A stretch of DNA of 64,000 bases, taken from positions 1 through 64,000 of the IMG/VR virus record IMGVR_UViG_3300017917_000784; one strand, given 5' to 3'. The stretch's first letter is position 1; the number at the start of each line of letters is the position of its first letter. Positions 1-64,000 of this stretch are shown piece after piece. Origin of the DNA: a virus. A model generated the notes under the pieces. That model had not been told where the DNA came from. It saw only the letters and a program-made list of their open reading frames with translations, and made no database searches. A program made the translations under genes and the position numbers.

Positions 1-300
1 GGTGCTGTGGCACTTGGCACTGCCTGCGATTTAACGGCTAAGGCGTTTGTCGAATTAATTTGGATGAGTCCGGATGTTAAAAAAGCCATAGGCAGTAAAA
101 ATAAACAAATCTTAACAGATGCTATTGCATTTGTATTAGCAAAATCTATCGACAAAGCGGCAGGTGCGATGATTGTACCTCAAAGTTGTGCCGCAGTGGT
201 AGCAGGTATTGTAACAACTCTAGTAGCACAGTTGGCCTGCGAAGGAACATTACCAAGTGGTGCCCGCGAATGGGCAACTGTTGGTGCAAGTGGTTTATAA
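1..300 (+). CDS. Hypothetical Ala/Val-rich protein, 5'-truncated by window edge
   Basis: Frame is open from base 1 to TAA at 298-300; no recognisable motif. Confidence 0.6.
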   Translation, partial: GAVALGTACDLTAKAFVELIWMSPDVKKAIGSKNKQILTDAIAFVLAKSIDKAAGAMIVPQSCAAVVAGIVTTLVAQLACEGTLPSGAREWATVGASGL

Positions 301-316
301 TAAAGGAGCGTAAAGA

Positions 317-823
317 ATGGCAACAGCAGAAGAATACGCAAAAATGAGCGATTCAGAAAAGAAAAAAGAAGATTGGATGAATAACAAATGGCGTCCAATG
401 ATGGGTTGGATGTACATGGTAGTCTGTATGGCAGACTTTGTTGTATTTCCAATCCTATGGAGTATTGTACAAGTACACGGTGGTGGCGAAGTTAAAGCAC
501 AGTGGCAACCTATTACCTTACAGGGTGCAGGATTATTCCACATCGCAATGGGTGCTATTTTAGGTATTGCCGCATATGGTCGTACACAAGAAAAAATGGC
601 AGGAGCCAACAACGGCGGTTTAGCATTGCCAAGTGCTAGTCCAACTCCAAGTTTTAGTGCGCCTGCATCGACACCAAGTTTTTCAGCACCAGCACCAAGT
701 TTCAGTGCTCCAAAACCCACACCGAGTTTTTCAGCACCGGCACCAAGTTTTTCAGCACCAGCACCGGTGATGAGTAGCACAGGTAAACCAATGCCGGTAC
801 AACCTGATCAACCAGAACTATAA
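317..823 (+). CDS. Holin-like membrane protein (3TM / gene-transfer-agent holin type) with Pro/Ser-rich tail
   Basis: AAGGAG SD; KWRPMMGWMY motif, hydrophobic segments, and LGIAAYGRTQEK as recalled for this phage holin family. Confidence 0.6.
   Translation: MATAEEYAKMSDSEKKKEDWMNNKWRPMMGWMYMVVCMADFVVFPILWSIVQVHGGGEVKAQWQPITLQGAGLFHIAMGAILGIAAYGRTQEKMAGANNGGLALPSASPTPSFSAPASTPSFSAPAPSFSAPKPTPSFSAPAPSFSAPAPVMSSTGKPMPVQPDQPEL
641..769 (+). repeat. Coding tandem repeat, five PSFSAP units
   Basis: ccaagttttagtgc / ccaagtttttcagcacc variants repeated; translation PTPSFSAPASTPSFSAPAPSFSAPKPTPSFSAPAPSFSAPAP. Confidence 0.85.
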
Positions 824-835
824 GGAAATAAGTTT

Positions 836-1072
836 ATGAAAAAATTATTAGCATTGTTAATAGCATCTGCATTTGTTATGCCAGTAATGGCTGCAGAAGA
901 AGCACCAAAAACAAAACGTGCCTGCGTAATGCAAAAAGATCCAAAAACAGGCAAAGAAAAAGAAGTATGTAAAACAATTAAAATTCACAAAAAACACGAA
1001 GGCACAGCAGTACCTGACAAAGCACCTGCTAAAAAGGACGATAAAAAGAAACCTGAACCAGCCAAAAAATAA
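836..1072 (+). CDS. Small secreted Lys-rich protein
   Basis: Sec signal MKKLLALLIASAFVMPVMA|A, two Cys, basic C-terminus; AAGGA SD. Confidence 0.7.
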   Translation: MKKLLALLIASAFVMPVMAAEEAPKTKRACVMQKDPKTGKEKEVCKTIKIHKKHEGTAVPDKAPAKKDDKKKPEPAKK

Positions 1073-1078
1073 TCAGGC

Positions 1079-1107
1079 TTGACATAAATTAAAAGGTATA
1101 GTATAAT
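1079..1107 (+). promoter_or_regulatory. Consensus sigma70 promoter for dnaJ-def-clpA
   Basis: TTGACA (1079-1084), 17 bp spacer, TATAAT (1102-1107). Confidence 0.85.
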
Positions 1108-1125
1108 TTTACTATACCTTTTTTT
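1091..1125 (+). terminator. Intrinsic terminator-like inverted repeat overlapping the promoter
   Basis: aaaaggtatagta-taattt-tactatacctttt, running into a T-tract, just after the upstream gene stop. Confidence 0.6.
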
Positions 1126-1130
1126 ACCAT

Positions 1131-1952
1131 ATGAGTGATCACTATAATACATTAGGTGTTGGACGAAATGCCAACCCAGACGAAATTAAAAAGGCCTACA
1201 GAAAGTTGGCTGCCAAACACCATCCGGATCGCGGTGGGGACACCAAACGATTTCAACAAATCCAAGAAGCATACGATATCCTAAGCGATCCAGGTAAGCG
1301 TCAGCAATACGACAATCCTCAACCAGAATTCCGTTTCCATACAGGAAACATGGGTGGGTTCGAAGATATCTTTTCAAACTTTGGGTTTGGAGGTATGGGT
1401 CGTAGACAACAAGTACGAAGAAATAAAAACGTTACTATACAAGTACGCATGACGTTGAAGGATATTTTTGAAGGCAAGGAAGTAGTAGGAAGTATTCGAC
1501 TACCCAGCGGTAAAGACCAAGCACTACAAATAAAAATACCTAGAGGTGTTCAACACGGCGATCAAGTAAGATTTCAAGGCCTGGGCGACGACAGTTTACC
1601 AGGAATAGCCAAAGGAGACTTGATTGCTAATATTGTTCAACTACCGGACGCTCGTTTCCGAAGAGAAGGGCCGCATCTGTTTACTGAAGCACAGATAAAT
1701 GCATTTGATGCTATGCTAGGAACCACTATTATTGTAGATACTGTGGCAGATAGTCGATTAGAAATTTCAGTTCCTGCAGGAATACAACATGGACAAATGA
1801 TTAATTGCAGAGGTCATGGGTTATATGAAATGAACAGACATGACTCTAGAGGTAGCATGTTTGTTGTAATTAATGTTACTACACCTAATAACTTAGAACC
1901 TGGTGACAGAGTAGTGTTAGAAAAACTACAGAGGAAATATGCAGGTCAGTGA
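1131..1952 (+). CDS. dnaJ: DnaJ-class co-chaperone (CbpA-like, no zinc finger)
   Basis: J-domain with HPD motif (KHHPDRGG), G/F-rich linker, C-terminal substrate-binding domain. Confidence 0.92.
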   Translation: MSDHYNTLGVGRNANPDEIKKAYRKLAAKHHPDRGGDTKRFQQIQEAYDILSDPGKRQQYDNPQPEFRFHTGNMGGFEDIFSNFGFGGMGRRQQVRRNKNVTIQVRMTLKDIFEGKEVVGSIRLPSGKDQALQIKIPRGVQHGDQVRFQGLGDDSLPGIAKGDLIANIVQLPDARFRREGPHLFTEAQINAFDAMLGTTIIVDTVADSRLEISVPAGIQHGQMINCRGHGLYEMNRHDSRGSMFVVINVTTPNNLEPGDRVVLEKLQRKYAGQ

Positions 1953-2448
1953 TTTCCAACTTAAAAAAGATCCGGATCCGATACTTTATCAAAAATTAGA
2001 AGATTACGATTTTTCTTGTGGACTAGATCCATATGAAATTGAACGTGTGATGATTGCCATAATGGAAGATGAATATGGTATTGGAATTTCAGCCAATCAA
2101 GTAGGATTTGATAAAAGAGTTGTAATAGTAAAACCAAAAGGACAATCGGCTTTTGCATTGTTTAATCCTGTTATTATAGAACGACACGGAGAATGTTCAG
2201 ACGAAGAAGGATGTCTAAGTTTTCCAGGTTTATTCATGCAGATAAAAAGATCCGAAACTATTACTGCAAAATATCTTGACAAGGATGCAAAAGAATGTAC
2301 AATTACACTATCTGGTATGGATGCCAAATGTCTTCAGCATGAAATAGATCATTTGGACGGGATAGTTTTTACTAGTCATGTCAGCAAAATGAAATTAGAT
2401 TTAGCACGTAAACGTCAAAGGAAATTATTAAATGGTAGAACCAAGTGA
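1939..2448 (+). CDS. def: Peptide deformylase
   Basis: Motifs GIGISANQVG, EGCLS, QHEIDHLDG. Confidence 0.95.
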   Translation: MQVSDFQLKKDPDPILYQKLEDYDFSCGLDPYEIERVMIAIMEDEYGIGISANQVGFDKRVVIVKPKGQSAFALFNPVIIERHGECSDEEGCLSFPGLFMQIKRSETITAKYLDKDAKECTITLSGMDAKCLQHEIDHLDGIVFTSHVSKMKLDLARKRQRKLLNGRTK

Positions 2449-4684
2449 AGAACTACAAGCAGTCTTTGAAAAAGCAGTAGAAGATTGTAAAAAACTCAGT
2501 CACGAATATGTAACATTAGAACATCTTTCATTCGCTATGCTGTGCGAAGAAAAATTCTATGAGTTGTTGACCAACTATGGTGCTAACACAGAATACATCA
2601 AAACTAATCTCGAACATCACTTAAAAACTAAGTGTGAAGATATTATTTTAGAAAACCCTGGCAAATACAAGCCAAAGAAAACACAAGCAGTTGAGCGTGT
2701 TTTGAATCGTGCGTTTACCCAAGTACTTTTTAGTGGACGTCAGAGTATCGAACTGTTGGACGTGTTTCTCAGCATTCTTAGCGAAAAACGCAGTTATGCT
2801 GTCTACTATCTAAACAAAGGCGGAATAGAAAAGGATAAGTTTGCTGACTTTATCAACAGCGAAGTTGAAAGCGAAGAAGAAGAACACACCAGTGATGGGC
2901 AAAGTGAAAAAGCACTTCGTAGTTTTACTACTAACCTAAATGAACAGGTCAAAAAGAGTAAAGTTGATCCTGTAATTGGTCGTGAATTTGAATTAGAACA
3001 AATTGCACTGGGTCTTGGCCGTAGAACAAAGAATAACGTTTTGTTAGTTGGTGATCCAGGTGTTGGTAAGACCGCTATTGCAGAAGGCTTAGCCTATAAC
3101 ATTGTTAACGGCAATGTTCCAAAGTTTTTAAAAGAATACACTGTTTATAACTTAGACATCAGCAGTATGTTGGCTGGTAGTAAGTACCGTGGAGACTTTG
3201 AAGAGCGTTTCAAACTTGTGCTCAAAGCATTACAAAGCAAGGGCAAAACTGTGTTATTCATCGACGAAGCACACATGATTAGTGGTGCAGGTGCAGGAGG
3301 ACAACAAAATAGTAACGATCTTGCTAACATGATGAAGCCTGCTCTAAGCAAGGGCAATATTAAAGTTGTTGCTTCAACTACTTGGGAAGAATATCGCAAG
3401 TACTTTGAAAAGGATCGTGCGTTGATGCGTAGATTCCAACGTGTCACTGTTGACGAGCCTACAGCAGATATGGCACGTGATATTCTTCTTGGAATTAAGA
3501 AATATTATGAAAAACATCATAATGTTATTATTACAGATGAAGCCGTTGAATCAGCAGTTAAACTATCAGTAAAATATATCACTGATAAAAAATTGCCAGA
3601 TAAGGCCATCGATTTAATTGACGTTGCTTGTTCTAGATTTAATATTAAAGAGCAAGACGAGAATCGAATTGTAGATGTTGCTGAAGTACAGTTTGAGCTC
3701 AGCAAAATGGTTAACTTGCCCGAGGAAACTGTTAAAGAAAGAGAAAGTTCTAATTTGGTCAATCTAGAAAAGAACATGAAAGCAGAAGTATATGGTCAGG
3801 ACGAAGCCATTGGCGAACTTATCGATAAGATTTTAGTAGCACAAGCAGGTTTAAAACCAGAAAATAAACCTATTGGAAGTTTTGTATTCATGGGCCCAAC
3901 AGGAACTGGTAAAACAGAAACTGCTAAACAGTTGGCTAAACAAATGGGCATTCCGATGATTCGCTTTGATATGAGTGAGTATCAGGAAAAGCACAGTGTA
4001 TCTAAATTAATTGGTAGTCCTCCAGGGTATGTAGGATTTGAAGAAAATGCTGGCTTGTTGATTACTAAACTACAAGAGCATCCGCACTGTGTTCTGTTGC
4101 TAGATGAAATTGAAAAGTCGCATCCTGATGTTTCAACTATTCTTCTACAACTTATGGACAATGGTAAAGTTACCGGCAGCAACGGTAAAGAAGCAGATGC
4201 TCGGAATGTAGTGTTGATTATGACCACTAACTTGGGTGCCGCAGATGCTGATCGCAATGTCATCGGTTTTGGTAATCAGGATAATGAGTATGAGGATCGA
4301 GAACTTAAGAAGTTCTTTGCCCCAGAGTTCCGTAATCGTTTAGACGGTATTATTACGTTTGGTAAACTCAGCAAAGAAACTATGATTAAAGTAGTGGGCA
4401 AATTCTTAGTAGAACTTAAGACTCAAATTAAAGACAAGGACATTGATATTACTATTTCTGACGAAGCAATAGATTATCTAGTGGATAAAGGCTTTGATAA
4501 GAAGATGGGTGCCCGTCCTTTACAGCGTGTAATCGACAAAGATATTAAACGTCCGCTAAGTAAGAGTATGCTGTTCGGAGACTTAAAAGGCGGCGGGCGT
4601 GTGCGTATCGATGTACGAAACAACGAGTTGATCCTTGAAACTGAAAATGAAACAAATAAAGAAAACCAATCATCTGTTCTATGA
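2432..4684 (+). CDS. clpA: ATP-dependent Clp protease ATP-binding subunit ClpA
   Basis: Clp N-domain, two AAA+ modules (GDPGVGKT, GPTGTGKT), GSPPGYVG, IGF ClpP-docking loop, no ClpB middle domain. Confidence 0.93.
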   Translation: MVEPSEELQAVFEKAVEDCKKLSHEYVTLEHLSFAMLCEEKFYELLTNYGANTEYIKTNLEHHLKTKCEDIILENPGKYKPKKTQAVERVLNRAFTQVLFSGRQSIELLDVFLSILSEKRSYAVYYLNKGGIEKDKFADFINSEVESEEEEHTSDGQSEKALRSFTTNLNEQVKKSKVDPVIGREFELEQIALGLGRRTKNNVLLVGDPGVGKTAIAEGLAYNIVNGNVPKFLKEYTVYNLDISSMLAGSKYRGDFEERFKLVLKALQSKGKTVLFIDEAHMISGAGAGGQQNSNDLANMMKPALSKGNIKVVASTTWEEYRKYFEKDRALMRRFQRVTVDEPTADMARDILLGIKKYYEKHHNVIITDEAVESAVKLSVKYITDKKLPDKAIDLIDVACSRFNIKEQDENRIVDVAEVQFELSKMVNLPEETVKERESSNLVNLEKNMKAEVYGQDEAIGELIDKILVAQAGLKPENKPIGSFVFMGPTGTGKTETAKQLAKQMGIPMIRFDMSEYQEKHSVSKLIGSPPGYVGFEENAGLLITKLQEHPHCVLLLDEIEKSHPDVSTILLQLMDNGKVTGSNGKEADARNVVLIMTTNLGAADADRNVIGFGNQDNEYEDRELKKFFAPEFRNRLDGIITFGKLSKETMIKVVGKFLVELKTQIKDKDIDITISDEAIDYLVDKGFDKKMGARPLQRVIDKDIKRPLSKSMLFGDLKGGGRVRIDVRNNELILETENETNKENQSSVL

Positions 4685-5303
4685 CAAGTATGTAAACAAA
4701 ATCACCATCTACACCCCGTTGGCTGGTGATTTTCGTACTAAAGAATTAGATCGATTAAAAGTTAACTTTGATCACTACAGCCATCTTCTAGAAAACAGCA
4801 AAAATGGTTTTATAGAAGTTGGCTCGTGGAATAAAAAACGCATATCAGTTAGTGACGTATTTGTTGGGTTTAAGTTATTAAATCTTTTAGATTCTGAGGA
4901 AGATTTTGCTGTGCGTGTTGAGGGCAAAGTATTAGGAATTTATTCTAACAACGATGTTCTTATAGAAAAAATACGCTGTTTAGATCCTGGTATAGTTCGT
5001 GAAATTAGCAAGCCTAGCAATGAAATCGTAAAAAACTTTTTGTTGGCCAACCCTAATAAAGTTATTGCAAAAACCTATACTCACAAGTACCGAGTAACAA
5101 TCAATCCTCTACGACACAACAGTGAAAGTTTTCACGAATGGGCTGAAAAAATTCCTAAAATTAAACTTTTAAAACGTACTTACAGAACCGAAGGCTATTT
5201 TTATGCCGCAGATGAAAAAGTACTAGGTTTATGTAAGTTATTTTTAGGCTCTAAAATACGTAGAATAGACGAATTAGTCACAGAAGAGGAAATTTGTGGC
5301 TAA
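4647..5303 (+). CDS. Hypothetical protein
   Basis: Long ORF overlapping the clpA end; no motif recognised. Confidence 0.75.
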   Translation: MKQIKKTNHLFYDKYVNKITIYTPLAGDFRTKELDRLKVNFDHYSHLLENSKNGFIEVGSWNKKRISVSDVFVGFKLLNLLDSEEDFAVRVEGKVLGIYSNNDVLIEKIRCLDPGIVREISKPSNEIVKNFLLANPNKVIAKTYTHKYRVTINPLRHNSESFHEWAEKIPKIKLLKRTYRTEGYFYAADEKVLGLCKLFLGSKIRRIDELVTEEEICG

Positions 5304-5313
5304 AGCAAAATAG

Positions 5314-5321
5314 CATAAATA
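5314..5321 (+). promoter_or_regulatory. T4 late-like promoter (CATAAATA)
   Basis: Resembles T4 late consensus TATAAATA; lies just upstream of the putative head-protein block. Confidence 0.5.
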
Positions 5322-5344
5322 CTCTAATAATGGGTAGTTATGCT

Positions 5345-5701
5345 ATGAAAACATTCAAAGAACTATTTGAAAGCCTTGATAAACCAGAGCACTGGTTAGA
5401 AGAAACCTATCACGGCGATGATTTTTATCTACAATACGGCGACGTAGAAGAAACTTTAGAAGAAGCAGAGTACCGTGGACGCAAAGTTTCCCTAGGTAAA
5501 CCAATGCAGGGCGATGTTAAAAAATTCAAAGTCTATGTGCGTAACCCACAGGGTAATGTTGTCAAAGTAAACTTTGGCGACCCTAACATGAAAATCAAAA
5601 AGTCTAATCCTGCAAGACGTCGCAGTTTCCGTGCCCGACATAATTGCGATAATCCCGGACCAAGACATAAGGCACGTTACTGGAGTTGTCGCAAATGGTA
5701 A
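5345..5701 (+). CDS. Conserved T4-like phage protein (probably DUF6321-like), putative head-packaged
   Basis: N-terminus MKTFKELFE; basic C-terminal RRRSFRARHNC...YWSCRKW domain. Confidence 0.7.
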   Translation: MKTFKELFESLDKPEHWLEETYHGDDFYLQYGDVEETLEEAEYRGRKVSLGKPMQGDVKKFKVYVRNPQGNVVKVNFGDPNMKIKKSNPARRRSFRARHNCDNPGPRHKARYWSCRKW

Positions 5702-6042
5702 AATTATACGAGTTAGATCAGCAATTAAAAAATTTAGAAGATGTAGATTTAGTAGACGATCTACATTACTTCATGAATAACGACCCTAAGTTTTATAGAA
5801 GAATCATGTATCCTGTTCTAAGTCAAGTGAAGAACAAAATAAAACAAGGTCAAGGTTGTAGTCATGATGTATTCAGACCTTGCGTAGATACAGCAGCCAA
5901 ACTCTACTGTAAAAAGTTTCAAATACCAGACAACGATAAATCTGTGTTTACCGATGTTGACAGAGATGCCTTAGCACGTAAAATATTTCAACAAGAAAGT
6001 GAAAGAATTAAACAAGGCACATACGACAGGAACGAACAATGA
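5695..6042 (+). CDS. Hypothetical protein
   Basis: Start overlaps the previous gene end; MVKLYEL N-terminus. Confidence 0.7.
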   Translation: MVKLYELDQQLKNLEDVDLVDDLHYFMNNDPKFYRRIMYPVLSQVKNKIKQGQGCSHDVFRPCVDTAAKLYCKKFQIPDNDKSVFTDVDRDALARKIFQQESERIKQGTYDRNEQ

Positions 6043-6878
6043 TATTATTAGAAGGCGGCAATGTATTTGCAGATGCTACTCCTTTTGATCACAAAGAAGT
6101 ACCTGCAATATTAAAAAGAGTTAATGATGCATTACAGGGCACAGGCATACGTGCTATCCCTGTAGGCAGTGCTGCCACACCAACTCCTGGAAAACAAAGC
6201 GGAGATATGGATGTCATTGTTGACGAAAAGGCTGTGCTAGATTTTTTTAAAGCCAAGGATGCTAAGACTGGCCGTAAAGCATTAAACGATTATATTTCTA
6301 GTAAGGGTCTACAAACTGCGCAGAGCGGTATCAATGTTCATGTCCGTGTACCAACAGAAGATAGTTTTGCACAGGTAGACGTTATGGTGTCTCAAAACGC
6401 AGAACGTGTTTCTCAATTTCACAAACATAATATCCCAGCAGGCAGTCCTTACAAGGGGGTTAACAAACAATTAGTCATGGCTATACTTGCTAAGAGCAAA
6501 GGCTATATGTGGTCAGCGTGGCAAGGATTGTTCAGTCGTACACCAGATGGCAAGAAAGGCGAGTTTGTTACAGACGAACTAGCAGACATAGCAGAGATAT
6601 TAACAGGACAAAAAAATGCCGCAGTGTTAGGCAGTGTGGAAAGTATTTTAGATGCTCTTCCAGATGATCAAGCCCAAGCATTATTAGCCAAGGCTAAAGA
6701 AGATCCTAACTGGAAAGAAATTACTAAAACAGAAGGTATTGCAGAAAATAGTTCTGAATGGTTTAGTGCTATGACCAGTCTATTAGAAACTGCTAATTGC
6801 AAATATGGACGTTATTTTTGTTCAACTGATAAACGTTGGAAATGTCGCGTTCGTCCTAAACAATCAAGGGGTGGTTAA
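6039..6878 (+). CDS. Pol-beta-superfamily nucleotidyltransferase-like protein
   Basis: VGSA...SGDMDVIV (GS...DxD) and downstream QVDVM third acidic residue. Confidence 0.6.
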   Translation: MILLEGGNVFADATPFDHKEVPAILKRVNDALQGTGIRAIPVGSAATPTPGKQSGDMDVIVDEKAVLDFFKAKDAKTGRKALNDYISSKGLQTAQSGINVHVRVPTEDSFAQVDVMVSQNAERVSQFHKHNIPAGSPYKGVNKQLVMAILAKSKGYMWSAWQGLFSRTPDGKKGEFVTDELADIAEILTGQKNAAVLGSVESILDALPDDQAQALLAKAKEDPNWKEITKTEGIAENSSEWFSAMTSLLETANCKYGRYFCSTDKRWKCRVRPKQSRGG

Positions 6879-8122
6879 TGCGACTAAGAGAATTACTTTC
6901 TGAAAAATGGAGCGACAAATACAAACGCTCAATTAACTGTTCTAACCCTAAAGGGTTCAGTCAGAAGGCACACTGCGCTGGCCGTAAAAAGAAAGAAAGT
7001 GTTAATGAAGCAGAAACCAAACAGTTAGGTCGTGCATTTAACCATTTAGAAGATTTAGTTTTCTTTTACGGTAGTAAAGGCACACAAGAAGCATTAAGTC
7101 ATATTAAAGACTTTGCTACACAACAAGGTGCTGAAAGTATTCGTATGAAGTGGGACGGTAATCCTCAAATCTATTGGGGTAGAGAAACAAAGAACGGTCC
7201 ACTACTATTAGGCGGACACAACGGCTGGAGTCGTGGGGCTAAAACTGACAGCCCAGAAGCCATTAAAGATTTTATTTTAAACAAGAGCGGCAGTCCTAAA
7301 ACACCAGACGAAAAGGCCGCACGTGAACAGTTTGCTGATCAATTTGCTAACTTATATGATTATTTTGATCGTGGCACACCTAAAGACTTTGTAGGATTTG
7401 TTTATGCTGATGGGCTGTTCTTACAACGTCCACAATTAGATAAAGAAGGTGTTTATAACTTCTGTCCTAATCCTAAATCACAAACCTGCTATCACGTTCG
7501 TAAAAACAGCGATCTTGGCAAGCGTATATCACAGGCAGATGTTATGGTTGTTGGTCATGCATATTTCCCACAATGGGGTATGCCTGATTCAGCACAAAAA
7601 CCAATTTCAGATTTTAGTCAATTTAATTCTAATCCTAAATTAATAGTGTTAGGTCCTATCTATAATAAAAAGCCTGTTAAGATAGACAATGACAGTGTGT
7701 TGGCCGTAGAAAAATATCTAGCACAACACGCAGGACAAATAGATGGGTTCCTTGCAGACACTGCGGGATTAGCAGATTTAAAAGATATTCTTTACAAGTA
7801 TGTAAATCAAACAGCCAAAGCCAGACAATTAGACGACGTCAGCATGGCACACTTTAAGCAATGGTTAAACACTGCTAAAGTCAGTGCAGGTAAGATGGCC
7901 AAGATTGATGAAAAAATTAAAGCAAATCCTAACGGTCTTGATGCCATATTTAAATTAGTACGTATGATACAAGATATGAAGGACGATGTTATTGATCAAA
8001 TAGAAGGCGAGCAGGGCGACATATGGGACACACAAGGTGAAGGTCGTGTTCGCTATGCTGATCAAGGCAAAGAATTTGGTAATGTAAAACTAGTACCTCG
8101 TAAAAGGTGGACACCGCAATGA
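6878..8122 (+). CDS. Ligase-like phage protein (probably DUF6267-like) with KxDG motif
   Basis: NHLEDL...MKWDGNP, GEGRV and VKLV resemble ATP-dependent ligase motifs I, IV and V. Confidence 0.55.
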   Translation: MRLRELLSEKWSDKYKRSINCSNPKGFSQKAHCAGRKKKESVNEAETKQLGRAFNHLEDLVFFYGSKGTQEALSHIKDFATQQGAESIRMKWDGNPQIYWGRETKNGPLLLGGHNGWSRGAKTDSPEAIKDFILNKSGSPKTPDEKAAREQFADQFANLYDYFDRGTPKDFVGFVYADGLFLQRPQLDKEGVYNFCPNPKSQTCYHVRKNSDLGKRISQADVMVVGHAYFPQWGMPDSAQKPISDFSQFNSNPKLIVLGPIYNKKPVKIDNDSVLAVEKYLAQHAGQIDGFLADTAGLADLKDILYKYVNQTAKARQLDDVSMAHFKQWLNTAKVSAGKMAKIDEKIKANPNGLDAIFKLVRMIQDMKDDVIDQIEGEQGDIWDTQGEGRVRYADQGKEFGNVKLVPRKRWTPQ

Positions 8123-9012
8123 GATTAAGAAAGTTATTTGAAGCGTTAGGCGAAGAAGTTGCCATTATATTTGGCCGCTTTAATCCTCCGCACAAAGGAC
8201 ACAGAGCCGCTTGGGAATTAGCCAGCAAGAGTCCTATATGGTTTGTAGGTACTAATCAAAGTACGCAAGGACCAAAAGATCCATTACCGTTCAATGTTAA
8301 AGTAGAAGCAATGAAAACTGTATGGCCCGAAGTAGAAGGACACATAGTTTCTGAAACAGGATGGTTGACATTGGCCAGCAGAGTATATGAAAAATATCCC
8401 AAGGCTACTTTATTATGCCTTACAGATGAAGATTGGGTTACTAAAACTATTCAACAGTATAACGGCAAGGAAGGCGCACACGGCTACTACAATTTTGCAA
8501 AAATTGAACAGAAGCCCACACCAAGATTAAGTTCAGCCACAGCACTACGTGATGCAGTCATTAAAGGTGACAGAGAAGCATTTACAGTTGCCGCGGGAGT
8601 AGACGCCGATACAAATGTAGCCGGTAAACCTTTCTTTGATCTAGTAGCAGAATACTTACTGCCCTATCAAAATGCTCCTAAAAAAACTAGTAAAAAGAAA
8701 GTTGCAGAGCCTGCAGAAAGTATAAGCGAAGCACCTATTGAAATGAATCCTGAAGATCCTATGGATCCAATGATCTATGGACACGATAAGGCCAATCCTG
8801 GCAGTTTAAAATATCGTATGATGAGAGCATCAAAACAACTAGCAGATCTTGCCGTCCGTGCTGAAAACGCTGGCCCTGGGGAATGGGACACTATTACTAA
8901 ACATTTTCAAGAATTAAAAATGAACATTGAGCAGATACGTCACGGTTTAGAAGAACTACGTAAAATGCGTAGTCGAGGTGGTCGTGGAAGTAGAGGCATA
9001 GAGAAATTCTAA
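8119..9012 (+). CDS. Cytidylyltransferase/NMNAT-like (HIGH) protein with extra C-terminal module
   Basis: FGRFNPPHKGH and SSATALR motifs. Confidence 0.8.
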   Translation: MRLRKLFEALGEEVAIIFGRFNPPHKGHRAAWELASKSPIWFVGTNQSTQGPKDPLPFNVKVEAMKTVWPEVEGHIVSETGWLTLASRVYEKYPKATLLCLTDEDWVTKTIQQYNGKEGAHGYYNFAKIEQKPTPRLSSATALRDAVIKGDREAFTVAAGVDADTNVAGKPFFDLVAEYLLPYQNAPKKTSKKKVAEPAESISEAPIEMNPEDPMDPMIYGHDKANPGSLKYRMMRASKQLADLAVRAENAGPGEWDTITKHFQELKMNIEQIRHGLEELRKMRSRGGRGSRGIEKF

Positions 9013-9230
9013 TGGACATAAAAGATTTAAAACGTCTTGCTGGCATAGAAGAATTCAAAGGATATAAACCTGTTGAAGGTATTAATATCTCTCATACAGG
9101 CACAGAAAAACGTGAGCTTGAACGTAAGCATAACATTAGACCCGGCACACCCGAATGGTTCCAATTATGGTTTAGTCTGCCTTATATGACTGGTGAAAAA
9201 CCAGTGGGTAAAGGAATCAGAGACAAATGA
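9012..9230 (+). CDS. Hypothetical protein
   Basis: Coupled start and stop; IRPGTPEWFQLWF segment. Confidence 0.65.
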   Translation: MDIKDLKRLAGIEEFKGYKPVEGINISHTGTEKRELERKHNIRPGTPEWFQLWFSLPYMTGEKPVGKGIRDK

Positions 9231-10609
9231 GATTTCGTGACATAGAACCTAAAAAGTTAGTAGTCTTTGACATAGACGACACTCTAGTACACACCCAAAC
9301 TAAAGTACACGTAGTCAAGGATGGAAAAGTTGTTAAGAGTTTAAACAGTCACGACTTTACACACTATAAACTACAGCCTGGAGAAAAGTTTGACTTCGAG
9401 GATTTTCGTAGTGCTAAAGATTTTTTCGACAATCATAAGCCTATTATTCCTATGATGAATCAGCTCAAACGTGATATTGCTACAGGTAATAAAGTTGTAA
9501 TGGTTACTGCTCGTTCAGACTTCGATGATAAAGAATTATTCTTAGATACGTTTCGTAAGTATGGAATAGATATGAACAAAGTTCATGTCTATCGTGCAGG
9601 CAATATCAAAGACGGGTCAACAGAACAACGTAAAAAAACAATTATTAAAACATTGTTAGATAAAGGTAATTATACCAAAGCCATTATGTATGATGATGCG
9701 AAACCTAATCTACATAGTTTCATGGAATTAAAAAAGGATCATCCTCGTACACGCTTTTATGCATGGTTGGTTAGTCTCGATGGCGAAGCCTCTGAATACA
9801 TGCGAGAAGACCTTGTCAGCGAACGTAAAAAGAAAAGAAAAAAGAATAAAAGCAAACGTGTATACGGTGCAGTATGGGGACCAGGTCCTTATGGACTGTA
9901 CGGGTGGGATGCAGGATATAGCGGTAGTGGCGGAGTATCGTCTGGTGACGGCGGCGGTGTTGGCGAAGATATAGAAGAAGGTTGGAAAGATTGGGTAGCA
10001 GGTGCGGCACTAGGTGCGGCAGCATTAACTGCCAGCCCAGACGCTACAGCCAAAGTAGATAACAAAGCCGGTGTTATACAACAAGTTAACAAAAAAGATA
10101 TTGCTAAAACTGTAACAGGTTCGCCTCACGAAGTAGTATTAAAAAAATATGCAGAGAAAGCAGGAATAAAAGGTCAAGAACTTGCGGCGTTCTTAGCACA
10201 GTGCGCACATGAAACAATGAACTTTAAACACATGAAAGAGATCGGCGGTAGTTTAGACTTCCGTAAATACGATCCCAAATATGCACCTAAGAAGGCCAAA
10301 GCACTAGGCAATAAAGTTGTAGGTGACGGTGCCAAGTTTAAAGGAAGAGGATACATACAACTTACTGGTCGTTATAATTATAAACGTGCCGGAGAAGCGT
10401 TAGGATTACCTTTAGAAAAACATCCTGAATTAGTTGAAAAACCTGAAGTGGCTGCTAAGGTTGCCGTGTGGTATTGGCAAAATCGTGTTGCTCCAAAGGT
10501 TGATACATTTAAAGATGTTAGAGCAGTAACTAAACCTATTAACCCAGGTATGAAACATTTAGATCAAAGAAAAGAGAAACATCAAGCATTCCAGGTGGCC
10601 ATGAAATGA
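9227..10609 (+). CDS. Fusion of HAD phosphatase-like domain and GH19 chitinase/lysozyme domain
   Basis: N-term FDIDDTL / VTARS / YDD; C-term FLAQCAHET, FKGRGYIQLTGRYNY, AVWYW, TKPINPG. Confidence 0.8.
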   Translation: MRFRDIEPKKLVVFDIDDTLVHTQTKVHVVKDGKVVKSLNSHDFTHYKLQPGEKFDFEDFRSAKDFFDNHKPIIPMMNQLKRDIATGNKVVMVTARSDFDDKELFLDTFRKYGIDMNKVHVYRAGNIKDGSTEQRKKTIIKTLLDKGNYTKAIMYDDAKPNLHSFMELKKDHPRTRFYAWLVSLDGEASEYMREDLVSERKKKRKKNKSKRVYGAVWGPGPYGLYGWDAGYSGSGGVSSGDGGGVGEDIEEGWKDWVAGAALGAAALTASPDATAKVDNKAGVIQQVNKKDIAKTVTGSPHEVVLKKYAEKAGIKGQELAAFLAQCAHETMNFKHMKEIGGSLDFRKYDPKYAPKKAKALGNKVVGDGAKFKGRGYIQLTGRYNYKRAGEALGLPLEKHPELVEKPEVAAKVAVWYWQNRVAPKVDTFKDVRAVTKPINPGMKHLDQRKEKHQAFQVAMK

Positions 10610-11553
10610 GAGCAAAAGAATTTATCATAAAAAAGCAAATTGAAGATCAACATCCTAACGACACGCCTCAAGGTCCTGAGATTAAACCTACTATGCCTAA
10701 AGGCACAGTAAGAGTTGATGTCAGCGATGTGTACGATTGGTACAAACTTGGAATGCATATTGCTAATTTAAAAGGTTTAGGAAAACATGACTTTGGCAAA
10801 GGACCTCCCAGTACTATATTGTCTTTTGGCAGTGAGGAAGAAGAGCACGAGTATATTCAGGCTTTAAAACAAATTGGTTTAGATATTACAGATATAGATC
10901 CTGCGTATCACGATAAGAAAAAAGGACAAAAGACAGATCCTACCTATAATGTAGGAGAAAACTTTGCTGATGGTAAAAAGCCTGGACGTAAAGGATTGGC
11001 AAAACGTAGTGGTGTTAATACTAAAGCATCTGTTAGTAGTCTACGTAAAACTGCTAAAAATTCATCAGGCGAAAAACAGCGTATGGCGCACTGGTTGGCT
11101 AATATGAAAGCAGGCCGTGCTAAAAAGAAAACAAACGAGTCTGTAGATTTTGAACAGATGCAACCGCAGAATATTATAGCCGTAGCTCAACAGACATTTG
11201 CTAAACTTTATCCCAATGTTAAACTATACGGAAAGTCAGTAGTAGAAGGTGTAGGGTTAACAACACACAAAGGTGGAGCAGGCAGTGCCAGTGCATTTGC
11301 CGGTGGTGATACTCGACGTGGTGAGTTTTATCTTACCTTAAATGCCTATGCCGAAGGTGACGCAATGATTGTAGTTATTGAAGATGCCACCGCTGGCAAC
11401 TACAAAGGTGCCGCTACTGCTATTATCAAGTCATTGTTCGAAGCAGGCGAAAGACTATACAAAACAGAACAACGTGAATTAGTGGTTAACGATAATTCAA
11501 ATTACGATGCATGGTCTACTATTGCTGATCGTGTAGGTGCAGAGTTACTATGA
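10606..11553 (+). CDS. Modular hypothetical protein, C-terminus possibly GNAT-like
   Basis: MRAKEF N-terminus; basic NFADGKK module; YKGAAT...N.DAW reminiscent of GNAT motif A. Confidence 0.6.
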   Translation: MRAKEFIIKKQIEDQHPNDTPQGPEIKPTMPKGTVRVDVSDVYDWYKLGMHIANLKGLGKHDFGKGPPSTILSFGSEEEEHEYIQALKQIGLDITDIDPAYHDKKKGQKTDPTYNVGENFADGKKPGRKGLAKRSGVNTKASVSSLRKTAKNSSGEKQRMAHWLANMKAGRAKKKTNESVDFEQMQPQNIIAVAQQTFAKLYPNVKLYGKSVVEGVGLTTHKGGAGSASAFAGGDTRRGEFYLTLNAYAEGDAMIVVIEDATAGNYKGAATAIIKSLFEAGERLYKTEQRELVVNDNSNYDAWSTIADRVGAELL

Positions 11554-11999
11554 GAGCGAAAGAGTTTGTTACCGAACAACAATTAGACGAACTGTTTAAA
11601 CCAGGTCAGCAATGGGATTGGAAATTTACCGGCTACAGTGAAGCCGTTGCTTCGTTTAAAGTGGGTGACGTTCCTTATGAGTTTCATGCTGATCATGCCG
11701 GCGATGGAGAATGGGACGTGGAATTCAAACGTATTGGTTACGACCTTGATAAATCGCAAAAATACGGTTTAACTGGCACAGGACGCAGTGCCGAAGTTAT
11801 GAGCGTTGTAGTTGACATCATGCGTTCTTTTTTAAAAGATTATAAAGATGATATAGAAATATTAAGATTTTCAGCCAAGGAAGGTTCGCGCCGAGATCTT
11901 TATAGTAAAATGATTAGTCGATTACTGCCTAACTGGAAACTAGAACAAGATGGCGAAACCTTTGTACTACGTGCTCCTAATCCGTATAAAGGTCAATAA
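11550..11999 (+). CDS. Hypothetical protein
   Basis: MRAKEFVTE N-terminus; ATGA coupling with the previous gene. Confidence 0.7.
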   Translation: MRAKEFVTEQQLDELFKPGQQWDWKFTGYSEAVASFKVGDVPYEFHADHAGDGEWDVEFKRIGYDLDKSQKYGLTGTGRSAEVMSVVVDIMRSFLKDYKDDIEILRFSAKEGSRRDLYSKMISRLLPNWKLEQDGETFVLRAPNPYKGQ

Positions 12000-12004
12000 G
12001 ATAC

Positions 12005-12012
12005 AATAAATA
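12005..12012 (+). promoter_or_regulatory. T4 late-like promoter (AATAAATA)
   Basis: ATAAATA in a short intergenic gap. Confidence 0.45.
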
Positions 12013-12019
12013 TTACATT

Positions 12020-12649
12020 ATGAAACTATACGAAATTATCTCAGAATCCAAAAAAGTCGAGGCTCCTAAGCCACGTAATTTTGTTGCTAAAAATGCTGTA
12101 AGCACTACATCGGGTGCTGGCGCACACAAAGATAAAAAGAAAGCCGAAAAACAAGGCGATTTTAAACATAAGAAAGAAAAAGTTCCTATGGACGAAGCAG
12201 GTTTTTTCGGAGGGGGCGGAAGTTTTAGCAGAGGCTGGAAAGTAGGAGGTGGAAGACACCGAGATCCGGAAGATTGGGACGAAGGTAACACAGAACCACC
12301 TAATAATTTTGCTGTTTACATTAACGGCAAAAAGTGGAAAGTATTTAAAGGTCGCGGACAATTTGCTGACGACTACAAAGAAATACAGCATTTTCGACAA
12401 CTTCGAAACTGGGCACAGGCAAAATCTGCGTCTACTGGCAAAAAATGGGAAGTTTTTGTCACCGGCGAGCCTGCCACAGAAAGTATGCAGGAAACTGCTA
12501 CAGCAGGTGCTACTAGTGCCGGTAATGTTGGAGTAGGTGCAATTTATAAAAATAAACCCGGTAAAACACCTAAAAACAAGGATGGTACTGCAAAAAACGC
12601 CCTAGATATGAAAAACAATCTGCTCACCGGCGGTAGTGTTAAACGATAA
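12020..12649 (+). CDS. Modular basic hypothetical protein
   Basis: MKLYEIISE N-terminus; several Glu-bounded Lys-rich segments. Confidence 0.7.
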   Translation: MKLYEIISESKKVEAPKPRNFVAKNAVSTTSGAGAHKDKKKAEKQGDFKHKKEKVPMDEAGFFGGGGSFSRGWKVGGGRHRDPEDWDEGNTEPPNNFAVYINGKKWKVFKGRGQFADDYKEIQHFRQLRNWAQAKSASTGKKWEVFVTGEPATESMQETATAGATSAGNVGVGAIYKNKPGKTPKNKDGTAKNALDMKNNLLTGGSVKR

Positions 12650-12652
12650 ATA
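12645..12652 (+). promoter_or_regulatory. T4 late-like promoter (GATAAATA)
   Basis: ATAAATA overlapping the stop codon, upstream of AGGAG SD. Confidence 0.5.
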
Positions 12653-12667
12653 CAGTATCAGGAGATT

Positions 12668-13642
12668 ATGATGCACGACGAAATGAAACCACAAATGCCC
12701 GTAGATGACAGCGAAGTCCGTATGGCTCGCGCTGAGTTATATAGAGCCGCTAAAAATTCTATGAAACTTTTTGAAATGATTCAAGAAGGGCAAGAATTAG
12801 AGGGCTGGGTTAGTGCTAAGATTACAAAGGCAGCAGACTACCTAGATTCAGTGTATCATTACATGGAATATCAAGTAAAATTTGGTCAAGGCGGAACTGC
12901 TTCTAGCCTAGACGATATCACATCCGACGCCACAATGGCTGTTAAAAGTGAAGTTTCTGAAGAGGACGATGAAAAAGAAATGAAAGAATCCGCATACCAA
13001 CAAAAACTACAGGCCCTGTTAGAAGGTGCTATGAAGAAGGTCAAAGGCAAAAAAGCCGAAGAAAAGAAAGATGAAAAAATGGACGAAGCCACTGGCTTTC
13101 GTGCTGGAGATAAGAAAAAAGGTAAAGTTGAAAAAACAACTCGCAAAGCCTATTTCTTAAAGTTTGAAAAAGACGGTCGTACTAAAGGTGTAACAATGGT
13201 TGCAGACGAAGGCGAAAGTTTAGGAGATATGAAGGATCGTGCCAAGCGTGAAAACATGGGTTGGTCATTAGTCAGCGTTCGTGAAAAAGAAGCAGTAGAA
13301 GAAAGCAAACACGAAGACGCTAAGAACGCCGAAGAAGAAAAACGTAAGAAAGAAGAAAAGAAAAAGAAAATCGCTAAGATTGTAGACGAAGGAAAGAGCG
13401 AAGCACAAAAGGCTGCTCAAGAAAAATTCAAAGCCATGATTTCTAAAAAGAAGGGCGACAAGAAAGACGACAAAGAAGTTAAAGAAGCAAAGAAAGCCAA
13501 ACCAGACTTTCTAGATGTCGATAAAGACGGTGACAAAAAAGAACCTATGAAGAAGGCTGTTGCTGATAAAAAAGAAGTTAAAGAAAGTGCAGAACTTTCT
13601 GACATTCTTAAACTAGCAGGTCGTCGTCCAATTAACGGTTAA
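12668..13642 (+). CDS. Lys/Glu-rich protein, putative prohead core/internal protein
   Basis: LEGWVSAKITKAADYL segment, many VKE|A-type sites, PDFLDVDKDGDKKE module. Confidence 0.7.
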   Translation: MMHDEMKPQMPVDDSEVRMARAELYRAAKNSMKLFEMIQEGQELEGWVSAKITKAADYLDSVYHYMEYQVKFGQGGTASSLDDITSDATMAVKSEVSEEDDEKEMKESAYQQKLQALLEGAMKKVKGKKAEEKKDEKMDEATGFRAGDKKKGKVEKTTRKAYFLKFEKDGRTKGVTMVADEGESLGDMKDRAKRENMGWSLVSVREKEAVEESKHEDAKNAEEEKRKKEEKKKKIAKIVDEGKSEAQKAAQEKFKAMISKKKGDKKDDKEVKEAKKAKPDFLDVDKDGDKKEPMKKAVADKKEVKESAELSDILKLAGRRPING

Positions 13643-13652
13643 GGATTAAGTT

Positions 13653-14288
13653 ATGGACATGAAACAGATTCTTGCTGCCTTTGACAGTGCTGGTAAAAAG
13701 CCTGTTACGGGCGCCAACGACATGAAAAAGTTCGTGTCTATTATCAAAGAAAATTCTGCTCCAAAGCAGGAAGCAGTTATTACAGGGTTTGAAGAAGATA
13801 GTATTGGCGGACAGGCTAATGCGTTTCTTATTTCCGCTGATAAGATCAACGACATGGTCATGAGCGAAATTGAAAAAGTTAAAATCAATGCTAACCCAGA
13901 ATTACTAAAAGGTCTGATGAACAAGTTTAACGAATTTATGACTGCTTATCACAGCGTAGGTAAAGAGATTCTTCAACCAGATATGTTTAAAGATGACGTT
14001 AATGTTGAAGAAGGTGCCGCAGAAGATCTAGCACAGATTGAAAAACATCCTGCCGCAGACGATCCACGTATTCAGCAGGCTGTAGCAGACAAGAAAAAAG
14101 AACTTGATACTAAAGAAGAAGGCATACACAATGGCCTAGCATTTAAAGACTATTTTGCTTTAGAAGAAGCCAAAAAGAAAATTACTGCCAGTGAAGATCC
14201 TTGTTGGAAAGGTTACAAGATGGTAGGCACTAAGAAAAAAGGCGGCAAAGAAGTGCCTAATTGTGTGCCAGGTAAGAAGGGTGATTAA
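13653..14288 (+). CDS. Modular hypothetical protein
   Basis: AAGGA SD; C-terminal DPCWKGYKMVG...VPNCVP module. Confidence 0.7.
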   Translation: MDMKQILAAFDSAGKKPVTGANDMKKFVSIIKENSAPKQEAVITGFEEDSIGGQANAFLISADKINDMVMSEIEKVKINANPELLKGLMNKFNEFMTAYHSVGKEILQPDMFKDDVNVEEGAAEDLAQIEKHPAADDPRIQQAVADKKKELDTKEEGIHNGLAFKDYFALEEAKKKITASEDPCWKGYKMVGTKKKGGKEVPNCVPGKKGD

Positions 14289-15563
14289 ATGAAGATTCAA
14301 GAGTTTTACATTGGTAACTTAGACGAATTACGATTCGATCGTAACACTGGCAAACCAATAAGAGATCGTAGTAAAGATATCACTCCTTTTGTACGAGCAT
14401 TTAAAAATTTAGATAGTGGTGCTGAACCTAAAAGCGATATCGAATGGGCAGTTAAACTAGTAATGGACGGTGCTAGTATCGAGTCTCCAAATTTGACATA
14501 CAAACTGGAAGACGATTACGGTGTTCCTAGAGGACATGGGAAATCTGTATATGATTTAATGCGTCAAACACCTAGTATTGAAGAATTAGAAAAGGCTGCT
14601 AGAGATAAGGAAGTTACTGCACAGCAACAACAACAGTCTGACCAACTAAGTGCATTACAGCACAATATGACTGTTCAACAACTAATCCGTCAAAATCAAC
14701 TAGCAGACGCAGACGCAGAAGCCATGTTAAAAATGGATGTTGAGGCACGTCAGGCCATTCGTGAACGTATGCAGGCTATGGAACTAGAATCTAAAGAACG
14801 TTTAGCCAAGGTTGAAATTGATATTCGTAACAGCAAAGAGCCAGAAGCAGAACGTGCCCAAGCACTTGAGATGGCAAAACAAACTCATGTTCACGAATTA
14901 GAAGTTATTAAAGTTACTGCCGAGGGCGAATATAAGAAAGCCAAACTAGAAGCAGACTATCAAATCAAAATTAAAGAATTAGAAAATATCGATAATGCTG
15001 GCGAACGTCAGAATCGCTTAGATGTTATTAACACAGAAAAACAAAAAGAATTGGCTATTATCGATAAAGAAACCAGCGCCGCTATCGCTAAAATGCAGGC
15101 AGGTGCAGATATTAATCGACAAGAAAGCGATACACGTATCCGTGAAGAATTCATGATGACATTTAAACCTGTTTGGGGCAACTTGCTAGACAAGGCCAGC
15201 CAAGTAGGAAAGACTGTAGGACAAAACATCAGCGCCGTTATGGGCGCACTAGGACGATTAGCGAGACCAATTATGCCAAAAGCCGAATCAAAAGACTCTA
15301 TTTCATATTTTAGAAACCTTGTAGATAACATGCAAGCATCAACTACAACACCAACAAAAAACATTCCTAATCTTCAAAAAGAATTTAAAGTTGGACAAAC
15401 CGTTGAATTTGGTCACTTTCTTAAAATGGACAAACATCGAGTAGGTAAGATTGTTAATATAGATGATCATCTGCTAACTATAGATGTAGACGGGGAACTT
15501 GTAAAAGTTCACATTGGTAATAAGAGTTTAGCAATTAACATTATAGATGAAAAACAAGTATGA
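14289..15563 (+). CDS. Coiled-coil-rich hypothetical protein
   Basis: MKIQEF N-terminus; long Q/E/A helical region; small beta-rich C-terminal domain. Confidence 0.7.
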   Translation: MKIQEFYIGNLDELRFDRNTGKPIRDRSKDITPFVRAFKNLDSGAEPKSDIEWAVKLVMDGASIESPNLTYKLEDDYGVPRGHGKSVYDLMRQTPSIEELEKAARDKEVTAQQQQQSDQLSALQHNMTVQQLIRQNQLADADAEAMLKMDVEARQAIRERMQAMELESKERLAKVEIDIRNSKEPEAERAQALEMAKQTHVHELEVIKVTAEGEYKKAKLEADYQIKIKELENIDNAGERQNRLDVINTEKQKELAIIDKETSAAIAKMQAGADINRQESDTRIREEFMMTFKPVWGNLLDKASQVGKTVGQNISAVMGALGRLARPIMPKAESKDSISYFRNLVDNMQASTTTPTKNIPNLQKEFKVGQTVEFGHFLKMDKHRVGKIVNIDDHLLTIDVDGELVKVHIGNKSLAINIIDEKQV

Positions 15564-15949
15564 AAATTGTATCCATCCTTTTAATCAGTTTAACACTTTC
15601 AGGTTGTGCTACTGTTAAAGGATGGATTCCAAGTTTTTGGGATGATAATCAATCTGCAAGAATTGTAGATGTTAGACATAAAATAGAAAACTTAGATTGT
15701 TCAAAAGATCAACTACCTCAGGTCGTTGCCATACGAGCTGATCTAGAATGGTTTCAGTTATACAGTGAAAGCAAAGGTTGGCGCCAAGCAGATGTGTTAC
15801 GTGTTGTTAAACCCATGCAGGAAACTGTAGAAGACATGTATAAAAGAGCGCAGAATAATCAAGGTAGTAAAACTTACTGCGAACTTAAAAAGAAAATTAT
15901 GCAACAGCAGAGCAAACGTGCTGCCGAAGCAGTGCTAAGGAGATTTTAA
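15560..15949 (+). CDS. Putative lipoprotein
   Basis: Signal peptide ending in lipobox LSG|C. Confidence 0.7.
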   Translation: MKIVSILLISLTLSGCATVKGWIPSFWDDNQSARIVDVRHKIENLDCSKDQLPQVVAIRADLEWFQLYSESKGWRQADVLRVVKPMQETVEDMYKRAQNNQGSKTYCELKKKIMQQQSKRAAEAVLRRF

Positions 15950-16183
15950 ATGATAGAACAACTACAAGTACTATGTGGTGCTCCTGATCCTGCTATTGCT
16001 GGCCGAGCACAGATGGCTCTTCAAATTACAGAAGCCGCACAACGTGGCGAAATCAGTCAAGACGAATACAAAGAATTAATGTTGGATCTTGTACGTTCTG
16101 ATAAATTAAATGAAGAATGTAGTGATTTAGAAATGAAAACAATGTTAGTAACAGCAGTATACGCTGTAGCACAGGTAGCATAA
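15950..16183 (+). CDS. Hypothetical protein
   Basis: AAGGAG SD; follows the lipoprotein directly. Confidence 0.7.
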   Translation: MIEQLQVLCGAPDPAIAGRAQMALQITEAAQRGEISQDEYKELMLDLVRSDKLNEECSDLEMKTMLVTAVYAVAQVA

Positions 16184-16184
16184 A

Positions 16185-16619
16185 ATGGACGATTTACGTA
16201 AAGCACTTAAAATAGCATTTGCATCAGAATTTGCTTATTATTTAAAAGCACATTATTTCCACTGGAATGTGGAAGGTGCAGACTTTAAACAATATCACGA
16301 TTTGTTCGGCGATATCTATGAAGAAGTCTATGGTAGCATCGACGAATTTGCAGAAAATATTCGTAAGACCGGTGGCTACACTCCAGGCAGTTTTGAACGT
16401 TTTAGTATGTTGAGTCGCATAGAAGACGAAACAGCAGTTCCTACTGCATTAGATATGGTTAAAGAATTATTAGACGATTCTGAAAAGATGGCTAATATTT
16501 TTAAATTAGTTTTTGACCTAGCAGAAAAATATGGCGAACATGGCCTTGCAGATTTTCTAGCAGGACGTCAGGATGCACATCGCAAACACGCATGGATGTT
16601 GAGGGCCACATTAAAATGA
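16185..16619 (+). CDS. dps: Dps/ferritin-like DNA-protection protein
   Basis: HYFHWNVEG..F..YH..F...YEE....IDEFAE and C-terminal KHAWML. Confidence 0.93.
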   Translation: MDDLRKALKIAFASEFAYYLKAHYFHWNVEGADFKQYHDLFGDIYEEVYGSIDEFAENIRKTGGYTPGSFERFSMLSRIEDETAVPTALDMVKELLDDSEKMANIFKLVFDLAEKYGEHGLADFLAGRQDAHRKHAWMLRATLK

Positions 16620-16801
16620 AAGATTTAACTCTAGCAGATTACATCAAAAGAACGATGGAAAAATTAGAAGTTGATAAACAAAGAGTGGTCGAAAACAGAA
16701 ACGTGTGGAACGATCCAGAACTAGCAAAACAAGATACTTACAACGTATATCCCGAAGATGATGGAACAGATCGTTCAAACAACCCTTACAGTAATCATTG
16801 A
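16616..16801 (+). CDS. Hypothetical protein
   Basis: ATGA coupling with dps. Confidence 0.55.
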   Translation: MKDLTLADYIKRTMEKLEVDKQRVVENRNVWNDPELAKQDTYNVYPEDDGTDRSNNPYSNH

Positions 16802-16810
16802 AACATTAGC

Positions 16811-16960
16811 AAGGTTCGGCTGCGGACTAGCAGGCTTACCTTACGACCCAGACACACCTTAGGACCGCTATGGTGCGTGGCCGGCTGCTGGCCTAACTGA
16901 CAGGATTCGCTACCCTTGTAGGTTTAAAGTGAGCATTTTTGTCCTAAACACTTAAAACCT
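16811..16960 (+). ncRNA. Candidate structured non-coding RNA / cis-regulatory element
   Basis: GC-rich intergenic stretch with several hairpins and mutually exclusive long-range pairings (see findings). Confidence 0.45.
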
Positions 16961-16987
16961 TTGTCCAAGTGCGGTGCCGCAAAATAC

Positions 16988-16995
16988 GATAAATA
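16988..16995 (+). promoter_or_regulatory. T4 late-like promoter (GATAAATA) upstream of aceA
   Basis: ATAAATA 27 bp upstream of the ATG, before AAGGAG SD; overlaps a weak TTGTCC-18-TACGAT sigma70-like pair. Confidence 0.45.
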
Positions 16996-17021
16996 CTTGC
17001 TCACACTAAGGAGATCCAGAC

Positions 17022-18296
17022 ATGGACCAACGCACACAGAGACAGCAGGCAATGCAACAAGACTGGGCTATAAACCCACGATGGAATGGAATAAAAAGAC
17101 CATACACAGCAGAGGAAGTCGTTCGCTTACAAGGCTCCAGGACTTATCCTAATCAGTTTGCTGTTGAACAAGCCAACAAACTATGGACGCTGTTAACTAC
17201 AGAACCATATATCAACACATTAGGTGCTTTGACAGGTATGCAGGCACTACAACAAGTCAAAGCAGGATTAAAAGCAATATATCTATCAGGATGGCAAGTA
17301 GCCGCAGATGCTAATCTAGCAGGCGACATGTATCCTGATCAAAGTCTGTATCCAGCAGACTCAGTGCCAGCAGTGGTAAAGAAAATTAACAATGCATTTG
17401 CTCGTGCTGATCAGGTAGCATGGAGTGAAGGCAGTGAAAGAGATTTCTTTGCACCTATCGTAGCAGACGCTGAAGCAGGATTCGGTGGTGTATTAAATGC
17501 CTACGAACTTATGAAAGATATGATTGAAGCAGGCGCTGCCGGTGTTCACTTTGAAGATCAATTAGCATCTGCTAAAAAATGCGGACACATGGGTGGTAAA
17601 GTTCTTGTACCAACTAGAGAAGCAATCAATAAACTTGTGGCTGCTCGTCTTGCTAGTGATGTTATGGGCGTACCTACTTTAGTCATTGCCCGCACTGACG
17701 CCGAAGCCGGTAACCTTATTACTAGTGATATTGACGATAATGATAAGCCGTTTCTCACTGGCGAACGTACTGTTGAAGGTTTCTATTACACTAGAAATGG
17801 CATTGAACAGGCAATCTCACGAGCAGTTGCTTACGCACCATATGCTGATCTTGTATGGTGTGAAACAGGAAAACCAGACCTTGACTTTGCAAAGCAATTT
17901 GCCGAAGCAGTACACAAACATCATCCAGGTAAGATGTTGGCCTACAACTGTTCGCCGAGTTTCAATTGGAAGAAGAATCTAGACGATGCCACAATCGCCA
18001 AGTTCCAACGTGAGCTTGGTGCGATGGGTTACAAGTTCCAATTCATCACCTTAGCAGGTTTCCATAACTTAAACAATGGTATGTTTGAACTTGCTTACGG
18101 TTATGCTCGTAACGGTATGACTGCTTTTGTAGAGTTACAAGAACGAGAGTTTGCTAACGCTGCCATAGGCTTCGAAGCAGTGAAACATCAGCGTGAAGTA
18201 GGAACAGGATATTTTGATCTGATCACTACTACTGTTGAAAAAGATGCAAGTACACAGGCACTAAAAGGTAGTACAGAAGAGGAACAGTTTCATTAA
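17022..18296 (+). CDS. aceA: Isocitrate lyase
   Basis: [16 protein letters not shown], catalytic [28 protein letters not shown]. Confidence 0.97.
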
Positions 18297-18478
18297 TGCG
18301 TAAGTTTGCCTGGTTACCTACACGTATGTCAAGCGGAAGGGTAACCTGGCTTTCTTGGTATTATGAATATAAAACATTATACGATGAATCCACTGGTAGA
18401 CCTCCGTTGAATAATTTGTATTTTATTTTTAAAGAAACACCAAAAGAAAAAACTTTTAGATTGTTAAAGGAAAAATAA
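18296..18478 (+). CDS. Hypothetical protein
   Basis: TAATG coupling; RKFAWLP...WL small phage protein pattern. Confidence 0.6.
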   Translation: MRKFAWLPTRMSSGRVTWLSWYYEYKTLYDESTGRPPLNNLYFIFKETPKEKTFRLLKEK

Positions 18479-18486
18479 GGATTATT

Positions 18487-19134
18487 ATGTTAGAAACTAT
18501 ATGTGATATTTTAGTAGAAGCATACAAGCGTAACTGGATTACCAGTCGTGACGGCAACGTTTCTATCCGTCATCACGATAGAGATTATTTTTATGTAACA
18601 CCTAGCGGTGTGCGTAAGCAGACATTACAGCCTGATCAATTTAAAAAAATAAAAATTAATAAAGGATTTTTTGATCAACCACCGAGACTACATTATAGTT
18701 GGGAAGAAATGCCTTATAGTGATATTTCCATTGGATTAAAACCTACTGGAGAAATGCCATTGCATTTTGGTCTACAAAAAGAAATAGGCGATGATGAAGT
18801 ACGTGTTGTTACACACATTCATCCTACTTATATTGTAGCAGCCATGCATGCTGGCATAGAATTAAATGAGTTAGTAAAAGATTTTCCAGAATTAAGTCGT
18901 TACACTCGTGTAGCACCAAACGTAGGCGATGTACCTCCTATCAGTCAAGAACTAGGAGATCAATGTCACGAAAAACTAGGACTAGATCATAAAACTGGTA
19001 AATTGCAGTACGACATAGTCGGAATTAAAGGTCACGGGGTCGTGGCCATCGATACTAGCCCTTGGCGCAGTTTCGAACATATTGAGAGACTAGAACATAT
19101 TTGTAAAATAGTTCTGTCCTCAGGGAACTATTAA
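18487..19134 (+). CDS. Class II aldolase/adducin family protein
   Basis: DGNVS, TPSG, PTGEMPLH, HIH, GHG metal-binding pattern. Confidence 0.88.
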   Translation: MLETICDILVEAYKRNWITSRDGNVSIRHHDRDYFYVTPSGVRKQTLQPDQFKKIKINKGFFDQPPRLHYSWEEMPYSDISIGLKPTGEMPLHFGLQKEIGDDEVRVVTHIHPTYIVAAMHAGIELNELVKDFPELSRYTRVAPNVGDVPPISQELGDQCHEKLGLDHKTGKLQYDIVGIKGHGVVAIDTSPWRSFEHIERLEHICKIVLSSGNY

Positions 19135-19847
19135 TGTTAACAATTATATACACCTTGGTGATGGTTCAAATCACTATTGCCTGCGTTACACTTTATCTAC
19201 ATCGTAGTCAGGCACATAGAGCAGTACAATTTCATCCTGCGGTAGCACATTTTATGAGATTTTGGTTATGGATGACCACAGGCATGAATACTCGCGAATG
19301 GGTAGCAATACATCGCAAACATCATCAAGCCGCAGACACAGAACAAGACCCACATAGCCCCACACAACATGGCCTTTGGCGTGTACTGTTTTTAGGTTGG
19401 AAATTGTATGTTAATGCCAGCAAAAATAAAATTTTAATAAATGAATTAGGTGCAGGTACACCTAACGATTGGATTGAGCGTAAAGTTTACACTCCCCACC
19501 CCTATGGCGGGATTCTTTTGATGTTAGTCATAGACTTAGTGTTCTTTGGCCCGATAGGAATTATTGTGTGGGGAGTCCAGATGTTATGGATTCCGTTTTG
19601 GGCCGCAGGTGTTATTAATGGTCTAGCACATTGGTGGGGTTATCGTAATTACAGTGTAAAAGATACAAGTCGAAATATTATACCCTGGGCGTTCTGGATT
19701 GGCGGCGAAGAACTACATAATAATCACCACGGTGATGGCGCCAGTGCTAAGTTTAGCAAAAAGCGTTGGGAATTCGACATAGGTTGGATGTACATTAGAA
19801 TATTAAAATTTTTGCGTTTGGCTAAATTAAGAAATCAAATAACTTGA
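19134..19847 (+). CDS. Delta-9-type membrane fatty acid desaturase
   Basis: Three His boxes HRSQAH, HRKHH, HNNHH plus WEFDIG. Confidence 0.92.
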   Translation: MLTIIYTLVMVQITIACVTLYLHRSQAHRAVQFHPAVAHFMRFWLWMTTGMNTREWVAIHRKHHQAADTEQDPHSPTQHGLWRVLFLGWKLYVNASKNKILINELGAGTPNDWIERKVYTPHPYGGILLMLVIDLVFFGPIGIIVWGVQMLWIPFWAAGVINGLAHWWGYRNYSVKDTSRNIIPWAFWIGGEELHNNHHGDGASAKFSKKRWEFDIGWMYIRILKFLRLAKLRNQIT

Positions 19848-19872
19848 TTTATTCGACTGTTTAGCATAAAAT
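19844..19872 (+). promoter_or_regulatory. sigma70-like promoter for the replication operon
   Basis: TTGATT-17 bp-TAAAAT. Confidence 0.6.
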
Positions 19873-19896
19873 ACTAAAGTTATTAAGGAGAAATGT

Positions 19897-20157
19897 ATGG
19901 GCAGTCGTACCTACGGACCAGAAGAAAAAGCAAAACTAGAACGCCTTGTTAACGAGGGCGTTCAAATCAAATACGAAATTGAAAGCCTCTCAGAAGGATT
20001 AAAAGAAACTGTTAAAGCAGTTGCCGAAGAATTAGATATCAAACCAGCACTAATTAATAAAGCAATCTCAATCGCACATAAAGGTAACTGGAACGATGTG
20101 TTCAGCGACTTCGACGATTTGGAAACATTGATTGTTACTGTTGGTAAAGACAAGTGA
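19897..20157 (+). CDS. Small dsDNA-binding protein (T4 DsbA/GapR-like)
   Basis: Helical 86 aa protein with LKETVKAVAEELDIKPALINKAI pattern; sits upstream of the DNA polymerase. Confidence 0.5.
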   Translation: MGSRTYGPEEKAKLERLVNEGVQIKYEIESLSEGLKETVKAVAEELDIKPALINKAISIAHKGNWNDVFSDFDDLETLIVTVGKDK

Positions 20158-20447
20158 TTATAAATGTTGCCTCAGGCATCGTACAATGGATCCGAAAAGA
20201 TTATGCAAGTAATCGAGTACGTTTTTGTTTTGAGGTCCTTGCTTGGGCTATGTCTATTGGTTGTGCTATCACTATGGCACTCACCGTTCCAACACCACCT
20301 TTCATGGTTCTTTACCCTGTTTGGATATCAGGCTGTATTATATACGCTTGGTGTTGTTATAACCGTGGTTCCTTTGGCCTGTTGGCTAATTATGTTCTTA
20401 TGGTCACGATCGACAGCATAGCCCTGGCAAGATTGATAATTACTTAA
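20154..20447 (+). CDS. Small membrane protein
   Basis: Three hydrophobic segments; GTGA coupling. Confidence 0.65.
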   Translation: MIINVASGIVQWIRKDYASNRVRFCFEVLAWAMSIGCAITMALTVPTPPFMVLYPVWISGCIIYAWCCYNRGSFGLLANYVLMVTIDSIALARLIIT

Positions 20448-20457
20448 TATAGAGAAA

Positions 20458-20515
20458 GGTATGCGGGCCATAAACCGCATGTTTGGTATTTGTGAGCCGT
20501 AAATCACATAAGGAG
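20458..20515 (+). promoter_or_regulatory. Twin-hairpin 5' leader of DNA polymerase (putative translational operator)
   Basis: atgcgg-gccataaa-ccgcat and tgtga-gccgtaaa-tcaca immediately before AAGGAG. Confidence 0.6.
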
Positions 20516-20519
20516 AAAA

Positions 20520-23192
20520 ATGAGTTACGTTGACGCTCTGTTTGACAGAGAGAATGATATTATTAAAGTCGTCGAAAGAAACGACAAAGGTGAGCGTGTA
20601 TATAAAGAGTTTCCTGTACGCTACACTTTCTACTACCCAGACGCTCGCGGTAAGTTTCAAAGCATTTATGGCGATCCTCTTACAAGAGTAGTATGTAAAA
20701 ACTCTAAAGACTTCCGTAAAGAACTAGCCATTAACAGTGGCAAGGAACTATACGAAAGCGACATTAATCCAATTTTCGTTACACTTAGCGAAAACTATCT
20801 TAATCAAGATGCACCAACACTAAACGTTTGTTTCTTCGACATCGAAGTAGACTTTGACCCAGAGCGTGGTTATGCAGATCCCAGTGATCCGTTTATGCCT
20901 ATCACTGCTATTACTGTTTACTTGAAATGGTTAAATCAGTTAATTACACTGGCATTACCACCTAAAACACTTACATTAGAGCAGGCTAAAGAACTCTGTA
21001 AAGATATTCCTAACACATATCTTTACGACAACGAAGGCGACATGCTGGAAACATTCCTAGAGTTAATTCAAGATGCAGATGTGTTAAGTGGATGGAACAG
21101 CGAGGGCTATGATATTCCTTATACTGTTAACCGTGTGACCCGTGTATTAAGCAAAGAAGACACACGTAGATTCTGCCTATGGGATCAATTTCCTAAAAAG
21201 CGCGAATATGAAAAATATGGGCGTATGCAAGAAACATACGATTTAGTTGGTCGAGTACATCTCGACTCGTTGGAATTGTATCGTAAATATACCTATGAAG
21301 AACGTCATACCTATCGATTAGACGCTATTGGAGAGATGGAAATTGGCGAAAACAAAACAGTATATGAAGGTACTCTAGATCAACTTTACAACAAAGACTT
21401 TCATACTTTTATTGAATATAATAGACAAGACGTGGCCTTGTTAAACAAACTTGATGATAAATTAAAGTTCTTAGATCTCGCCAACAAACTAGCACATGAA
21501 TGTACAGTACTGTTACAGACTACTATGGGCGCCGTAGCCGTTACCGAACAGGCTATTATCAACGAAGCGCATCGTAGAGGTTTCCAAGTTCCTAACCGTC
21601 CCAAGCGTGAAGACGGAGAGGACACTGCGGCTGCCGGTGCTTATGTTGCATACCCTAAAGAAGGTTTGCAAGATTGGATTGGTTCTCTAGATATTAACTC
21701 GTTGTACCCTAGTGCGATTCGTGCATTAAACATGGGTCCAGAAACTATTGTTGGACAACTACGTCCTGTATATACGCAGGCACATATACACGAACAAACT
21801 ACTCTTAAGAAAAAATCATTTGCGGCTGCTTGGGAAGGAATGTTTGGAACTGTGGAATACGAAGCAGTTATGGAAAAACGTAGAGATACTGAAATTACCA
21901 TAGACTGGGAAGATGGCAATAGTACTGTACACAGTGCCGCAGAAGTATATCAATTGATCTTTGATAGTCATCAACCTTGGATGCTGTCTGCAAACGGTAC
22001 TATCTTCACTTACGAAAAAGAAGGTATCATTCCAGGATTGTTAAAACGTTGGTATGCTGAACGTAAAGAAATGCAGGCTAAATTAAAGGAATGTATAGCG
22101 GCGGGGAACAAAATTGAAGAAGAATATTGGGACAAACGTCAGTTGGTTAAGAAGATTAATCTTAACAGTCTTTACGGTGCTATTCTTAATCCTGGTTGTC
22201 GTTTTTTCGATAAACGTATTGGTCAAAGTACAACCCTTACTGGACGTCAGATTGCCAAGCATATGGCTAGTAAGGTAAATGAAATTATTACCGGAGAATA
22301 CAATCACGTAGGTCGTGCTGTTATATACGGCGACACAGACTCCTGTTATTTCAGTGCTTATTCTACATTAAAGAAAGACATTGAAGCAGGTGTTATTCCG
22401 TGGACTAAAGAAAATGTTATTGCACTTTATGATCAAATAGGAGAAGAAGTTAATGGCACGTTTGTTAAATTCATGGAACAACAGTTCCACTGTCCGCCCA
22501 GCAGAGGAGAAGTCATCAAAGCAGGTCGCGAGATTGTTGCTTCCAAAGGACTATTCATCACAAAGAAAAGATACGCAGTGCTCTACTTCGATAAAGAAGG
22601 AAAACGTACCGATATTGATGGTAAGCCAGGCAAAATCAAAGCCATGGGACTCGACCTCAAACGAAGCGACACTCCTGCATTCATCCAAGACTTCTTAAGC
22701 GATGTTCTTGAACGTGTACTAACGGGTGCCACAGAAACTGAAGTATTAGATTTTATCACGGCATTCCGCACAGAATTTAAGAGCAGACCAGGTTGGGAGA
22801 AAGGCAGTCCGAAACGTGCTAACAACATTACCGAGTATGCGGCTAAAGAAGCCAAGGCCGGTAAAGCAAATATGCCAGGTCACGTTCGTGCAAGTATCAA
22901 CTGGAATACATTGCGTAGAATGAACGGAGACAAATATTCTATGCAAATCGTAGACGGAGCCAAAGTTATTGTATGTAAACTTAGAGATAATCCTTTGGGA
23001 TTTACATCTGTAGCATATCCCGTAGACGAACTAAGATTGCCAAAATGGTTTATGGAACTACCTTTTGACGATGCTGAAATGGAAAGTACCATTATAGACA
23101 ATAAGTTAGAGAACCTAATTGGTGTACTTCATTGGGACATTAAATCAACCGAAGAGAAAAATACATTTAATAAATTGTTTGACTTTTCCTAA
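20520..23192 (+). CDS. Family B DNA polymerase (T4 gp43-like)
   Basis: Exo FDIEV, DINSLYPS, KKINLNSLYG, YGDTDS, KKRY; C-terminal LFDF clamp-binding-like peptide. Confidence 0.96.
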   Translation: MSYVDALFDRENDIIKVVERNDKGERVYKEFPVRYTFYYPDARGKFQSIYGDPLTRVVCKNSKDFRKELAINSGKELYESDINPIFVTLSENYLNQDAPTLNVCFFDIEVDFDPERGYADPSDPFMPITAITVYLKWLNQLITLALPPKTLTLEQAKELCKDIPNTYLYDNEGDMLETFLELIQDADVLSGWNSEGYDIPYTVNRVTRVLSKEDTRRFCLWDQFPKKREYEKYGRMQETYDLVGRVHLDSLELYRKYTYEERHTYRLDAIGEMEIGENKTVYEGTLDQLYNKDFHTFIEYNRQDVALLNKLDDKLKFLDLANKLAHECTVLLQTTMGAVAVTEQAIINEAHRRGFQVPNRPKREDGEDTAAAGAYVAYPKEGLQDWIGSLDINSLYPSAIRALNMGPETIVGQLRPVYTQAHIHEQTTLKKKSFAAAWEGMFGTVEYEAVMEKRRDTEITIDWEDGNSTVHSAAEVYQLIFDSHQPWMLSANGTIFTYEKEGIIPGLLKRWYAERKEMQAKLKECIAAGNKIEEEYWDKRQLVKKINLNSLYGAILNPGCRFFDKRIGQSTTLTGRQIAKHMASKVNEIITGEYNHVGRAVIYGDTDSCYFSAYSTLKKDIEAGVIPWTKENVIALYDQIGEEVNGTFVKFMEQQFHCPPSRGEVIKAGREIVASKGLFITKKRYAVLYFDKEGKRTDIDGKPGKIKAMGLDLKRSDTPAFIQDFLSDVLERVLTGATETEVLDFITAFRTEFKSRPGWEKGSPKRANNITEYAAKEAKAGKANMPGHVRASINWNTLRRMNGDKYSMQIVDGAKVIVCKLRDNPLGFTSVAYPVDELRLPKWFMELPFDDAEMESTIIDNKLENLIGVLHWDIKSTEEKNTFNKLFDFS

Positions 23193-23208
23193 AAAACCTA
23201 TATACTAT
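23179..23208 (+). promoter_or_regulatory. sigma70-like promoter
   Basis: TTGACT followed by TATACT (16 bp) or TACTAT (18 bp). Confidence 0.55.
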
Positions 23209-23227
23209 ATCTATCCAAGGAGAAAAA

Positions 23228-23959
23228 ATGAAAGATATTTTACAAGACATCGTAGCACACACTCATAGCCTAGGCTTTTTGCCTTTGGTTAAAATTACAG
23301 GTGCTGACGATTCAACAACAATCGAAAGTATGGCTGAAGATCGTTCAGTTATTGTAACTGCTAATGCTCATAAGCCTGTGGAAGAATTTGTTGGCACATT
23401 TGGTATGCCAAACTTAGATAAACTTAATTTGCATTTAAAGAATCCCGAGTACAAAGAAAATGCTAAGATTGATGTAGTCAAAGCAGAACGTAACGGTGCA
23501 GTTGTTCCAACAGGACTACACTTTGAAAACCAAGCAGGGGACTTTCAGAATGACTATCGTTTTATGAACGCAGACATTATTAATGAAAAGTTAAAGAGTG
23601 TTAAGTTCAAAGGCGCTAGTTGGGAAGTTGAATTCAAACCCAGTGTTGCTAGTATTCAGCGTCTTAAATTACAAGCCGAAGCACACAGCGAAGAAAGTGT
23701 TTTCCAAGTTCGCACAGAAGATGGTAATCTAGTAATTTTCTTTGGTGATGCAGCCAGCCACGCAGGTAGTTTTGTATTCCAGCACGATGTTGGCGGCAAA
23801 CTAAAACACACTTGGAGTTGGCCAGTTAATCAAGTACGTAGTATCCTTAACTTAGACGGTGATGTTACTATGAAGATTGCCGATGCAGGTGCTATGCAGA
23901 TTACTGTTGACAGTGGTATTGCAGAGTATAACTATATTCTGCCAGCACAAAGCAAATAA
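23228..23959 (+). CDS. Probable DNA sliding clamp (gp45/PCNA-like)
   Basis: 243 aa, directly after the polymerase, alternating alpha/beta pattern, ends YNYILPA; position-based inference. Confidence 0.5.
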   Translation: MKDILQDIVAHTHSLGFLPLVKITGADDSTTIESMAEDRSVIVTANAHKPVEEFVGTFGMPNLDKLNLHLKNPEYKENAKIDVVKAERNGAVVPTGLHFENQAGDFQNDYRFMNADIINEKLKSVKFKGASWEVEFKPSVASIQRLKLQAEAHSEESVFQVRTEDGNLVIFFGDAASHAGSFVFQHDVGGKLKHTWSWPVNQVRSILNLDGDVTMKIADAGAMQITVDSGIAEYNYILPAQSK

Positions 23960-23960
23960 T

Positions 23961-24224
23961 ATGACAGTTATATTAAACTATATTAAAACGCATATTCCCC
24001 AGATGGAGATGGCTGGGGTTATTATGCGTATTTTTTGTTTTACACTAGTGTCGTGGTTAGGTCCTGCAAGTCCGTTTATGCTTGTATGGGTTGTTAATAC
24101 CCTAGATGCTATTCTATTAACCTACTGTGCTATTTTAAAGAAAGACAAAGCATATACTTTACTAAATGGCTTTTGGATCTTAGTAGGTATAGTTGGAATT
24201 CTGCGAGCCGGTGGGTGGATCTAA
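23961..24224 (+). CDS. Small membrane protein
   Basis: Hydrophobic, three TM-like segments. Confidence 0.6.
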   Translation: MTVILNYIKTHIPQMEMAGVIMRIFCFTLVSWLGPASPFMLVWVVNTLDAILLTYCAILKKDKAYTLLNGFWILVGIVGILRAGGWI

Positions 24225-24234
24225 GGAAAACTTT

Positions 24235-24732
24235 ATGTCATCGAGAGATACAACACAAGACGATTTAGATTTAGAAACGTTGATCGATTTATTTGATACA
24301 GCATTAACATCTAATAATCCTGCTATGAAAAAAGCCATTAAGAACTTGCTTCTTGTGGCTACTTTAATTGACAGTGAGCTGTCTCCAGAACAACGTGTAC
24401 GTGGACCATTGCGTCAAGCCTTGGAAGATATGCGTGATCTTAGTCGACGTATGGATCGAATTGAAATGGAACAGCGTAATCAAAAGAACCCTTACACATA
24501 TCCTATGCCAGCCACTCCTTATAGTCCGGCGCCAGCCACTCCTTGGCCTAATCCTAACATTACCACGCCTTGGGTTATTCCCCCTGGCACGACTATAAGT
24601 ACATCAACTAGCGGTTCAAGTTACACTATACCTGATGCATACAGTGTTAACTCTAAAGTCACCGTTAGTACAACTGCATTTGATGATCAATTTCGTGCAG
24701 AAGAACTATTAACTAAATTAGAGAGTAAATGA
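24235..24732 (+). CDS. Hypothetical protein with Pro/Ser/Thr-rich tail
   Basis: AAGGA SD; helical N-terminus, low-complexity C-terminus. Confidence 0.7.
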   Translation: MSSRDTTQDDLDLETLIDLFDTALTSNNPAMKKAIKNLLLVATLIDSELSPEQRVRGPLRQALEDMRDLSRRMDRIEMEQRNQKNPYTYPMPATPYSPAPATPWPNPNITTPWVIPPGTTISTSTSGSSYTIPDAYSVNSKVTVSTTAFDDQFRAEELLTKLESK

Positions 24733-26285
24733 ATAAAAATTTAACCGCCACGCAGAAAGACTATGCAATATTTTTGCCAGCAACGTCTGGCTTTTATGCT
24801 ACATTTATAGGGAAACAGCGGTATGGTAACTATGTGGATCCAGCACGTATTCCTAAGTCTTTCCTTAACGGTGTAGAAAGTTTAAACTACCTAAACCCAG
24901 ATAAGGGTGCATTTTATTATAATTGGTGTTTATATTCAGCAGGGCATGCCAATCTTGACTTAAACAAAGTAGATCACGGTGAGGACATGTTCCGTAATCG
25001 AGATCGAAATACTAGTTGGGTATTAGGCGACAGCGGCGGTTTCCAAATTGGTAAAGGTGTATGGGAGGGTGATTGGAAAAATCCTAACTGTCCTAAAGCA
25101 CAAAAGAAACGCGAACAAGTTCTTAAGTGGATGGATGCACTTATGGACTATGGTATGTGTCTTGATATTCCTGCTTGGGTTGCTCGTAGCCCTGCTGGTC
25201 AAAAAGCCACAGGTATTACTACTTACGCAGAAGCAGTTCAAGGAACTTATATTAACAATGATTGGTTTGTAAACAATCGCAACGGTAATTGTAAATTCCT
25301 TAATGTGTTACAAGGCGAAAATCATGCCGATGCAGATGATTGGTATGATCGTATGAAGAAGTATTGTGATACTAAGATTTATGGTGATCGTGCTTTTAAC
25401 GGCTGGGCTATGGGCGGACAAAATATGTGCGACATACACTTAGTATTAAAAAGATTAGTAGCATTACGATTCGACGGATTACTTGAAAAGGGCCAACACG
25501 ATTGGATGCACTTCTTAGGCACAAGTAAACTAGAATGGGCAGTATTACTCACTGACATTCAACGAGCAGTTCGTAAGTACCATAACCCTAATTTTACAAT
25601 CAGTTTTGACTGTGCAAGTCCGTTCTTAGCCACAGCCAACGGTCAAGTCTATGTTCAAACAGAAACTGAGGATAGAACTAAATGGGTCTACAGAATGTTA
25701 CCTAGTATTGATAACAAAAAATATCATCAGGACACTAGACTATTTCGAGATGCAGTAGTACAAGACGGACATTTTAAAAACTTTGACAACAGCCCAATTA
25801 TCGACGGAGTAGAAATCAAAGATGTTTGTATTTACGGTCCAGGCGATTTGAATAAAATTGGCAAAGAAGGTAAAACAAGTTGGGATAGTTTTAGTTACGC
25901 TATATTAATGGGCCATAATGTTTGGATGCATCTAAACAGTGTGCAAGAAGCCAATCGTCAATATGATGCTGGTCGCTGTCCTAGTATGCTGGTTCAGGAA
26001 CGCTTTGATAGATTATTTTTTAAAGACATCGTTGAAGCAATATTTTCAACCAGTGATAGAGCAACTGCTGACAAGGTAGTAGAAGAATACAGTCGTTTTT
26101 GGATGAGTATTATTGGTACAAGAGGTGCAGTAGGTAAGAAAACAGTAAATGCTAGTACCAAATATTTCGAATTGTTTGACGAAGTGGACAATAATAGTGT
26201 ACAATCTACTGAAGAAGGCCATAGCGAAGAGTTTTCTGAAGAAGAAATTCACAAATTAGACAATTTAGAAGAAAGTGTAAAATGA
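24729..26285 (+). CDS. dpdA: TGT-fold transglycosylase, DpdA-like (7-deazaguanine insertion into DNA)
   Basis: LGDSGGFQ, MCLDIP, NVLQG, HFLG, SFDCASP match the TGT/DpdA pattern; folE, queD-like and queE nearby. Confidence 0.72.
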   Translation: MNKNLTATQKDYAIFLPATSGFYATFIGKQRYGNYVDPARIPKSFLNGVESLNYLNPDKGAFYYNWCLYSAGHANLDLNKVDHGEDMFRNRDRNTSWVLGDSGGFQIGKGVWEGDWKNPNCPKAQKKREQVLKWMDALMDYGMCLDIPAWVARSPAGQKATGITTYAEAVQGTYINNDWFVNNRNGNCKFLNVLQGENHADADDWYDRMKKYCDTKIYGDRAFNGWAMGGQNMCDIHLVLKRLVALRFDGLLEKGQHDWMHFLGTSKLEWAVLLTDIQRAVRKYHNPNFTISFDCASPFLATANGQVYVQTETEDRTKWVYRMLPSIDNKKYHQDTRLFRDAVVQDGHFKNFDNSPIIDGVEIKDVCIYGPGDLNKIGKEGKTSWDSFSYAILMGHNVWMHLNSVQEANRQYDAGRCPSMLVQERFDRLFFKDIVEAIFSTSDRATADKVVEEYSRFWMSIIGTRGAVGKKTVNASTKYFELFDEVDNNSVQSTEEGHSEEFSEEEIHKLDNLEESVK

Positions 26286-27160
26286 CAGCATTAGTTGTTG
26301 GATTGGGCATGGGTAATCTCTATGTTCAAGAATTAAAAAAATTAGGACATACTGTTGATACCGTTGACACAGATAAAAACAAAAATCCAACATTTTTATC
26401 CGCAGATCAGGTAACCGGTCATTACGCTATTGCCGTTATTTGTACTCCAAATTTTACACACGAGCCCATTGCAAGAACTATTGCAGATAAATGCGATATA
26501 GTTTTAATTGAAAAGCCAGGAGTCAAAGATAGTAATTCTTGGAAACAATTAACCGAAGATTATCCCAATACTAGATTTATGATGATTAAAAATAATCAGT
26601 ATAGGGATGAAATTTCACTGTTTAAAAAACAAGCTCTAGAAAGTAACAAAGTTTACGTTCGATGGAATAATGCAAATAGGATACCAAGTCCCGGCAGTTG
26701 GTTTACTACTAAATCAAAAGCATTTGGCGGAGTTAGCAGAGATTTAATACCGCACATGCTCAGTTATTATTGTGCGTTAACAGATTATAAGCAAGGTAAT
26801 AAAATTACTGCGACAGCAAAACAAAACTACGAACTTAAAAATATAGATTCCACCGATTACGGTATTATTGATCCTAACGGAATATATGACGTTGATGATT
26901 TTTGTTTGTTTGAATTTAAAAACGAAAACACCACTTGGATATTGACTGCTAATTGGAGAACTAAATTAGATCATGATGATAGTAGTATTGCATTTGTGTC
27001 TAAAAACGAATTGCCTAATAGATATGAGTTAGGGTTATGTCCTGAAGAAGCATATAATAAAATGATGTCAACTGCAATACAAAACCTAAATAATGACGAG
27101 TTTTGGAAAATACAATTGGATCAAGATCTTTGGATACATCAACAGATAGAAAATTTATGA
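26282..27160 (+). CDS. Gfo/Idh/MocA family oxidoreductase
   Basis: VVGLGMG Rossmann motif, ICTPNFTH, IEKPG, GGVSRDLIPH. Confidence 0.85.
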   Translation: MTALVVGLGMGNLYVQELKKLGHTVDTVDTDKNKNPTFLSADQVTGHYAIAVICTPNFTHEPIARTIADKCDIVLIEKPGVKDSNSWKQLTEDYPNTRFMMIKNNQYRDEISLFKKQALESNKVYVRWNNANRIPSPGSWFTTKSKAFGGVSRDLIPHMLSYYCALTDYKQGNKITATAKQNYELKNIDSTDYGIIDPNGIYDVDDFCLFEFKNENTTWILTANWRTKLDHDDSSIAFVSKNELPNRYELGLCPEEAYNKMMSTAIQNLNNDEFWKIQLDQDLWIHQQIENL

Positions 27161-28326
27161 AACCTCATATAATGTTGAGGAACAGTCTAGCAGGTATTAC
27201 GACTAGTCTGGCCATGGTGCCAGAAGTTGTTGCTTTTGCTTTATTGGCACAAGTTAATCCGTTAGTTGGTCTCTATGCCGCAGTGGTACTCGGATTAGTT
27301 ACTGCATTATTTGGAGGCAGACCAGGACTAATCAGCGGCGGCGCAGGTAGTTTGGCCGTAGTTAGCGTTGCCTTAGTTGTCAGTCACGGTGTGGAATATC
27401 TGTTTGCCTGTATTATACTTATGGGTATTTTTCAATTTTTATTTGGAGTATTTAGGTTAGGCAAACTAATCAAATTAGTAAGTCCTAGTGTAATGACTGG
27501 GTTTGTTAACGGATTGGCATTAGTTATTTTCCTTTCTCAATTTCATCAACTTAAAATCGATGATGTATGGTTACAAGGTTCAGCGTTGTTTAACATGATC
27601 GGCCTTGTTGCTGTTACTGTCTTCGGAGTAATTGTTGCTCCTAAAATAACTCGTCACATTCCAGCCAGCCTTTTTGGTATAGTGTTAGTCACTGCTATAG
27701 TATGGTGGTTTGGTATCGAGACTAGAACTGTTGGAGATATTGCTCAAATTAGTGGTTCCCTTCCTAGTTTTAATATTCCTAGTGTGCCTATGACGTTAGA
27801 GACCCTTTGGATTATTTTGCCTTATAGTTTGATACTTGCTATGATTGGGTTAATTGAGACATTATTAACTGCTAATTTGGTTGACGATTTTGTACATCAA
27901 CATAAACCCAATCATAAAACACACCCAAATAAAGAAAGTATGGCTCAAGGAGCAGGTAATATTTTAACTGGCTTTTTTGGAGGAATGGGCGGCTGTGCTA
28001 TGATTGGTCAAACTGTAATTAATCTAGAGGCTGGTGGATTTCATAGATTAGCAGGAGTTGTCCAAGCACTTTGCATCCTTGCTTACATTGTATTTGCTAG
28101 TTTTTTAATTGAGTCAATACCACTGGCCGCATTGATTGGTGTAATGTTTGTTGTGTGTTATCATACATTTAACTGGAAAAGTTTAAAAGTCTTTACACAG
28201 CCTAAAGAAGATGTTATTATTATTTTTATAGTAACTGTATCAACTGTGATTTTTAATTTGGCATATGCTGTTATAATTGGGGTACTATTAACTACCTTAC
28301 TTAACTATCGAAGAAAAGTTATATGA
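27157..28326 (+). CDS. sulP: SulP/SLC26 anion permease lacking STAS domain
   Basis: PEVVAFA, GGRPGLISG, GFFGGMGGCAMIGQ; ends soon after the last TM. Confidence 0.88.
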   Translation: MKPHIMLRNSLAGITTSLAMVPEVVAFALLAQVNPLVGLYAAVVLGLVTALFGGRPGLISGGAGSLAVVSVALVVSHGVEYLFACIILMGIFQFLFGVFRLGKLIKLVSPSVMTGFVNGLALVIFLSQFHQLKIDDVWLQGSALFNMIGLVAVTVFGVIVAPKITRHIPASLFGIVLVTAIVWWFGIETRTVGDIAQISGSLPSFNIPSVPMTLETLWIILPYSLILAMIGLIETLLTANLVDDFVHQHKPNHKTHPNKESMAQGAGNILTGFFGGMGGCAMIGQTVINLEAGGFHRLAGVVQALCILAYIVFASFLIESIPLAALIGVMFVVCYHTFNWKSLKVFTQPKEDVIIIFIVTVSTVIFNLAYAVIIGVLLTTLLNYRRKVI

Positions 28327-29213
28327 ATGTAAAAGTGTTACAGACATTAGGCGATGGAAAATTTGTAGAAGTTGACTGGAAAAAGCCCGAACCAACTAAT
28401 ACAGAAATTGAAGTCAAAAATATTATGACCGGTATCTGTCGTAGCGATATTGATATGATGACCGGTGATTTTGGCCCGTTACCTATTCATATGCAAGGGC
28501 ACGAGGGGTTAGGTGTAGTAACTAAAGTAGGTAGTGAAATCACAGATGTTAAAGTTGGAGATTTAGTTGCTACACGCGGCGAACCTGCTTATGCTGATTA
28601 TTATAATGTTAAGAAAAAAGAATATGTATCGGTACCCGAAGCTCACCCAAGATATATTATTGAACCTGTGGCCTGCGGTATTAATATTGTAGAGCAACCT
28701 AGAAAAGAAATTGAAAAACGACAAGGCGGAAGGTTATTAATTCTAGGTAGTGGGTTTTTAGCCTGGGTAGCGTACCATGATATTCTTTGGAATAAGTTTA
28801 ATTTTGAAATTGATGTAGTGGGTACTGCTAACAAAGACCTTTGGGGCGATGTTCTTAAATCAGAATATCATGGCAAGTATGACGTTATTATTGATTTGAG
28901 CAGTAAAGACGATGCGTTAACTAAAGATATTTTAAATGTTGGAGCATTAGTTATTTTTGGTAGTCAAAAATCTACTAACAGTGACTTTAGGTATCTACTT
29001 TGGAATGCCTGTACTATGACATTTCCTAGTCCAAGAAATGATGAGTTTTATTATTGGATGAAAAAAGCCGTTTACAGGATTCAAAACGGTGAACTTGATG
29101 TTGACAAGTTCTGGACAAAAGCATATAATAGAAGCACAGAATGGCAACAGGCGTTTCAAGACGGGTTGAATAGGCAATTAGGCTACAGTAGAGGGTATAT
29201 TAAATGGGTTTGA
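28323..29213 (+). CDS. Zn-dependent (MDR) alcohol/polyol dehydrogenase
   Basis: GICRSD, GHEGLG, VGD, EPVAC, LGSG. Confidence 0.85.
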   Translation: MNVKVLQTLGDGKFVEVDWKKPEPTNTEIEVKNIMTGICRSDIDMMTGDFGPLPIHMQGHEGLGVVTKVGSEITDVKVGDLVATRGEPAYADYYNVKKKEYVSVPEAHPRYIIEPVACGINIVEQPRKEIEKRQGGRLLILGSGFLAWVAYHDILWNKFNFEIDVVGTANKDLWGDVLKSEYHGKYDVIIDLSSKDDALTKDILNVGALVIFGSQKSTNSDFRYLLWNACTMTFPSPRNDEFYYWMKKAVYRIQNGELDVDKFWTKAYNRSTEWQQAFQDGLNRQLGYSRGYIKWV

Positions 29214-29728
29214 ATACCGAAGAACGACAAGGGGTAGTGTATTTTACAGGATACGAAGTTGAACATACTATATGCCATGGTATGTTTACATTGTTTGTAG
29301 TAGGAACACCTCCATTAAAAGAAATTATAGAACAGGCCGAAAAACACAAAGTTAAACACGTTTACTTTGGTACTAGTCAAAGTTTTAATCCTAAAAGTAT
29401 TAGCCATGAAGAATATAAAGCATGGGATGAAGTCATCGTTGGATGTTTGAAAAAAGATTACTGGGTTACATTGGATTTTGGAGTTGAACATATCGAAGGT
29501 GTGCTCGAAAGTTGCTATTGCGAATATCCTCGGTTTGTTCCAATGATTAGTGTAAAACTTCCATACATTAACCAACTTAATTATAATGCTACACTTAAAT
29601 TAGATGATCGTACGTGGGGTGCTACTAATCCTGGAGTATGGACTCATCACCTGCCAAGTTTGCTAAGTAAAGATAAATTTACCTACTGGGATCAATATAC
29701 TCAAGACACGGAAATAAAATGCAAATGA
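29204..29728 (+). CDS. Hypothetical protein in the deazaguanine cluster
   Basis: Coupled ORF between the dehydrogenase and queD-like gene. Confidence 0.75.
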   Translation: MGLNTEERQGVVYFTGYEVEHTICHGMFTLFVVGTPPLKEIIEQAEKHKVKHVYFGTSQSFNPKSISHEEYKAWDEVIVGCLKKDYWVTLDFGVEHIEGVLESCYCEYPRFVPMISVKLPYINQLNYNATLKLDDRTWGATNPGVWTHHLPSLLSKDKFTYWDQYTQDTEIKCK

Positions 29729-30120
29729 AAATTAAACACGACGTTAGACCCAACAAAATGATCTGGGTTACCTTTCGCAAAGAAGGTATTCATAAATATC
29801 CAGCCGCATTAACAGACCCCAATTTAGCAACAGGAGACGAGTATGATGTTTCGTTCCTTGGTTATCCTCACCGTCATATCTTCCATTTCAGGGTGTGGAT
29901 CTCTGTGCAACACAATGACAGGGACATCGAGTTCATCCAATTCAAACGATGGCTCGAGTCGCTGTATAATGGTCAAGGTGCCGTTCTAAGCCTTGACTAC
30001 AAGAGTTGCGAAATGATGTCAGATGATTTATATGACATCATTAGCAAAAAGTATCCGGACCGTGAGGTTTGGATTGAGGTCTCCGAAGATGGAGAAAATG
30101 GTTCATTCATCAAATATTAA
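29719..30120 (+). CDS. queD: QueD/6-pyruvoyl-tetrahydropterin synthase-like (T-fold)
   Basis: EGIH, HRHIFH, RDIEF, SCEM, VSEDGENG pattern of phage QueD-like proteins. Confidence 0.65.
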   Translation: MQMKIKHDVRPNKMIWVTFRKEGIHKYPAALTDPNLATGDEYDVSFLGYPHRHIFHFRVWISVQHNDRDIEFIQFKRWLESLYNGQGAVLSLDYKSCEMMSDDLYDIISKKYPDREVWIEVSEDGENGSFIKY

Positions 30121-30139
30121 TCTTAAAGGAAACACTAAG

Positions 30140-30376
30140 ATGAAACCCGAAGTAGTCAAAATTTTTGACGATCTTGAAGCACTGCATAATTTCTGCAGAA
30201 TCGAACTCCTGCCGTTTGACCCGGCAGATTTGTACAACCGTAGTTCCAAAGTTTGGCGCGATTTCGAATATTCAAAGAAGCCTAAACGTCAGTGGAACAA
30301 TGACAAGCCGCGATACAACAACGACCGGCCACGTCATAATAAAGAGTTTAATAATAAACCACGCTGGGAAAGATGA
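30140..30376 (+). CDS. Hypothetical protein
   Basis: AAGGA SD; N/R/K-rich repetitive tail. Confidence 0.65.
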   Translation: MKPEVVKIFDDLEALHNFCRIELLPFDPADLYNRSSKVWRDFEYSKKPKRQWNNDKPRYNNDRPRHNKEFNNKPRWER

Positions 30377-31488
30377 AAACCATCTACATAGTAGATCTTG
30401 AGGCAGTTGAAACTCGCTACACAGCGCAGTGGAAATCTCATCTGCCTAAACACCTGAGAAAGGAAGGGCACAATGTTCAAGTTATCTCTGGTCCTGAAGA
30501 TATTCCTAGTGCAACCACTCCTGGCGCTTTTCTTAATTTTGGTGGCACTAATATCTACAAGTCTAATCAAGTTGAGCAAATTGGTCGACTATTTTGCTCT
30601 GGACGCATTCACGCTGGCGACCACTTTATTTTTACTGATGCTTGGCATCCGGGCATTATAAATTTAAAATATATGAGTGAGCTACTGAACATTCCAGTAA
30701 TCACTCACGGATTATGGCACGCCGGTAGTTATGATCCTCAAGACTTTTTAGGACGTCTTGTTGGAAATAAACCGTGGGTCAGACATGCTGAGAAATCGTT
30801 TTTTTCGGCATTTGATTATAATTACTTTGCCACTTCTTTTCACATCGATATGTTTCATCATAATTTACTTAACGATGGTCTTATTGAAAATCCTTGGGAA
30901 AACGATGATAAGGTAGATATGATCCAATCCGGAAAATATGTACGCACAGGTTGGCCTATGGAATATATGGAAGATATTCTTACTGCTTATAAAGGCATGA
31001 AGAAGCGTAATCTTATATTGTTTCCACATCGTATTGCTCCAGAAAAACAAGTTGAAATTTTCCGTGACTTAAAAGAACACTTGCCGCAATATGAATTTGT
31101 TGTATGTCAGGATCAACAACTGACTAAAAACGAGTATCATAATTTGCTCGGTGAAGCAAAACTAGTTTTCAGTGCTAACTTACAAGAAACGTTGGGCATA
31201 TCTTGTTATGAAGGTGCGGTCGTAGATGCTATCCCTATGGTTCCTGACAGACTTAGTTATACAGAAATGTATTACGATACTTTCAAGTATCCTAGTAAGT
31301 GGACTGAGAGTTGGGAAAATTATCAAGGATATCGTCCGTATCTCTGTAAAAAGATTATAGAATATATGGACAACTATGATAAGTTCCTTCCTCAGTTGAA
31401 AAAACAGACTAAGGACTTAACAGACAACTTTTTTACTGCTAATGGACTCTATCAACAACTCAAGCATACCCATAGTATCGATAGATGA
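30373..31488 (+). CDS. GT-B glycosyltransferase
   Basis: FPHRIAPEKQ and LQETLGISCYEG (E-x7-E) signature. Confidence 0.8.
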   Translation: MKTIYIVDLEAVETRYTAQWKSHLPKHLRKEGHNVQVISGPEDIPSATTPGAFLNFGGTNIYKSNQVEQIGRLFCSGRIHAGDHFIFTDAWHPGIINLKYMSELLNIPVITHGLWHAGSYDPQDFLGRLVGNKPWVRHAEKSFFSAFDYNYFATSFHIDMFHHNLLNDGLIENPWENDDKVDMIQSGKYVRTGWPMEYMEDILTAYKGMKKRNLILFPHRIAPEKQVEIFRDLKEHLPQYEFVVCQDQQLTKNEYHNLLGEAKLVFSANLQETLGISCYEGAVVDAIPMVPDRLSYTEMYYDTFKYPSKWTESWENYQGYRPYLCKKIIEYMDNYDKFLPQLKKQTKDLTDNFFTANGLYQQLKHTHSIDR

Positions 31489-31819
31489 TATTCTATCTTC
31501 TGATACTATAACGTTGACATCTACTGGAATAGATACAATGTCTAGTGCCAATACTATTACTATTGATCTTAGTAACTATACTGGTAGTCAACCGTCATAC
31601 TACGATTCTACTATAGGAAACATAACATTAGGTTCAGGAGATAGTTTTAATTGGAGTATGATTGAAACTATCCCGTTTGAAAACGGGTTTCCAGAATGGC
31701 AAGATTTTCAAGAAATGTGCAAAGAGTATCCTGGATTAGAAAAAACACTTGAACACTTAAAATCATTTTACAAACTTTGTAAAGACGATTGGGAAACAAA
31801 GAAGAGAGGCGATGCCTAA
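31442..31819 (+). CDS. Hypothetical Ser/Thr-rich protein
   Basis: Low-complexity N-terminus, MCKEYPGLEK C-terminal helix. Confidence 0.65.
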   Translation: MDSINNSSIPIVSIDDILSSDTITLTSTGIDTMSSANTITIDLSNYTGSQPSYYDSTIGNITLGSGDSFNWSMIETIPFENGFPEWQDFQEMCKEYPGLEKTLEHLKSFYKLCKDDWETKKRGDA

Positions 31820-32780
31820 CAGTGATAACGGTACTATCTGTTCAGCATTCTGGCGTCATACTAATTTACGAGGCGACGACAGAGTGTTTCCCTGTTGCCG
31901 CTTTAAAGAACCTGTAGGAAAGTTTGACGGCGATGTTGTTAAAATTCTTAACAGCGAAGAATATCAAGAACTGCGTAGAGCCAGTTTAGCCGGAGAAAAA
32001 ATTTCTGGCTGTGCCAAATGCTATCATGAAGAAACATTAGGTAAAGAAAGTCTACGACAGCAGTTTAATAAGACCTATAATAGAGATAATGTCGAACTAG
32101 AATATTTAGAAATTGGTTTTGACAATATATGTAATCTTACCTGCGATGGGTGTTTTGACGAATTTAGCAACTCCTGGGCTAAGAAAAATAATCCGGATAA
32201 ACCAAAAAGAATCTTAACAACAAAATTACATGAAATTAAATCGTTACCTGATACCATAAGAAAAATATTGTTTTTAGGTGGCGAGCCGTTGATGACTAAC
32301 CGCCATAAAAAATTACTTAAGATGGTTAAGAATAAACATATGGTATCTGTGACCTACAACACCAATGGAACGTTTTTATTAGATTTAGACACTACTGATT
32401 TGTTAGACGAATTTAAAAAAGTTGATTTTATTGTTAGCATAGATGCTTATGGTGTTTTAAATAATCATGTAAGAAACGGAAGTAAGTGGGCAGGAATATT
32501 AGAATTTATAGATCAAATAGAGGATCTAGGATTTGATATATCTGTACACACAGTTATTCATAAAAATAATTGGTTTGGTCTTGCAGACTTACACAAATTT
32601 GTAGATCGTATGAGGTTACCCTGGACTACAAATATATTGACGTATCCCGCTCAGTTAGATATAATCAACCTAACAGATCAAGAAAAAAATAATTTTAAAG
32701 AAATACTCGATTCTACAGAAATCCCTAACAAGGATTATATTTTGGAACATTTATTCCACAGAAAGGCCGATAATGTTTAA
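31812..32780 (+). CDS. Radical SAM protein with N-terminal Cys-rich (Twitch/SPASM-like) domain
   Basis: CNLTCDGC, GGEP, YNTNG; N-terminal C...CC...CxxC. Confidence 0.88.
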   Translation: MPNSDNGTICSAFWRHTNLRGDDRVFPCCRFKEPVGKFDGDVVKILNSEEYQELRRASLAGEKISGCAKCYHEETLGKESLRQQFNKTYNRDNVELEYLEIGFDNICNLTCDGCFDEFSNSWAKKNNPDKPKRILTTKLHEIKSLPDTIRKILFLGGEPLMTNRHKKLLKMVKNKHMVSVTYNTNGTFLLDLDTTDLLDEFKKVDFIVSIDAYGVLNNHVRNGSKWAGILEFIDQIEDLGFDISVHTVIHKNNWFGLADLHKFVDRMRLPWTTNILTYPAQLDIINLTDQEKNNFKEILDSTEIPNKDYILEHLFHRKADNV

Positions 32781-33267
32781 ATGGTTTTTAAATTTTCTAG
32801 AAAAAATAGGTCGCAAAAGAATTATTCTAGACAGAGAATCCAGCGAACCGTATTTGGAAAGATATTACCTATTTCTTAAAGAACGTAAAACTTTTCCATT
32901 CAATATATTTGTACACAAGTTTCTTAAGTCAGATCCGGACGATGTACACGATCACCCTTGGCCTTATGCTACACTAATTCTCAAAGGTGGATACTATGAA
33001 TGGGTTCCGCAATTTGACAAAGAAGGAAAATTGTCTTGTGAAATTCGCAAATGGCGAGGTCCTGGACATTTTCGTATTTGTAGTCCTAACTCCTATCATC
33101 GCATCGAGTTAAAGGAAGGCGTTACTGCTTGGACATTGTTCATGCCAGGACCACAGCGTCGTGAGTGGGGGTTCTTAGTAAATAACCAATGGATACATAA
33201 TGACCAGTATCTTGAAAACAGGAAACGAATAAATGAAAAATCCGCTGTTGGATACCGACGCTTATAA
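32773..33267 (+). CDS. Cupin-fold protein
   Basis: HDHPW...GGYYE...YHRIEL...WTLF...REWGF. Confidence 0.75.
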   Translation: MFKWFLNFLEKIGRKRIILDRESSEPYLERYYLFLKERKTFPFNIFVHKFLKSDPDDVHDHPWPYATLILKGGYYEWVPQFDKEGKLSCEIRKWRGPGHFRICSPNSYHRIELKEGVTAWTLFMPGPQRREWGFLVNNQWIHNDQYLENRKRINEKSAVGYRRL

Positions 33268-33835
33268 AAAATGGCACAAGTACGGTGCCGCACATAACAG
33301 AATTCCAGTTACCTGGACAGATGCTGATCTAAACTTCGATTGGCAGTTAACATATCAAACTGATGAAGTTCCGCCAGGCGACGAGTGGCAAATTTGTTCC
33401 ACCGATTTAAAAAAACAACAAGAAGCACTTTTTTCCGAATGGGGAATTACTAAGGAAGCCACTACGCATTGGATGTCGCTACATCCAGAATTAAATGAAA
33501 ATCTTTCTAAAATTTTACAAAATTTTAAATTAAAAAACTATCGATACAATTTTCTTAAATTAACTGCCGGTAGAATGTTACAGTGGCACATCGATGGCTA
33601 CAGTACTTTTGTAAAATATAACAACATCGAAGCACATCGTTGGAAAGAAATTAAACGTGCTGTAGTCATGTTGTCTGATTGGAATTTTGGCCAAGTCATG
33701 CAAATAGGTAGACAGGTTATTGCAGAATGGGAAGCCGGGGACGTTTATACATGGATCGGCGATACATGGCATGGGGCTGCCAATTTTGGTGTAGACGATT
33801 TAGTTGTTATGCAAATTACCTATTTAGATGAATAA
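33233..33835 (+). CDS. Fe(II)/2OG oxygenase-like (cupin) protein, paralogue A
   Basis: WHID...WHGAANFG (HxD...H). Confidence 0.65.
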   Translation: MKNPLLDTDAYKKWHKYGAAHNRIPVTWTDADLNFDWQLTYQTDEVPPGDEWQICSTDLKKQQEALFSEWGITKEATTHWMSLHPELNENLSKILQNFKLKNYRYNFLKLTAGRMLQWHIDGYSTFVKYNNIEAHRWKEIKRAVVMLSDWNFGQVMQIGRQVIAEWEAGDVYTWIGDTWHGAANFGVDDLVVMQITYLDE

Positions 33836-34772
33836 TATACAAGTAAAATTCGACCATCGAGATAAACCACTGGGCGGTGCGTTTGCTGTTAAGGACCCGG
33901 ACTTTCTACAGGTTTTAAATGAATACCACCCTAGTTGGAATTATGTGTTTAACAGCAACTACCATACCGATGAGTTTTGCGAGCAATATTTAGATTGGAT
34001 TAAAGCATCTAGACATAGTAATTTTAAAGGCTTAGAAGATTTCCCCCATTATGCCTTTTCTGCAGGCACTACAGAATCATTTGATAAATTTTACATGAAA
34101 AATCATACTCGAAGATTTAGATGTTTTCGAGGAGAATATTTGTATCATGAATTAGCATGGCGCAACTGTTGGCCCAATTGGCGTTACATCGAATCCGACG
34201 AAATTAGAGTCAACGATGCTGTAGTTATTAGTCTTCCCTTTGCAGACACTGGCGATAAGCATAAGCAGTATGAACATTTAATGGAGACCTGTACTCGGTT
34301 AGGCGTACCTGTGCTAGTCGACTGTGCATATTTTGGACTTGCTACAGAAGTTGAATTTGATCTCAGTTACCCGTGTATTACTGATGTGACATTTAGTCTT
34401 AGCAAATACTTTCCTATAGCACATGCTAGAGTTGGTATGAGATTAACAAGAGTTAATGATGACGATCCATTGTTTGTTTATCAGTATAGAAGTTATAATA
34501 ATAAACACGGTGCAGTACTAGGTCAGTATATGATGAATAACTTTGATTGTAATTTTTTAATTGACCGCTACAGACAACGTCAAACAGAATTTAGTGAATT
34601 TATAAATGTATGCCCTACACGAACCATATTGTTTGCGTTAGGTAGTGACAAGTGGAAAGATTATAATCGTGGCGGCGAACTTAATAGATTAAGTTTTCAC
34701 AAATACCTGCATTTAGATACAGAAGAATTTAAAACAATAATAAAGGAAAAATATGGCAATTTGCTCACATAA
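33828..34772 (+). CDS. PLP-dependent aminotransferase-like protein
   Basis: GTTESF, VLVDCAYF, FSLSKYF...RVG fold-type I PLP motifs. Confidence 0.75.
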   Translation: MNNIQVKFDHRDKPLGGAFAVKDPDFLQVLNEYHPSWNYVFNSNYHTDEFCEQYLDWIKASRHSNFKGLEDFPHYAFSAGTTESFDKFYMKNHTRRFRCFRGEYLYHELAWRNCWPNWRYIESDEIRVNDAVVISLPFADTGDKHKQYEHLMETCTRLGVPVLVDCAYFGLATEVEFDLSYPCITDVTFSLSKYFPIAHARVGMRLTRVNDDDPLFVYQYRSYNNKHGAVLGQYMMNNFDCNFLIDRYRQRQTEFSEFINVCPTRTILFALGSDKWKDYNRGGELNRLSFHKYLHLDTEEFKTIIKEKYGNLLT

Positions 34773-35811
34773 CGATTGGGATCCGTTAGAGGAGATAATA
34801 GTAGGTACAGCAGATCACTCAATGTTACCTACTATGAGTAAAGCAGTACAGGCATTTAGTTACGCAGAATACACCCTGGAAGAATTGCAAGTACTACAAG
34901 GACCACACGATCAACGTATTCGTGACGAAGCAAATGAGGACTTAGAAATTCTAGCAGACACACTTAGAGGTTTAGGTGTTAAGGTACATAGACCTAAAAG
35001 CGTCGATCACGGCAAAGAGTTCAGCAGTCCAGATTGGACTACTACTGGCTGGTATACATTCTGTCCACGTGATTTGTTGTTGCCACTAGATAACCTAGTG
35101 TTAGAAGCCGCAAGTCCTGGCCGTTGCCGTCAATATGAAAGTCGTGCTTACTATGATTATCTATATCAGCAAGTAGAAGAGGGCGTAGAATGGATCAGTG
35201 CTCCTAAGCCCATTCTGCTGGACGACTTATATCAAGTAGAAGACCTAAGCAAGCCTACAGTTAAAAATCACGAAATCATTTGGGAAGCACCTAACGTTGT
35301 GCGTCTAGGCAAGGACTTGTTATATCAAGTTTCTAACACTGGAACACTTAAAGGTTACCAGTGGATGAAGAACATTGTCGAAAAGCGTGGTTATAAATTA
35401 CACCTAGCAGAAGGTTTTTACTTCTTTGCACATTTCGATTCTACAGTTATTCCTTTACGTCCAGGTTTGGTTATGTTTAATGGTGCAAGATTGCGTGAAG
35501 ATCATTACCCACAGATTTTCAAAGACTGGGACAAGATTTGGATCACTCCAGATATGATGTATACTGCTCCTACTGAATTACCTGGCGGAATTCCTCCTTG
35601 CAGTCCTTGGATTGGTATGAACATGCTTAGTGTTAATCCTAACCTTGTTATCATCGACAAGGATCAGGATGTCATACGCAGAGTGTTAGACAAGCACGGT
35701 ATTGAAACTATCGGTTTACCACAGCGTCAAGCACGTACAATGAGCGGCGGATTTCATTGCCAAACATTAGACGTTAAACGTAAAGGAACTTTGGAGAGTT
35801 ATTTTGACTAA
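34753..35811 (+). CDS. Amidinotransferase (glycine / inosamine-phosphate amidinotransferase family) #1
   Basis: NDWDPLEEIIVG, CPRD, HFDST, GGFHC catalytic pattern. Confidence 0.9.
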   Translation: MAICSHNDWDPLEEIIVGTADHSMLPTMSKAVQAFSYAEYTLEELQVLQGPHDQRIRDEANEDLEILADTLRGLGVKVHRPKSVDHGKEFSSPDWTTTGWYTFCPRDLLLPLDNLVLEAASPGRCRQYESRAYYDYLYQQVEEGVEWISAPKPILLDDLYQVEDLSKPTVKNHEIIWEAPNVVRLGKDLLYQVSNTGTLKGYQWMKNIVEKRGYKLHLAEGFYFFAHFDSTVIPLRPGLVMFNGARLREDHYPQIFKDWDKIWITPDMMYTAPTELPGGIPPCSPWIGMNMLSVNPNLVIIDKDQDVIRRVLDKHGIETIGLPQRQARTMSGGFHCQTLDVKRKGTLESYFD

Positions 35812-36154
35812 TAATGTTCTGCCAAATAACATAACTGCTATACCGATCAATAACGGTAGTACCAATTATACTATAGCCAATTCAGGATCGACGTGGGGAA
35901 CGACTGCTGTTAATCCTGTAATGACACTTTGCGAACCAGCAACATTGGATGTCAAAGGTACGCTAGTGTTAAATGGACAGAATTTGGAAGAACGATTAAA
36001 AATTATTGAAGATGTATTGCATATACCTGAAAGAGATGTTAAACTAGAGAAAAAGTATCCTAAACTTAAAAAAATGTATGACGCCTACATCAGAGAGTTA
36101 GCAAAGTATAGAACATTTGAAGCAATTAAAGGAGATAATAATGGAACTACATGA
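35804..36154 (+). CDS. Hypothetical protein
   Basis: Ser/Thr/Asn-rich N-terminus; LEKKYPKLKK C-terminus. Confidence 0.65.
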   Translation: MTNNVLPNNITAIPINNGSTNYTIANSGSTWGTTAVNPVMTLCEPATLDVKGTLVLNGQNLEERLKIIEDVLHIPERDVKLEKKYPKLKKMYDAYIRELAKYRTFEAIKGDNNGTT

Positions 36155-36371
36155 ATCAGTTGCGCACACTTGCAAAGAAATTACAGTTAAAGAACATGAA
36201 GGATATCGTGTACGCATGGTGAAACACGAAGTTCTTAATCCGAAAGGGTTGTTTAGCCTTGATATCATTCAAGAAAGTTTAAAAGACGGTAAAGTTACTA
36301 ATAGTCAAACATATAACTTCTTTATGACTAAAGATGAATTGCAAACTCTAGCACACGGTTTAACATCATGA
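36141..36371 (+). CDS. Hypothetical protein
   Basis: AAGGAG SD before ATG 36141. Confidence 0.7.
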   Translation: MELHESVAHTCKEITVKEHEGYRVRMVKHEVLNPKGLFSLDIIQESLKDGKVTNSQTYNFFMTKDELQTLAHGLTS

Positions 36372-36889
36372 AAAAAGTCTACGTTAGTTGGAATGATGTC
36401 CAACGTCAAGTTCAAGAACTAATACGTCAAATGTGGAAGGACGGATGGACTCCTGACTATGTAGTAGGCATTACTAGAGGTGGTCTAACACCTGCTAACT
36501 TAATTAGTCAGTACTTAGGATGTTCTATGGAAACTTTAAAAGTTAGTCTTAGGGATGGATCTGAACAAGAAAGTAATCTTTGGATGGCCGGTGATGCCTT
36601 TGAAGGTAAAAAAATACTAATAGTTGACGATATTAACGATAGCGGTGCTACACTAAGTTGGATTAAAAATGACTGGCCTAGTGGACATTTCCCTAATGAT
36701 GAAAAATGGAATTCCGTCTGGGGAGGAAATGTTCGTGTAGCCTGTTTATATGATAACGAATCCAGTAAAAGCACACTGGACGTAGACTATGCCGCAGAAA
36801 CTATTAATAAATTAGAAGACCCTTGTTGGATTGTATTTCCTTGGGAAGAATGGTGGAGACGTTGGAATCCAGCAGAGGAGCATAGATAG
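36368..36889 (+). CDS. Purine phosphoribosyltransferase (Gpt/Hpt-like)
   Basis: GITRGG, ILIVDDINDSGAT PRPP motif, WIVFPWE. Confidence 0.9.
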   Translation: MKKVYVSWNDVQRQVQELIRQMWKDGWTPDYVVGITRGGLTPANLISQYLGCSMETLKVSLRDGSEQESNLWMAGDAFEGKKILIVDDINDSGATLSWIKNDWPSGHFPNDEKWNSVWGGNVRVACLYDNESSKSTLDVDYAAETINKLEDPCWIVFPWEEWWRRWNPAEEHR

Positions 36890-36890
36890 T

Positions 36891-37268
36891 ATGATTACAG
36901 ATATAGAACGTGCAATGAACACAGGACGTGCTCCTTGGACTGAACTAGAGTATCAAACAGAATACTTTTGGGTGTTTTCAGACAAGTATCCAGTAACAGA
37001 AGGTCATATGCTGTTTGTTCCAGCAATGGAAAATAAAATCTGTATTATGAAATGCTACGAAGCCGCATACGATGTAGGTGAAGATGGTGTGTTGAATCAG
37101 TTTTGGGATGGATTCAATGTAGGTCAAAATATTGGTGTTGCGGCTGGTCAAACTGTAATGTATCCACACATACACTTAATACCTAGACGTACAGGAGATA
37201 TGTCTGACCCCAGGGGCGGGGTTAGACACGTAATACCGGAAAAAGGAAACTATAAGAAAAATGCTTAA
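36891..37268 (+). CDS. HIT family nucleotide hydrolase
   Basis: DKYPVTEGH, AAGQTVMYPHIHLIPR. Confidence 0.9.
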   Translation: MITDIERAMNTGRAPWTELEYQTEYFWVFSDKYPVTEGHMLFVPAMENKICIMKCYEAAYDVGEDGVLNQFWDGFNVGQNIGVAAGQTVMYPHIHLIPRRTGDMSDPRGGVRHVIPEKGNYKKNA

Positions 37269-38394
37269 CGAACTACAAGTCCATTGGGATAATAAAGTTG
37301 TTGATTATGATTTAGAAAAATATAATTGGCCTGCATGGGCACTGAGTGTTATACAAGAAGTTGCTCCTCAAGTAAAAGAACTTGAAACAATGCACGAGGT
37401 TCTAACACCAGCAGAAATTGTTAGGGTGGGTCAGCATGTACAAAATGCTTGCAGTCGCAGAGACTTTATGGAAAGATTCGACGAGTTTGCGGCAGGTATT
37501 GTTCCACAACGTATTAACAATAAGCGTTATATGATTCAACGTCAAGGAACTTTACGTGTTGTTATTCCTAATCAAGCAAAGGTAGGACGTAGACTTGCGT
37601 TTCATCAAGGTATTTTTGTAGGTAATGGCAGAGGTTGCCGTACTATTTGGACTCCATTTACTCGTGCAGAAAAAACCAATACTATGTGGATGTTGGACCT
37701 AGACATCAGCAGAGAAATTACTAAACGTGTGCTCGCTGAAAAATGGAGTTTAGAAAAGTTTGAAGAAGAAAGTTTAAAACACGCATGGCCAGTTACGCTA
37801 AGTCCAGGTCAAAGTCATTTATTTTTCCAAGAGCATATTCATGGTAATGTAAACAACGATGAAGGATATACTCGTGTTAGTTTAGATATGCGTATCCTAA
37901 TCGAAGGCGAAGAGTGGGGACGTAGACTTCCTGGTGGATTTATGCGTTTACCTGGTGACTACGAAGTTACAGAAACTATGGATTATACTGGTAAAAGTTT
38001 TATCACGTATGCTGGGTGGAATAGTAAGTTTAGTAAAGACATTCCGTTACCTATGCAACGTGCAATTATAGAGCCATATTGTCAAAAGAACAAGATTGCT
38101 TATACAAGTTATGAATTTGAAAACGAACATATGGATTGGCAGCCTGGTTTAGAGTATTACATTAAAGAACGTCCGGACGGTATTGTTTTGTGCAGTATGT
38201 ACAGTCTAACTGATGACATTCAACGTCGAAGTGAAATTTTAAATTTGGCTTTAGATTTAGGAGTTGAATTACACTTTGCTAACGAACTTACCAGTCTTAA
38301 AACTAAAAAAGATTTAGAAAAAATTGAAACTTATCTAAATTTTGCAGTTCCTAAAAAGGGACTACAAGTATGGGAAGAAGGTTGGCCGGGTTGA
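37261..38394 (+). CDS. StrG-like Fe(II) oxygenase fused to a small alpha/beta domain (sporadic carbohydrate cluster type)
   Basis: LAFH...IWTPF...HGNVNN.EGYTRVSLDMR; C-terminal IPLPMQR...GIVLCSMYSL...LHFANE. Confidence 0.6.
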   Translation: MLNELQVHWDNKVVDYDLEKYNWPAWALSVIQEVAPQVKELETMHEVLTPAEIVRVGQHVQNACSRRDFMERFDEFAAGIVPQRINNKRYMIQRQGTLRVVIPNQAKVGRRLAFHQGIFVGNGRGCRTIWTPFTRAEKTNTMWMLDLDISREITKRVLAEKWSLEKFEEESLKHAWPVTLSPGQSHLFFQEHIHGNVNNDEGYTRVSLDMRILIEGEEWGRRLPGGFMRLPGDYEVTETMDYTGKSFITYAGWNSKFSKDIPLPMQRAIIEPYCQKNKIAYTSYEFENEHMDWQPGLEYYIKERPDGIVLCSMYSLTDDIQRRSEILNLALDLGVELHFANELTSLKTKKDLEKIETYLNFAVPKKGLQVWEEGWPG

Positions 38395-38897
38395 AAACAC
38401 AAGGGCACTTGACACCTTATTGGACAAAGGAATCTATTAGCCAGATTCCTTTTGTTACACCTCCAAATCCTAATATTGGATTTGATCTTGTTGATGATCA
38501 AGATCAAATAAGATACAACGGATTAATCACTGCTGATAGGGTAACTGAATTACCGGAAGTTTTAAAATCGGATTTATTAGAAAAAGAATTTGATTGGTTA
38601 GAAAATAAAATTTATGCTGTACATAGAATGAACCCCGGAACCCTTTTGCCTATACACAGAGATTTATATAGATATTTTAAAACTAACAATAACATTGATA
38701 ACATAAACGATATCATTAGAGTAATAGTTTTTTTAGATAGTTGGCACAGCGGTCAACTATTAGAAATAAACGATACTATGGTTGTAAATTGGCAAGCGGG
38801 TGACTGGTATATGTGGAGAGGCGGTGATGCACATCTTGCGGCTAATCTGGGTCATCAAAATAGATATACTTTACAGATTACAGGAACTTTAAAGTGA
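38391..38897 (+). CDS. Fe(II)/2OG oxygenase-like protein, paralogue B
   Basis: PIHRD...HLAANLGHQNRYTLQITG. Confidence 0.7.
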   Translation: MKTQGHLTPYWTKESISQIPFVTPPNPNIGFDLVDDQDQIRYNGLITADRVTELPEVLKSDLLEKEFDWLENKIYAVHRMNPGTLLPIHRDLYRYFKTNNNIDNINDIIRVIVFLDSWHSGQLLEINDTMVVNWQAGDWYMWRGGDAHLAANLGHQNRYTLQITGTLK

Positions 38898-39103
38898 GTC
38901 CTAGCGATCACGAAGTTAACGTGGACTATCATACCGGACAAAACGGAATTTGGTGGAATGAAACCTGCGCTATGGTTATGGAAGTATTTGGACTACCTGG
39001 AGATCGGTTTGTGGCCTCTCCTACAGAAGATTATATGACATTTACATTTAAATCAAAAAAGGATGCGGATTTATGCAGGATTCTACTGTCAGAAAGGTTG
39101 TAA
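38894..39103 (+). CDS. Hypothetical protein
   Basis: GTGA coupling; WNETCA...FGLPG. Confidence 0.65.
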   Translation: MSPSDHEVNVDYHTGQNGIWWNETCAMVMEVFGLPGDRFVASPTEDYMTFTFKSKKDADLCRILLSERL

Positions 39104-39312
39104 TTACTGGTTGGTTGGTTTCGATATCATTAATATTAATATTCAGTAATTTTGGAAATTCCAAACCAATAATGGTATACGACTGCGGTATAGCAGAATG
39201 GCATCCAGATATACCAAAAGAAGTTCGAGACGAATGTCGTAAATTACGTTTGGAAGAATTTTATCAAAGAAACGAGCAAGAAATTCCTAGAAAAAATTTG
39301 ACAACGACCTAA
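39073..39312 (+). CDS. Hypothetical protein with N-terminal TM segment
   Basis: Hydrophobic anchor, YDC.IAE.HPD.P..V..EC. Confidence 0.55.
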   Translation: MQDSTVRKVVITGWLVSISLILIFSNFGNSKPIMVYDCGIAEWHPDIPKEVRDECRKLRLEEFYQRNEQEIPRKNLTTT

Positions 39313-39327
39313 ATAAACCTATATAAT
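39298..39327 (+). promoter_or_regulatory. sigma70-like promoter for folE
   Basis: TTGACA-18 bp-TATAAT. Confidence 0.7.
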
Positions 39328-39333
39328 ATTACA

Positions 39334-39360
39334 AAGCGATCCACCGCTTAAACTCGGAGT
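39334..39360 (+). promoter_or_regulatory. Hairpin / H-type pseudoknot candidate in the folE leader
   Basis: aagcg-atccac-cgctt stem-loop; loop UCC is complementary to GGA of the SD (39356-39358). Confidence 0.45.
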
Positions 39361-39369
39361 AAAATATAA

Positions 39370-40116
39370 ATGACAGATAAAAAAGAAACAGCATTAGACG
39401 CACTAGCCGGCGACGGCGGATATCAAGAAGCATATCTAGCAGACGTAATCCGTACAAAAATGAAACGTGACAAAAAGCGTTTCTGGGCAGGTGACAATAT
39501 TTCAGACTATGTCACTGAAGAAATGAAACACAAACTTATCGATGAAGCAACAGAAGCATTTGAATTAGTGCTTGATCGTTTGCTTATTGATAGAGAAACA
39601 GATCCTAACAGTCAAGGAACAGCACGTAGGTTGGCTAAGATGTACTTTAACGAGATAATGAATGGAAGATATGAGCCAAGCCCAGATTGTACAGCGTTTC
39701 CGAACGATTCGGCAGACCGCTATGAGGGTATGCTCGTGGTGCGTAGTGAACTTCGTAGTATGTGTAGCCATCATCATCAACCTGTTGCTGGGGTTGCGTA
39801 TATTGGCATCATTGCGGCAGAAAAACTGATTGGACTCAGTAAGTACACTCGTATTGCACAGTGGTGTGCTAGACGTGGTACTCTACAAGAAGAACTTGCT
39901 AATGACATTGCTCGTGAGATTGCTAAAGCAACCGGAGCAAAAGACGTAGGCGTCTATATTCAAGCCACACACGGTTGTTGTGAAAATCGCGGAATTATGG
40001 CACATAGCAGTTTAACACAGACTACAGTGTTAAAAGGTGCATTTAAAGACGATGCAGGCACAAAGAAAGAGTTCTTTGATAACATTAAACTACAACAGGA
40101 CTTTGCTCCTAGGTAA
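39370..40116 (+). CDS. folE: GTP cyclohydrolase I (type IA)
   Basis: RSMCSHHHQP, GLSKYTR, LQEEL, HGCC..RG. Confidence 0.95.
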   Translation: MTDKKETALDALAGDGGYQEAYLADVIRTKMKRDKKRFWAGDNISDYVTEEMKHKLIDEATEAFELVLDRLLIDRETDPNSQGTARRLAKMYFNEIMNGRYEPSPDCTAFPNDSADRYEGMLVVRSELRSMCSHHHQPVAGVAYIGIIAAEKLIGLSKYTRIAQWCARRGTLQEELANDIAREIAKATGAKDVGVYIQATHGCCENRGIMAHSSLTQTTVLKGAFKDDAGTKKEFFDNIKLQQDFAPR

Positions 40117-40126
40117 GGAAAAACAA

Positions 40127-40321
40127 ATGACACCAAAAGTAGAAAATATGAAAAAAGGTACATGTGGGTGCGGACGTAGCCCTACTGGAGATTGCATCGG
40201 CTGGCACGCCCTATCTGAAGAAGAATATCAAAAGAAAAAATCAGATTGGGAATTAGCCGAATATCGAAAACAGGCTAACGAACTTTGGAACGATAGTTGT
40301 ACTAGTGGAAGGGCAGAATAA
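40127..40321 (+). CDS. Small CDGSH-like iron-sulfur protein
   Basis: CGCGRSPTGDCIGWH resembles CxCx2Sx3PxCDGSH. Confidence 0.55.
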   Translation: MTPKVENMKKGTCGCGRSPTGDCIGWHALSEEEYQKKKSDWELAEYRKQANELWNDSCTSGRAE

Positions 40322-40812
40322 TGGCTACTTGGAAAATTCGAAATTACTACAAAAAATCCATTGAAGAACACGAGCAGTTTAGCAAAGATGGCTTGACAAT
40401 TACTCATAGAACAGGGTGGCGTTCAGGTAGTTGGTATGTTACTACTTCCGACGATGAACTTCCTGAATTTGAGTTTGACTATGTTCCAGGCGGAGATGGG
40501 CGCAAAGATAGTATCGATGTATATAACTTCCCTGGTCCAAACATTGAAGATGTTGAACTTATCGAAACATTCGATGGTTGTTGGGAGGAATATGATTGGC
40601 CCGAGGAGTTGGATGAAGACGAACGTGCTCAACTAGAAGAACTTGTCGACGAAGAAGGTGTTTATGCTTTGGAAGAACATGGCTGGACACAGGAGGATAC
40701 CCAATGTTGGATGTGGGGCCCTATTGTTATCGAAGACGAAGATGGTAATCAAGTAAAGATTATTATGGCCGACGAAGAAGGCAACTGTGTAGAGTTCAAG
40801 GAGGAAGAATGA
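40321..40812 (+). CDS. Acidic hypothetical protein
   Basis: Coupled ORF, strongly Asp/Glu-rich. Confidence 0.7.
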   Translation: MATWKIRNYYKKSIEEHEQFSKDGLTITHRTGWRSGSWYVTTSDDELPEFEFDYVPGGDGRKDSIDVYNFPGPNIEDVELIETFDGCWEEYDWPEELDEDERAQLEELVDEEGVYALEEHGWTQEDTQCWMWGPIVIEDEDGNQVKIIMADEEGNCVEFKEEE

Positions 40813-41024
40813 ACTCTGTAGACATGGCCAATGATTTAATTAATCGTGCTAAAAATCTAAAAAAGTTTGAAGTAAAGCGTATGCTCGAAAACGGAATCTT
40901 ATTTAACGGTAGTGTACCTTTTGATATTAAAGGTAAAGACGACTGCTATTGGATTTATGCCTATGCTGTTACTCAAGAAGAAGCAGAAGCAAAAGTCGAT
41001 GCGTGGCTAAAGGATCGTGTATGA
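40809..41024 (+). CDS. Hypothetical protein
   Basis: ATGA coupling, GAGG SD. Confidence 0.65.
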   Translation: MNSVDMANDLINRAKNLKKFEVKRMLENGILFNGSVPFDIKGKDDCYWIYAYAVTQEEAEAKVDAWLKDRV

Positions 41025-41299
41025 AGTGGCTTAAAAGAAAACTACGCATTTGGCTTCAAGAAGAAGACACGCTAGAATGTGCATCTATTGGAAAAATTCG
41101 AGTTTCAGAAGATTGTGTTGAAAGCGATCCTGTGTTAAACTTTAAAGTATATAATGCTATAGGTGGAAAGATTGTAGAGTTTAGGCACTATGATCGTCAG
41201 AAAGATCGAAATTTTAATCAAACCTATATCATTACTAATGATCAAGATTTTGGAGAACGAATTGCTAAAATCGCAACTATGGAAGTATTAAAACAATGA
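41021..41299 (+). CDS. Hypothetical protein
   Basis: ATGA coupling at both ends. Confidence 0.65.
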   Translation: MKWLKRKLRIWLQEEDTLECASIGKIRVSEDCVESDPVLNFKVYNAIGGKIVEFRHYDRQKDRNFNQTYIITNDQDFGERIAKIATMEVLKQ

Positions 41300-42156
41300 G
41301 TCAAATTAAACTTGCTGAATTATTTTACAGCATACAGGGCGAAGGACGCTACATGGGCGTCCCGTCTGTGTTTATGCGTACTTTTGGTTGTAACTTTAAA
41401 TGTGCTGGCTTTGGTATGCCTAAAGGTGCAAATACTACAGAAGTAGAACCAATTGCCGCTAATGTGCATCTTTACAAAAGTTACGAGGAATTGCCATTGG
41501 TTAGTACAGGCTGTGACAGTTATGCTAGTTGGCACCCTGCTTTTAAACATCTAAGTCCATTTTATACTATTGATGAAATTATAGATAAAACATTAGCAGT
41601 ATTGCCCAACAAGCAATGGGAAGATGAACACTTGGTCATTACAGGTGGTGAACCTTTACTAGGGTGGCAACGTGAGTACGAAGCATTAATTAGCGATCCT
41701 CGTATGCGTGGTTTAAAAGAAATTACATTTGAAACTAACGGTACTCAAGAACTACATCGTAGTTTTAAAGACTTTTTAATTGCATGGCAACAACCTCCGT
41801 TGGGTATGCCTAAAACTCACGAAGTAACATTTAGTGTTAGTGCTAAACTTAGTTGCAGTGGTGAAAGTCGAGCAGATGCTATTAAGCCAGACGTAGTATG
41901 TTCTTATCAAGAAGTAGGATATACATATCTTAAATTTGTAATTGCTACAGAAGAAGACGCAGAAGAAGCATTAGAAACTTTAGATATCTATCGTGCTGAA
42001 GGATTTACAGGTCCTTGTTATTTGATGCCTGTTGGCGGAGTTGAAAGTGTTTATACGCTAAACAATCGTCGAGTGGCAGAATTTGCAATGAAAAACGGGT
42101 TGCGTTATTCGGATCGCCTACAAGTACCTTTATTTAAAAATGAGTGGGGTACATAA
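41296..42156 (+). CDS. queE: 7-carboxy-7-deazaguanine synthase (QueE-like radical SAM)
   Basis: ELFYSIQGEG, RTFGCNFKC, CDS, ITGGEP, FETNG, SVSAK, RLQ. Confidence 0.85.
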   Translation: MSQIKLAELFYSIQGEGRYMGVPSVFMRTFGCNFKCAGFGMPKGANTTEVEPIAANVHLYKSYEELPLVSTGCDSYASWHPAFKHLSPFYTIDEIIDKTLAVLPNKQWEDEHLVITGGEPLLGWQREYEALISDPRMRGLKEITFETNGTQELHRSFKDFLIAWQQPPLGMPKTHEVTFSVSAKLSCSGESRADAIKPDVVCSYQEVGYTYLKFVIATEEDAEEALETLDIYRAEGFTGPCYLMPVGGVESVYTLNNRRVAEFAMKNGLRYSDRLQVPLFKNEWGT

Positions 42157-42587
42157 TGAAAAACATTATTAAAAGAGTATTTGGCATTGATAAGTTAGAG
42201 CAAGCCAAACAAGAAGCCAAACAAGCGGCAGAAGAAGCACTAAAAATAGCAGAGGACGCTAAACGTGCGGCAGAAGAAGCATTGATGACTCCAAAAGAGC
42301 GTGCCACTGCTAGAGGTGAGCCCTATGTTGGTGTATTGGAAACTCACGTCAATAAAGAAAATCTACGTAACGGTTTTTTTGAACTTGACTGGAACGACCA
42401 ATTTGTGTTACAATTAAAGCAAGAAGGTTATGGTTTTGACGGCGATCCAGATGAAGAAATTGTGGATCGTTGGTTTAGAACTTTATGTCGAGACATAGCC
42501 GGCGAAGAGGGCATTGATATGACTGACCGTGGTGCTGGTTTTATTAATGTTAGAAAAATTGCTGAAGGTAAATCGGAAGTTTCATGA
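42156..42587 (+). CDS. Hypothetical protein
   Basis: Coupled ORF; GFFELDWN motif. Confidence 0.7.
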   Translation: MKNIIKRVFGIDKLEQAKQEAKQAAEEALKIAEDAKRAAEEALMTPKERATARGEPYVGVLETHVNKENLRNGFFELDWNDQFVLQLKQEGYGFDGDPDEEIVDRWFRTLCRDIAGEEGIDMTDRGAGFINVRKIAEGKSEVS

Positions 42588-43552
42588 CATACATTTTAGT
42601 TGATACTGCTAATACATTCTTTCGTGCAAGACACGTAATTAAGGGCGATGCCGATATTAAACTTGGCATGGCATTCCATATCACACTTAACAGTATCAAG
42701 AAAGCATGGCAAGATTTTGAAGGTAGCCATGTAGTTTTCTGCTTAGAAGGTCGCAGTTGGCGTAAGGATTACTACGAACCTTATAAACGCAATCGTAGTG
42801 ATGCTCGTGCGGCGCTGACACCTAAGGAACAAGAAGAAGATCAATTGTTCTGGGAAAGTTTTGACATGTTCAAAGACTTTATTGCAGAAAAGACTAATTG
42901 TACTGTGCTACAGCATCCTCAACTAGAAGCAGATGACTTAATTGCTGGCTGGATTCAAAGTCATCCTGATTCAAAACATGTTATTATCAGTACCGACAGC
43001 GATTTTGTTCAACTCATTGCGCCCAATGTAAGTCAATATAATGGTGTTATGGAACATCACATCACACACGAAGGTATATTTGATAAAAAAGGTAATCGTG
43101 TTTTAGATACTAAAACTAAAGAGCCTAAGGCTATTCCAGACCCGCAGTGGCTACTATTTGAAAAATGTATTCGTGGAGACAGCAGTGATAACGTATTTTC
43201 TGCATATCCAAAAGTGCGTAAAAACAAATTAGAGGAAGCCTTCCGAGATAGACAAAATAAAGGGTTTGCATGGAATAATCTTATGCTACAACGTTGGGTT
43301 GATCATAACGGCGAAGAACATCGTGTGTTGGAAGACTACGAACGTAATCGTAAATTAATTGACCTTACACAACAGCCAGACGATATTAAAGAAAAAATAT
43401 TTGGTACTATTAAAGAAAATATTGATAAAGAAAAAAATGTAAGTCAAGTTGGTATTCGTTTACTTAAATTTTGCCAACTATATGATCTTAAGAAAATTTC
43501 TGAACAGGCACAACAATATGCCGAACCACTTAATGCGAGATATCATAAATGA
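42584..43552 (+). CDS. rnh: T4 RNase H-like 5'-3' exonuclease
   Basis: ILVD, SWRK, YKRNR, EADD, STDSDFVQL, GDSSDNV. Confidence 0.88.
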   Translation: MTYILVDTANTFFRARHVIKGDADIKLGMAFHITLNSIKKAWQDFEGSHVVFCLEGRSWRKDYYEPYKRNRSDARAALTPKEQEEDQLFWESFDMFKDFIAEKTNCTVLQHPQLEADDLIAGWIQSHPDSKHVIISTDSDFVQLIAPNVSQYNGVMEHHITHEGIFDKKGNRVLDTKTKEPKAIPDPQWLLFEKCIRGDSSDNVFSAYPKVRKNKLEEAFRDRQNKGFAWNNLMLQRWVDHNGEEHRVLEDYERNRKLIDLTQQPDDIKEKIFGTIKENIDKEKNVSQVGIRLLKFCQLYDLKKISEQAQQYAEPLNARYHK

Positions 43553-44085
43553 ATGCTTGTCAATATGTTGACACTTGTGAAAGTAAAACTGAAAATTGCT
43601 GGGAGAAAACAGTGAATGAATTACATGCTAAACCTATTGTAGATGGTAAATTCTGGATTGTCGAAGATCACGGAAACAAAGTGGGTATTCTTAAAGTTAC
43701 TGAACAGAAAAAATATGTTTTTAGTAGTAAGGATACTGTTACTACTTTCGATAATAAGAAAAAACTTTTTGAAACATTTGGAAAGAACTTTTTCGTAGCC
43801 AAATCATTCGAAGTTAAACAAGAAATTGAAAAAGAAGTCCACGGGTACCCTGCAAGTAGCGAACCACATAATCCAATGTTCGATGTAAGACGCAATCTTC
43901 CGCTGTTTACAAAAAGCGGTAAATCAAAGTCAGTTTATTGTGCAGGATACTATATTATTAAGTTTAACAAAGGTTGGGTTAAAAGTTTCTGTCCTAAATT
44001 GATTACTATTGAAAGAAATCCGTACGAAGGGCCGTTTAAAACTCAATTAGAAATGAAGCAGAGGTTATCCAGTGTCTCAAAATAA
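43549..44085 (+). CDS. Hypothetical protein
   Basis: Coupled ORF. Confidence 0.7.
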   Translation: MNACQYVDTCESKTENCWEKTVNELHAKPIVDGKFWIVEDHGNKVGILKVTEQKKYVFSSKDTVTTFDNKKKLFETFGKNFFVAKSFEVKQEIEKEVHGYPASSEPHNPMFDVRRNLPLFTKSGKSKSVYCAGYYIIKFNKGWVKSFCPKLITIERNPYEGPFKTQLEMKQRLSSVSK

Positions 44086-44317
44086 TTTAATTAATACAAC
44101 ATCTATTCAGCAGTTTATTAATCAAGTTAAGGGTGCCGAAAATAGCAACCAGCGAGAGATCAAACTGGATATTACTACTGCTAAAAATCTTAGTCACACG
44201 TTAGCACTAGTAATGACACGACTAGCAGGTAATTACGAAGGCTTGATACAAAAAACCTCTAGTAATGAACCAGAAGTACAGGTAAAAATGGACGGCGGTA
44301 GTTGGGATAAAAACTGA
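44072..44317 (+). CDS. Hypothetical protein
   Basis: GAGG SD, GTG start. Confidence 0.6.
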   Translation: MSQNNLINTTSIQQFINQVKGAENSNQREIKLDITTAKNLSHTLALVMTRLAGNYEGLIQKTSSNEPEVQVKMDGGSWDKN

Positions 44318-44360
44318 CCTAGATGGGCTAAATATACGCATATATTGGAGATATGTGTAT

Positions 44361-44645
44361 ATGAGCCGTCCAAAGCCAACTGTAATACTAGAAAACATAA
44401 ACAAGAAAACTTTTAAAAGCGATCAAATATTAGAAGCAGAAGCCATCTGGGCCGTGTTCTTTAAAGGTCGTCCTTTTAATTTAAAAAGTCAGAATAGTCT
44501 AGGCGGCTACGCTGGCAGTAAGTATAAAAAAGTAAGTTTCTCTAATCCAGGCCATGCACACAATTTGGCAAAAAAACTAAACACCATGTTCAATTCTAAA
44601 GACTTTGCGGTTGTAAAATTAACGCAAGGCGAAGAAGTGAAATGA
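44361..44645 (+). CDS. Hypothetical protein
   Basis: MSRPKP start, GGAG SD. Confidence 0.7.
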   Translation: MSRPKPTVILENINKKTFKSDQILEAEAIWAVFFKGRPFNLKSQNSLGGYAGSKYKKVSFSNPGHAHNLAKKLNTMFNSKDFAVVKLTQGEEVK

Positions 44646-45028
44646 ATCAAGAAACATATACACGAATTTTCTTAAAATCTGCCGAACAATCCATCACAGA
44701 AGAAAATGTAAAAATACATCTTCGTAAATGGTGGAAAAATACTAGACTTAAAAAAGAAGGCGGTTTACGCCTCACAGACGAAGGTTTAGACTTTGTTAAA
44801 AATACATTAGACTTAAGAGTCTACGAAGTTCCATTTCCTTTAAGTTTAGATTTAAAACCAGAAGTTATACTTTTTTTGGACAAGTTTATCGATTGTCCAT
44901 ATCATCTCAGTGAAGAATCTATAACAGTGCTCAGTGAACGTAAAAATTTTGAACTTCACTTATTTGCAGGCGATGTTCATAGATACGGTTTAATAAAGGC
45001 TATGAAAAGAAAAAATGGGGAACAATGA
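44642..45028 (+). CDS. Hypothetical protein
   Basis: ATGA coupling; GGLRLTDEG. Confidence 0.7.
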   Translation: MNQETYTRIFLKSAEQSITEENVKIHLRKWWKNTRLKKEGGLRLTDEGLDFVKNTLDLRVYEVPFPLSLDLKPEVILFLDKFIDCPYHLSEESITVLSERKNFELHLFAGDVHRYGLIKAMKRKNGEQ

Positions 45029-46506
45029 AATTTCACGGATTACTCTTCAATGCTTGCACACTAAGATTTCGAAGAAATTTAGGTCCTTATAGACTAGCAC
45101 ATTTTTTAAGAGAAGAAGGTTGGGACATAGAAGTTTGTGAATGGGTTCCTTTTTGGCCTTTAGAAAAACTTAAAGAATACGCCCTTAGTCGAGTTACAAG
45201 TGATACTAAATTTTTTGGGTTTAGTGGTCATATGTGTTATTGGGATGATAACTTAAACGAGTTTGCAGGATGGTTGAAACAACAATGGCCAAATATTACT
45301 ATTATATACGGTGGTCAAAGTCGCCCTCAAATGGACAGCAAGTATATAGACATCTACATTTCAGGGTATAGCGAAGTAGCAATTAAAGAAGTATTGAAAT
45401 ACATAGCCGGTAATGGTACTATATCCGATCTGCGATTAGATGCTAATTGGTTATTACGAGGGAAAAAAGTTATAGATGCTAACGTAGCATTTGATCTTGC
45501 TGTTCCTAAAAGTTTAATGGTCAAATATCAGGATCGAGATTATATATTTCCCGACGAATGGCTTATTATTGAATTTAGCAGGGGCTGTAAATTTGAGTGT
45601 GTATTTTGCAATCACCCTGTATTAGGTGTCAAAGGCGATACTAGTCGTAGTCAAGAAGATTTTATAGAACAAGTGCAAGATGCCTATGATAGATTTGGTA
45701 GCACTAGATATTATGTAGCAGATGAAACATTTAATGATCGAACAGAAAAGATTGTAAAGTTTGCAGACGCTGTAGAAAGATTACCCTTTGAACCATTCTT
45801 TCACGGATTTATTAGAAGTGACTTACTAGTTGCTAGAGAAGAAGATCGACATCATCTAGCTCGTATGAACTTTCGTAGTCATTTTTACGGAGTTGAAACT
45901 TTTAATCATGCCAGTGGAAAGTTAGTAGGTAAAGGCATGAACCCAGAAAAACATAAACAAGGTTTAATCGATGTACGTCGATATTTTGAAACACAAGGGA
46001 ACGGAATATATAAAGGACAAATAGCATTAGTATTAGGGTTGCCTCACGAAACATGGGATACACTAAACAGCACATGGAAGTGGTTAAACGAAAATTGGGC
46101 AGGACAGGCTATAGACCCTAGTCCACTACAAATAAGCAAAGATGATATGTTAGATAAACCTAGCATTATTGATCGAGAATGGCGTAATTGGGGGTATCGA
46201 GAATCTAACCAGCCGTTGGAAGGTTTAAATTTTGTACAGGACGAATTGGAATTAACAGAATTAGCGGCTTTATTGAATTGGGAAAATGATCAATTCAATT
46301 TTAACGATATGAGAAAACTTGCAGATCAATGGATGGATGACGGTATGCATACATTTACCCCTCATGCGTGGGCATGGGAATGGCCGTTAATGGTTGTTGA
46401 TAATGATTTGAAAAAAGCCATGAATGTAAAAATGAGCGAAATTTTTGGGTTGGACGACCGACATTTATTGTTAGTAGACGCTTACATCTCCAAAAAACTT
46501 AATTGA
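45025..46506 (+). CDS. Cobalamin-binding-type radical SAM protein
   Basis: N-terminal LGPYRLA...GFS...IIYGG domain; SRGCKFECVFC, DETFN, GVETF, GLPHET. Confidence 0.8.
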   Translation: MKFHGLLFNACTLRFRRNLGPYRLAHFLREEGWDIEVCEWVPFWPLEKLKEYALSRVTSDTKFFGFSGHMCYWDDNLNEFAGWLKQQWPNITIIYGGQSRPQMDSKYIDIYISGYSEVAIKEVLKYIAGNGTISDLRLDANWLLRGKKVIDANVAFDLAVPKSLMVKYQDRDYIFPDEWLIIEFSRGCKFECVFCNHPVLGVKGDTSRSQEDFIEQVQDAYDRFGSTRYYVADETFNDRTEKIVKFADAVERLPFEPFFHGFIRSDLLVAREEDRHHLARMNFRSHFYGVETFNHASGKLVGKGMNPEKHKQGLIDVRRYFETQGNGIYKGQIALVLGLPHETWDTLNSTWKWLNENWAGQAIDPSPLQISKDDMLDKPSIIDREWRNWGYRESNQPLEGLNFVQDELELTELAALLNWENDQFNFNDMRKLADQWMDDGMHTFTPHAWAWEWPLMVVDNDLKKAMNVKMSEIFGLDDRHLLLVDAYISKKLN

Positions 46507-46518
46507 TTTAAAAAGAAG

Positions 46519-46547
46519 TTGACAGAATCGCGCAGTGATAATATACT
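46519..46547 (+). promoter_or_regulatory. sigma70-like (early) promoter
   Basis: TTGACA-17 bp-TATACT. Confidence 0.8.
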
Positions 46548-46587
46548 ATTGATACTGCGAAACTGATTCAACTTTTAAGGAGCAATA

Positions 46588-47682
46588 ATGGCAGCAGAAA
46601 TTATCAATCGTCAAGTCAGTCCTAATGGTGCTAAAAACGCTATCCGTAAGGCATTTAAGAAACAGCGTCCAATTTTCCTTTGGGGTCCTCCAGGGATTGG
46701 CAAGTCCGATATTATTCACCAAATTGGTGCAGAAATGTTGGCTCATGTAATCGATATTCGTTTGAGTCTTTGGGAACCTACTGATATTAAAGGTATTCCG
46801 TATTTTGATAGTAATTCAGGTACTATGGTTTGGGGTGCTCCTTCCGAACTGCCTAATAAAGAATTTGCTAGCCAATTTCCAAACGTAATCTTGTTCCTAG
46901 ACGAAATGAACAGTGCGGCGCCTAGCGTACAGGCTGCGGCTTATCAACTTATTTTGAATCGCCGTGTTGGTCAATATCACCTTCCAGATAACGTGCTGAT
47001 TGTGGCCGCTGGTAACCGTGAAGCAGACAAAGGTGTTACTTATCGTATGCCTGCTCCGTTGGCTAATCGTTTCTTGCACTTGGAAATGCGTGTAGACTTC
47101 GATGATTGGGCACAATGGGCTACTGATAATCGTGTTCACAAAGATGTAGTTGGTTACTGTACTTTTGCCAAAAAAGACTTGTACGACTTTGATCCAAAAT
47201 CTGCAAGCCGTAGTTTTGCTACTCCTCGTAGTTGGAGTTTCGTATCTGAACTGCTCGAAGACGATGACACCGACGAAACTGTTCTTATGGATCTAGTGTC
47301 TGGTGCTGTAGGCGAAGGATTGGCTGTTAAGTTTATGGCTCATCGAAAGATTGCCAGCAAGATGCCAAAGCCTGAGGATATTCTTGCAGGCAAGGTTAAG
47401 AAAATGGACACTAAAGAGATTTCGGCCATGTACTCACTGACTGTGTCTCTATGCTATGAGCTCAAAGATTCATCTGATAAAAACGACAAGAAGTTTAACG
47501 AAAAAGTTAATTATTTCTTCCGTTTTATGATGGATAATTTTGAAACTGAATTGGTTGTTATGGGCACTAAACTTGCTCTTACCCAATATCAACTTCCGTT
47601 GGATCCGGACGAAATTGACTGCTTTGATGAGTTCCACGATAAGTTTGGTAAGTATATTGCGGCCGCTCAACATAAGAACTAA
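46588..47682 (+). CDS. MoxR-like AAA+ ATPase
   Basis: GPPGIGKS, LFLDEMN, AAGN, PLANRF, TPRSW. Confidence 0.88.
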   Translation: MAAEIINRQVSPNGAKNAIRKAFKKQRPIFLWGPPGIGKSDIIHQIGAEMLAHVIDIRLSLWEPTDIKGIPYFDSNSGTMVWGAPSELPNKEFASQFPNVILFLDEMNSAAPSVQAAAYQLILNRRVGQYHLPDNVLIVAAGNREADKGVTYRMPAPLANRFLHLEMRVDFDDWAQWATDNRVHKDVVGYCTFAKKDLYDFDPKSASRSFATPRSWSFVSELLEDDDTDETVLMDLVSGAVGEGLAVKFMAHRKIASKMPKPEDILAGKVKKMDTKEISAMYSLTVSLCYELKDSSDKNDKKFNEKVNYFFRFMMDNFETELVVMGTKLALTQYQLPLDPDEIDCFDEFHDKFGKYIAAAQHKN

Positions 47683-47688
47683 AACCCA

Positions 47689-47713
47689 AAAGGCGCAGAA
47701 ATGCGCCTTTCTC
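47689..47713 (+). terminator. Intrinsic terminator-like hairpin
   Basis: aaaggcgca-GAAA-tgcgccttt followed by a pyrimidine run. Confidence 0.7.
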
Positions 47714-47742
47714 TTGACAAAAACATCGAGAGAGCATATAAT
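47714..47742 (+). promoter_or_regulatory. Consensus sigma70 promoter
   Basis: TTGACA-17 bp-TATAAT. Confidence 0.85.
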
Positions 47743-47766
47743 ATATACATAAGTTAAGGAGCAGAT

Positions 47767-48939
47767 ATGTACCAAGATCCAATCGTTGATAAAATTGTTA
47801 TTGCTCGTGTAGGGCTGTTGCTACGTCATCCATTTTTTGGAAATATGGCTACCCGAATGAAATTGGTAGATGCCAGCGATTGGCTTCCCACTGCCGCAAC
47901 TGATTTTCGTAATTTTTATTACAATCGAGAGTTTTTTGAAAAACTTAATCCGCGACAAGTGGAGTTTGTTGTAGCACACGAAATTCTACACTGTGTTTAT
48001 GACCATATGAGTCGACGTGAAAGTCGCGATCCCCAAATTTTTAATATTGCCTGCGATTACTGTGTAAACGGACTTTTGAAACGTGAGCGTATCGGCGAAG
48101 ATCCTCCTGTAAAGTTTTTCCATGATTCTAAGTATTACGGTTGGAGTGCTGAACAAGTTTATGACGAAATTTATTCAAAGTACGACGAAGAGCAACTAAA
48201 ACAACTTGGCGAATTATTGGATGAGCATTTGGATGGCGAAGGCGATGGCAAAGATGGTCAACCAAAGTACAGTAAAGAAGAACTTAAAAAGATTCGCGAC
48301 GAAATCAAAGAAGCAATGATTCAGGCCGCACAAGCCGCAGGTGCAGGTAATGTTCCTGGCGAAATTGCTCGTATGATTAAAGAAATGACTGAGCCCAAGA
48401 TGAACTGGCGTGAACTGTTGCGTCAGCAAATCCAAAGCACAATTAAAAATGATTTTAGTTTTAGTCGTCCTAGCCGTAAAGGCCAAATGACTGGTGCTAT
48501 TCTTCCTGGCACTAACTTTGATACTACTATTGATATCTGCGTTAGTCTTGACATGAGCGGTTCTATTACAGACGCTATGGGTTCAGATTTTCTAGGTGAG
48601 ATTAAAGGCATTATGGACGAGTTTAAAGACTTTAATCTTAAAGTTTGGTGCTTTGATACTCGCGTGTATAACGAGCAAGACTTTGATGGCTATAACGGAG
48701 ATAGTATTAGTGAATATGAATTACACGGAGGCGGTGGTACTGACTTTATGTGTAATTGGGAATATATGAAAGAGCATGATATTGTTCCTAAAAAGTTTAT
48801 TATGTTTACTGATGGATATCCTTGGGATAGTTGGGGCGACGAAGATTATTGCGACACTATCTTTGTTATTCACGGAAATGAAAGTATTGTTCCTCCCTGG
48901 GGACAGTATGCTTATTACGAAGCACCTAAAAAATCGTGA
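47767..48939 (+). CDS. Metallopeptidase-like (HExxH) + VWA domain protein (DUF2201-like)
   Basis: AHEILHC; MIDAS DMSGS, GGGGTDF, FTDG. Confidence 0.85.
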   Translation: MYQDPIVDKIVIARVGLLLRHPFFGNMATRMKLVDASDWLPTAATDFRNFYYNREFFEKLNPRQVEFVVAHEILHCVYDHMSRRESRDPQIFNIACDYCVNGLLKRERIGEDPPVKFFHDSKYYGWSAEQVYDEIYSKYDEEQLKQLGELLDEHLDGEGDGKDGQPKYSKEELKKIRDEIKEAMIQAAQAAGAGNVPGEIARMIKEMTEPKMNWRELLRQQIQSTIKNDFSFSRPSRKGQMTGAILPGTNFDTTIDICVSLDMSGSITDAMGSDFLGEIKGIMDEFKDFNLKVWCFDTRVYNEQDFDGYNGDSISEYELHGGGGTDFMCNWEYMKEHDIVPKKFIMFTDGYPWDSWGDEDYCDTIFVIHGNESIVPPWGQYAYYEAPKKS

Positions 48940-49220
48940 GCCTAGTAGATAAAATAAATCCACTAAATGTTTTGGATTGTAGGGAGGTTGAAGATCCGCC
49001 TCCCCATTTCCATTATGTATATATCGACCTCAAATATAATTTGATAAAGTCTATTCACGACTGGGTTGTTACTAATCTACGACACAGATTCTATATAAGA
49101 GAAAGTCTTGTTTTGGACGACGGACAATACCAAATCAAACTTAAAATTGGTTTCGAAGAACCAAAAGAGGCTAGTTTCTTTTTAATCGCTTGTCCACATT
49201 TAAAGTACTCCGCAAATTAA
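48936..49220 (+). CDS. Hypothetical protein
   Basis: GTGA coupling; IGFEEPKEASFF. Confidence 0.65.
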   Translation: MSLVDKINPLNVLDCREVEDPPPHFHYVYIDLKYNLIKSIHDWVVTNLRHRFYIRESLVLDDGQYQIKLKIGFEEPKEASFFLIACPHLKYSAN

Positions 49221-49263
49221 ACTGATATATAATAGTGCCTTATTATATCAGAAGGAGTAAGAC

Positions 49264-49500
49264 ATGGCAGAAGAATTAAACCAACCAGTAGCAGAGCAAA
49301 CACAGGCTCCTGCACAAGAAACACCTAATTATGATCTCACAGTACAAGACCTTGGCGCACTAAAGGCAATTATCGATGTAGCCGCACAACGCGGTGCATT
49401 CAAGCCTGCTGAAATGCAAGCCATTGGAACTGTATACAATAAACTATCAGGTTTCTTAGACGCTGTGAGCAAACAGGGAGGTCAAAAAGAAAATGTCTGA
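49264..49500 (+). CDS. Hypothetical protein
   Basis: AAGGAG SD; IIDVAAQRGAFK. Confidence 0.7.
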   Translation: MAEELNQPVAEQTQAPAQETPNYDLTVQDLGALKAIIDVAAQRGAFKPAEMQAIGTVYNKLSGFLDAVSKQGGQKENV

Positions 49501-50113
49501 TAATTTAAAACACGTAGGTAGATTGTCTACTACAGGACGTAAAGTTCTAGTAGCATACCGAACATTACCCGGCGAAAGCGATTCTGCATTAGTAATACAA
49601 ACAGAATCATTAAGCGACGAGCAACACGACGCAATGATTCGTTTAGTAGAAAGCAACGCAGGTCAAAACAGTTATGAGTTTGCCGAAGCATTAGCACGTG
49701 AACGCTTTCCTAGTGGAGAAGTTATGTTAACGTATCTTCATCAACAAGGTAAACTAACAAAGGTAAAAACATCCGATGTTATTATGACACCAAGTTTGCA
49801 GGCTACAATTAAATTAGATCAGTTGAATCAGTTAATTGCAGAACAACAAGGCATCAGTGTTAATGATCTAGCATTAGGCAACAGCACAAAGATTCAAGAA
49901 GTGGGTCGTGTTAACGAAGTGGCTGCTCCTAAGAGTGAGCCGATTGAGCAACCTGCATTTGAAACCAAGTCTGACCAGCCGTTAAGCGACCAAGATATTG
50001 CTCGTCAATTACGTAGCCAAGCAGATGCATTATACAAAGAAGCCGCTAAACTTCGTGCTCAAGCAGAAGAATTAGCACCAAGTAAAAAGAAGACAACGGT
50101 TAAAGCAGAGTGA
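49493..50113 (+). CDS. Hypothetical protein
   Basis: GGAGG SD; C-terminal coiled coil. Confidence 0.75.
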   Translation: MSDNLKHVGRLSTTGRKVLVAYRTLPGESDSALVIQTESLSDEQHDAMIRLVESNAGQNSYEFAEALARERFPSGEVMLTYLHQQGKLTKVKTSDVIMTPSLQATIKLDQLNQLIAEQQGISVNDLALGNSTKIQEVGRVNEVAAPKSEPIEQPAFETKSDQPLSDQDIARQLRSQADALYKEAAKLRAQAEELAPSKKKTTVKAE

Positions 50114-50442
50114 CACCAAAAGGCAAAGGGCTACCGAAAGATGTGGTAGCACAATGGCCTGAAGTGTTTGGTGAAATTAATGTAAAGGCTGTACCATTAA
50201 CTTATCTTCATAGTATGAGGATAATTTTTAAAGGTGGTAAAGTTTGGGATATTAATATTGCCTCTCATGCTAGAGCCCATGGTGCCGATAATCTGGAAGA
50301 GCATTTACAAGAACTGCTGTCAAACTATGAGGAAGAAATTGAGCATATCGATTTCCGACTTGATGTTGACCGTGTTAAAAAAGACGTGATGAAGCAGACT
50401 GCTTCATTCCTAAAAAAGAAACGTAAAAAGAAAGAAGAATGA
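50110..50442 (+). CDS. Hypothetical protein
   Basis: GTGA coupling; basic tail. Confidence 0.7.
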   Translation: MTPKGKGLPKDVVAQWPEVFGEINVKAVPLTYLHSMRIIFKGGKVWDINIASHARAHGADNLEEHLQELLSNYEEEIEHIDFRLDVDRVKKDVMKQTASFLKKKRKKKEE

Positions 50443-50972
50443 TAGCGGCACTATTCGCAGTAGACGAAGTAGGGGGCATGGGCTTTAAAGGACAACTGTC
50501 GTGGCCTCATAACAAAGAAGATATGACATGGTTTAAAACTATGACTCAAGATCAAATTGTTGTTATGGGAAAGCGTACTTGGGAAAGTCCTGATATGCCA
50601 AAGCCCTTACCTGGAAGATTCAATGTAGTTTTTACTAATAATTTTTTCGACAGAGATGATGTAGAACAAGTGCGTGGAGATGTGGCAGAAGCATTAAAGG
50701 CACTTAAAAGTAACAACAGAAGAAAAAAGATATTTGTTATAGGAGGTCCGAATTTACTCCTTCAGAGTAGACCTGTTTTAGACAAAATTTATGTCACTAG
50801 AATTAAAGGTGAATTTCTTCATGACACATATATCAATGTTGAAGAATTTACACAAGGAATGAAATTAAGCAACACAGTAAATTTAGGTTCCTGCATAGTA
50901 GAAGAATATACAAATGAAACAATATCATCAAGCACTCGAACACATACTCCAAAACGGAAAACACAAGACTGA
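50439..50972 (+). CDS. folA: Dihydrofolate reductase
   Basis: G.LSW...DM.WFK, VMGKRTWES, PLPGR.N, IGG. Confidence 0.92.
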   Translation: MIAALFAVDEVGGMGFKGQLSWPHNKEDMTWFKTMTQDQIVVMGKRTWESPDMPKPLPGRFNVVFTNNFFDRDDVEQVRGDVAEALKALKSNNRRKKIFVIGGPNLLLQSRPVLDKIYVTRIKGEFLHDTYINVEEFTQGMKLSNTVNLGSCIVEEYTNETISSSTRTHTPKRKTQD

Positions 50973-51756
50973 TCGTACAGGCGTAGGTACAATATCTGTA
51001 TTTGGTTATCAAATGCGTTTTGATTTACGTCAGGGTTTTCCTGCCGTTACTACTAAAAAACTTGCCTGGCGGGCAGTAGTATCTGAACTACTTTGGTTTT
51101 TAGAAGGCAGTGGAGACGAACGCAGACTTGCAGAAATTCTACACGGTACTAGAGATCCAGAAAAGAAAACTATCTGGACCGCTAATGCAGAAGCAGAATA
51201 TTGGAAACCAAATGCCGCGTTTGAAGGTGACTTAGGTCGGGTATATGGAGTGCAATGGAGACAATGGGGCCCACGACTTGGTAACTATATTGATCAAATT
51301 GAAAGATTAATAGAAGGTATTAAGCGTGATCCTTCCGGACGCAGACACATCTTGACAGCATGGAATCCTGGCGAGTTGGATCAGATGGCGCTACCGCCAT
51401 GTCACGTATTAAGCCAATTTGATGTAACCGATGGATATCTAAGTTGTCAGATGTATCAGCGTAGTTGCGATATGTTTTTAGGAGTACCTTTTAACATAGC
51501 CAGTTACAGTTTACTTACTCATATTATTGCTCGCGAGTGCGGACTTAAAGTAGGTGAATTTATATGGACTGGCGGCGACTGTCACATATACAAAAATCAT
51601 GTAGACGCTGTAAAAGAACAATTAAGCAGAGAAGAAAGAACCTTACCTACACTGTTTGTTACTGTAGATAAAAAACTAGGTGAGTACACTGTAGAGGATT
51701 TTATTTTGGAAAACTACAATCCTCATCCAACAATTAAAGCGGAGATGGCAGTATGA
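50914..51756 (+). CDS. thyA: Thymidylate synthase
   Basis: DRTGVGT, ELLWFL, ALPPCH, YQRSCDMFLGVPFN, DCHIY. Confidence 0.96.
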   Translation: MKQYHQALEHILQNGKHKTDRTGVGTISVFGYQMRFDLRQGFPAVTTKKLAWRAVVSELLWFLEGSGDERRLAEILHGTRDPEKKTIWTANAEAEYWKPNAAFEGDLGRVYGVQWRQWGPRLGNYIDQIERLIEGIKRDPSGRRHILTAWNPGELDQMALPPCHVLSQFDVTDGYLSCQMYQRSCDMFLGVPFNIASYSLLTHIIARECGLKVGEFIWTGGDCHIYKNHVDAVKEQLSREERTLPTLFVTVDKKLGEYTVEDFILENYNPHPTIKAEMAV

Positions 51757-52676
51757 AAATATTTTTAACAGGTGCTAGTGGATTTATTGGTAGCCATTTA
51801 CAGCCATTGCTGGAAAAAAACGGACATCAAGTATATTGTTTAAAACACGATTTACTCGACTACGATGCTGTTACAGCAGAAGTAGTGCGCGAACAACCAG
51901 ATGTTATTGTACACTTAGGTGCTAGAACTGAAGTAGAAAAAAGTTTTTACGAACAGATTACATTCAGTCAAATTAATTATGTAGGCAGTGTTAACCTTAT
52001 AGAGGCTGCCAGCAAAGTTAAAAATCTTAAAAACTTTGTATTTGCCAGTACCATGGAAGTCTATGGTTGGCAACCTATCAGCGACGAAATTAAGTACAAT
52101 AGAGTTCCTAAAGAATTTATTGCTTTTGATGAAAACACAGAACCACATCCTAATGCGCCTTACGCTGTTGCCAAATATGGTGTAGAAAAATACTTAGAGT
52201 ATATGCATCGTAGTTGTGACTTTCCGTTTACTGCTATACGTCAAACAAATAGTTATGGTCGCAAAGACAACGATTTCTTTGTAACTGAGCAAATTATCAG
52301 TCAAATGATTAAGAATGATAAAGAAATAAATCTAGGGTATGCAGAACCTTATCGTAATTTTATCTATATAGACGACTTGCTAGGTGCATGGATGACTTGT
52401 ATTGAAAATCCTGAACTAGTTAACAGTGGTAAAATCTTTACTATTGGTCCCGATCGTCCAATTAAAATTTCAGACTATGCGGCTATGATTGGTAGCATGA
52501 TGGAATGGCGTGGAGAAATACACTGGAATAAAAAGCCTATACGCCAAGGAGAAATTTATTGGCTGTGTAGCAATCACAATCTCATTACTAAACTCACTGG
52601 ATGGGCTCCTAAAGTTAGTCTAGAAGAAGGTTTAGAAAAAACTATCCGTGTGTGGCGAGAAAAACTTAAAAAATGA
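51753..52676 (+). CDS. NAD-dependent NDP-sugar epimerase/dehydratase
   Basis: TGASGFIG, STMEVYG, YAVAK (YxxxK). Confidence 0.9.
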   Translation: MKIFLTGASGFIGSHLQPLLEKNGHQVYCLKHDLLDYDAVTAEVVREQPDVIVHLGARTEVEKSFYEQITFSQINYVGSVNLIEAASKVKNLKNFVFASTMEVYGWQPISDEIKYNRVPKEFIAFDENTEPHPNAPYAVAKYGVEKYLEYMHRSCDFPFTAIRQTNSYGRKDNDFFVTEQIISQMIKNDKEINLGYAEPYRNFIYIDDLLGAWMTCIENPELVNSGKIFTIGPDRPIKISDYAAMIGSMMEWRGEIHWNKKPIRQGEIYWLCSNHNLITKLTGWAPKVSLEEGLEKTIRVWREKLKK

Positions 52677-53185
52677 TTAGCGGTCGTATTACTCCTACAT
52701 GGACTTACGAAACTTTAGAATCACTTGATATAAATCCACATCACGAAATATATCGAGGATTTGATCTTATAGATGAACAGGATCGTAATCGATACCCATC
52801 GTCAGTTATGCACGATGTACATAGAGATTTACCTGCATTTCTCGACGAAGATATATTTGAAAAAGAGTTTGCTTGGCTAGCAGAAAAAAGTTATGCCCTA
52901 CATCGTATGCAACCAGGTATGTTGCTGCCGTTACACAAAGATCGATACAGGTACTACAGTCAAAGTCGAAATCTTAAAACAACAGAAAATGTTGTACGAG
53001 TTATAATGTTTCTTAGTGATTGGAAGAACGGACACTATTTAGAAATAAACTATAGTCCTATAACAAACTGGCGAGCTGGAGATTGGGTAGCATGGAGAAA
53101 CGATACTGCTCACCTTGCCGCTAACTTAGGGCATAAAAATCGATATACTTTACAAATTACAGGTATCGATATTTCTAAGAGTTGA
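52673..53185 (+). CDS. Fe(II)/2OG oxygenase-like protein, paralogue C
   Basis: PLHKD...HLAANLGHKNRYTLQITG; closely resembles 38391-38897. Confidence 0.7.
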   Translation: MISGRITPTWTYETLESLDINPHHEIYRGFDLIDEQDRNRYPSSVMHDVHRDLPAFLDEDIFEKEFAWLAEKSYALHRMQPGMLLPLHKDRYRYYSQSRNLKTTENVVRVIMFLSDWKNGHYLEINYSPITNWRAGDWVAWRNDTAHLAANLGHKNRYTLQITGIDISKS

Positions 53186-54490
53186 TAATATTAAAAGATT
53201 ATGTTCTAGGATATCTTTGACTTCCTCGTACATTAATTTTAATTGATCAACAGATTTAGAATCTATAAATTCAATAACATCAAAGATCTTTTTCAAACGT
53301 TGTTCATGGTTCGTTTCTTGATCATAACTTTCGTCCCACAGCCTATCAAATGTTTTAAACCCTAATTGTTTTAACCATTCTAAACTGCGAGGACTTGAAA
53401 CTAATACAAACGGTCTTCCGGCTTTAATAGCATTAATAACCTTTTCGCTTATGTTAGCACTAGGTCTACGAAATTCAGATTCCGTTACTACAGCACAAAA
53501 ACAACTTGTATAATCTTGAAAAGGTAACGGCTTAACTGTAGGACAGATGTACTCTTCGTCACCCACATCGGGAACTGCAAACAACTGTGTTTTATCTATG
53601 GTAGTTTTTTTAAAATTAATATCTAAAACATAAGGAACATTGGTTTGCAGAAAACTGGCTCCTTGTTTTAGTTTTAAAAATAATTGAGAGTCGGAGTCTT
53701 TCCATCTTTCTATCATAGTCCACAAATTTGTATCTTCTAGAGCAGTATCGTATGCCCAAGATATTTTAGAATCTAATCGTACTAAAAAGGCTGCTAGTAA
53801 AAATCTATGGTCAGCGTATCTCCAGTTTCCGCACCAAAATTTATTTTTAATAGATTTGGAATTTAGATTCAACATCATGTCTTGATCTAAGTCAAAACTA
53901 GATCTAATATTGCTGGTACCCGATAACGTAGATATGTAATTCTCTCTATAACTAATTTTAATATTAGGATATTTTTCTGACAAATAAGGTGCTATACCAT
54001 AATCGCGAACAACAAGTTCTACATTAGATATATTATTCTTATGCATGAATACACGAACACAGTCTACATCAAAACAAAAAAAATCTGTGTCATTATCGAA
54101 CTCAAAAGAAAAATCCTTAGCAGTATAATTTTGATTTTCTCTTACTATAAACTTTTTTGGTATTCCTGCATGATACCACATTATTTCATAGTAAAATATT
54201 TTTAGCCCTTTTTCTAAAATTAAACTGCGTTCTTCAGGTGTTAACATCATATCTTCTATCTGTACAATAGTGCCGGCACCTGTAGCAATCATATAGGGTG
54301 TGTCTAACTTATCAAAAAAACCACCTGCTATTTTATCATCATAATAATCAAAAAATGTATAAGAGTCTTTTACATCTTTACGAAATACTTCTGTTCCGTC
54401 TTCTAACACCAGATATGGTTCACCGCCAAAGTTCTTGTATAGAACATCTCGGTAAAATTTATCGCTAACGTCTTTAAATTCTTTAGGCAT
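53150..54490 (-). CDS. Glycosyltransferase-like protein, paralogue 1
   Basis: NWRY..HR, VVTES...SEK, RPF, GFKTF...WDESYD shared with two neighbours. Confidence 0.55.
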   Translation of the reverse strand: MPKEFKDVSDKFYRDVLYKNFGGEPYLVLEDGTEVFRKDVKDSYTFFDYYDDKIAGGFFDKLDTPYMIATGAGTIVQIEDMMLTPEERSLILEKGLKIFYYEIMWYHAGIPKKFIVRENQNYTAKDFSFEFDNDTDFFCFDVDCVRVFMHKNNISNVELVVRDYGIAPYLSEKYPNIKISYRENYISTLSGTSNIRSSFDLDQDMMLNLNSKSIKNKFWCGNWRYADHRFLLAAFLVRLDSKISWAYDTALEDTNLWTMIERWKDSDSQLFLKLKQGASFLQTNVPYVLDINFKKTTIDKTQLFAVPDVGDEEYICPTVKPLPFQDYTSCFCAVVTESEFRRPSANISEKVINAIKAGRPFVLVSSPRSLEWLKQLGFKTFDRLWDESYDQETNHEQRLKKIFDVIEFIDSKSVDQLKLMYEEVKDILEHNLLILSTLRNIDTCNL

Positions 54491-55751
54491 ACTGTAAAGT
54501 ATTTAATTTAGAAAAATTGTGATCAAGTATAGGTTTGATATCATCGTATAATCGTCTCAATTGATCTATGGTCATCGCATTTATTGAATCTAATGTTTTA
54601 AAAATCTTTTCTAAACGCAGTTGATGATCCGTTTCTTGATCATAACTTTCGTCCCAAAAATTACTGAACGTTTTAAATCCTAGACTTTTTAAATATTCAA
54701 GACTATATGGACTTGATAACAGTATAAAGGGACGCTTAGATTTAATAGCATTAAATGTTTTTTCAGTAATAGTACCTAACGGATGAGCAAATAATGATTC
54801 TGTAACTATGGCTAAAAAACTACATTGATACGATTCTAAAGGCAAAGGAACAGCATTAGGCGGTATGCCATCATAGTTGGGTGTAGTATAAAGTTGACCA
54901 TTATCTATACCTGTTATGTTAGGATTAATATCAATAGTCCATGGGGCTCCATTACATAGTATGCTGTCGTTTGATATAAAGTCAAATTTAGATAAGTCAA
55001 CCCATGTTTTTATATCTTGTATACTAGTATTATAGGACCAAGAAAACACAGAAGATTTATCAACAAGATATAATGCTGTTAAATGCCTATGTATATCGTA
55101 ACGCCAGTTACCTGACCAAAACTTACACTGTATTGTTTCGCTAGAGAAGTCAAGCAACGGATTATGTTGATGTGAATTTGGTATTCCTTCAGTATGGGCT
55201 AATAGACTTAAAAGAAAAATATCCTGTGTTTTTATTTGAAATTCAGGATAGTTGTTTTGCAATGAACTCGAATTGTACTCACAGGTGTAAACTGTTACAT
55301 TGATTAAATTATTTTGTTTAACAAATAATTTTATGCTTTCAAATTCATAAGAAAAATTACCCGCAGTAAAATCATAATCGCGTGGGCTGTATTCTTTATT
55401 TTCAGTAATATAAAATTTTTTTGTTGGTTCTTTTGTAAATGTTAGATTTTCAAATAGATATATGTCTAATCCTTTTTGATTTAACAGTACTCTATCGGCT
55501 GATTTTAAAATTAAATTTTCTAACTGTCGTATCGATCCTAGCCCTGTATAGATAAAGAAAGGGGTAGTTTGAGAATTTAAAATTGTGTTAGAATAATGTT
55601 CCTGAAAATAATCAAAAAATGTATAGTCAGCAAATCCTGGAAATAATGTATCTCCGCTGTCTGTGATTATTTTAGGTTCATTTATTTTCTGATATAGGAC
55701 TGCAAAGAAACCAGGTCCTTCTATACCGTTATAATTTGAGGATGAGGTCAT
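54483..55751 (-). CDS. Glycosyltransferase-like protein, paralogue 2
   Basis: Same C-terminal motif set (IVTES...TEK, GFKTF, WDESYD); start chosen to minimise overlap. Confidence 0.55.
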   Translation of the reverse strand: MTSSSNYNGIEGPGFFAVLYQKINEPKIITDSGDTLFPGFADYTFFDYFQEHYSNTILNSQTTPFFIYTGLGSIRQLENLILKSADRVLLNQKGLDIYLFENLTFTKEPTKKFYITENKEYSPRDYDFTAGNFSYEFESIKLFVKQNNLINVTVYTCEYNSSSLQNNYPEFQIKTQDIFLLSLLAHTEGIPNSHQHNPLLDFSSETIQCKFWSGNWRYDIHRHLTALYLVDKSSVFSWSYNTSIQDIKTWVDLSKFDFISNDSILCNGAPWTIDINPNITGIDNGQLYTTPNYDGIPPNAVPLPLESYQCSFLAIVTESLFAHPLGTITEKTFNAIKSKRPFILLSSPYSLEYLKSLGFKTFSNFWDESYDQETDHQLRLEKIFKTLDSINAMTIDQLRRLYDDIKPILDHNFSKLNTLQYA

Positions 55752-56919
55752 AATACTCTGCAAAAGTTTTAGGAAAACTTTCTCCTCTATATGGATCTCG
55801 AATTTCAATATCTTTTAAAAATCTCGACCATTGCTCTGGGTCGTCTTGAGATCCGTCTATGTAACTCCAAATCTTTTCAATTTCTTCCCAATACACTGTA
55901 CCTTGGTCCACTGTATTTTTAAAATGTTGATATATCTGATCTTTCAACTTTCTAGGTATGTGTTGCATGGCAAAATTGTTAGGATTGTATACTGTATTAA
56001 TAAAGAAAGGGAGATCATATTTTTTAGAAAAATCTATAACTTCATTTACATAATATACATTATAACTACTAGCAGTGTAATGAGTTAATAAAGTTCTACG
56101 TTCTCTATCTTCCTCTCTCCATGCTAACATTTTTTCAATATTAGAGTGTACTTGATCCCATTTAGCAGGATGACGCATATATTCAAATCTTTCGCCTATA
56201 CCATCAAGACTTAGACCTATTCCTACTAATCTAAAATGTTTAAAAAGTTCTACTCGAGAATCGTCCCAGAAAGTACAGTTAGTGTTAAAACTTAACTCGA
56301 TGTTTTTAGCATATCCTTTTTCTACTGCGTGTTCAAGAATATCCCATGTTGTTTTAATCATGAATGGTTCGCCACCAAAGAAATGTAATTCTTCTATATC
56401 GGCTAAACTTTGAGATTTTAAAGATTGATAAAAACTACTGTCCGGTTCAATTCTAAATATATTTTGTTTTTGGAAAGTTTGGTAATACTCTTTTTGGTCG
56501 CCTAAATCTAAATCATAAAACTCTTTAATCCAGTAAGAACTATCTATAGGATTGCAGGTACGACATTTAAGATTACACTGGTTACCTAAAGCAAGATCTA
56601 TTAGAGTAAGTTTATTATTCTTTTCATAAGTTTTACCAAACCACCGTATTTCACTCATACGAGGACTTTCGCCACCAATGTCTTCTACTTCCCAACACTT
56701 GGTGCAGTTTTTGTCTCGAATACCGTTGTCGAGATTTGTACGTATTTGCTGAAACTCTGGACTGTTAAACGCTTCCTCGAGAGTATGTGTTTGAGCCATA
56801 AACGGTTTTCCTGTTTTAGAATCAATAACAGGATCACCATTACAACAAGTTGTAATTAGGCCACTAGTTTTAATACTAACATTATGTGCGGCAAACGGAC
56901 ACCATAAGTCTTTATTCAT
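55729..56919 (-). CDS. Radical SAM protein with N-terminal Twitch/SPASM-like domain
   Basis: CNLKCRTC, GGEPF, FNTN, N-terminal C..CC..CxxC. Confidence 0.88.
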   Translation of the reverse strand: MNKDLWCPFAAHNVSIKTSGLITTCCNGDPVIDSKTGKPFMAQTHTLEEAFNSPEFQQIRTNLDNGIRDKNCTKCWEVEDIGGESPRMSEIRWFGKTYEKNNKLTLIDLALGNQCNLKCRTCNPIDSSYWIKEFYDLDLGDQKEYYQTFQKQNIFRIEPDSSFYQSLKSQSLADIEELHFFGGEPFMIKTTWDILEHAVEKGYAKNIELSFNTNCTFWDDSRVELFKHFRLVGIGLSLDGIGERFEYMRHPAKWDQVHSNIEKMLAWREEDRERRTLLTHYTASSYNVYYVNEVIDFSKKYDLPFFINTVYNPNNFAMQHIPRKLKDQIYQHFKNTVDQGTVYWEEIEKIWSYIDGSQDDPEQWSRFLKDIEIRDPYRGESFPKTFAEYYDLILKL

Positions 56920-57901
56920 GATTTCTCTCTAAATCTAAAGTAACACAGTGGAACCCGCCACCTAATGTTCGTTGCTGACGTCCTGGCAAGCAAGCACAAT
57001 CTATACCATAGCTCTCAATTTGTCGACGCAGTTCATCTTGTCCCTCTAACATAACTACGAGGTCTGGTCTTATACTAAACAAATTAACGTTTAACCAAGG
57101 ACTAGCGTTGCAGTATCCAGGATAGTGACCAATATCTACTGGGTCTGCGGCAAATATAGCGTCCCAACTTTGTAATTTTTTAGGTAGTTGATCTTTGCTT
57201 TTTACACGACTAGGATTTAACAACATCAGTCCTTCACGTAGAAAAGCAATAGTACTATCAATATGCATATAACTATATACGCCTTCGACTAAATGAACTT
57301 TTTTATTTGGTACTAAACTCTGCAAATACTCCGCTCCGGTTTTATTTCCACTATTGCTGACTAGATAATACAAATCATCATTATCACGTAAAATATTTGC
57401 GGCATCAAAACTAGGTTCTACTTCGGTAAGTGCTAACGTATTTTTGTCACCTAAACAATTTATGTTATACAATCCGTCTGGTCTAGAAATTTGCTTATCA
57501 ATATACCTGACATTTTGTCTTGTATAAGGATAAAAATGCTCGTGCATGGCCATATATTCATTAGTTCTTGCTCGAAGAGGTTGTGGTGTTGCTAAAATTA
57601 AATCATCGTAAACTAGTACGTTATCTCTAGGACAATAATTATAATATTTAGGCACACGAGTTTTATCAGGCCGTAAAACTTCAACTCCTTCTTTACGTAA
57701 TAAATCGCAAAACTTTTCTAAATCTTCGTTGGCTTCGTCTATAACTTGTTGCGGATATTTTCCTTGAGGGATTTCACTAACGTCTTTTTTATCTGCGTAA
57801 TTTATAGTACGCAAACTAATGTCAAGAGACGGAATAGTAGCATCATCGGCAATACCGACTATTACTTTTTTTAACGGGTCGTATTCGTTTTTACTAAGCA
57901 T
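56912..57901 (-). CDS. Amidinotransferase #2
   Basis: NEYDPLKKVIVG, CPRD, FDAAN, HIDST, GGFHCVTLD. Confidence 0.9.
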   Translation of the reverse strand: MLSKNEYDPLKKVIVGIADDATIPSLDISLRTINYADKKDVSEIPQGKYPQQVIDEANEDLEKFCDLLRKEGVEVLRPDKTRVPKYYNYCPRDNVLVYDDLILATPQPLRARTNEYMAMHEHFYPYTRQNVRYIDKQISRPDGLYNINCLGDKNTLALTEVEPSFDAANILRDNDDLYYLVSNSGNKTGAEYLQSLVPNKKVHLVEGVYSYMHIDSTIAFLREGLMLLNPSRVKSKDQLPKKLQSWDAIFAADPVDIGHYPGYCNASPWLNVNLFSIRPDLVVMLEGQDELRRQIESYGIDCACLPGRQQRTLGGGFHCVTLDLERNHE

Positions 57902-58484
57902 TGAAAACCTTCATTTTAGATATGTTTGGGTAGTCTTGCCAACTCCATTGTTTGGCTTCTCGTTCTATACAACTTGGTAGTTTTTCTAAACCTAATTGAG
58001 CAGTTTCTGGAGTCATATAGTAATGATAACCCATTATATCTACGTCTTGCTCTGCCCATGGTACATCAGGCAACCTTCCATCGTAACTCATTTTTTTAAG
58101 TGTAATATAATCGTCTTTGTTATCGCAAAGTATCATACCGCCACGGCCTAGATTAAGATGTTTTCTAAATTGAAAACTAAGACAAATTAGTTTTCCTGAA
58201 ATATAACCATTTTGTTTCCAGTAAACTGCACCATCGATTATATTTGTATTACCTATTTCGTAATACTCCTGCCATTGTTCATTTTTAAATTCCCATGATA
58301 ATCCTAACTTTTTAAAAGTCATAGGAATTGAAAGATATGTATGTGTAGGGCAAGTAACATTATTACTATTACGAAGCCTTAAAGATAATTCAATGGCATG
58401 AGTACAACAATCGGTACTTACAGCGTAAGGAGCATTGTAAAATTCAGCAACTGATTGTTCGAACTCTGCTATCTTATTCCACAT
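57894..58484 (-). CDS. Short DegT/DnrJ/StrS-type PLP aminotransferase
   Basis: AVSTDCCTHAI, IIDGA, LSFQFRKHL..GRGG. Confidence 0.8.
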   Translation of the reverse strand: MWNKIAEFEQSVAEFYNAPYAVSTDCCTHAIELSLRLRNSNNVTCPTHTYLSIPMTFKKLGLSWEFKNEQWQEYYEIGNTNIIDGAVYWKQNGYISGKLICLSFQFRKHLNLGRGGMILCDNKDDYITLKKMSYDGRLPDVPWAEQDVDIMGYHYYMTPETAQLGLEKLPSCIEREAKQWSWQDYPNISKMKVFNA

Positions 58485-59842
58485 TAATCAAAAATCCACT
58501 GTTTAGTTTTTAAAGTTTTTAACATTTCAGCATTATTTTCTAATATATCTTGCATATTAGAATACATAACGCGAAGTTCGTTAATATCCTTGCTATCTAT
58601 ATAGTCAATAACTTTTAATATCTTTAGCATTCGTTGTTCTGGATCCTCTTCCTCATCATAACTTTCGTCCCAGAATCTGCCAAAAGTTTGAAATCCTTGT
58701 TTCCTCATATACTCTAACGTATGAGGAGGTGCAACAATTACAAAAGGTCTACCTAGTTTCATAGCGTTCATTGCTTTTTCGCTAAAAATGCCCATTGGTT
58801 GTGCAAACATTGTTTCTGTTACCACTACACAGAAACTATTTAAGTAGGCATCGTCCATTCGATAATCGCTAGGACTTCCGCAAGTGTAATTTCCTGGAAA
58901 TTTCCAGTAGTCTATGTTTCCATCAATTTTTGTTACTGGCTGTTCTATATTAATCTGTAACGGAGATTTTAAATTTAAATCCTCTACCCCTTGTACCAAT
59001 ACAGTATATTGATCAGGATTTTTTGTTTTCCAAGTTTCCAAATCAAACCAAAGATTTTTCTTTAAAACATCAATACTTCCATTGAAGTACCAAGAATAGT
59101 GTCCGCTTTTGTTTACAAGATAACTCATAATTACATGTCTTGCAGTATGATATCTCCAATTTGGGCAGACAAATTTACGTTCTATTAAACTAACTACATC
59201 AGGTAATTTACGGAAAGGATACTCGTCCTCAGGCGGATAGTCAACCATTGATGCTAGATGAAGATCTTTACAGTGTAGATTTATATTAGGATACTTGTGC
59301 TGAAAGTATTTCTTTACATTATAGTGACACCCGTATACATTTACTTTTTTAAGATTATTGCGTTCAGCAAAAATTGATATGGATTCAAATTCGTAGCATC
59401 TTAAATCCGCATAGTGCTCTAACTTGCAGTCAAATATCATATTATCACCGCAATTTTTTACAATAGTTTCTGAAATTGCGGCATCTTTGTCTGGATGATT
59501 AAATTTTTTAGACTTATCTATATTGCCTAACCCAAATGTTAATACTTCATAAAGATAAATGTCTAGTCCTTTATCATTAAGATGATCGATTGTTCGTTGA
59601 TCAAATGTTTTAGTTTCTAATTGGGGTATATACCCTTTAACTCCACATATCATATGTGGCGTTGTTTCAGAATCAATCCATGTAGGTGCTATAGCCCACT
59701 TATAAAAATGAAAAAAGTAAGCATCGTCTTCATGATACAATTCTGTACCATCCATTAATGTTATATGTCCTTGACGATTATCTAACAGTAATCTTTCAAA
59801 TAAAATAAAATTATCGTAGGCCTTGGCTATATATTCAGACAT
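58484..59842 (-). CDS. Glycosyltransferase-like protein, paralogue 3
   Basis: PNWRY, VVTET...SEK, RPF, GFQTF..FWDESYD. Confidence 0.55.
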   Translation of the reverse strand: MSEYIAKAYDNFILFERLLLDNRQGHITLMDGTELYHEDDAYFFHFYKWAIAPTWIDSETTPHMICGVKGYIPQLETKTFDQRTIDHLNDKGLDIYLYEVLTFGLGNIDKSKKFNHPDKDAAISETIVKNCGDNMIFDCKLEHYADLRCYEFESISIFAERNNLKKVNVYGCHYNVKKYFQHKYPNINLHCKDLHLASMVDYPPEDEYPFRKLPDVVSLIERKFVCPNWRYHTARHVIMSYLVNKSGHYSWYFNGSIDVLKKNLWFDLETWKTKNPDQYTVLVQGVEDLNLKSPLQINIEQPVTKIDGNIDYWKFPGNYTCGSPSDYRMDDAYLNSFCVVVTETMFAQPMGIFSEKAMNAMKLGRPFVIVAPPHTLEYMRKQGFQTFGRFWDESYDEEEDPEQRMLKILKVIDYIDSKDINELRVMYSNMQDILENNAEMLKTLKTKQWIFD

Positions 59843-60890
59843 TCTGTTCCTCTATCATTTTATTAAACTCGTTAGGATCGTTTAATCTATCATCAAACGA
59901 AGAACAAGTTGTGGCACACGTAAATAATCGACCTTGTTCATAATTTTTATCCCATGTCGATTTAATATCAGTAAAAAAATTACCCTCTATTATAGAATGC
60001 CATGCTGTTTTTCTTAAATCAATTTTATCTTTGTGTTCTTCCCAAATTTTTTCCCACCCGTCTTGAATAACTGCGCCTCGACGAGCGTATACTCCGGCTG
60101 CTAAAAAACAGCAAGGAAATACTCTACCTAAGTGGTCAATGTAAACACTTTGATTTTTTAATACATAACAGTCAATACAACTGTTATCAGAATCGTTCAT
60201 TATACCCTTAAGAGTTTTAGGTGTTCGATGTAAGATTACTTTATGTGTTAAGGATTCATCGCTAGGCGGCTCTACTGGACGAGAACGTCCTAACACTTCA
60301 TCTAATGCAAACCTATGACTTGGTTTAACTATAAATTTTTGAAATCCTAACTTTTCGGATAAACTTCTTGCTTCTTCTACTTGATGTTGGTTGTGTTTAA
60401 AAGTTATATATTGCCAGTATGGTTTCCCGCCACCTTCTACAAAGGCGTGTACGTTAGCCATAACGTTAGCCCAGCGTACATTGACTCGGTATATGTGGTT
60501 AGTATCTTCTAACCCGTCTATGGCAAAAATAACTTCGCTACGATCGCCTACTATTTCTGCAAGTTCTTTCCAAAAATTAGGACTACGAAGCCCACCGTTA
60601 GTGCTAATTTTTATTATTATATCTGGATTCTTTTTTCTAATTAATCTACATACATCTAAAAAGTTTGGTGCCGCACAAGGATCTCCTATGTTGCCACAAA
60701 AGAAAATTATTTTTGATTCTTGATAAACGTAATCAGGAATCAAATTAAAAAATTCAGTTTCTAAATATGTTTCTTGAAGCCAACTTTTATCCTCGGGCGT
60801 TATTTCTCTAACACATTGAGGGCAGGCAGCATTACAAATACTGCTGTTTTCAATTTGAACTTCAAAAAATTTACCTGTATAAAATGTCAT
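59835..60890 (-). CDS. Radical SAM protein with C-terminal SPASM/Twitch-like Cys motif
   Basis: CNAACPQC, GNIGDP, STNG, IDG, PCCF, CATTC. Confidence 0.88.
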   Translation of the reverse strand: MTFYTGKFFEVQIENSSICNAACPQCVREITPEDKSWLQETYLETEFFNLIPDYVYQESKIIFFCGNIGDPCAAPNFLDVCRLIRKKNPDIIIKISTNGGLRSPNFWKELAEIVGDRSEVIFAIDGLEDTNHIYRVNVRWANVMANVHAFVEGGGKPYWQYITFKHNQHQVEEARSLSEKLGFQKFIVKPSHRFALDEVLGRSRPVEPPSDESLTHKVILHRTPKTLKGIMNDSDNSCIDCYVLKNQSVYIDHLGRVFPCCFLAAGVYARRGAVIQDGWEKIWEEHKDKIDLRKTAWHSIIEGNFFTDIKSTWDKNYEQGRLFTCATTCSSFDDRLNDPNEFNKMIEEQNV

Positions 60891-61576
60891 TGTGGGTCCG
60901 GAAATATAATTGCTTGATCTTTGTATTTTTTAAGACTTTTATTAACTAACTGTCTATGTTTTTCTCTATCTAAAATTCCTAATACACAAAGCATGATTTT
61001 ATTTTGTTCAACATAATCTGCTCCGTGCCAATGATATCGTTCACAAATACTAAAACATGCTTGTTTTTTAGTAATATTTGGATATATCTTTTCACTATCT
61101 TTATTTTCAGAAACATAGAAACTCTTACTTTCATGCTTATTCATTAGAACATTGTAACGTCGAGGCTCTATATCAATTGCAATTTCTGTAGGATCGACTA
61201 TGATATCTCTTTGCTGAGCGTCCATATGAGTATTGACTTGTTCTCTCTGCATCAACATTACCACAAAACTAAATTCTAAAAACGGAAGTTGATCTAGCAT
61301 ATAAGGAATTTCAGGAAACACTTTGTCTATATCGTTAGCGTATAACGAGGGACCAAGATTTGGAATAAATCTCGAATATAAACAATTTTTAAACTTTTCA
61401 ACATCGTACCATTCATTACCTTTTAACCGTCCACGAACTGGAATTTTATTCCAATGCTCCATAGAATCAATATTTTGATTCCAATCTTTAGCTCTGGTTT
61501 CTTGACAGAAATCTAAAAGTTTTTGTTCGTCAGGTAACTGAACATCGATGTCTATAGGTAAGTATGCTATTGTCAT
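60887..61576 (-). CDS. Fe(II) oxygenase-like hypothetical protein
   Basis: THMD...WHGAD (HxD...H). Confidence 0.5.
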   Translation of the reverse strand: MTIAYLPIDIDVQLPDEQKLLDFCQETRAKDWNQNIDSMEHWNKIPVRGRLKGNEWYDVEKFKNCLYSRFIPNLGPSLYANDIDKVFPEIPYMLDQLPFLEFSFVVMLMQREQVNTHMDAQQRDIIVDPTEIAIDIEPRRYNVLMNKHESKSFYVSENKDSEKIYPNITKKQACFSICERYHWHGADYVEQNKIMLCVLGILDREKHRQLVNKSLKKYKDQAIIFPDPQ

Positions 61577-62097
61577 GTTTTTATTAAATCTATCATCAAA
61601 ATTACTCTGTCGTTGTCTGTGGGATTAAAAGCAAAATGTTCTACTGTGTCATCAAATACAGTATCTTCGCCTTCGTTCCAATAATAAACATCACCACCAA
61701 CATTAATCCATGCTTTACCAGATGCTATTAAACCTAAATGATACTTAAACACCGCAGGATTATCTGGGCCGCTATGTGGAAATATTTCGCAGCCGCCCTT
61801 TAATATACTAAACCCTACTAAGAAAATATTAGGTATTTTTTCTGCTACGCTTATAGTCACTGGACAAAATTCTTTATCTACTAACCATTTACCATCAATA
61901 AACAACGGAAGAAAATCCCACTGCCCGTTGTTGTTAGTAACTACTCCGTCTGGGCCGTCAACAATAGTTCCTTGGAATGCTTTTGGAGGCCACTTTTCTG
62001 CGTGATCTTTAACAGATAAAAATTCATCACGAATAGTTTTCCAATGTTGTTTAACATGGCTTACAGAAGGAAAATTACTTGTGGAAAATATGTTCAT
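61573..62097 (-). CDS. Aspartyl/asparaginyl beta-hydroxylase family protein
   Basis: FSIL..G..I.PH.G, YHLGL, W.EGE..VFDD..EH..N....RVILMID. Confidence 0.85.
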   Translation of the reverse strand: MNIFSTSNFPSVSHVKQHWKTIRDEFLSVKDHAEKWPPKAFQGTIVDGPDGVVTNNNGQWDFLPLFIDGKWLVDKEFCPVTISVAEKIPNIFLVGFSILKGGCEIFPHSGPDNPAVFKYHLGLIASGKAWINVGGDVYYWNEGEDTVFDDTVEHFAFNPTDNDRVILMIDLIKT

Positions 62098-62786
62098 AGT
62101 TTTTCTAATATCATATCTATAAAATCATCTTCGTAGTTAGATCTAAAACTATTCAGTGCCGCTTCTTGTAGTCTTTTTGGAGAGTAAGTTTCCTGTATCG
62201 TCATTCCAAGTTTATCTAACACACCGTGCATTTTTTCTAATCTGCCTGGACTAATTTGTATTAATAAATTTTCAAAACTGTCTGTGTCTTTATCTGTATC
62301 GTAACAAAAAAACCAGTTTATAGGAAACATTACTCCGTCCTGTATTGTCCAACTATTAGGATGTAGACTTAATTTTGTAATATTTGCATTCCACATACAT
62401 TGTATTAAATTAGCCCACTGTTCTTTCCAATTTTTACACGCTAATTCTCTACTACCTGCTGAGATACTTTGCATTAAAAAATCGTCACCTGGCCATTTGT
62501 ATATTACTTTACGTTCAACTTCATCTATATCTTCAATTTCTAACACAGGCATAAACTCTTTAGCCTTTGAATGAAATTTTAATTCTTTGCGAAATCTATC
62601 TTCTAACAACTGCTCAGTCCAGAGTGTATTTTCTTCAACACTGCGATGGTATCTTATGTCTCTAGCAAACCACTGACAAAAGTGTTTTTTATCAGGACTA
62701 ACATAGGCACTATAGACTAAATTGGCTCGTACCAATTCGTCCCCTTCTAAGTTCCAATATAAGTTCCAATTTGATATATCTGTCAT
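62094..62786 (-). CDS. Hypothetical protein, possibly degenerate kinase-like fold
   Basis: FRKEL helix, KLSLHPNSW and PINWFF loosely echo kinase catalytic-loop and DFG regions. Confidence 0.45.
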   Translation of the reverse strand: MTDISNWNLYWNLEGDELVRANLVYSAYVSPDKKHFCQWFARDIRYHRSVEENTLWTEQLLEDRFRKELKFHSKAKEFMPVLEIEDIDEVERKVIYKWPGDDFLMQSISAGSRELACKNWKEQWANLIQCMWNANITKLSLHPNSWTIQDGVMFPINWFFCYDTDKDTDSFENLLIQISPGRLEKMHGVLDKLGMTIQETYSPKRLQEAALNSFRSNYEDDFIDMILEKL

Positions 62787-62814
62787 TGTTTTGTTGATAA
62801 ATTAAAGTATGCTA

Positions 62815-62822
62815 TATTTATT
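62815..62822 (-). promoter_or_regulatory. Late-like promoter (AATAAATA) for the minus-strand island
   Basis: Reverse complement of tatttatt in the 42 bp divergent gap. Confidence 0.45.
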
Positions 62823-62828
62823 GAGCCT

Positions 62829-63608
62829 ATGATCCGCGGAATAAATTCTCAACCTTACATTAATCTAGATCCTTTTATTGATATAGAAGGATTTTCCAAA
62901 CTGCATTACGAAATCTGTAAAGGTATCGTTATGGCTGATTATAAAAAAGAAGGGAATATGGTTAAACCTGCGGCAGCCGAACAATATCGTTGGGAATTTA
63001 AACCACTGTATCAAGCATTGGAAGAATATCATGCACTACCTGCAGATCACGAAATTAAACGGTTAGGCATAGAAATAGGAGAATATAATAATCGCGATAA
63101 GTTTATGTTGTTTTTAAAACTTGCGTTAGGTGCGTATGATCCTTATCAATTTATTTTCCTTAAAACAGAAGAGGGCGGTTGGGAATCAAGGTTTGAAGAA
63201 AAGGCATGGACTGATGATGCTGTAAATCATTTTCCTAAAGTTAAAAATTGGATTGAGCAATCAATACAAGGCAAAGTTTTTAAGACCATAGGTCGTATTA
63301 TAATCTTTAAAGCAGAACACGATTGTCTAATGCCTATGCATCGTGACTTGCTAGAGGGAGAAAACGACTATTATCCACATAGGCATGAATTTATTCATTT
63401 GCGTCCTAATGCTGATAAACCGTTTTATATCTATGATCCTGAAATAGATAAACGTATATCTGTAGATTGTCGTGCAGTGTTTTTTAACGATTTAGATTGG
63501 CATGCTGGCGGACGTTCTGATGTACAAAGTTACAGTATAAGAATTGACGGATCGTTTACAGACGAATTTAGAGAACGCATCGGTGTTGCACACCTAGAAA
63601 ACTATTAA
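62829..63608 (+). CDS. Fe(II) oxygenase-like hypothetical protein
   Basis: MHRD...FFNDLDWH...SIRIDG. Confidence 0.6.
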   Translation: MIRGINSQPYINLDPFIDIEGFSKLHYEICKGIVMADYKKEGNMVKPAAAEQYRWEFKPLYQALEEYHALPADHEIKRLGIEIGEYNNRDKFMLFLKLALGAYDPYQFIFLKTEEGGWESRFEEKAWTDDAVNHFPKVKNWIEQSIQGKVFKTIGRIIIFKAEHDCLMPMHRDLLEGENDYYPHRHEFIHLRPNADKPFYIYDPEIDKRISVDCRAVFFNDLDWHAGGRSDVQSYSIRIDGSFTDEFRERIGVAHLENY

Positions 63609-64000
63609 TCAAACAATAAAATTTGTAAACTAATTTTAGGAACTGTTCCTAAATTGGCTGCTCCGTGTTCTATATTTGCAGGTGCTAGTTCGAACATATC
63701 CCCTGCTTTATAATTTTCTAAAAACTGTCCTTCATACGCAAACACATGACCGGGCTGATGATCTTGACAGGCCATCCAATAACGTTGTACATTTTCTGCA
63801 GATTCAAAATGATCCACGTGCATAGGCAACATGTCTCCAGGATTAAGTTTACTAAACCACCACTTGTATTTTTTACCATTGATATTCATAGGTAAATCAA
63901 TATGATCTCTACCTATGTGTTCATTATAGTAAAATTCCCAACCTATCTTAGTCATATCGATACCAGAAGCCTGCCATTTTTTCAAAGTGGATAGCTCGTA
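63605..64000 (-). CDS. Fe(II)/2OG oxygenase-like protein, paralogue D (5' end outside window)
   Basis: PGDMLPMHVD...HGAANLG..PKISLQI; frame is open to the window end. Confidence 0.65.
   Translation of the reverse strand, partial: YELSTLKKWQASGIDMTKIGWEFYYNEHIGRDHIDLPMNINGKKYKWWFSKLNPGDMLPMHVDHFESAENVQRYWMACQDHQPGHVFAYEGQFLENYKAGDMFELAPANIEHGAANLGTVPKISLQILLFD

Follow-up and report, generated by a model that had tools for sequence, protein, structure and literature searches.

FolE, QueD and QueE together convert GTP to 7-carboxy-7-deazaguanine (CDG). In Cellulophaga phage phiST, FolE, QueE and DpdL, the latter with the signature LxxxHRHxF, are encoded beside a TGT-fold transglycosylase (DpdA3) and next to polymerase genes, and no QueC forms part of this 2'-deoxy-7-deazaguanosine (dDG) system as described (PMC10516641). 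According to Table 1 of that study, dDG is the sole product measured for a DpdL phage, amounting to 302,000 per 10^6 nucleotides in phiST. DpdL, which accompanies dDG there, is the proposed CDG decarboxylase. This role is unproven: expression of DpdL and DpdA in E. coli yielded no dDG, nor was dDG reconstituted from DpdL and DpdA of Acidovorax phage ACP17 alone, and Cui et al. proposed that extra enzymes are required (PMC10516641). In the same work, DpdA2 of Vibrio phages nt-1 and VH7D was experimentally shown to insert preQ0 or preQ1 into DNA. Bacterial DpdA, likewise shown to exchange guanine in DNA, contains a structural zinc site, CXCX2CX22H, described as conserved across the DpdA family (PMC10164549). 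The DNA of PA5oct (Pseudomonas, Arenbergviridae) resists several restriction enzymes and a modified G was suggested by its authors; the preprint names only QueE and a PTPS (gp230) (PMC12191111).

The window analyzed here, a stretch of 64,000 nucleotides, belongs to a record of 85,169 bp. With a completeness of about 23%, this record covers only part of a jumbo phage genome of some 360 kb. The DNA is best explained as that of a jumbo phage resembling PA5oct, sampled in a pond metagenome, and the region in Table 1 as its DNA-modification module. That this module is of the DpdL kind and serves to place a deazaguanine in DNA we consider very likely. Our complete reading, a DpdL-type module in which a glycosyltransferase takes part, is the one that we favor on balance. 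The ORFs listed in a preliminary description of the DNA were all present at its coordinates and on the + strand; the permease situated between the two dehydrogenase genes and the 174-aa protein had been omitted there. Of its interpretation, one part was supported: the deazaguanine module does not depend on QueC, and its base-exchange enzyme has a TGT fold.

Table 1. Genes of the putative deazaguanine module and its surroundings (window positions).
Feature	Position	Strand	Basis
Divergent zinc-less TGT-fold DNA transglycosylase (DpdA-like), 518 aa, disordered acidic tail	24729..26285	+	Fold, aspartates, hhalign
Gfo/Idh/MocA-like oxidoreductase, optional accessory	26282..27160	+	PF01408, PF22725 E 1e-4 to 6e-4, under cut-offs
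SulP-family anion permease, membrane domain only, window-specific insert	27103..28326	+	PF00916 E 6e-50; TIGR00815 E 5e-58
Zn-dependent alcohol-dehydrogenase-like, optional, paired with Gfo-like gene	28323..29213	+	PF08240 E 8.7e-12; phrog_2640 E 2.4e-17
Conserved 174-aa protein, fold unassigned	29204..29728	+	In 72/80 related loci, 31/31 long loci
DpdL, proposed CDG decarboxylase; similar to QueD but distinct from it	29719..30120	+	tblastn, motif
GT4-like GT-B glycosyltransferase, 371 aa, conserved partner of DpdL and DpdA	30373..31488	+	Fold, motif, synteny
Purine (xanthine/guanine-type) phosphoribosyltransferase-like	36368..36889	+	PF00156 E 3.4e-16; NF006613 E 2e-19, under cut-off
HIT-family nucleotide hydrolase or transferase	36831..37268	+	PF01230 E 3.3e-7; in 25/80 loci
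GTP cyclohydrolase I (FolE)	39370..40116	+	PF01227 E 1.1e-38, above cut-off; phrog_2197 E 6e-45
7-carboxy-7-deazaguanine synthase (QueE, radical SAM)	41296..42156	+	phrog_2076 E 1.4e-50, full length

The 518-aa protein had no match in Pfam, PHROG, NCBIfam or PDB sequences. Its AlphaFold model (pLDDT 90.7) retrieved tRNA-guanine transglycosylases as all of the best 50 Foldseek matches in the PDB (E 2e-7) and superposed on 2ash_B over 305 residues (VIA-align, Z 18.1, rmsd 4.4 A). Residues D101, D146 and D294 were invariant across 57 homologues and aligned to the DSGGFQ, FDEC and MFDC motifs of E. coli Tgt (hhalign probability 92.5%). It is well supported that the protein retains its catalytic aspartates (general acid, base binding and nucleophile) and that it lacks the zinc site. 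The earlier assignment as DpdA/TGT-like was thus borne out by the fold, although two family features are missing, which counts against a DpdA: a Pfam TGT match and the zinc site, the motif CxCxxC being found in 0/57 homologues. Bacterial DpdA and the DpdA2 proteins of nt-1 and VH7D also have a TIM barrel of the TGT type with three invariant aspartates, and structure matches in BFVD included phage TGT-like proteins, among them one of nt-1 (E 8e-10). The TGT-like ACP17 gp123 (424 aa), which clusters with its counterparts in nt-1 and VH7D (E about 1e-38), was related to the 518-aa family with an hhalign probability of 96.5%. DpdA3 of phiST, at 259 aa, is only marginally related (hhalign probability 71%; Foldseek E 1.4e-3 for the BFVD entry phiST M4SLA5). 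In Vibrio phage 2.275.O the 518-aa family adjoins QueF, QueC and FolE; in PA5oct it lies near QueE.

The gene at 29719 had been described as QueD-like. This holds insofar as the protein is a QueD-like homologue, but QueD itself was rejected: it reads L-GYP-HRH-I-F in place of the QueD motif CxxxHG(H/Y) and has no PF01242 match. It carries the DpdL signature, and tblastn gave 55% identity to ACP17 gp125 (E 8e-35), 55% to PA5oct gp166 and 34.5% to phiST CGPG_00067 (E 2e-8). Judged by sequence, it is an orthologue of phiST DpdL. Since this gene is DpdL, the combination of FolE, QueE, DpdL and DpdA without QueC is the dDG configuration already published (Cui et al. 2023) and is not new. For the same reason the missing QueC, previously taken as a sign of a novel CDG-derived base, is no evidence for such novelty; the phiST-type route via DpdL (PMC10516641) already explains it. 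As known bases, dDG and dCDG are also to be set beside those listed in the preliminary description.

The assignments of FolE and QueE were confirmed. FolE was present in 30/31 long related loci (defined below), and five QueE models of NCBIfam matched QueE with E 1e-11 to 1e-12, each under its cut-off. A PF01242 search of the 85,169-bp record found no QueD; a true QueD was found in a complete relative of 364,554 bp, and it is well supported that the QueD of our phage likewise lies off this fragment. The reported lack of QueC, QueF and ArcS persisted on a wider scale. As the record covers no more than about 23% of the genome, absence from the window alone is little proof, but six-frame Pfam searches of both the whole record and the complete relative gave 0 matches to QueC, QueF and DUF5591 (as a check for ArcS). 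Divergent PP-loop ORFs occur sporadically, one of them in the record at 71844-72644(-), and a 212-aa ORF of relative G002 scored 24.7 bits against the QueC model TIGR00364 (cut-off 150.3). A QueC-like step may therefore exist in some strains.

Among 80 related loci, 31 have at least 7 kb downstream and are called long loci here. The order DpdA, 174-aa protein, DpdL, glycosyltransferase was kept in all 31. The 174-aa protein had no match in Pfam, PHROG, NCBIfam or PDB profiles; homologues are ACP17 gp122, beside the DpdA of that phage, and a PA5oct protein. PA5oct shares the backbone order with the window, namely polymerase, structural protein, DpdA-like protein, glycosyltransferase and DpdL (gp168-gp167-gp166, annotated as hypothetical proteins in NC_071039.1; 36%, 40% and 55% identity), then QueE (gp162), exonuclease and ATPase. 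It differs in that its locus has no Gfo/ADH pair, permease or phosphoribosyltransferase and that the 174-aa homologue is about 27 kb away. ACP17, a T4-like phage of 156 kb and as such unlike ours, has a compact module (gp119-gp126) with QueD, FolE, gp122 (35% identity to the 174-aa protein), gp123, gp124 (glycosyltransferase, 34%), DpdL (gp125, 55%) and QueE.

The GT-B protein reported just after the DpdL gene was likewise confirmed by its fold (pLDDT 92.1; Z 26.2 versus 6kih_A). Profile matches to BshA, glycogen synthase and PglA ranged from E 1e-9 to 1e-11 (BshA, E 8.7e-11), PF00534 was found on homologues, and the EX7E motif (E272-x7-E280) was intact in 53/53 aligned sequences. In a phage database of 50,697 records (tblastn E<=1e-3), DpdL was found in 28 records and the glycosyltransferase in 22; 17 contained both, and in 17/17 the two genes lay at most 3 kb apart. 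Since several phage lineages without close kinship keep it as a neighbor of DpdL and DpdA, the glycosyltransferase appears truly to be part of the module. A literature search turned up no earlier description of this association. That it works in the deazaguanine pathway is, from these gene neighborhoods, a probable but less firm conclusion.

We propose the following route. FolE and QueE, with a QueD encoded outside the fragment, would provide CDG from GTP, and after replication the 518-aa enzyme would exchange guanine in phage DNA for a deazaguanine base, its disordered tail possibly docking on the replisome. This DpdL-type module would include the glycosyltransferase and the 174-aa protein as integral components, the former probably moving a sugar from an NDP-sugar to the deazaguanine before or after insertion. 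The phosphoribosyltransferase may convert the released guanine into GMP, from which GTP would again become available to FolE. We tentatively suggest that the product of this route may be a 7-deazaguanine bearing a sugar instead of plain dDG. There are precedents: the glucosyl-hydroxymethylcytosine of T4 is made by GT-B alpha- and beta-glucosyltransferases, as in our proposal a decoration of a modified base by a GT-B enzyme, and the mannosyl- and galactosyl-queuosine of animal tRNA are glycosylated derivatives of 7-deazaguanine. Unlike 7-deazaguanine, however, these acceptors bear hydroxyls (hydroxymethyl and cyclopentenediol, respectively); no ThyA-type hydroxymethylase was found in the complete relative, and genes for a queuosine side chain were not noticed. 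If the glycosyltransferase does act on deazaguanine, the phage DNA may hold a sugar-bearing purine; to our knowledge, no glycosylated purine has been described in DNA.

The most serious alternative is a plain phiST-type system, in which DpdL and DpdA insert unmodified dDG. The glycosyltransferase and the 174-aa protein would then share no more than an early or replication gene block with them and would serve, for example, to modify the host envelope or proteins, or act as non-catalytic helpers. 7-Deazaguanine has no hydroxyl group and so offers no obvious acceptor for ordinary O-glycosylation. The nearest solved relatives of the glycosyltransferase (BshA, sucrose-phosphate synthase, MshA, PglA) act on small molecules or sugars, and the T4 DNA glucosyltransferases were absent from its best 50 structural matches. 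phiST, where neither it nor the 174-aa protein has a homologue (tblastn E<=1e-3), makes plain dDG, the only product measured so far, which counts against a sugar step; the gene was also missing from 7/13 DpdL phage lineages at the same threshold, and the conserved core held no gene for sugar-nucleotide synthesis. On the other hand, mere linkage does not readily account for the glycosyltransferase directly beside DpdL and DpdA in ACP17, PA5oct, Phosso, Xanthomonas BUDD and X1 and Burkholderia BCSR5, phages otherwise unrelated, for its conservation throughout the long loci, or for the failure of the ACP17 DpdL and DpdA pair to produce dDG. We therefore regard the plain system as possible yet rather doubtful.

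A pre-replicative route, with the phosphoribosyltransferase making a deazaguanine nucleotide that the phage polymerase incorporates and the TGT-fold enzyme in a minor or proofreading role, is improbable. The toyocamycin pathway does use a phosphoribosyltransferase on preQ0, and such a gene, accompanied by the HIT protein, is conserved between the glycosyltransferase and FolE in this phage group (23/31 long loci). However, tblastn found no homologue of it in the module loci of PA5oct or ACP17, no dedicated set of kinases or reductases for such a nucleotide came to light, and the catalytic aspartates of the TGT-fold enzyme are invariant. Least probable of all is a role that does not target phage DNA. 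The TGT fold might suggest tRNA (queuosine-type reprogramming), and the tetrahydrobiopterin glucosyltransferases among the glycosyltransferase matches (5zes, E 6e-8; 9v0w_B, Z 20.5) might suggest a diffusible pterin or deazapurine glycoside. Against this, no tRNA genes were found in the window, and the enzyme is without the zinc site that tRNA TGTs have. The 518-aa gene always lies shortly downstream of a DNA polymerase gene with one or two small genes intervening, and the DNA of PA5oct, a carrier of these genes, resists restriction (PMC12191111). The pterin enzymes also rank well under BshA and sucrose-phosphate synthase, and QueE commits the pathway to deazapurines.

Within the DpdL-type module that we prefer, the sugar-tailoring enzymes said to be interleaved with the pathway call for a distinction. 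The glycosyltransferase is conserved, whereas the others are mostly strain-specific inserts and not part of the pathway core: the permease and several neighboring enzymes occurred in 0/80 related loci, and homologues of the Gfo-like protein in 27/80 (12/31 long loci) and of the Zn-ADH in 26/80. By these counts the dehydrogenase pair is optional. Its assignment partly stood, the Gfo-like match being weak and that of the Zn-ADH-like protein confined to the N-terminal GroES-like domain. NF006613, matched by the phosphoribosyltransferase, is a xanthine phosphoribosyltransferase model.

The gene at window positions 29719-30120, called QueD-like in the preliminary description, encodes a 133-aa protein that matched no PTPS/QueD model in Pfam (PF01242) or NCBIfam and belongs to the unannotated family phrog_17812. 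By tblastn it was found in 28 phage records, with 70% identity in Phosso, 55% in the group of the Pseudomonas jumbo phage PA5oct, 55% (E 8e-35) in the Acidovorax phage ACP17 and 34.5% (E 2e-8) in the Cellulophaga phage phiST. The matches fell on CGPG_00067 of phiST and gp125 of ACP17. Cui et al. named CGPG_00067 DpdL and proposed it to be a decarboxylase of 7-carboxy-7-deazaguanine (CDG) (PMC10516641, section 16). The window protein reads L-GYP-HRH-I-F, corresponding to the DpdL motif LxxxHRHxF as opposed to the QueD motif CxxxHGH. In the same columns the QueD proteins of phiST, ACP17 and G001, a complete relative of 364,554 bp, read C-x3-H-G-Y, where the window protein has leucine at the position of the catalytic cysteine. 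Judged by its sequence, this gene is DpdL and not QueD, with CDG decarboxylation as its proposed role. A true QueD was absent from the 85-kb record; G001 carries one far from the module (PF01242 6e-16, TIGR03367 E 3.5e-8), and gp230 is given as the PTPS of PA5oct in its preprint (PMC12191111). The gene context was that of a DpdL system: DpdA-like, FolE and QueE genes lie within the window, QueC is absent and QueD is found in relatives only. FolE was unambiguous. QueE was matched over its full length by its PHROG; hits to five QueE NCBIfam models (about E 1e-12) all stayed below the respective cut-offs.

The absence of queC, queF and arcS reported for the window was confirmed over the entire record, a fragment of about 23%, and over the complete G001. 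Six-frame Pfam searches gave no match to QueC (PF06508), QueF or the ArcS-core domain DUF5591 in either sequence; among the control genomes the same searches recovered QueC in 14/14, QueF in 11/14 and DUF5591 in 4/14. The missing QueC is explained because the core of FolE, QueE, DpdL and DpdA is that of the published DpdL-type system for 2'-deoxy-7-deazaguanosine (dDG). It is thus no surprise and, in contrast to the preliminary interpretation, no sign of novelty. Two PP-loop ORFs cut against a clean absence of QueC. The first, of 266 aa and beyond the window, contains an SGGADS motif and shares 44% identity with an ORF of another relative (G004). It had no Pfam match, its BLASTP similarity to E. 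coli QueC was limited to 14 residues (E 0.052), its best NCBIfam model was TilS_N (E 0.0085) and its best PDB sequence match around the SGG motif was CarA (E 1.1). We rejected it as a conserved member of the pathway, since meaningful similarity to QueC was lacking and it was not present in G001. The second, a 212-aa protein of a 46% complete relative (G002, L085:1054-1692), weakly resembles the C-terminal portion of QueC (PF06508 23.3 bits; TIGR00364 24.7 bits vs a cut-off of 150.3) and was not found in G001 either. Both look like sporadic accessory enzymes and not like part of the pathway core.

Identification of the 518-aa protein from sequence failed, whereas fold prediction and profile-profile comparison succeeded. 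No match was found in Pfam, PHROGs, NCBIfam or, by phmmer, among PDB sequences. PF01702 (TGT) gave no match in a six-frame search of the 85,169-bp record and was matched by just 2 of 57 homologues (E 0.043), and a profile built from the 57 found nothing among PDB sequences. The best 50 Foldseek PDB matches of the AlphaFold model (pLDDT 90.7, pTM 0.90, disordered at residues 464-499) were all tRNA-guanine transglycosylases (E ~2e-7, probability 1.00). VIA-align placed the model on Thermotoga TGT 2ash_B with Z 18.1 and rmsd 4.4 Å over 305 residues, in the (beta/alpha)8 TIM-barrel fold of the TGTs, and gave Z 17.7 against the archaeosine TGT (ArcTGT) and 17.2 against human QTRT1. Profile-profile comparison of the family with E. 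coli Tgt (probability 92.5%) paired GDSGGFQ with TDSGGFQ, LDIP with FDEC, HFLG with YLMGVG and SFDCASPF with MFDCVMPT. Residues D101, S102, G104, D146, P148, H261, G264 and D294 were invariant in the 57 diverse full-length members, and D101, D146 and D294 aligned with DSGGFQ, FDEC and MFDC of Tgt. Section 30 of PMC10164549 describes the active-site aspartates of TGT and DpdA as general acid/base, base-recognition residue and nucleophile. Being invariant and aligned to these motifs, D101, D146 and D294 correspond to these three residues. The structural zinc site CXCX2CX22H is said in the same paper (PMC10164549) to be conserved across the DpdA family. The 518-aa family differed: CxCxxC occurred in 0/57 members, and no cysteine cluster was conserved.

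Comparison with predicted viral structures returned a 596-aa protein (E 8e-29), taken by its length alone as the homologue of Vibrio phage 2.275.O, a 'tRNA guanine transglycosylase' of Achromobacter phage Motura (E 4e-11), a protein of Vibrio phage nt-1 (E 8e-10) and several phage queuine tRNA-ribosyltransferases. A weak match was M4SLA5 of phiST (E 1.4e-3), whose length of 259 aa equals that of the protein which Cui et al. call DpdA3, CGPG_00065. By hhalign the family reached a probability of 96.5% (E 9e-10) with ACP17 gp123 and of only 71% with phiST DpdA3. ACP17 gp123 in turn resembled the TGT-like proteins of nt-1 and of Vibrio phage VH7D (E ~1e-38) and had no BLASTP match to phiST DpdA3. 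From these comparisons we conclude that the 518-aa protein probably works like a DpdA, in a divergent, zinc-less, long form closest to the nt-1/ACP17 group. Clustering at 90% identity yielded at least 7,980 clusters of the family, all listed source names being 'hypothetical protein'; at 50% identity (E <= 1e-3) the number was 1,007. This is a very large environmental family of putative exchange enzymes that Pfam does not see and of which PA5oct, a phage for whose DNA a modified G has been suggested, carries a member. Relative to the literature searched, and supplementary tables of Cui et al. aside, the zinc-less DpdA-like identity of this PA5oct-type family is new. Vibrio phage 2.275.O differs in its gene neighbours: there (L002 13723-18931) the DpdA-like gene lies beside QueF, a YhhQ-type transporter, a 'queuosine biosynthesis protein', an Ntn aminohydrolase and FolE, so the family appears to serve preQ-type as well as DpdL-type pathways.

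The 371-aa transferase (GT) likewise had no direct match in Pfam (PF00534 included), PHROGs or PDB sequences. In some JGI records of close relatives it is named 'glycosyltransferase involved in cell wall biosynthesis', and homologues of its ACP17 counterpart gp124 carry PF00534. A 53-sequence profile matched the glycosyltransferase 8xsg in the PDB (E 2.8e-6) over the nucleotide-sugar domain. E values between 1e-9 and 1e-11 linked the structural model (pLDDT 92.1) to BshA (E 8.7e-11), an archaeal glycogen synthase, GlgM and PglA. It superposed on sucrose-phosphate synthase 6kih_A with Z 26.2 and rmsd 3.5 Å over 325 residues, in the GT-B fold of two Rossmann domains, and on BshA and MshA with Z 24-25. 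E272-x7-E280, R220 and K225 were invariant, the EX7E motif being present in 53/53 sequences. The ESM Atlas held an identical sequence (pTM 0.89) and one neighbouring cluster with PF00534 in 29% of its members. The protein is thus a GT4-like GT-B enzyme and appears catalytically competent. No queuosine mannosyltransferase or T4 DNA glucosyltransferase appeared by name among the best 50 structure matches listed. Glycosylation of hydroxymethyl-pyrimidines as in T4 was rejected as the main reading, as G001 has no PF00303 enzyme.

Which of these genes belong together was assessed on 80 related IMG/VR loci, of which 31 continue past the DpdA-like gene for 7 kb or more (long loci in the table). DpdA-like, 174-aa, DpdL and GT genes occurred in this order in 31/31, with FolE further downstream in 30/31.

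Genes and open reading frames of the region (numbering continues beyond the window to record position 85,169)
Feature	Position	Strand	Match or occurrence
Family-B DNA polymerase, 890 aa	20520-23192	+	
DpdA-like, 518 aa	24729-26285	+	
Gfo-like	26282-27160	+	with ADH-like in 12/31 long loci
SulP-family anion permease, insert	27103-28326	+	PF00916 E 6e-50; 0/80 loci
ADH-like	28323-29213	+	with Gfo-like in 12/31 long loci
174-aa protein	29204-29728	+	
DpdL, 133 aa	29719-30120	+	
Glycosyltransferase (GT), 371 aa	30373-31488	+	
Twitch-domain radical SAM, insert	31812-32780	+	NF033640 E 1e-63; 0/80 loci
ORF, insert	33233-33835	+	0/80 loci
ORF, insert	33828-34772	+	0/80 loci
ORF, insert	34753-35811	+	0/80 loci
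Purine phosphoribosyltransferase-like (PRTase)	36368-36889	+	23/31 long loci
2OG-oxygenase fusion, insert	37261-38394	+	0/80 loci
ORF, insert	38370-38897	+	0/80 loci
FolE	39370-40116	+	PF01227 E 1.1e-38; phrog_2197 E 6e-45
QueE	41296-42156	+	phrog_2076 E 1.4e-50
B12-binding radical SAM	45025-46506	+	
ATPase	46588-47682	+	phrog_1297 E 8.5e-102
phrog_1314 protein	47767-48939	+	phrog_1314 E 4e-111
PP-loop ORF, 266 aa	71844-72644	-	
3-dehydroquinate-synthase/EEVS-like	80518-81579		PF01761 E 5e-37

Homologues of the GT were found in 22 cultured-phage records, 17 of which also have DpdL: Phosso, eleven records of the PA5oct group, two of ACP17, Xanthomonas phages BUDD and X1, and Burkholderia phage BCSR5. 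The two genes lie within 3 kb of each other in 17/17, counts that show linkage and not probability because the records are not phylogenetically independent, and in Phosso, PA5oct and ACP17 they are immediate neighbours. Seven DpdL lineages (Cellulophaga, RHph_I1_18, Bakedbeans, Ahp1, BUCT-ZZ01, D479 and MA9V-3) had no GT homologue at E <= 1e-3. Homologues of the 174-aa protein were confined to the PA5oct group and ACP17, where gp122 adjoins the DpdA. For this protein, Pfam (also with 31 members), PHROGs and NCBIfam gave nothing, the ESM Atlas no usable match, and a 31-sequence profile against the PDB a best E of 1. On the evidence of gene order, GT and 174-aa protein are conserved members of the module. 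Co-occurrence across phages, raised as a check in the preliminary description, thus bore the association out, and of its gene assignments FolE, QueE, the TGT-fold enzyme and the GT stood; apart from the misnamed DpdL, two genes were weakly assigned and two had gone unmentioned.

The tailoring enzymes said to be interleaved with the pathway fared less well. The Gfo-like and ADH-like genes, which as a pair separate the DpdA-like gene from the 174-aa gene, are optional. The SulP permease between Gfo-like and ADH-like is one of seven window genes for which tblastn against the 80 loci returned nothing, for which reason we regard all seven as strain-specific inserts. The permease consists of the membrane domain, without STAS; among named models, sulfate permease, BicA and DauA come closest to it. 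The other inserts include a weak aminotransferase-like ORF and an amidinotransferase/ADI-like ORF (phrog_25854) within 33233-35811 and, within 37261-38897, a 'sporadic carbohydrate cluster' 2OG-Fe(II) oxygenase fused to a LIC12192-family domain. Past the window end, record positions 64001-84000 form an island densely packed with minus-strand genes, among them at least five for radical SAM enzymes, one for an Asp/Asn-hydroxylase-like cupin and the EEVS-like gene. A large tailoring island at 52-85 kb as source of the sugar donor was rejected: none of the five large relatives searched, the complete one among them, has the EEVS-like gene, which is therefore not needed by the conserved module.

FolE, QueD and QueE convert GTP to CDG. 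The phage phiST, with DpdL and the TGT-fold DpdA3 and without QueC, has all its G replaced by dDG (PMC10516641, Table 1, section 15), and we propose that the same route would operate here, with the 518-aa enzyme exchanging the base in DNA. DNA as the target is supported by the constant position of the DpdA-like gene beside the polymerase, by the lack of tRNA genes in the window and by loss of the zinc module of the tRNA TGTs. DpdL and DpdA of phiST or ACP17 gave no dDG in E. coli, and other enzymes may be needed (PMC10516641). As a conserved module member, the GT may be this missing helper, or it may decorate the base. The helper version could explain why the ACP17 pair alone made no dDG.

For the decorating version, chemical reasoning restricts the acceptor: 7-deazaguanine has no hydroxyl group, so a sugar would go on carbon (C7) or nitrogen. 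Decarboxylation of CDG by DpdL would free the electron-rich pyrrole position C7, where the GT4-like enzyme might add a sugar as a C-glycoside; addition to an exocyclic or ring nitrogen would be the alternative. Further tailoring of the sugar might, in some strains, fall to the optional Gfo and ADH enzymes, and the xanthine/guanine-type PRTase could recycle the guanine released by exchange. The whole reading, that a sugar-bearing 7-deazaguanine made through DpdL, the GT and optionally Gfo/ADH is present in virion DNA of this abundant clade of freshwater jumbo phages and of the cultured PA5oct, ACP17, Phosso, BUDD, X1 and BCSR5, is put forward tentatively, and we hold it to be rather doubtful as a whole. 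If true, this would be a glycosylated purine in DNA for which no earlier example is known.

Deazaguanines in DNA protect phages against restriction enzymes and against CRISPR; in turn, modification-dependent defences sense them. The preliminary interpretation was partly supported. A seemingly functional GT is a constant part of the DpdL module in several unrelated phage lineages, which leads one to expect either a deazaguanine decorated with a sugar or a step still missing from dDG synthesis, and both predictions are testable on cultured phages. In the literature search, 'DpdL' occurred in one work only (PMC10516641 and its preprint), without 'glycosyl', a work whose supplementary gene lists may cover the PA5oct-type and ACP17 proteins. 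The PA5oct preprint (PMC12191111) names QueE and a PTPS and not gp166-168. That a GT4-like transferase is constantly associated with DpdL and DpdA is new relative to the literature searched.

The window stems from a jumbo phage of about 360 kb, as indicated by the complete relative G001, rated 100% complete, and by a common backbone order. The record itself has no terminal repeats and is ~23% complete (CheckV). Its sequence words were contained at 0.99 and 0.79 in two runs of one 2018 pond-metagenome study, either of which may be its source, and no RNA dataset was among the sequencing runs listed as containing its sequence. The region as a whole had no megablast match among 50,697 phage records. 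From ~20,000 to 53,000 every gene lies on the plus strand, tightly overlapping, in the order family-B polymerase, 243-aa and 518-aa protein and, further on, QueE, structural protein, exonuclease and ATPase. PA5oct shares this order at 30-55% protein identity (53% for the ATPase), whereas Vibrio phage 2.275.O shares, at 30-55% as well, only the opening part, polymerase through 518-aa protein. A B12-binding radical SAM gene precedes the ATPase, which is followed by the phrog_1314 gene. The polymerase is a single intact ORF; in PA5oct (L001 5608-10834) gp172, a Hef-like homing endonuclease, divides it into gp173 and gp171.

A last observation concerned the ends of two neighbouring proteins. The polymerase terminates in ...NKLFDFS (window 23150-23192), and the disordered tail of the DpdA-like protein contains ...FELFDEV... 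(window ~26150-26200). The pattern xLF[DE][FEVIDAW] occurred in the final 90 residues of 12/57 family members, where 200 shuffles gave 1.8 on average and 8 at most, and only twice in the 22,435 residues of the protein bodies. These LFD-type motifs would fit docking to a clamp.
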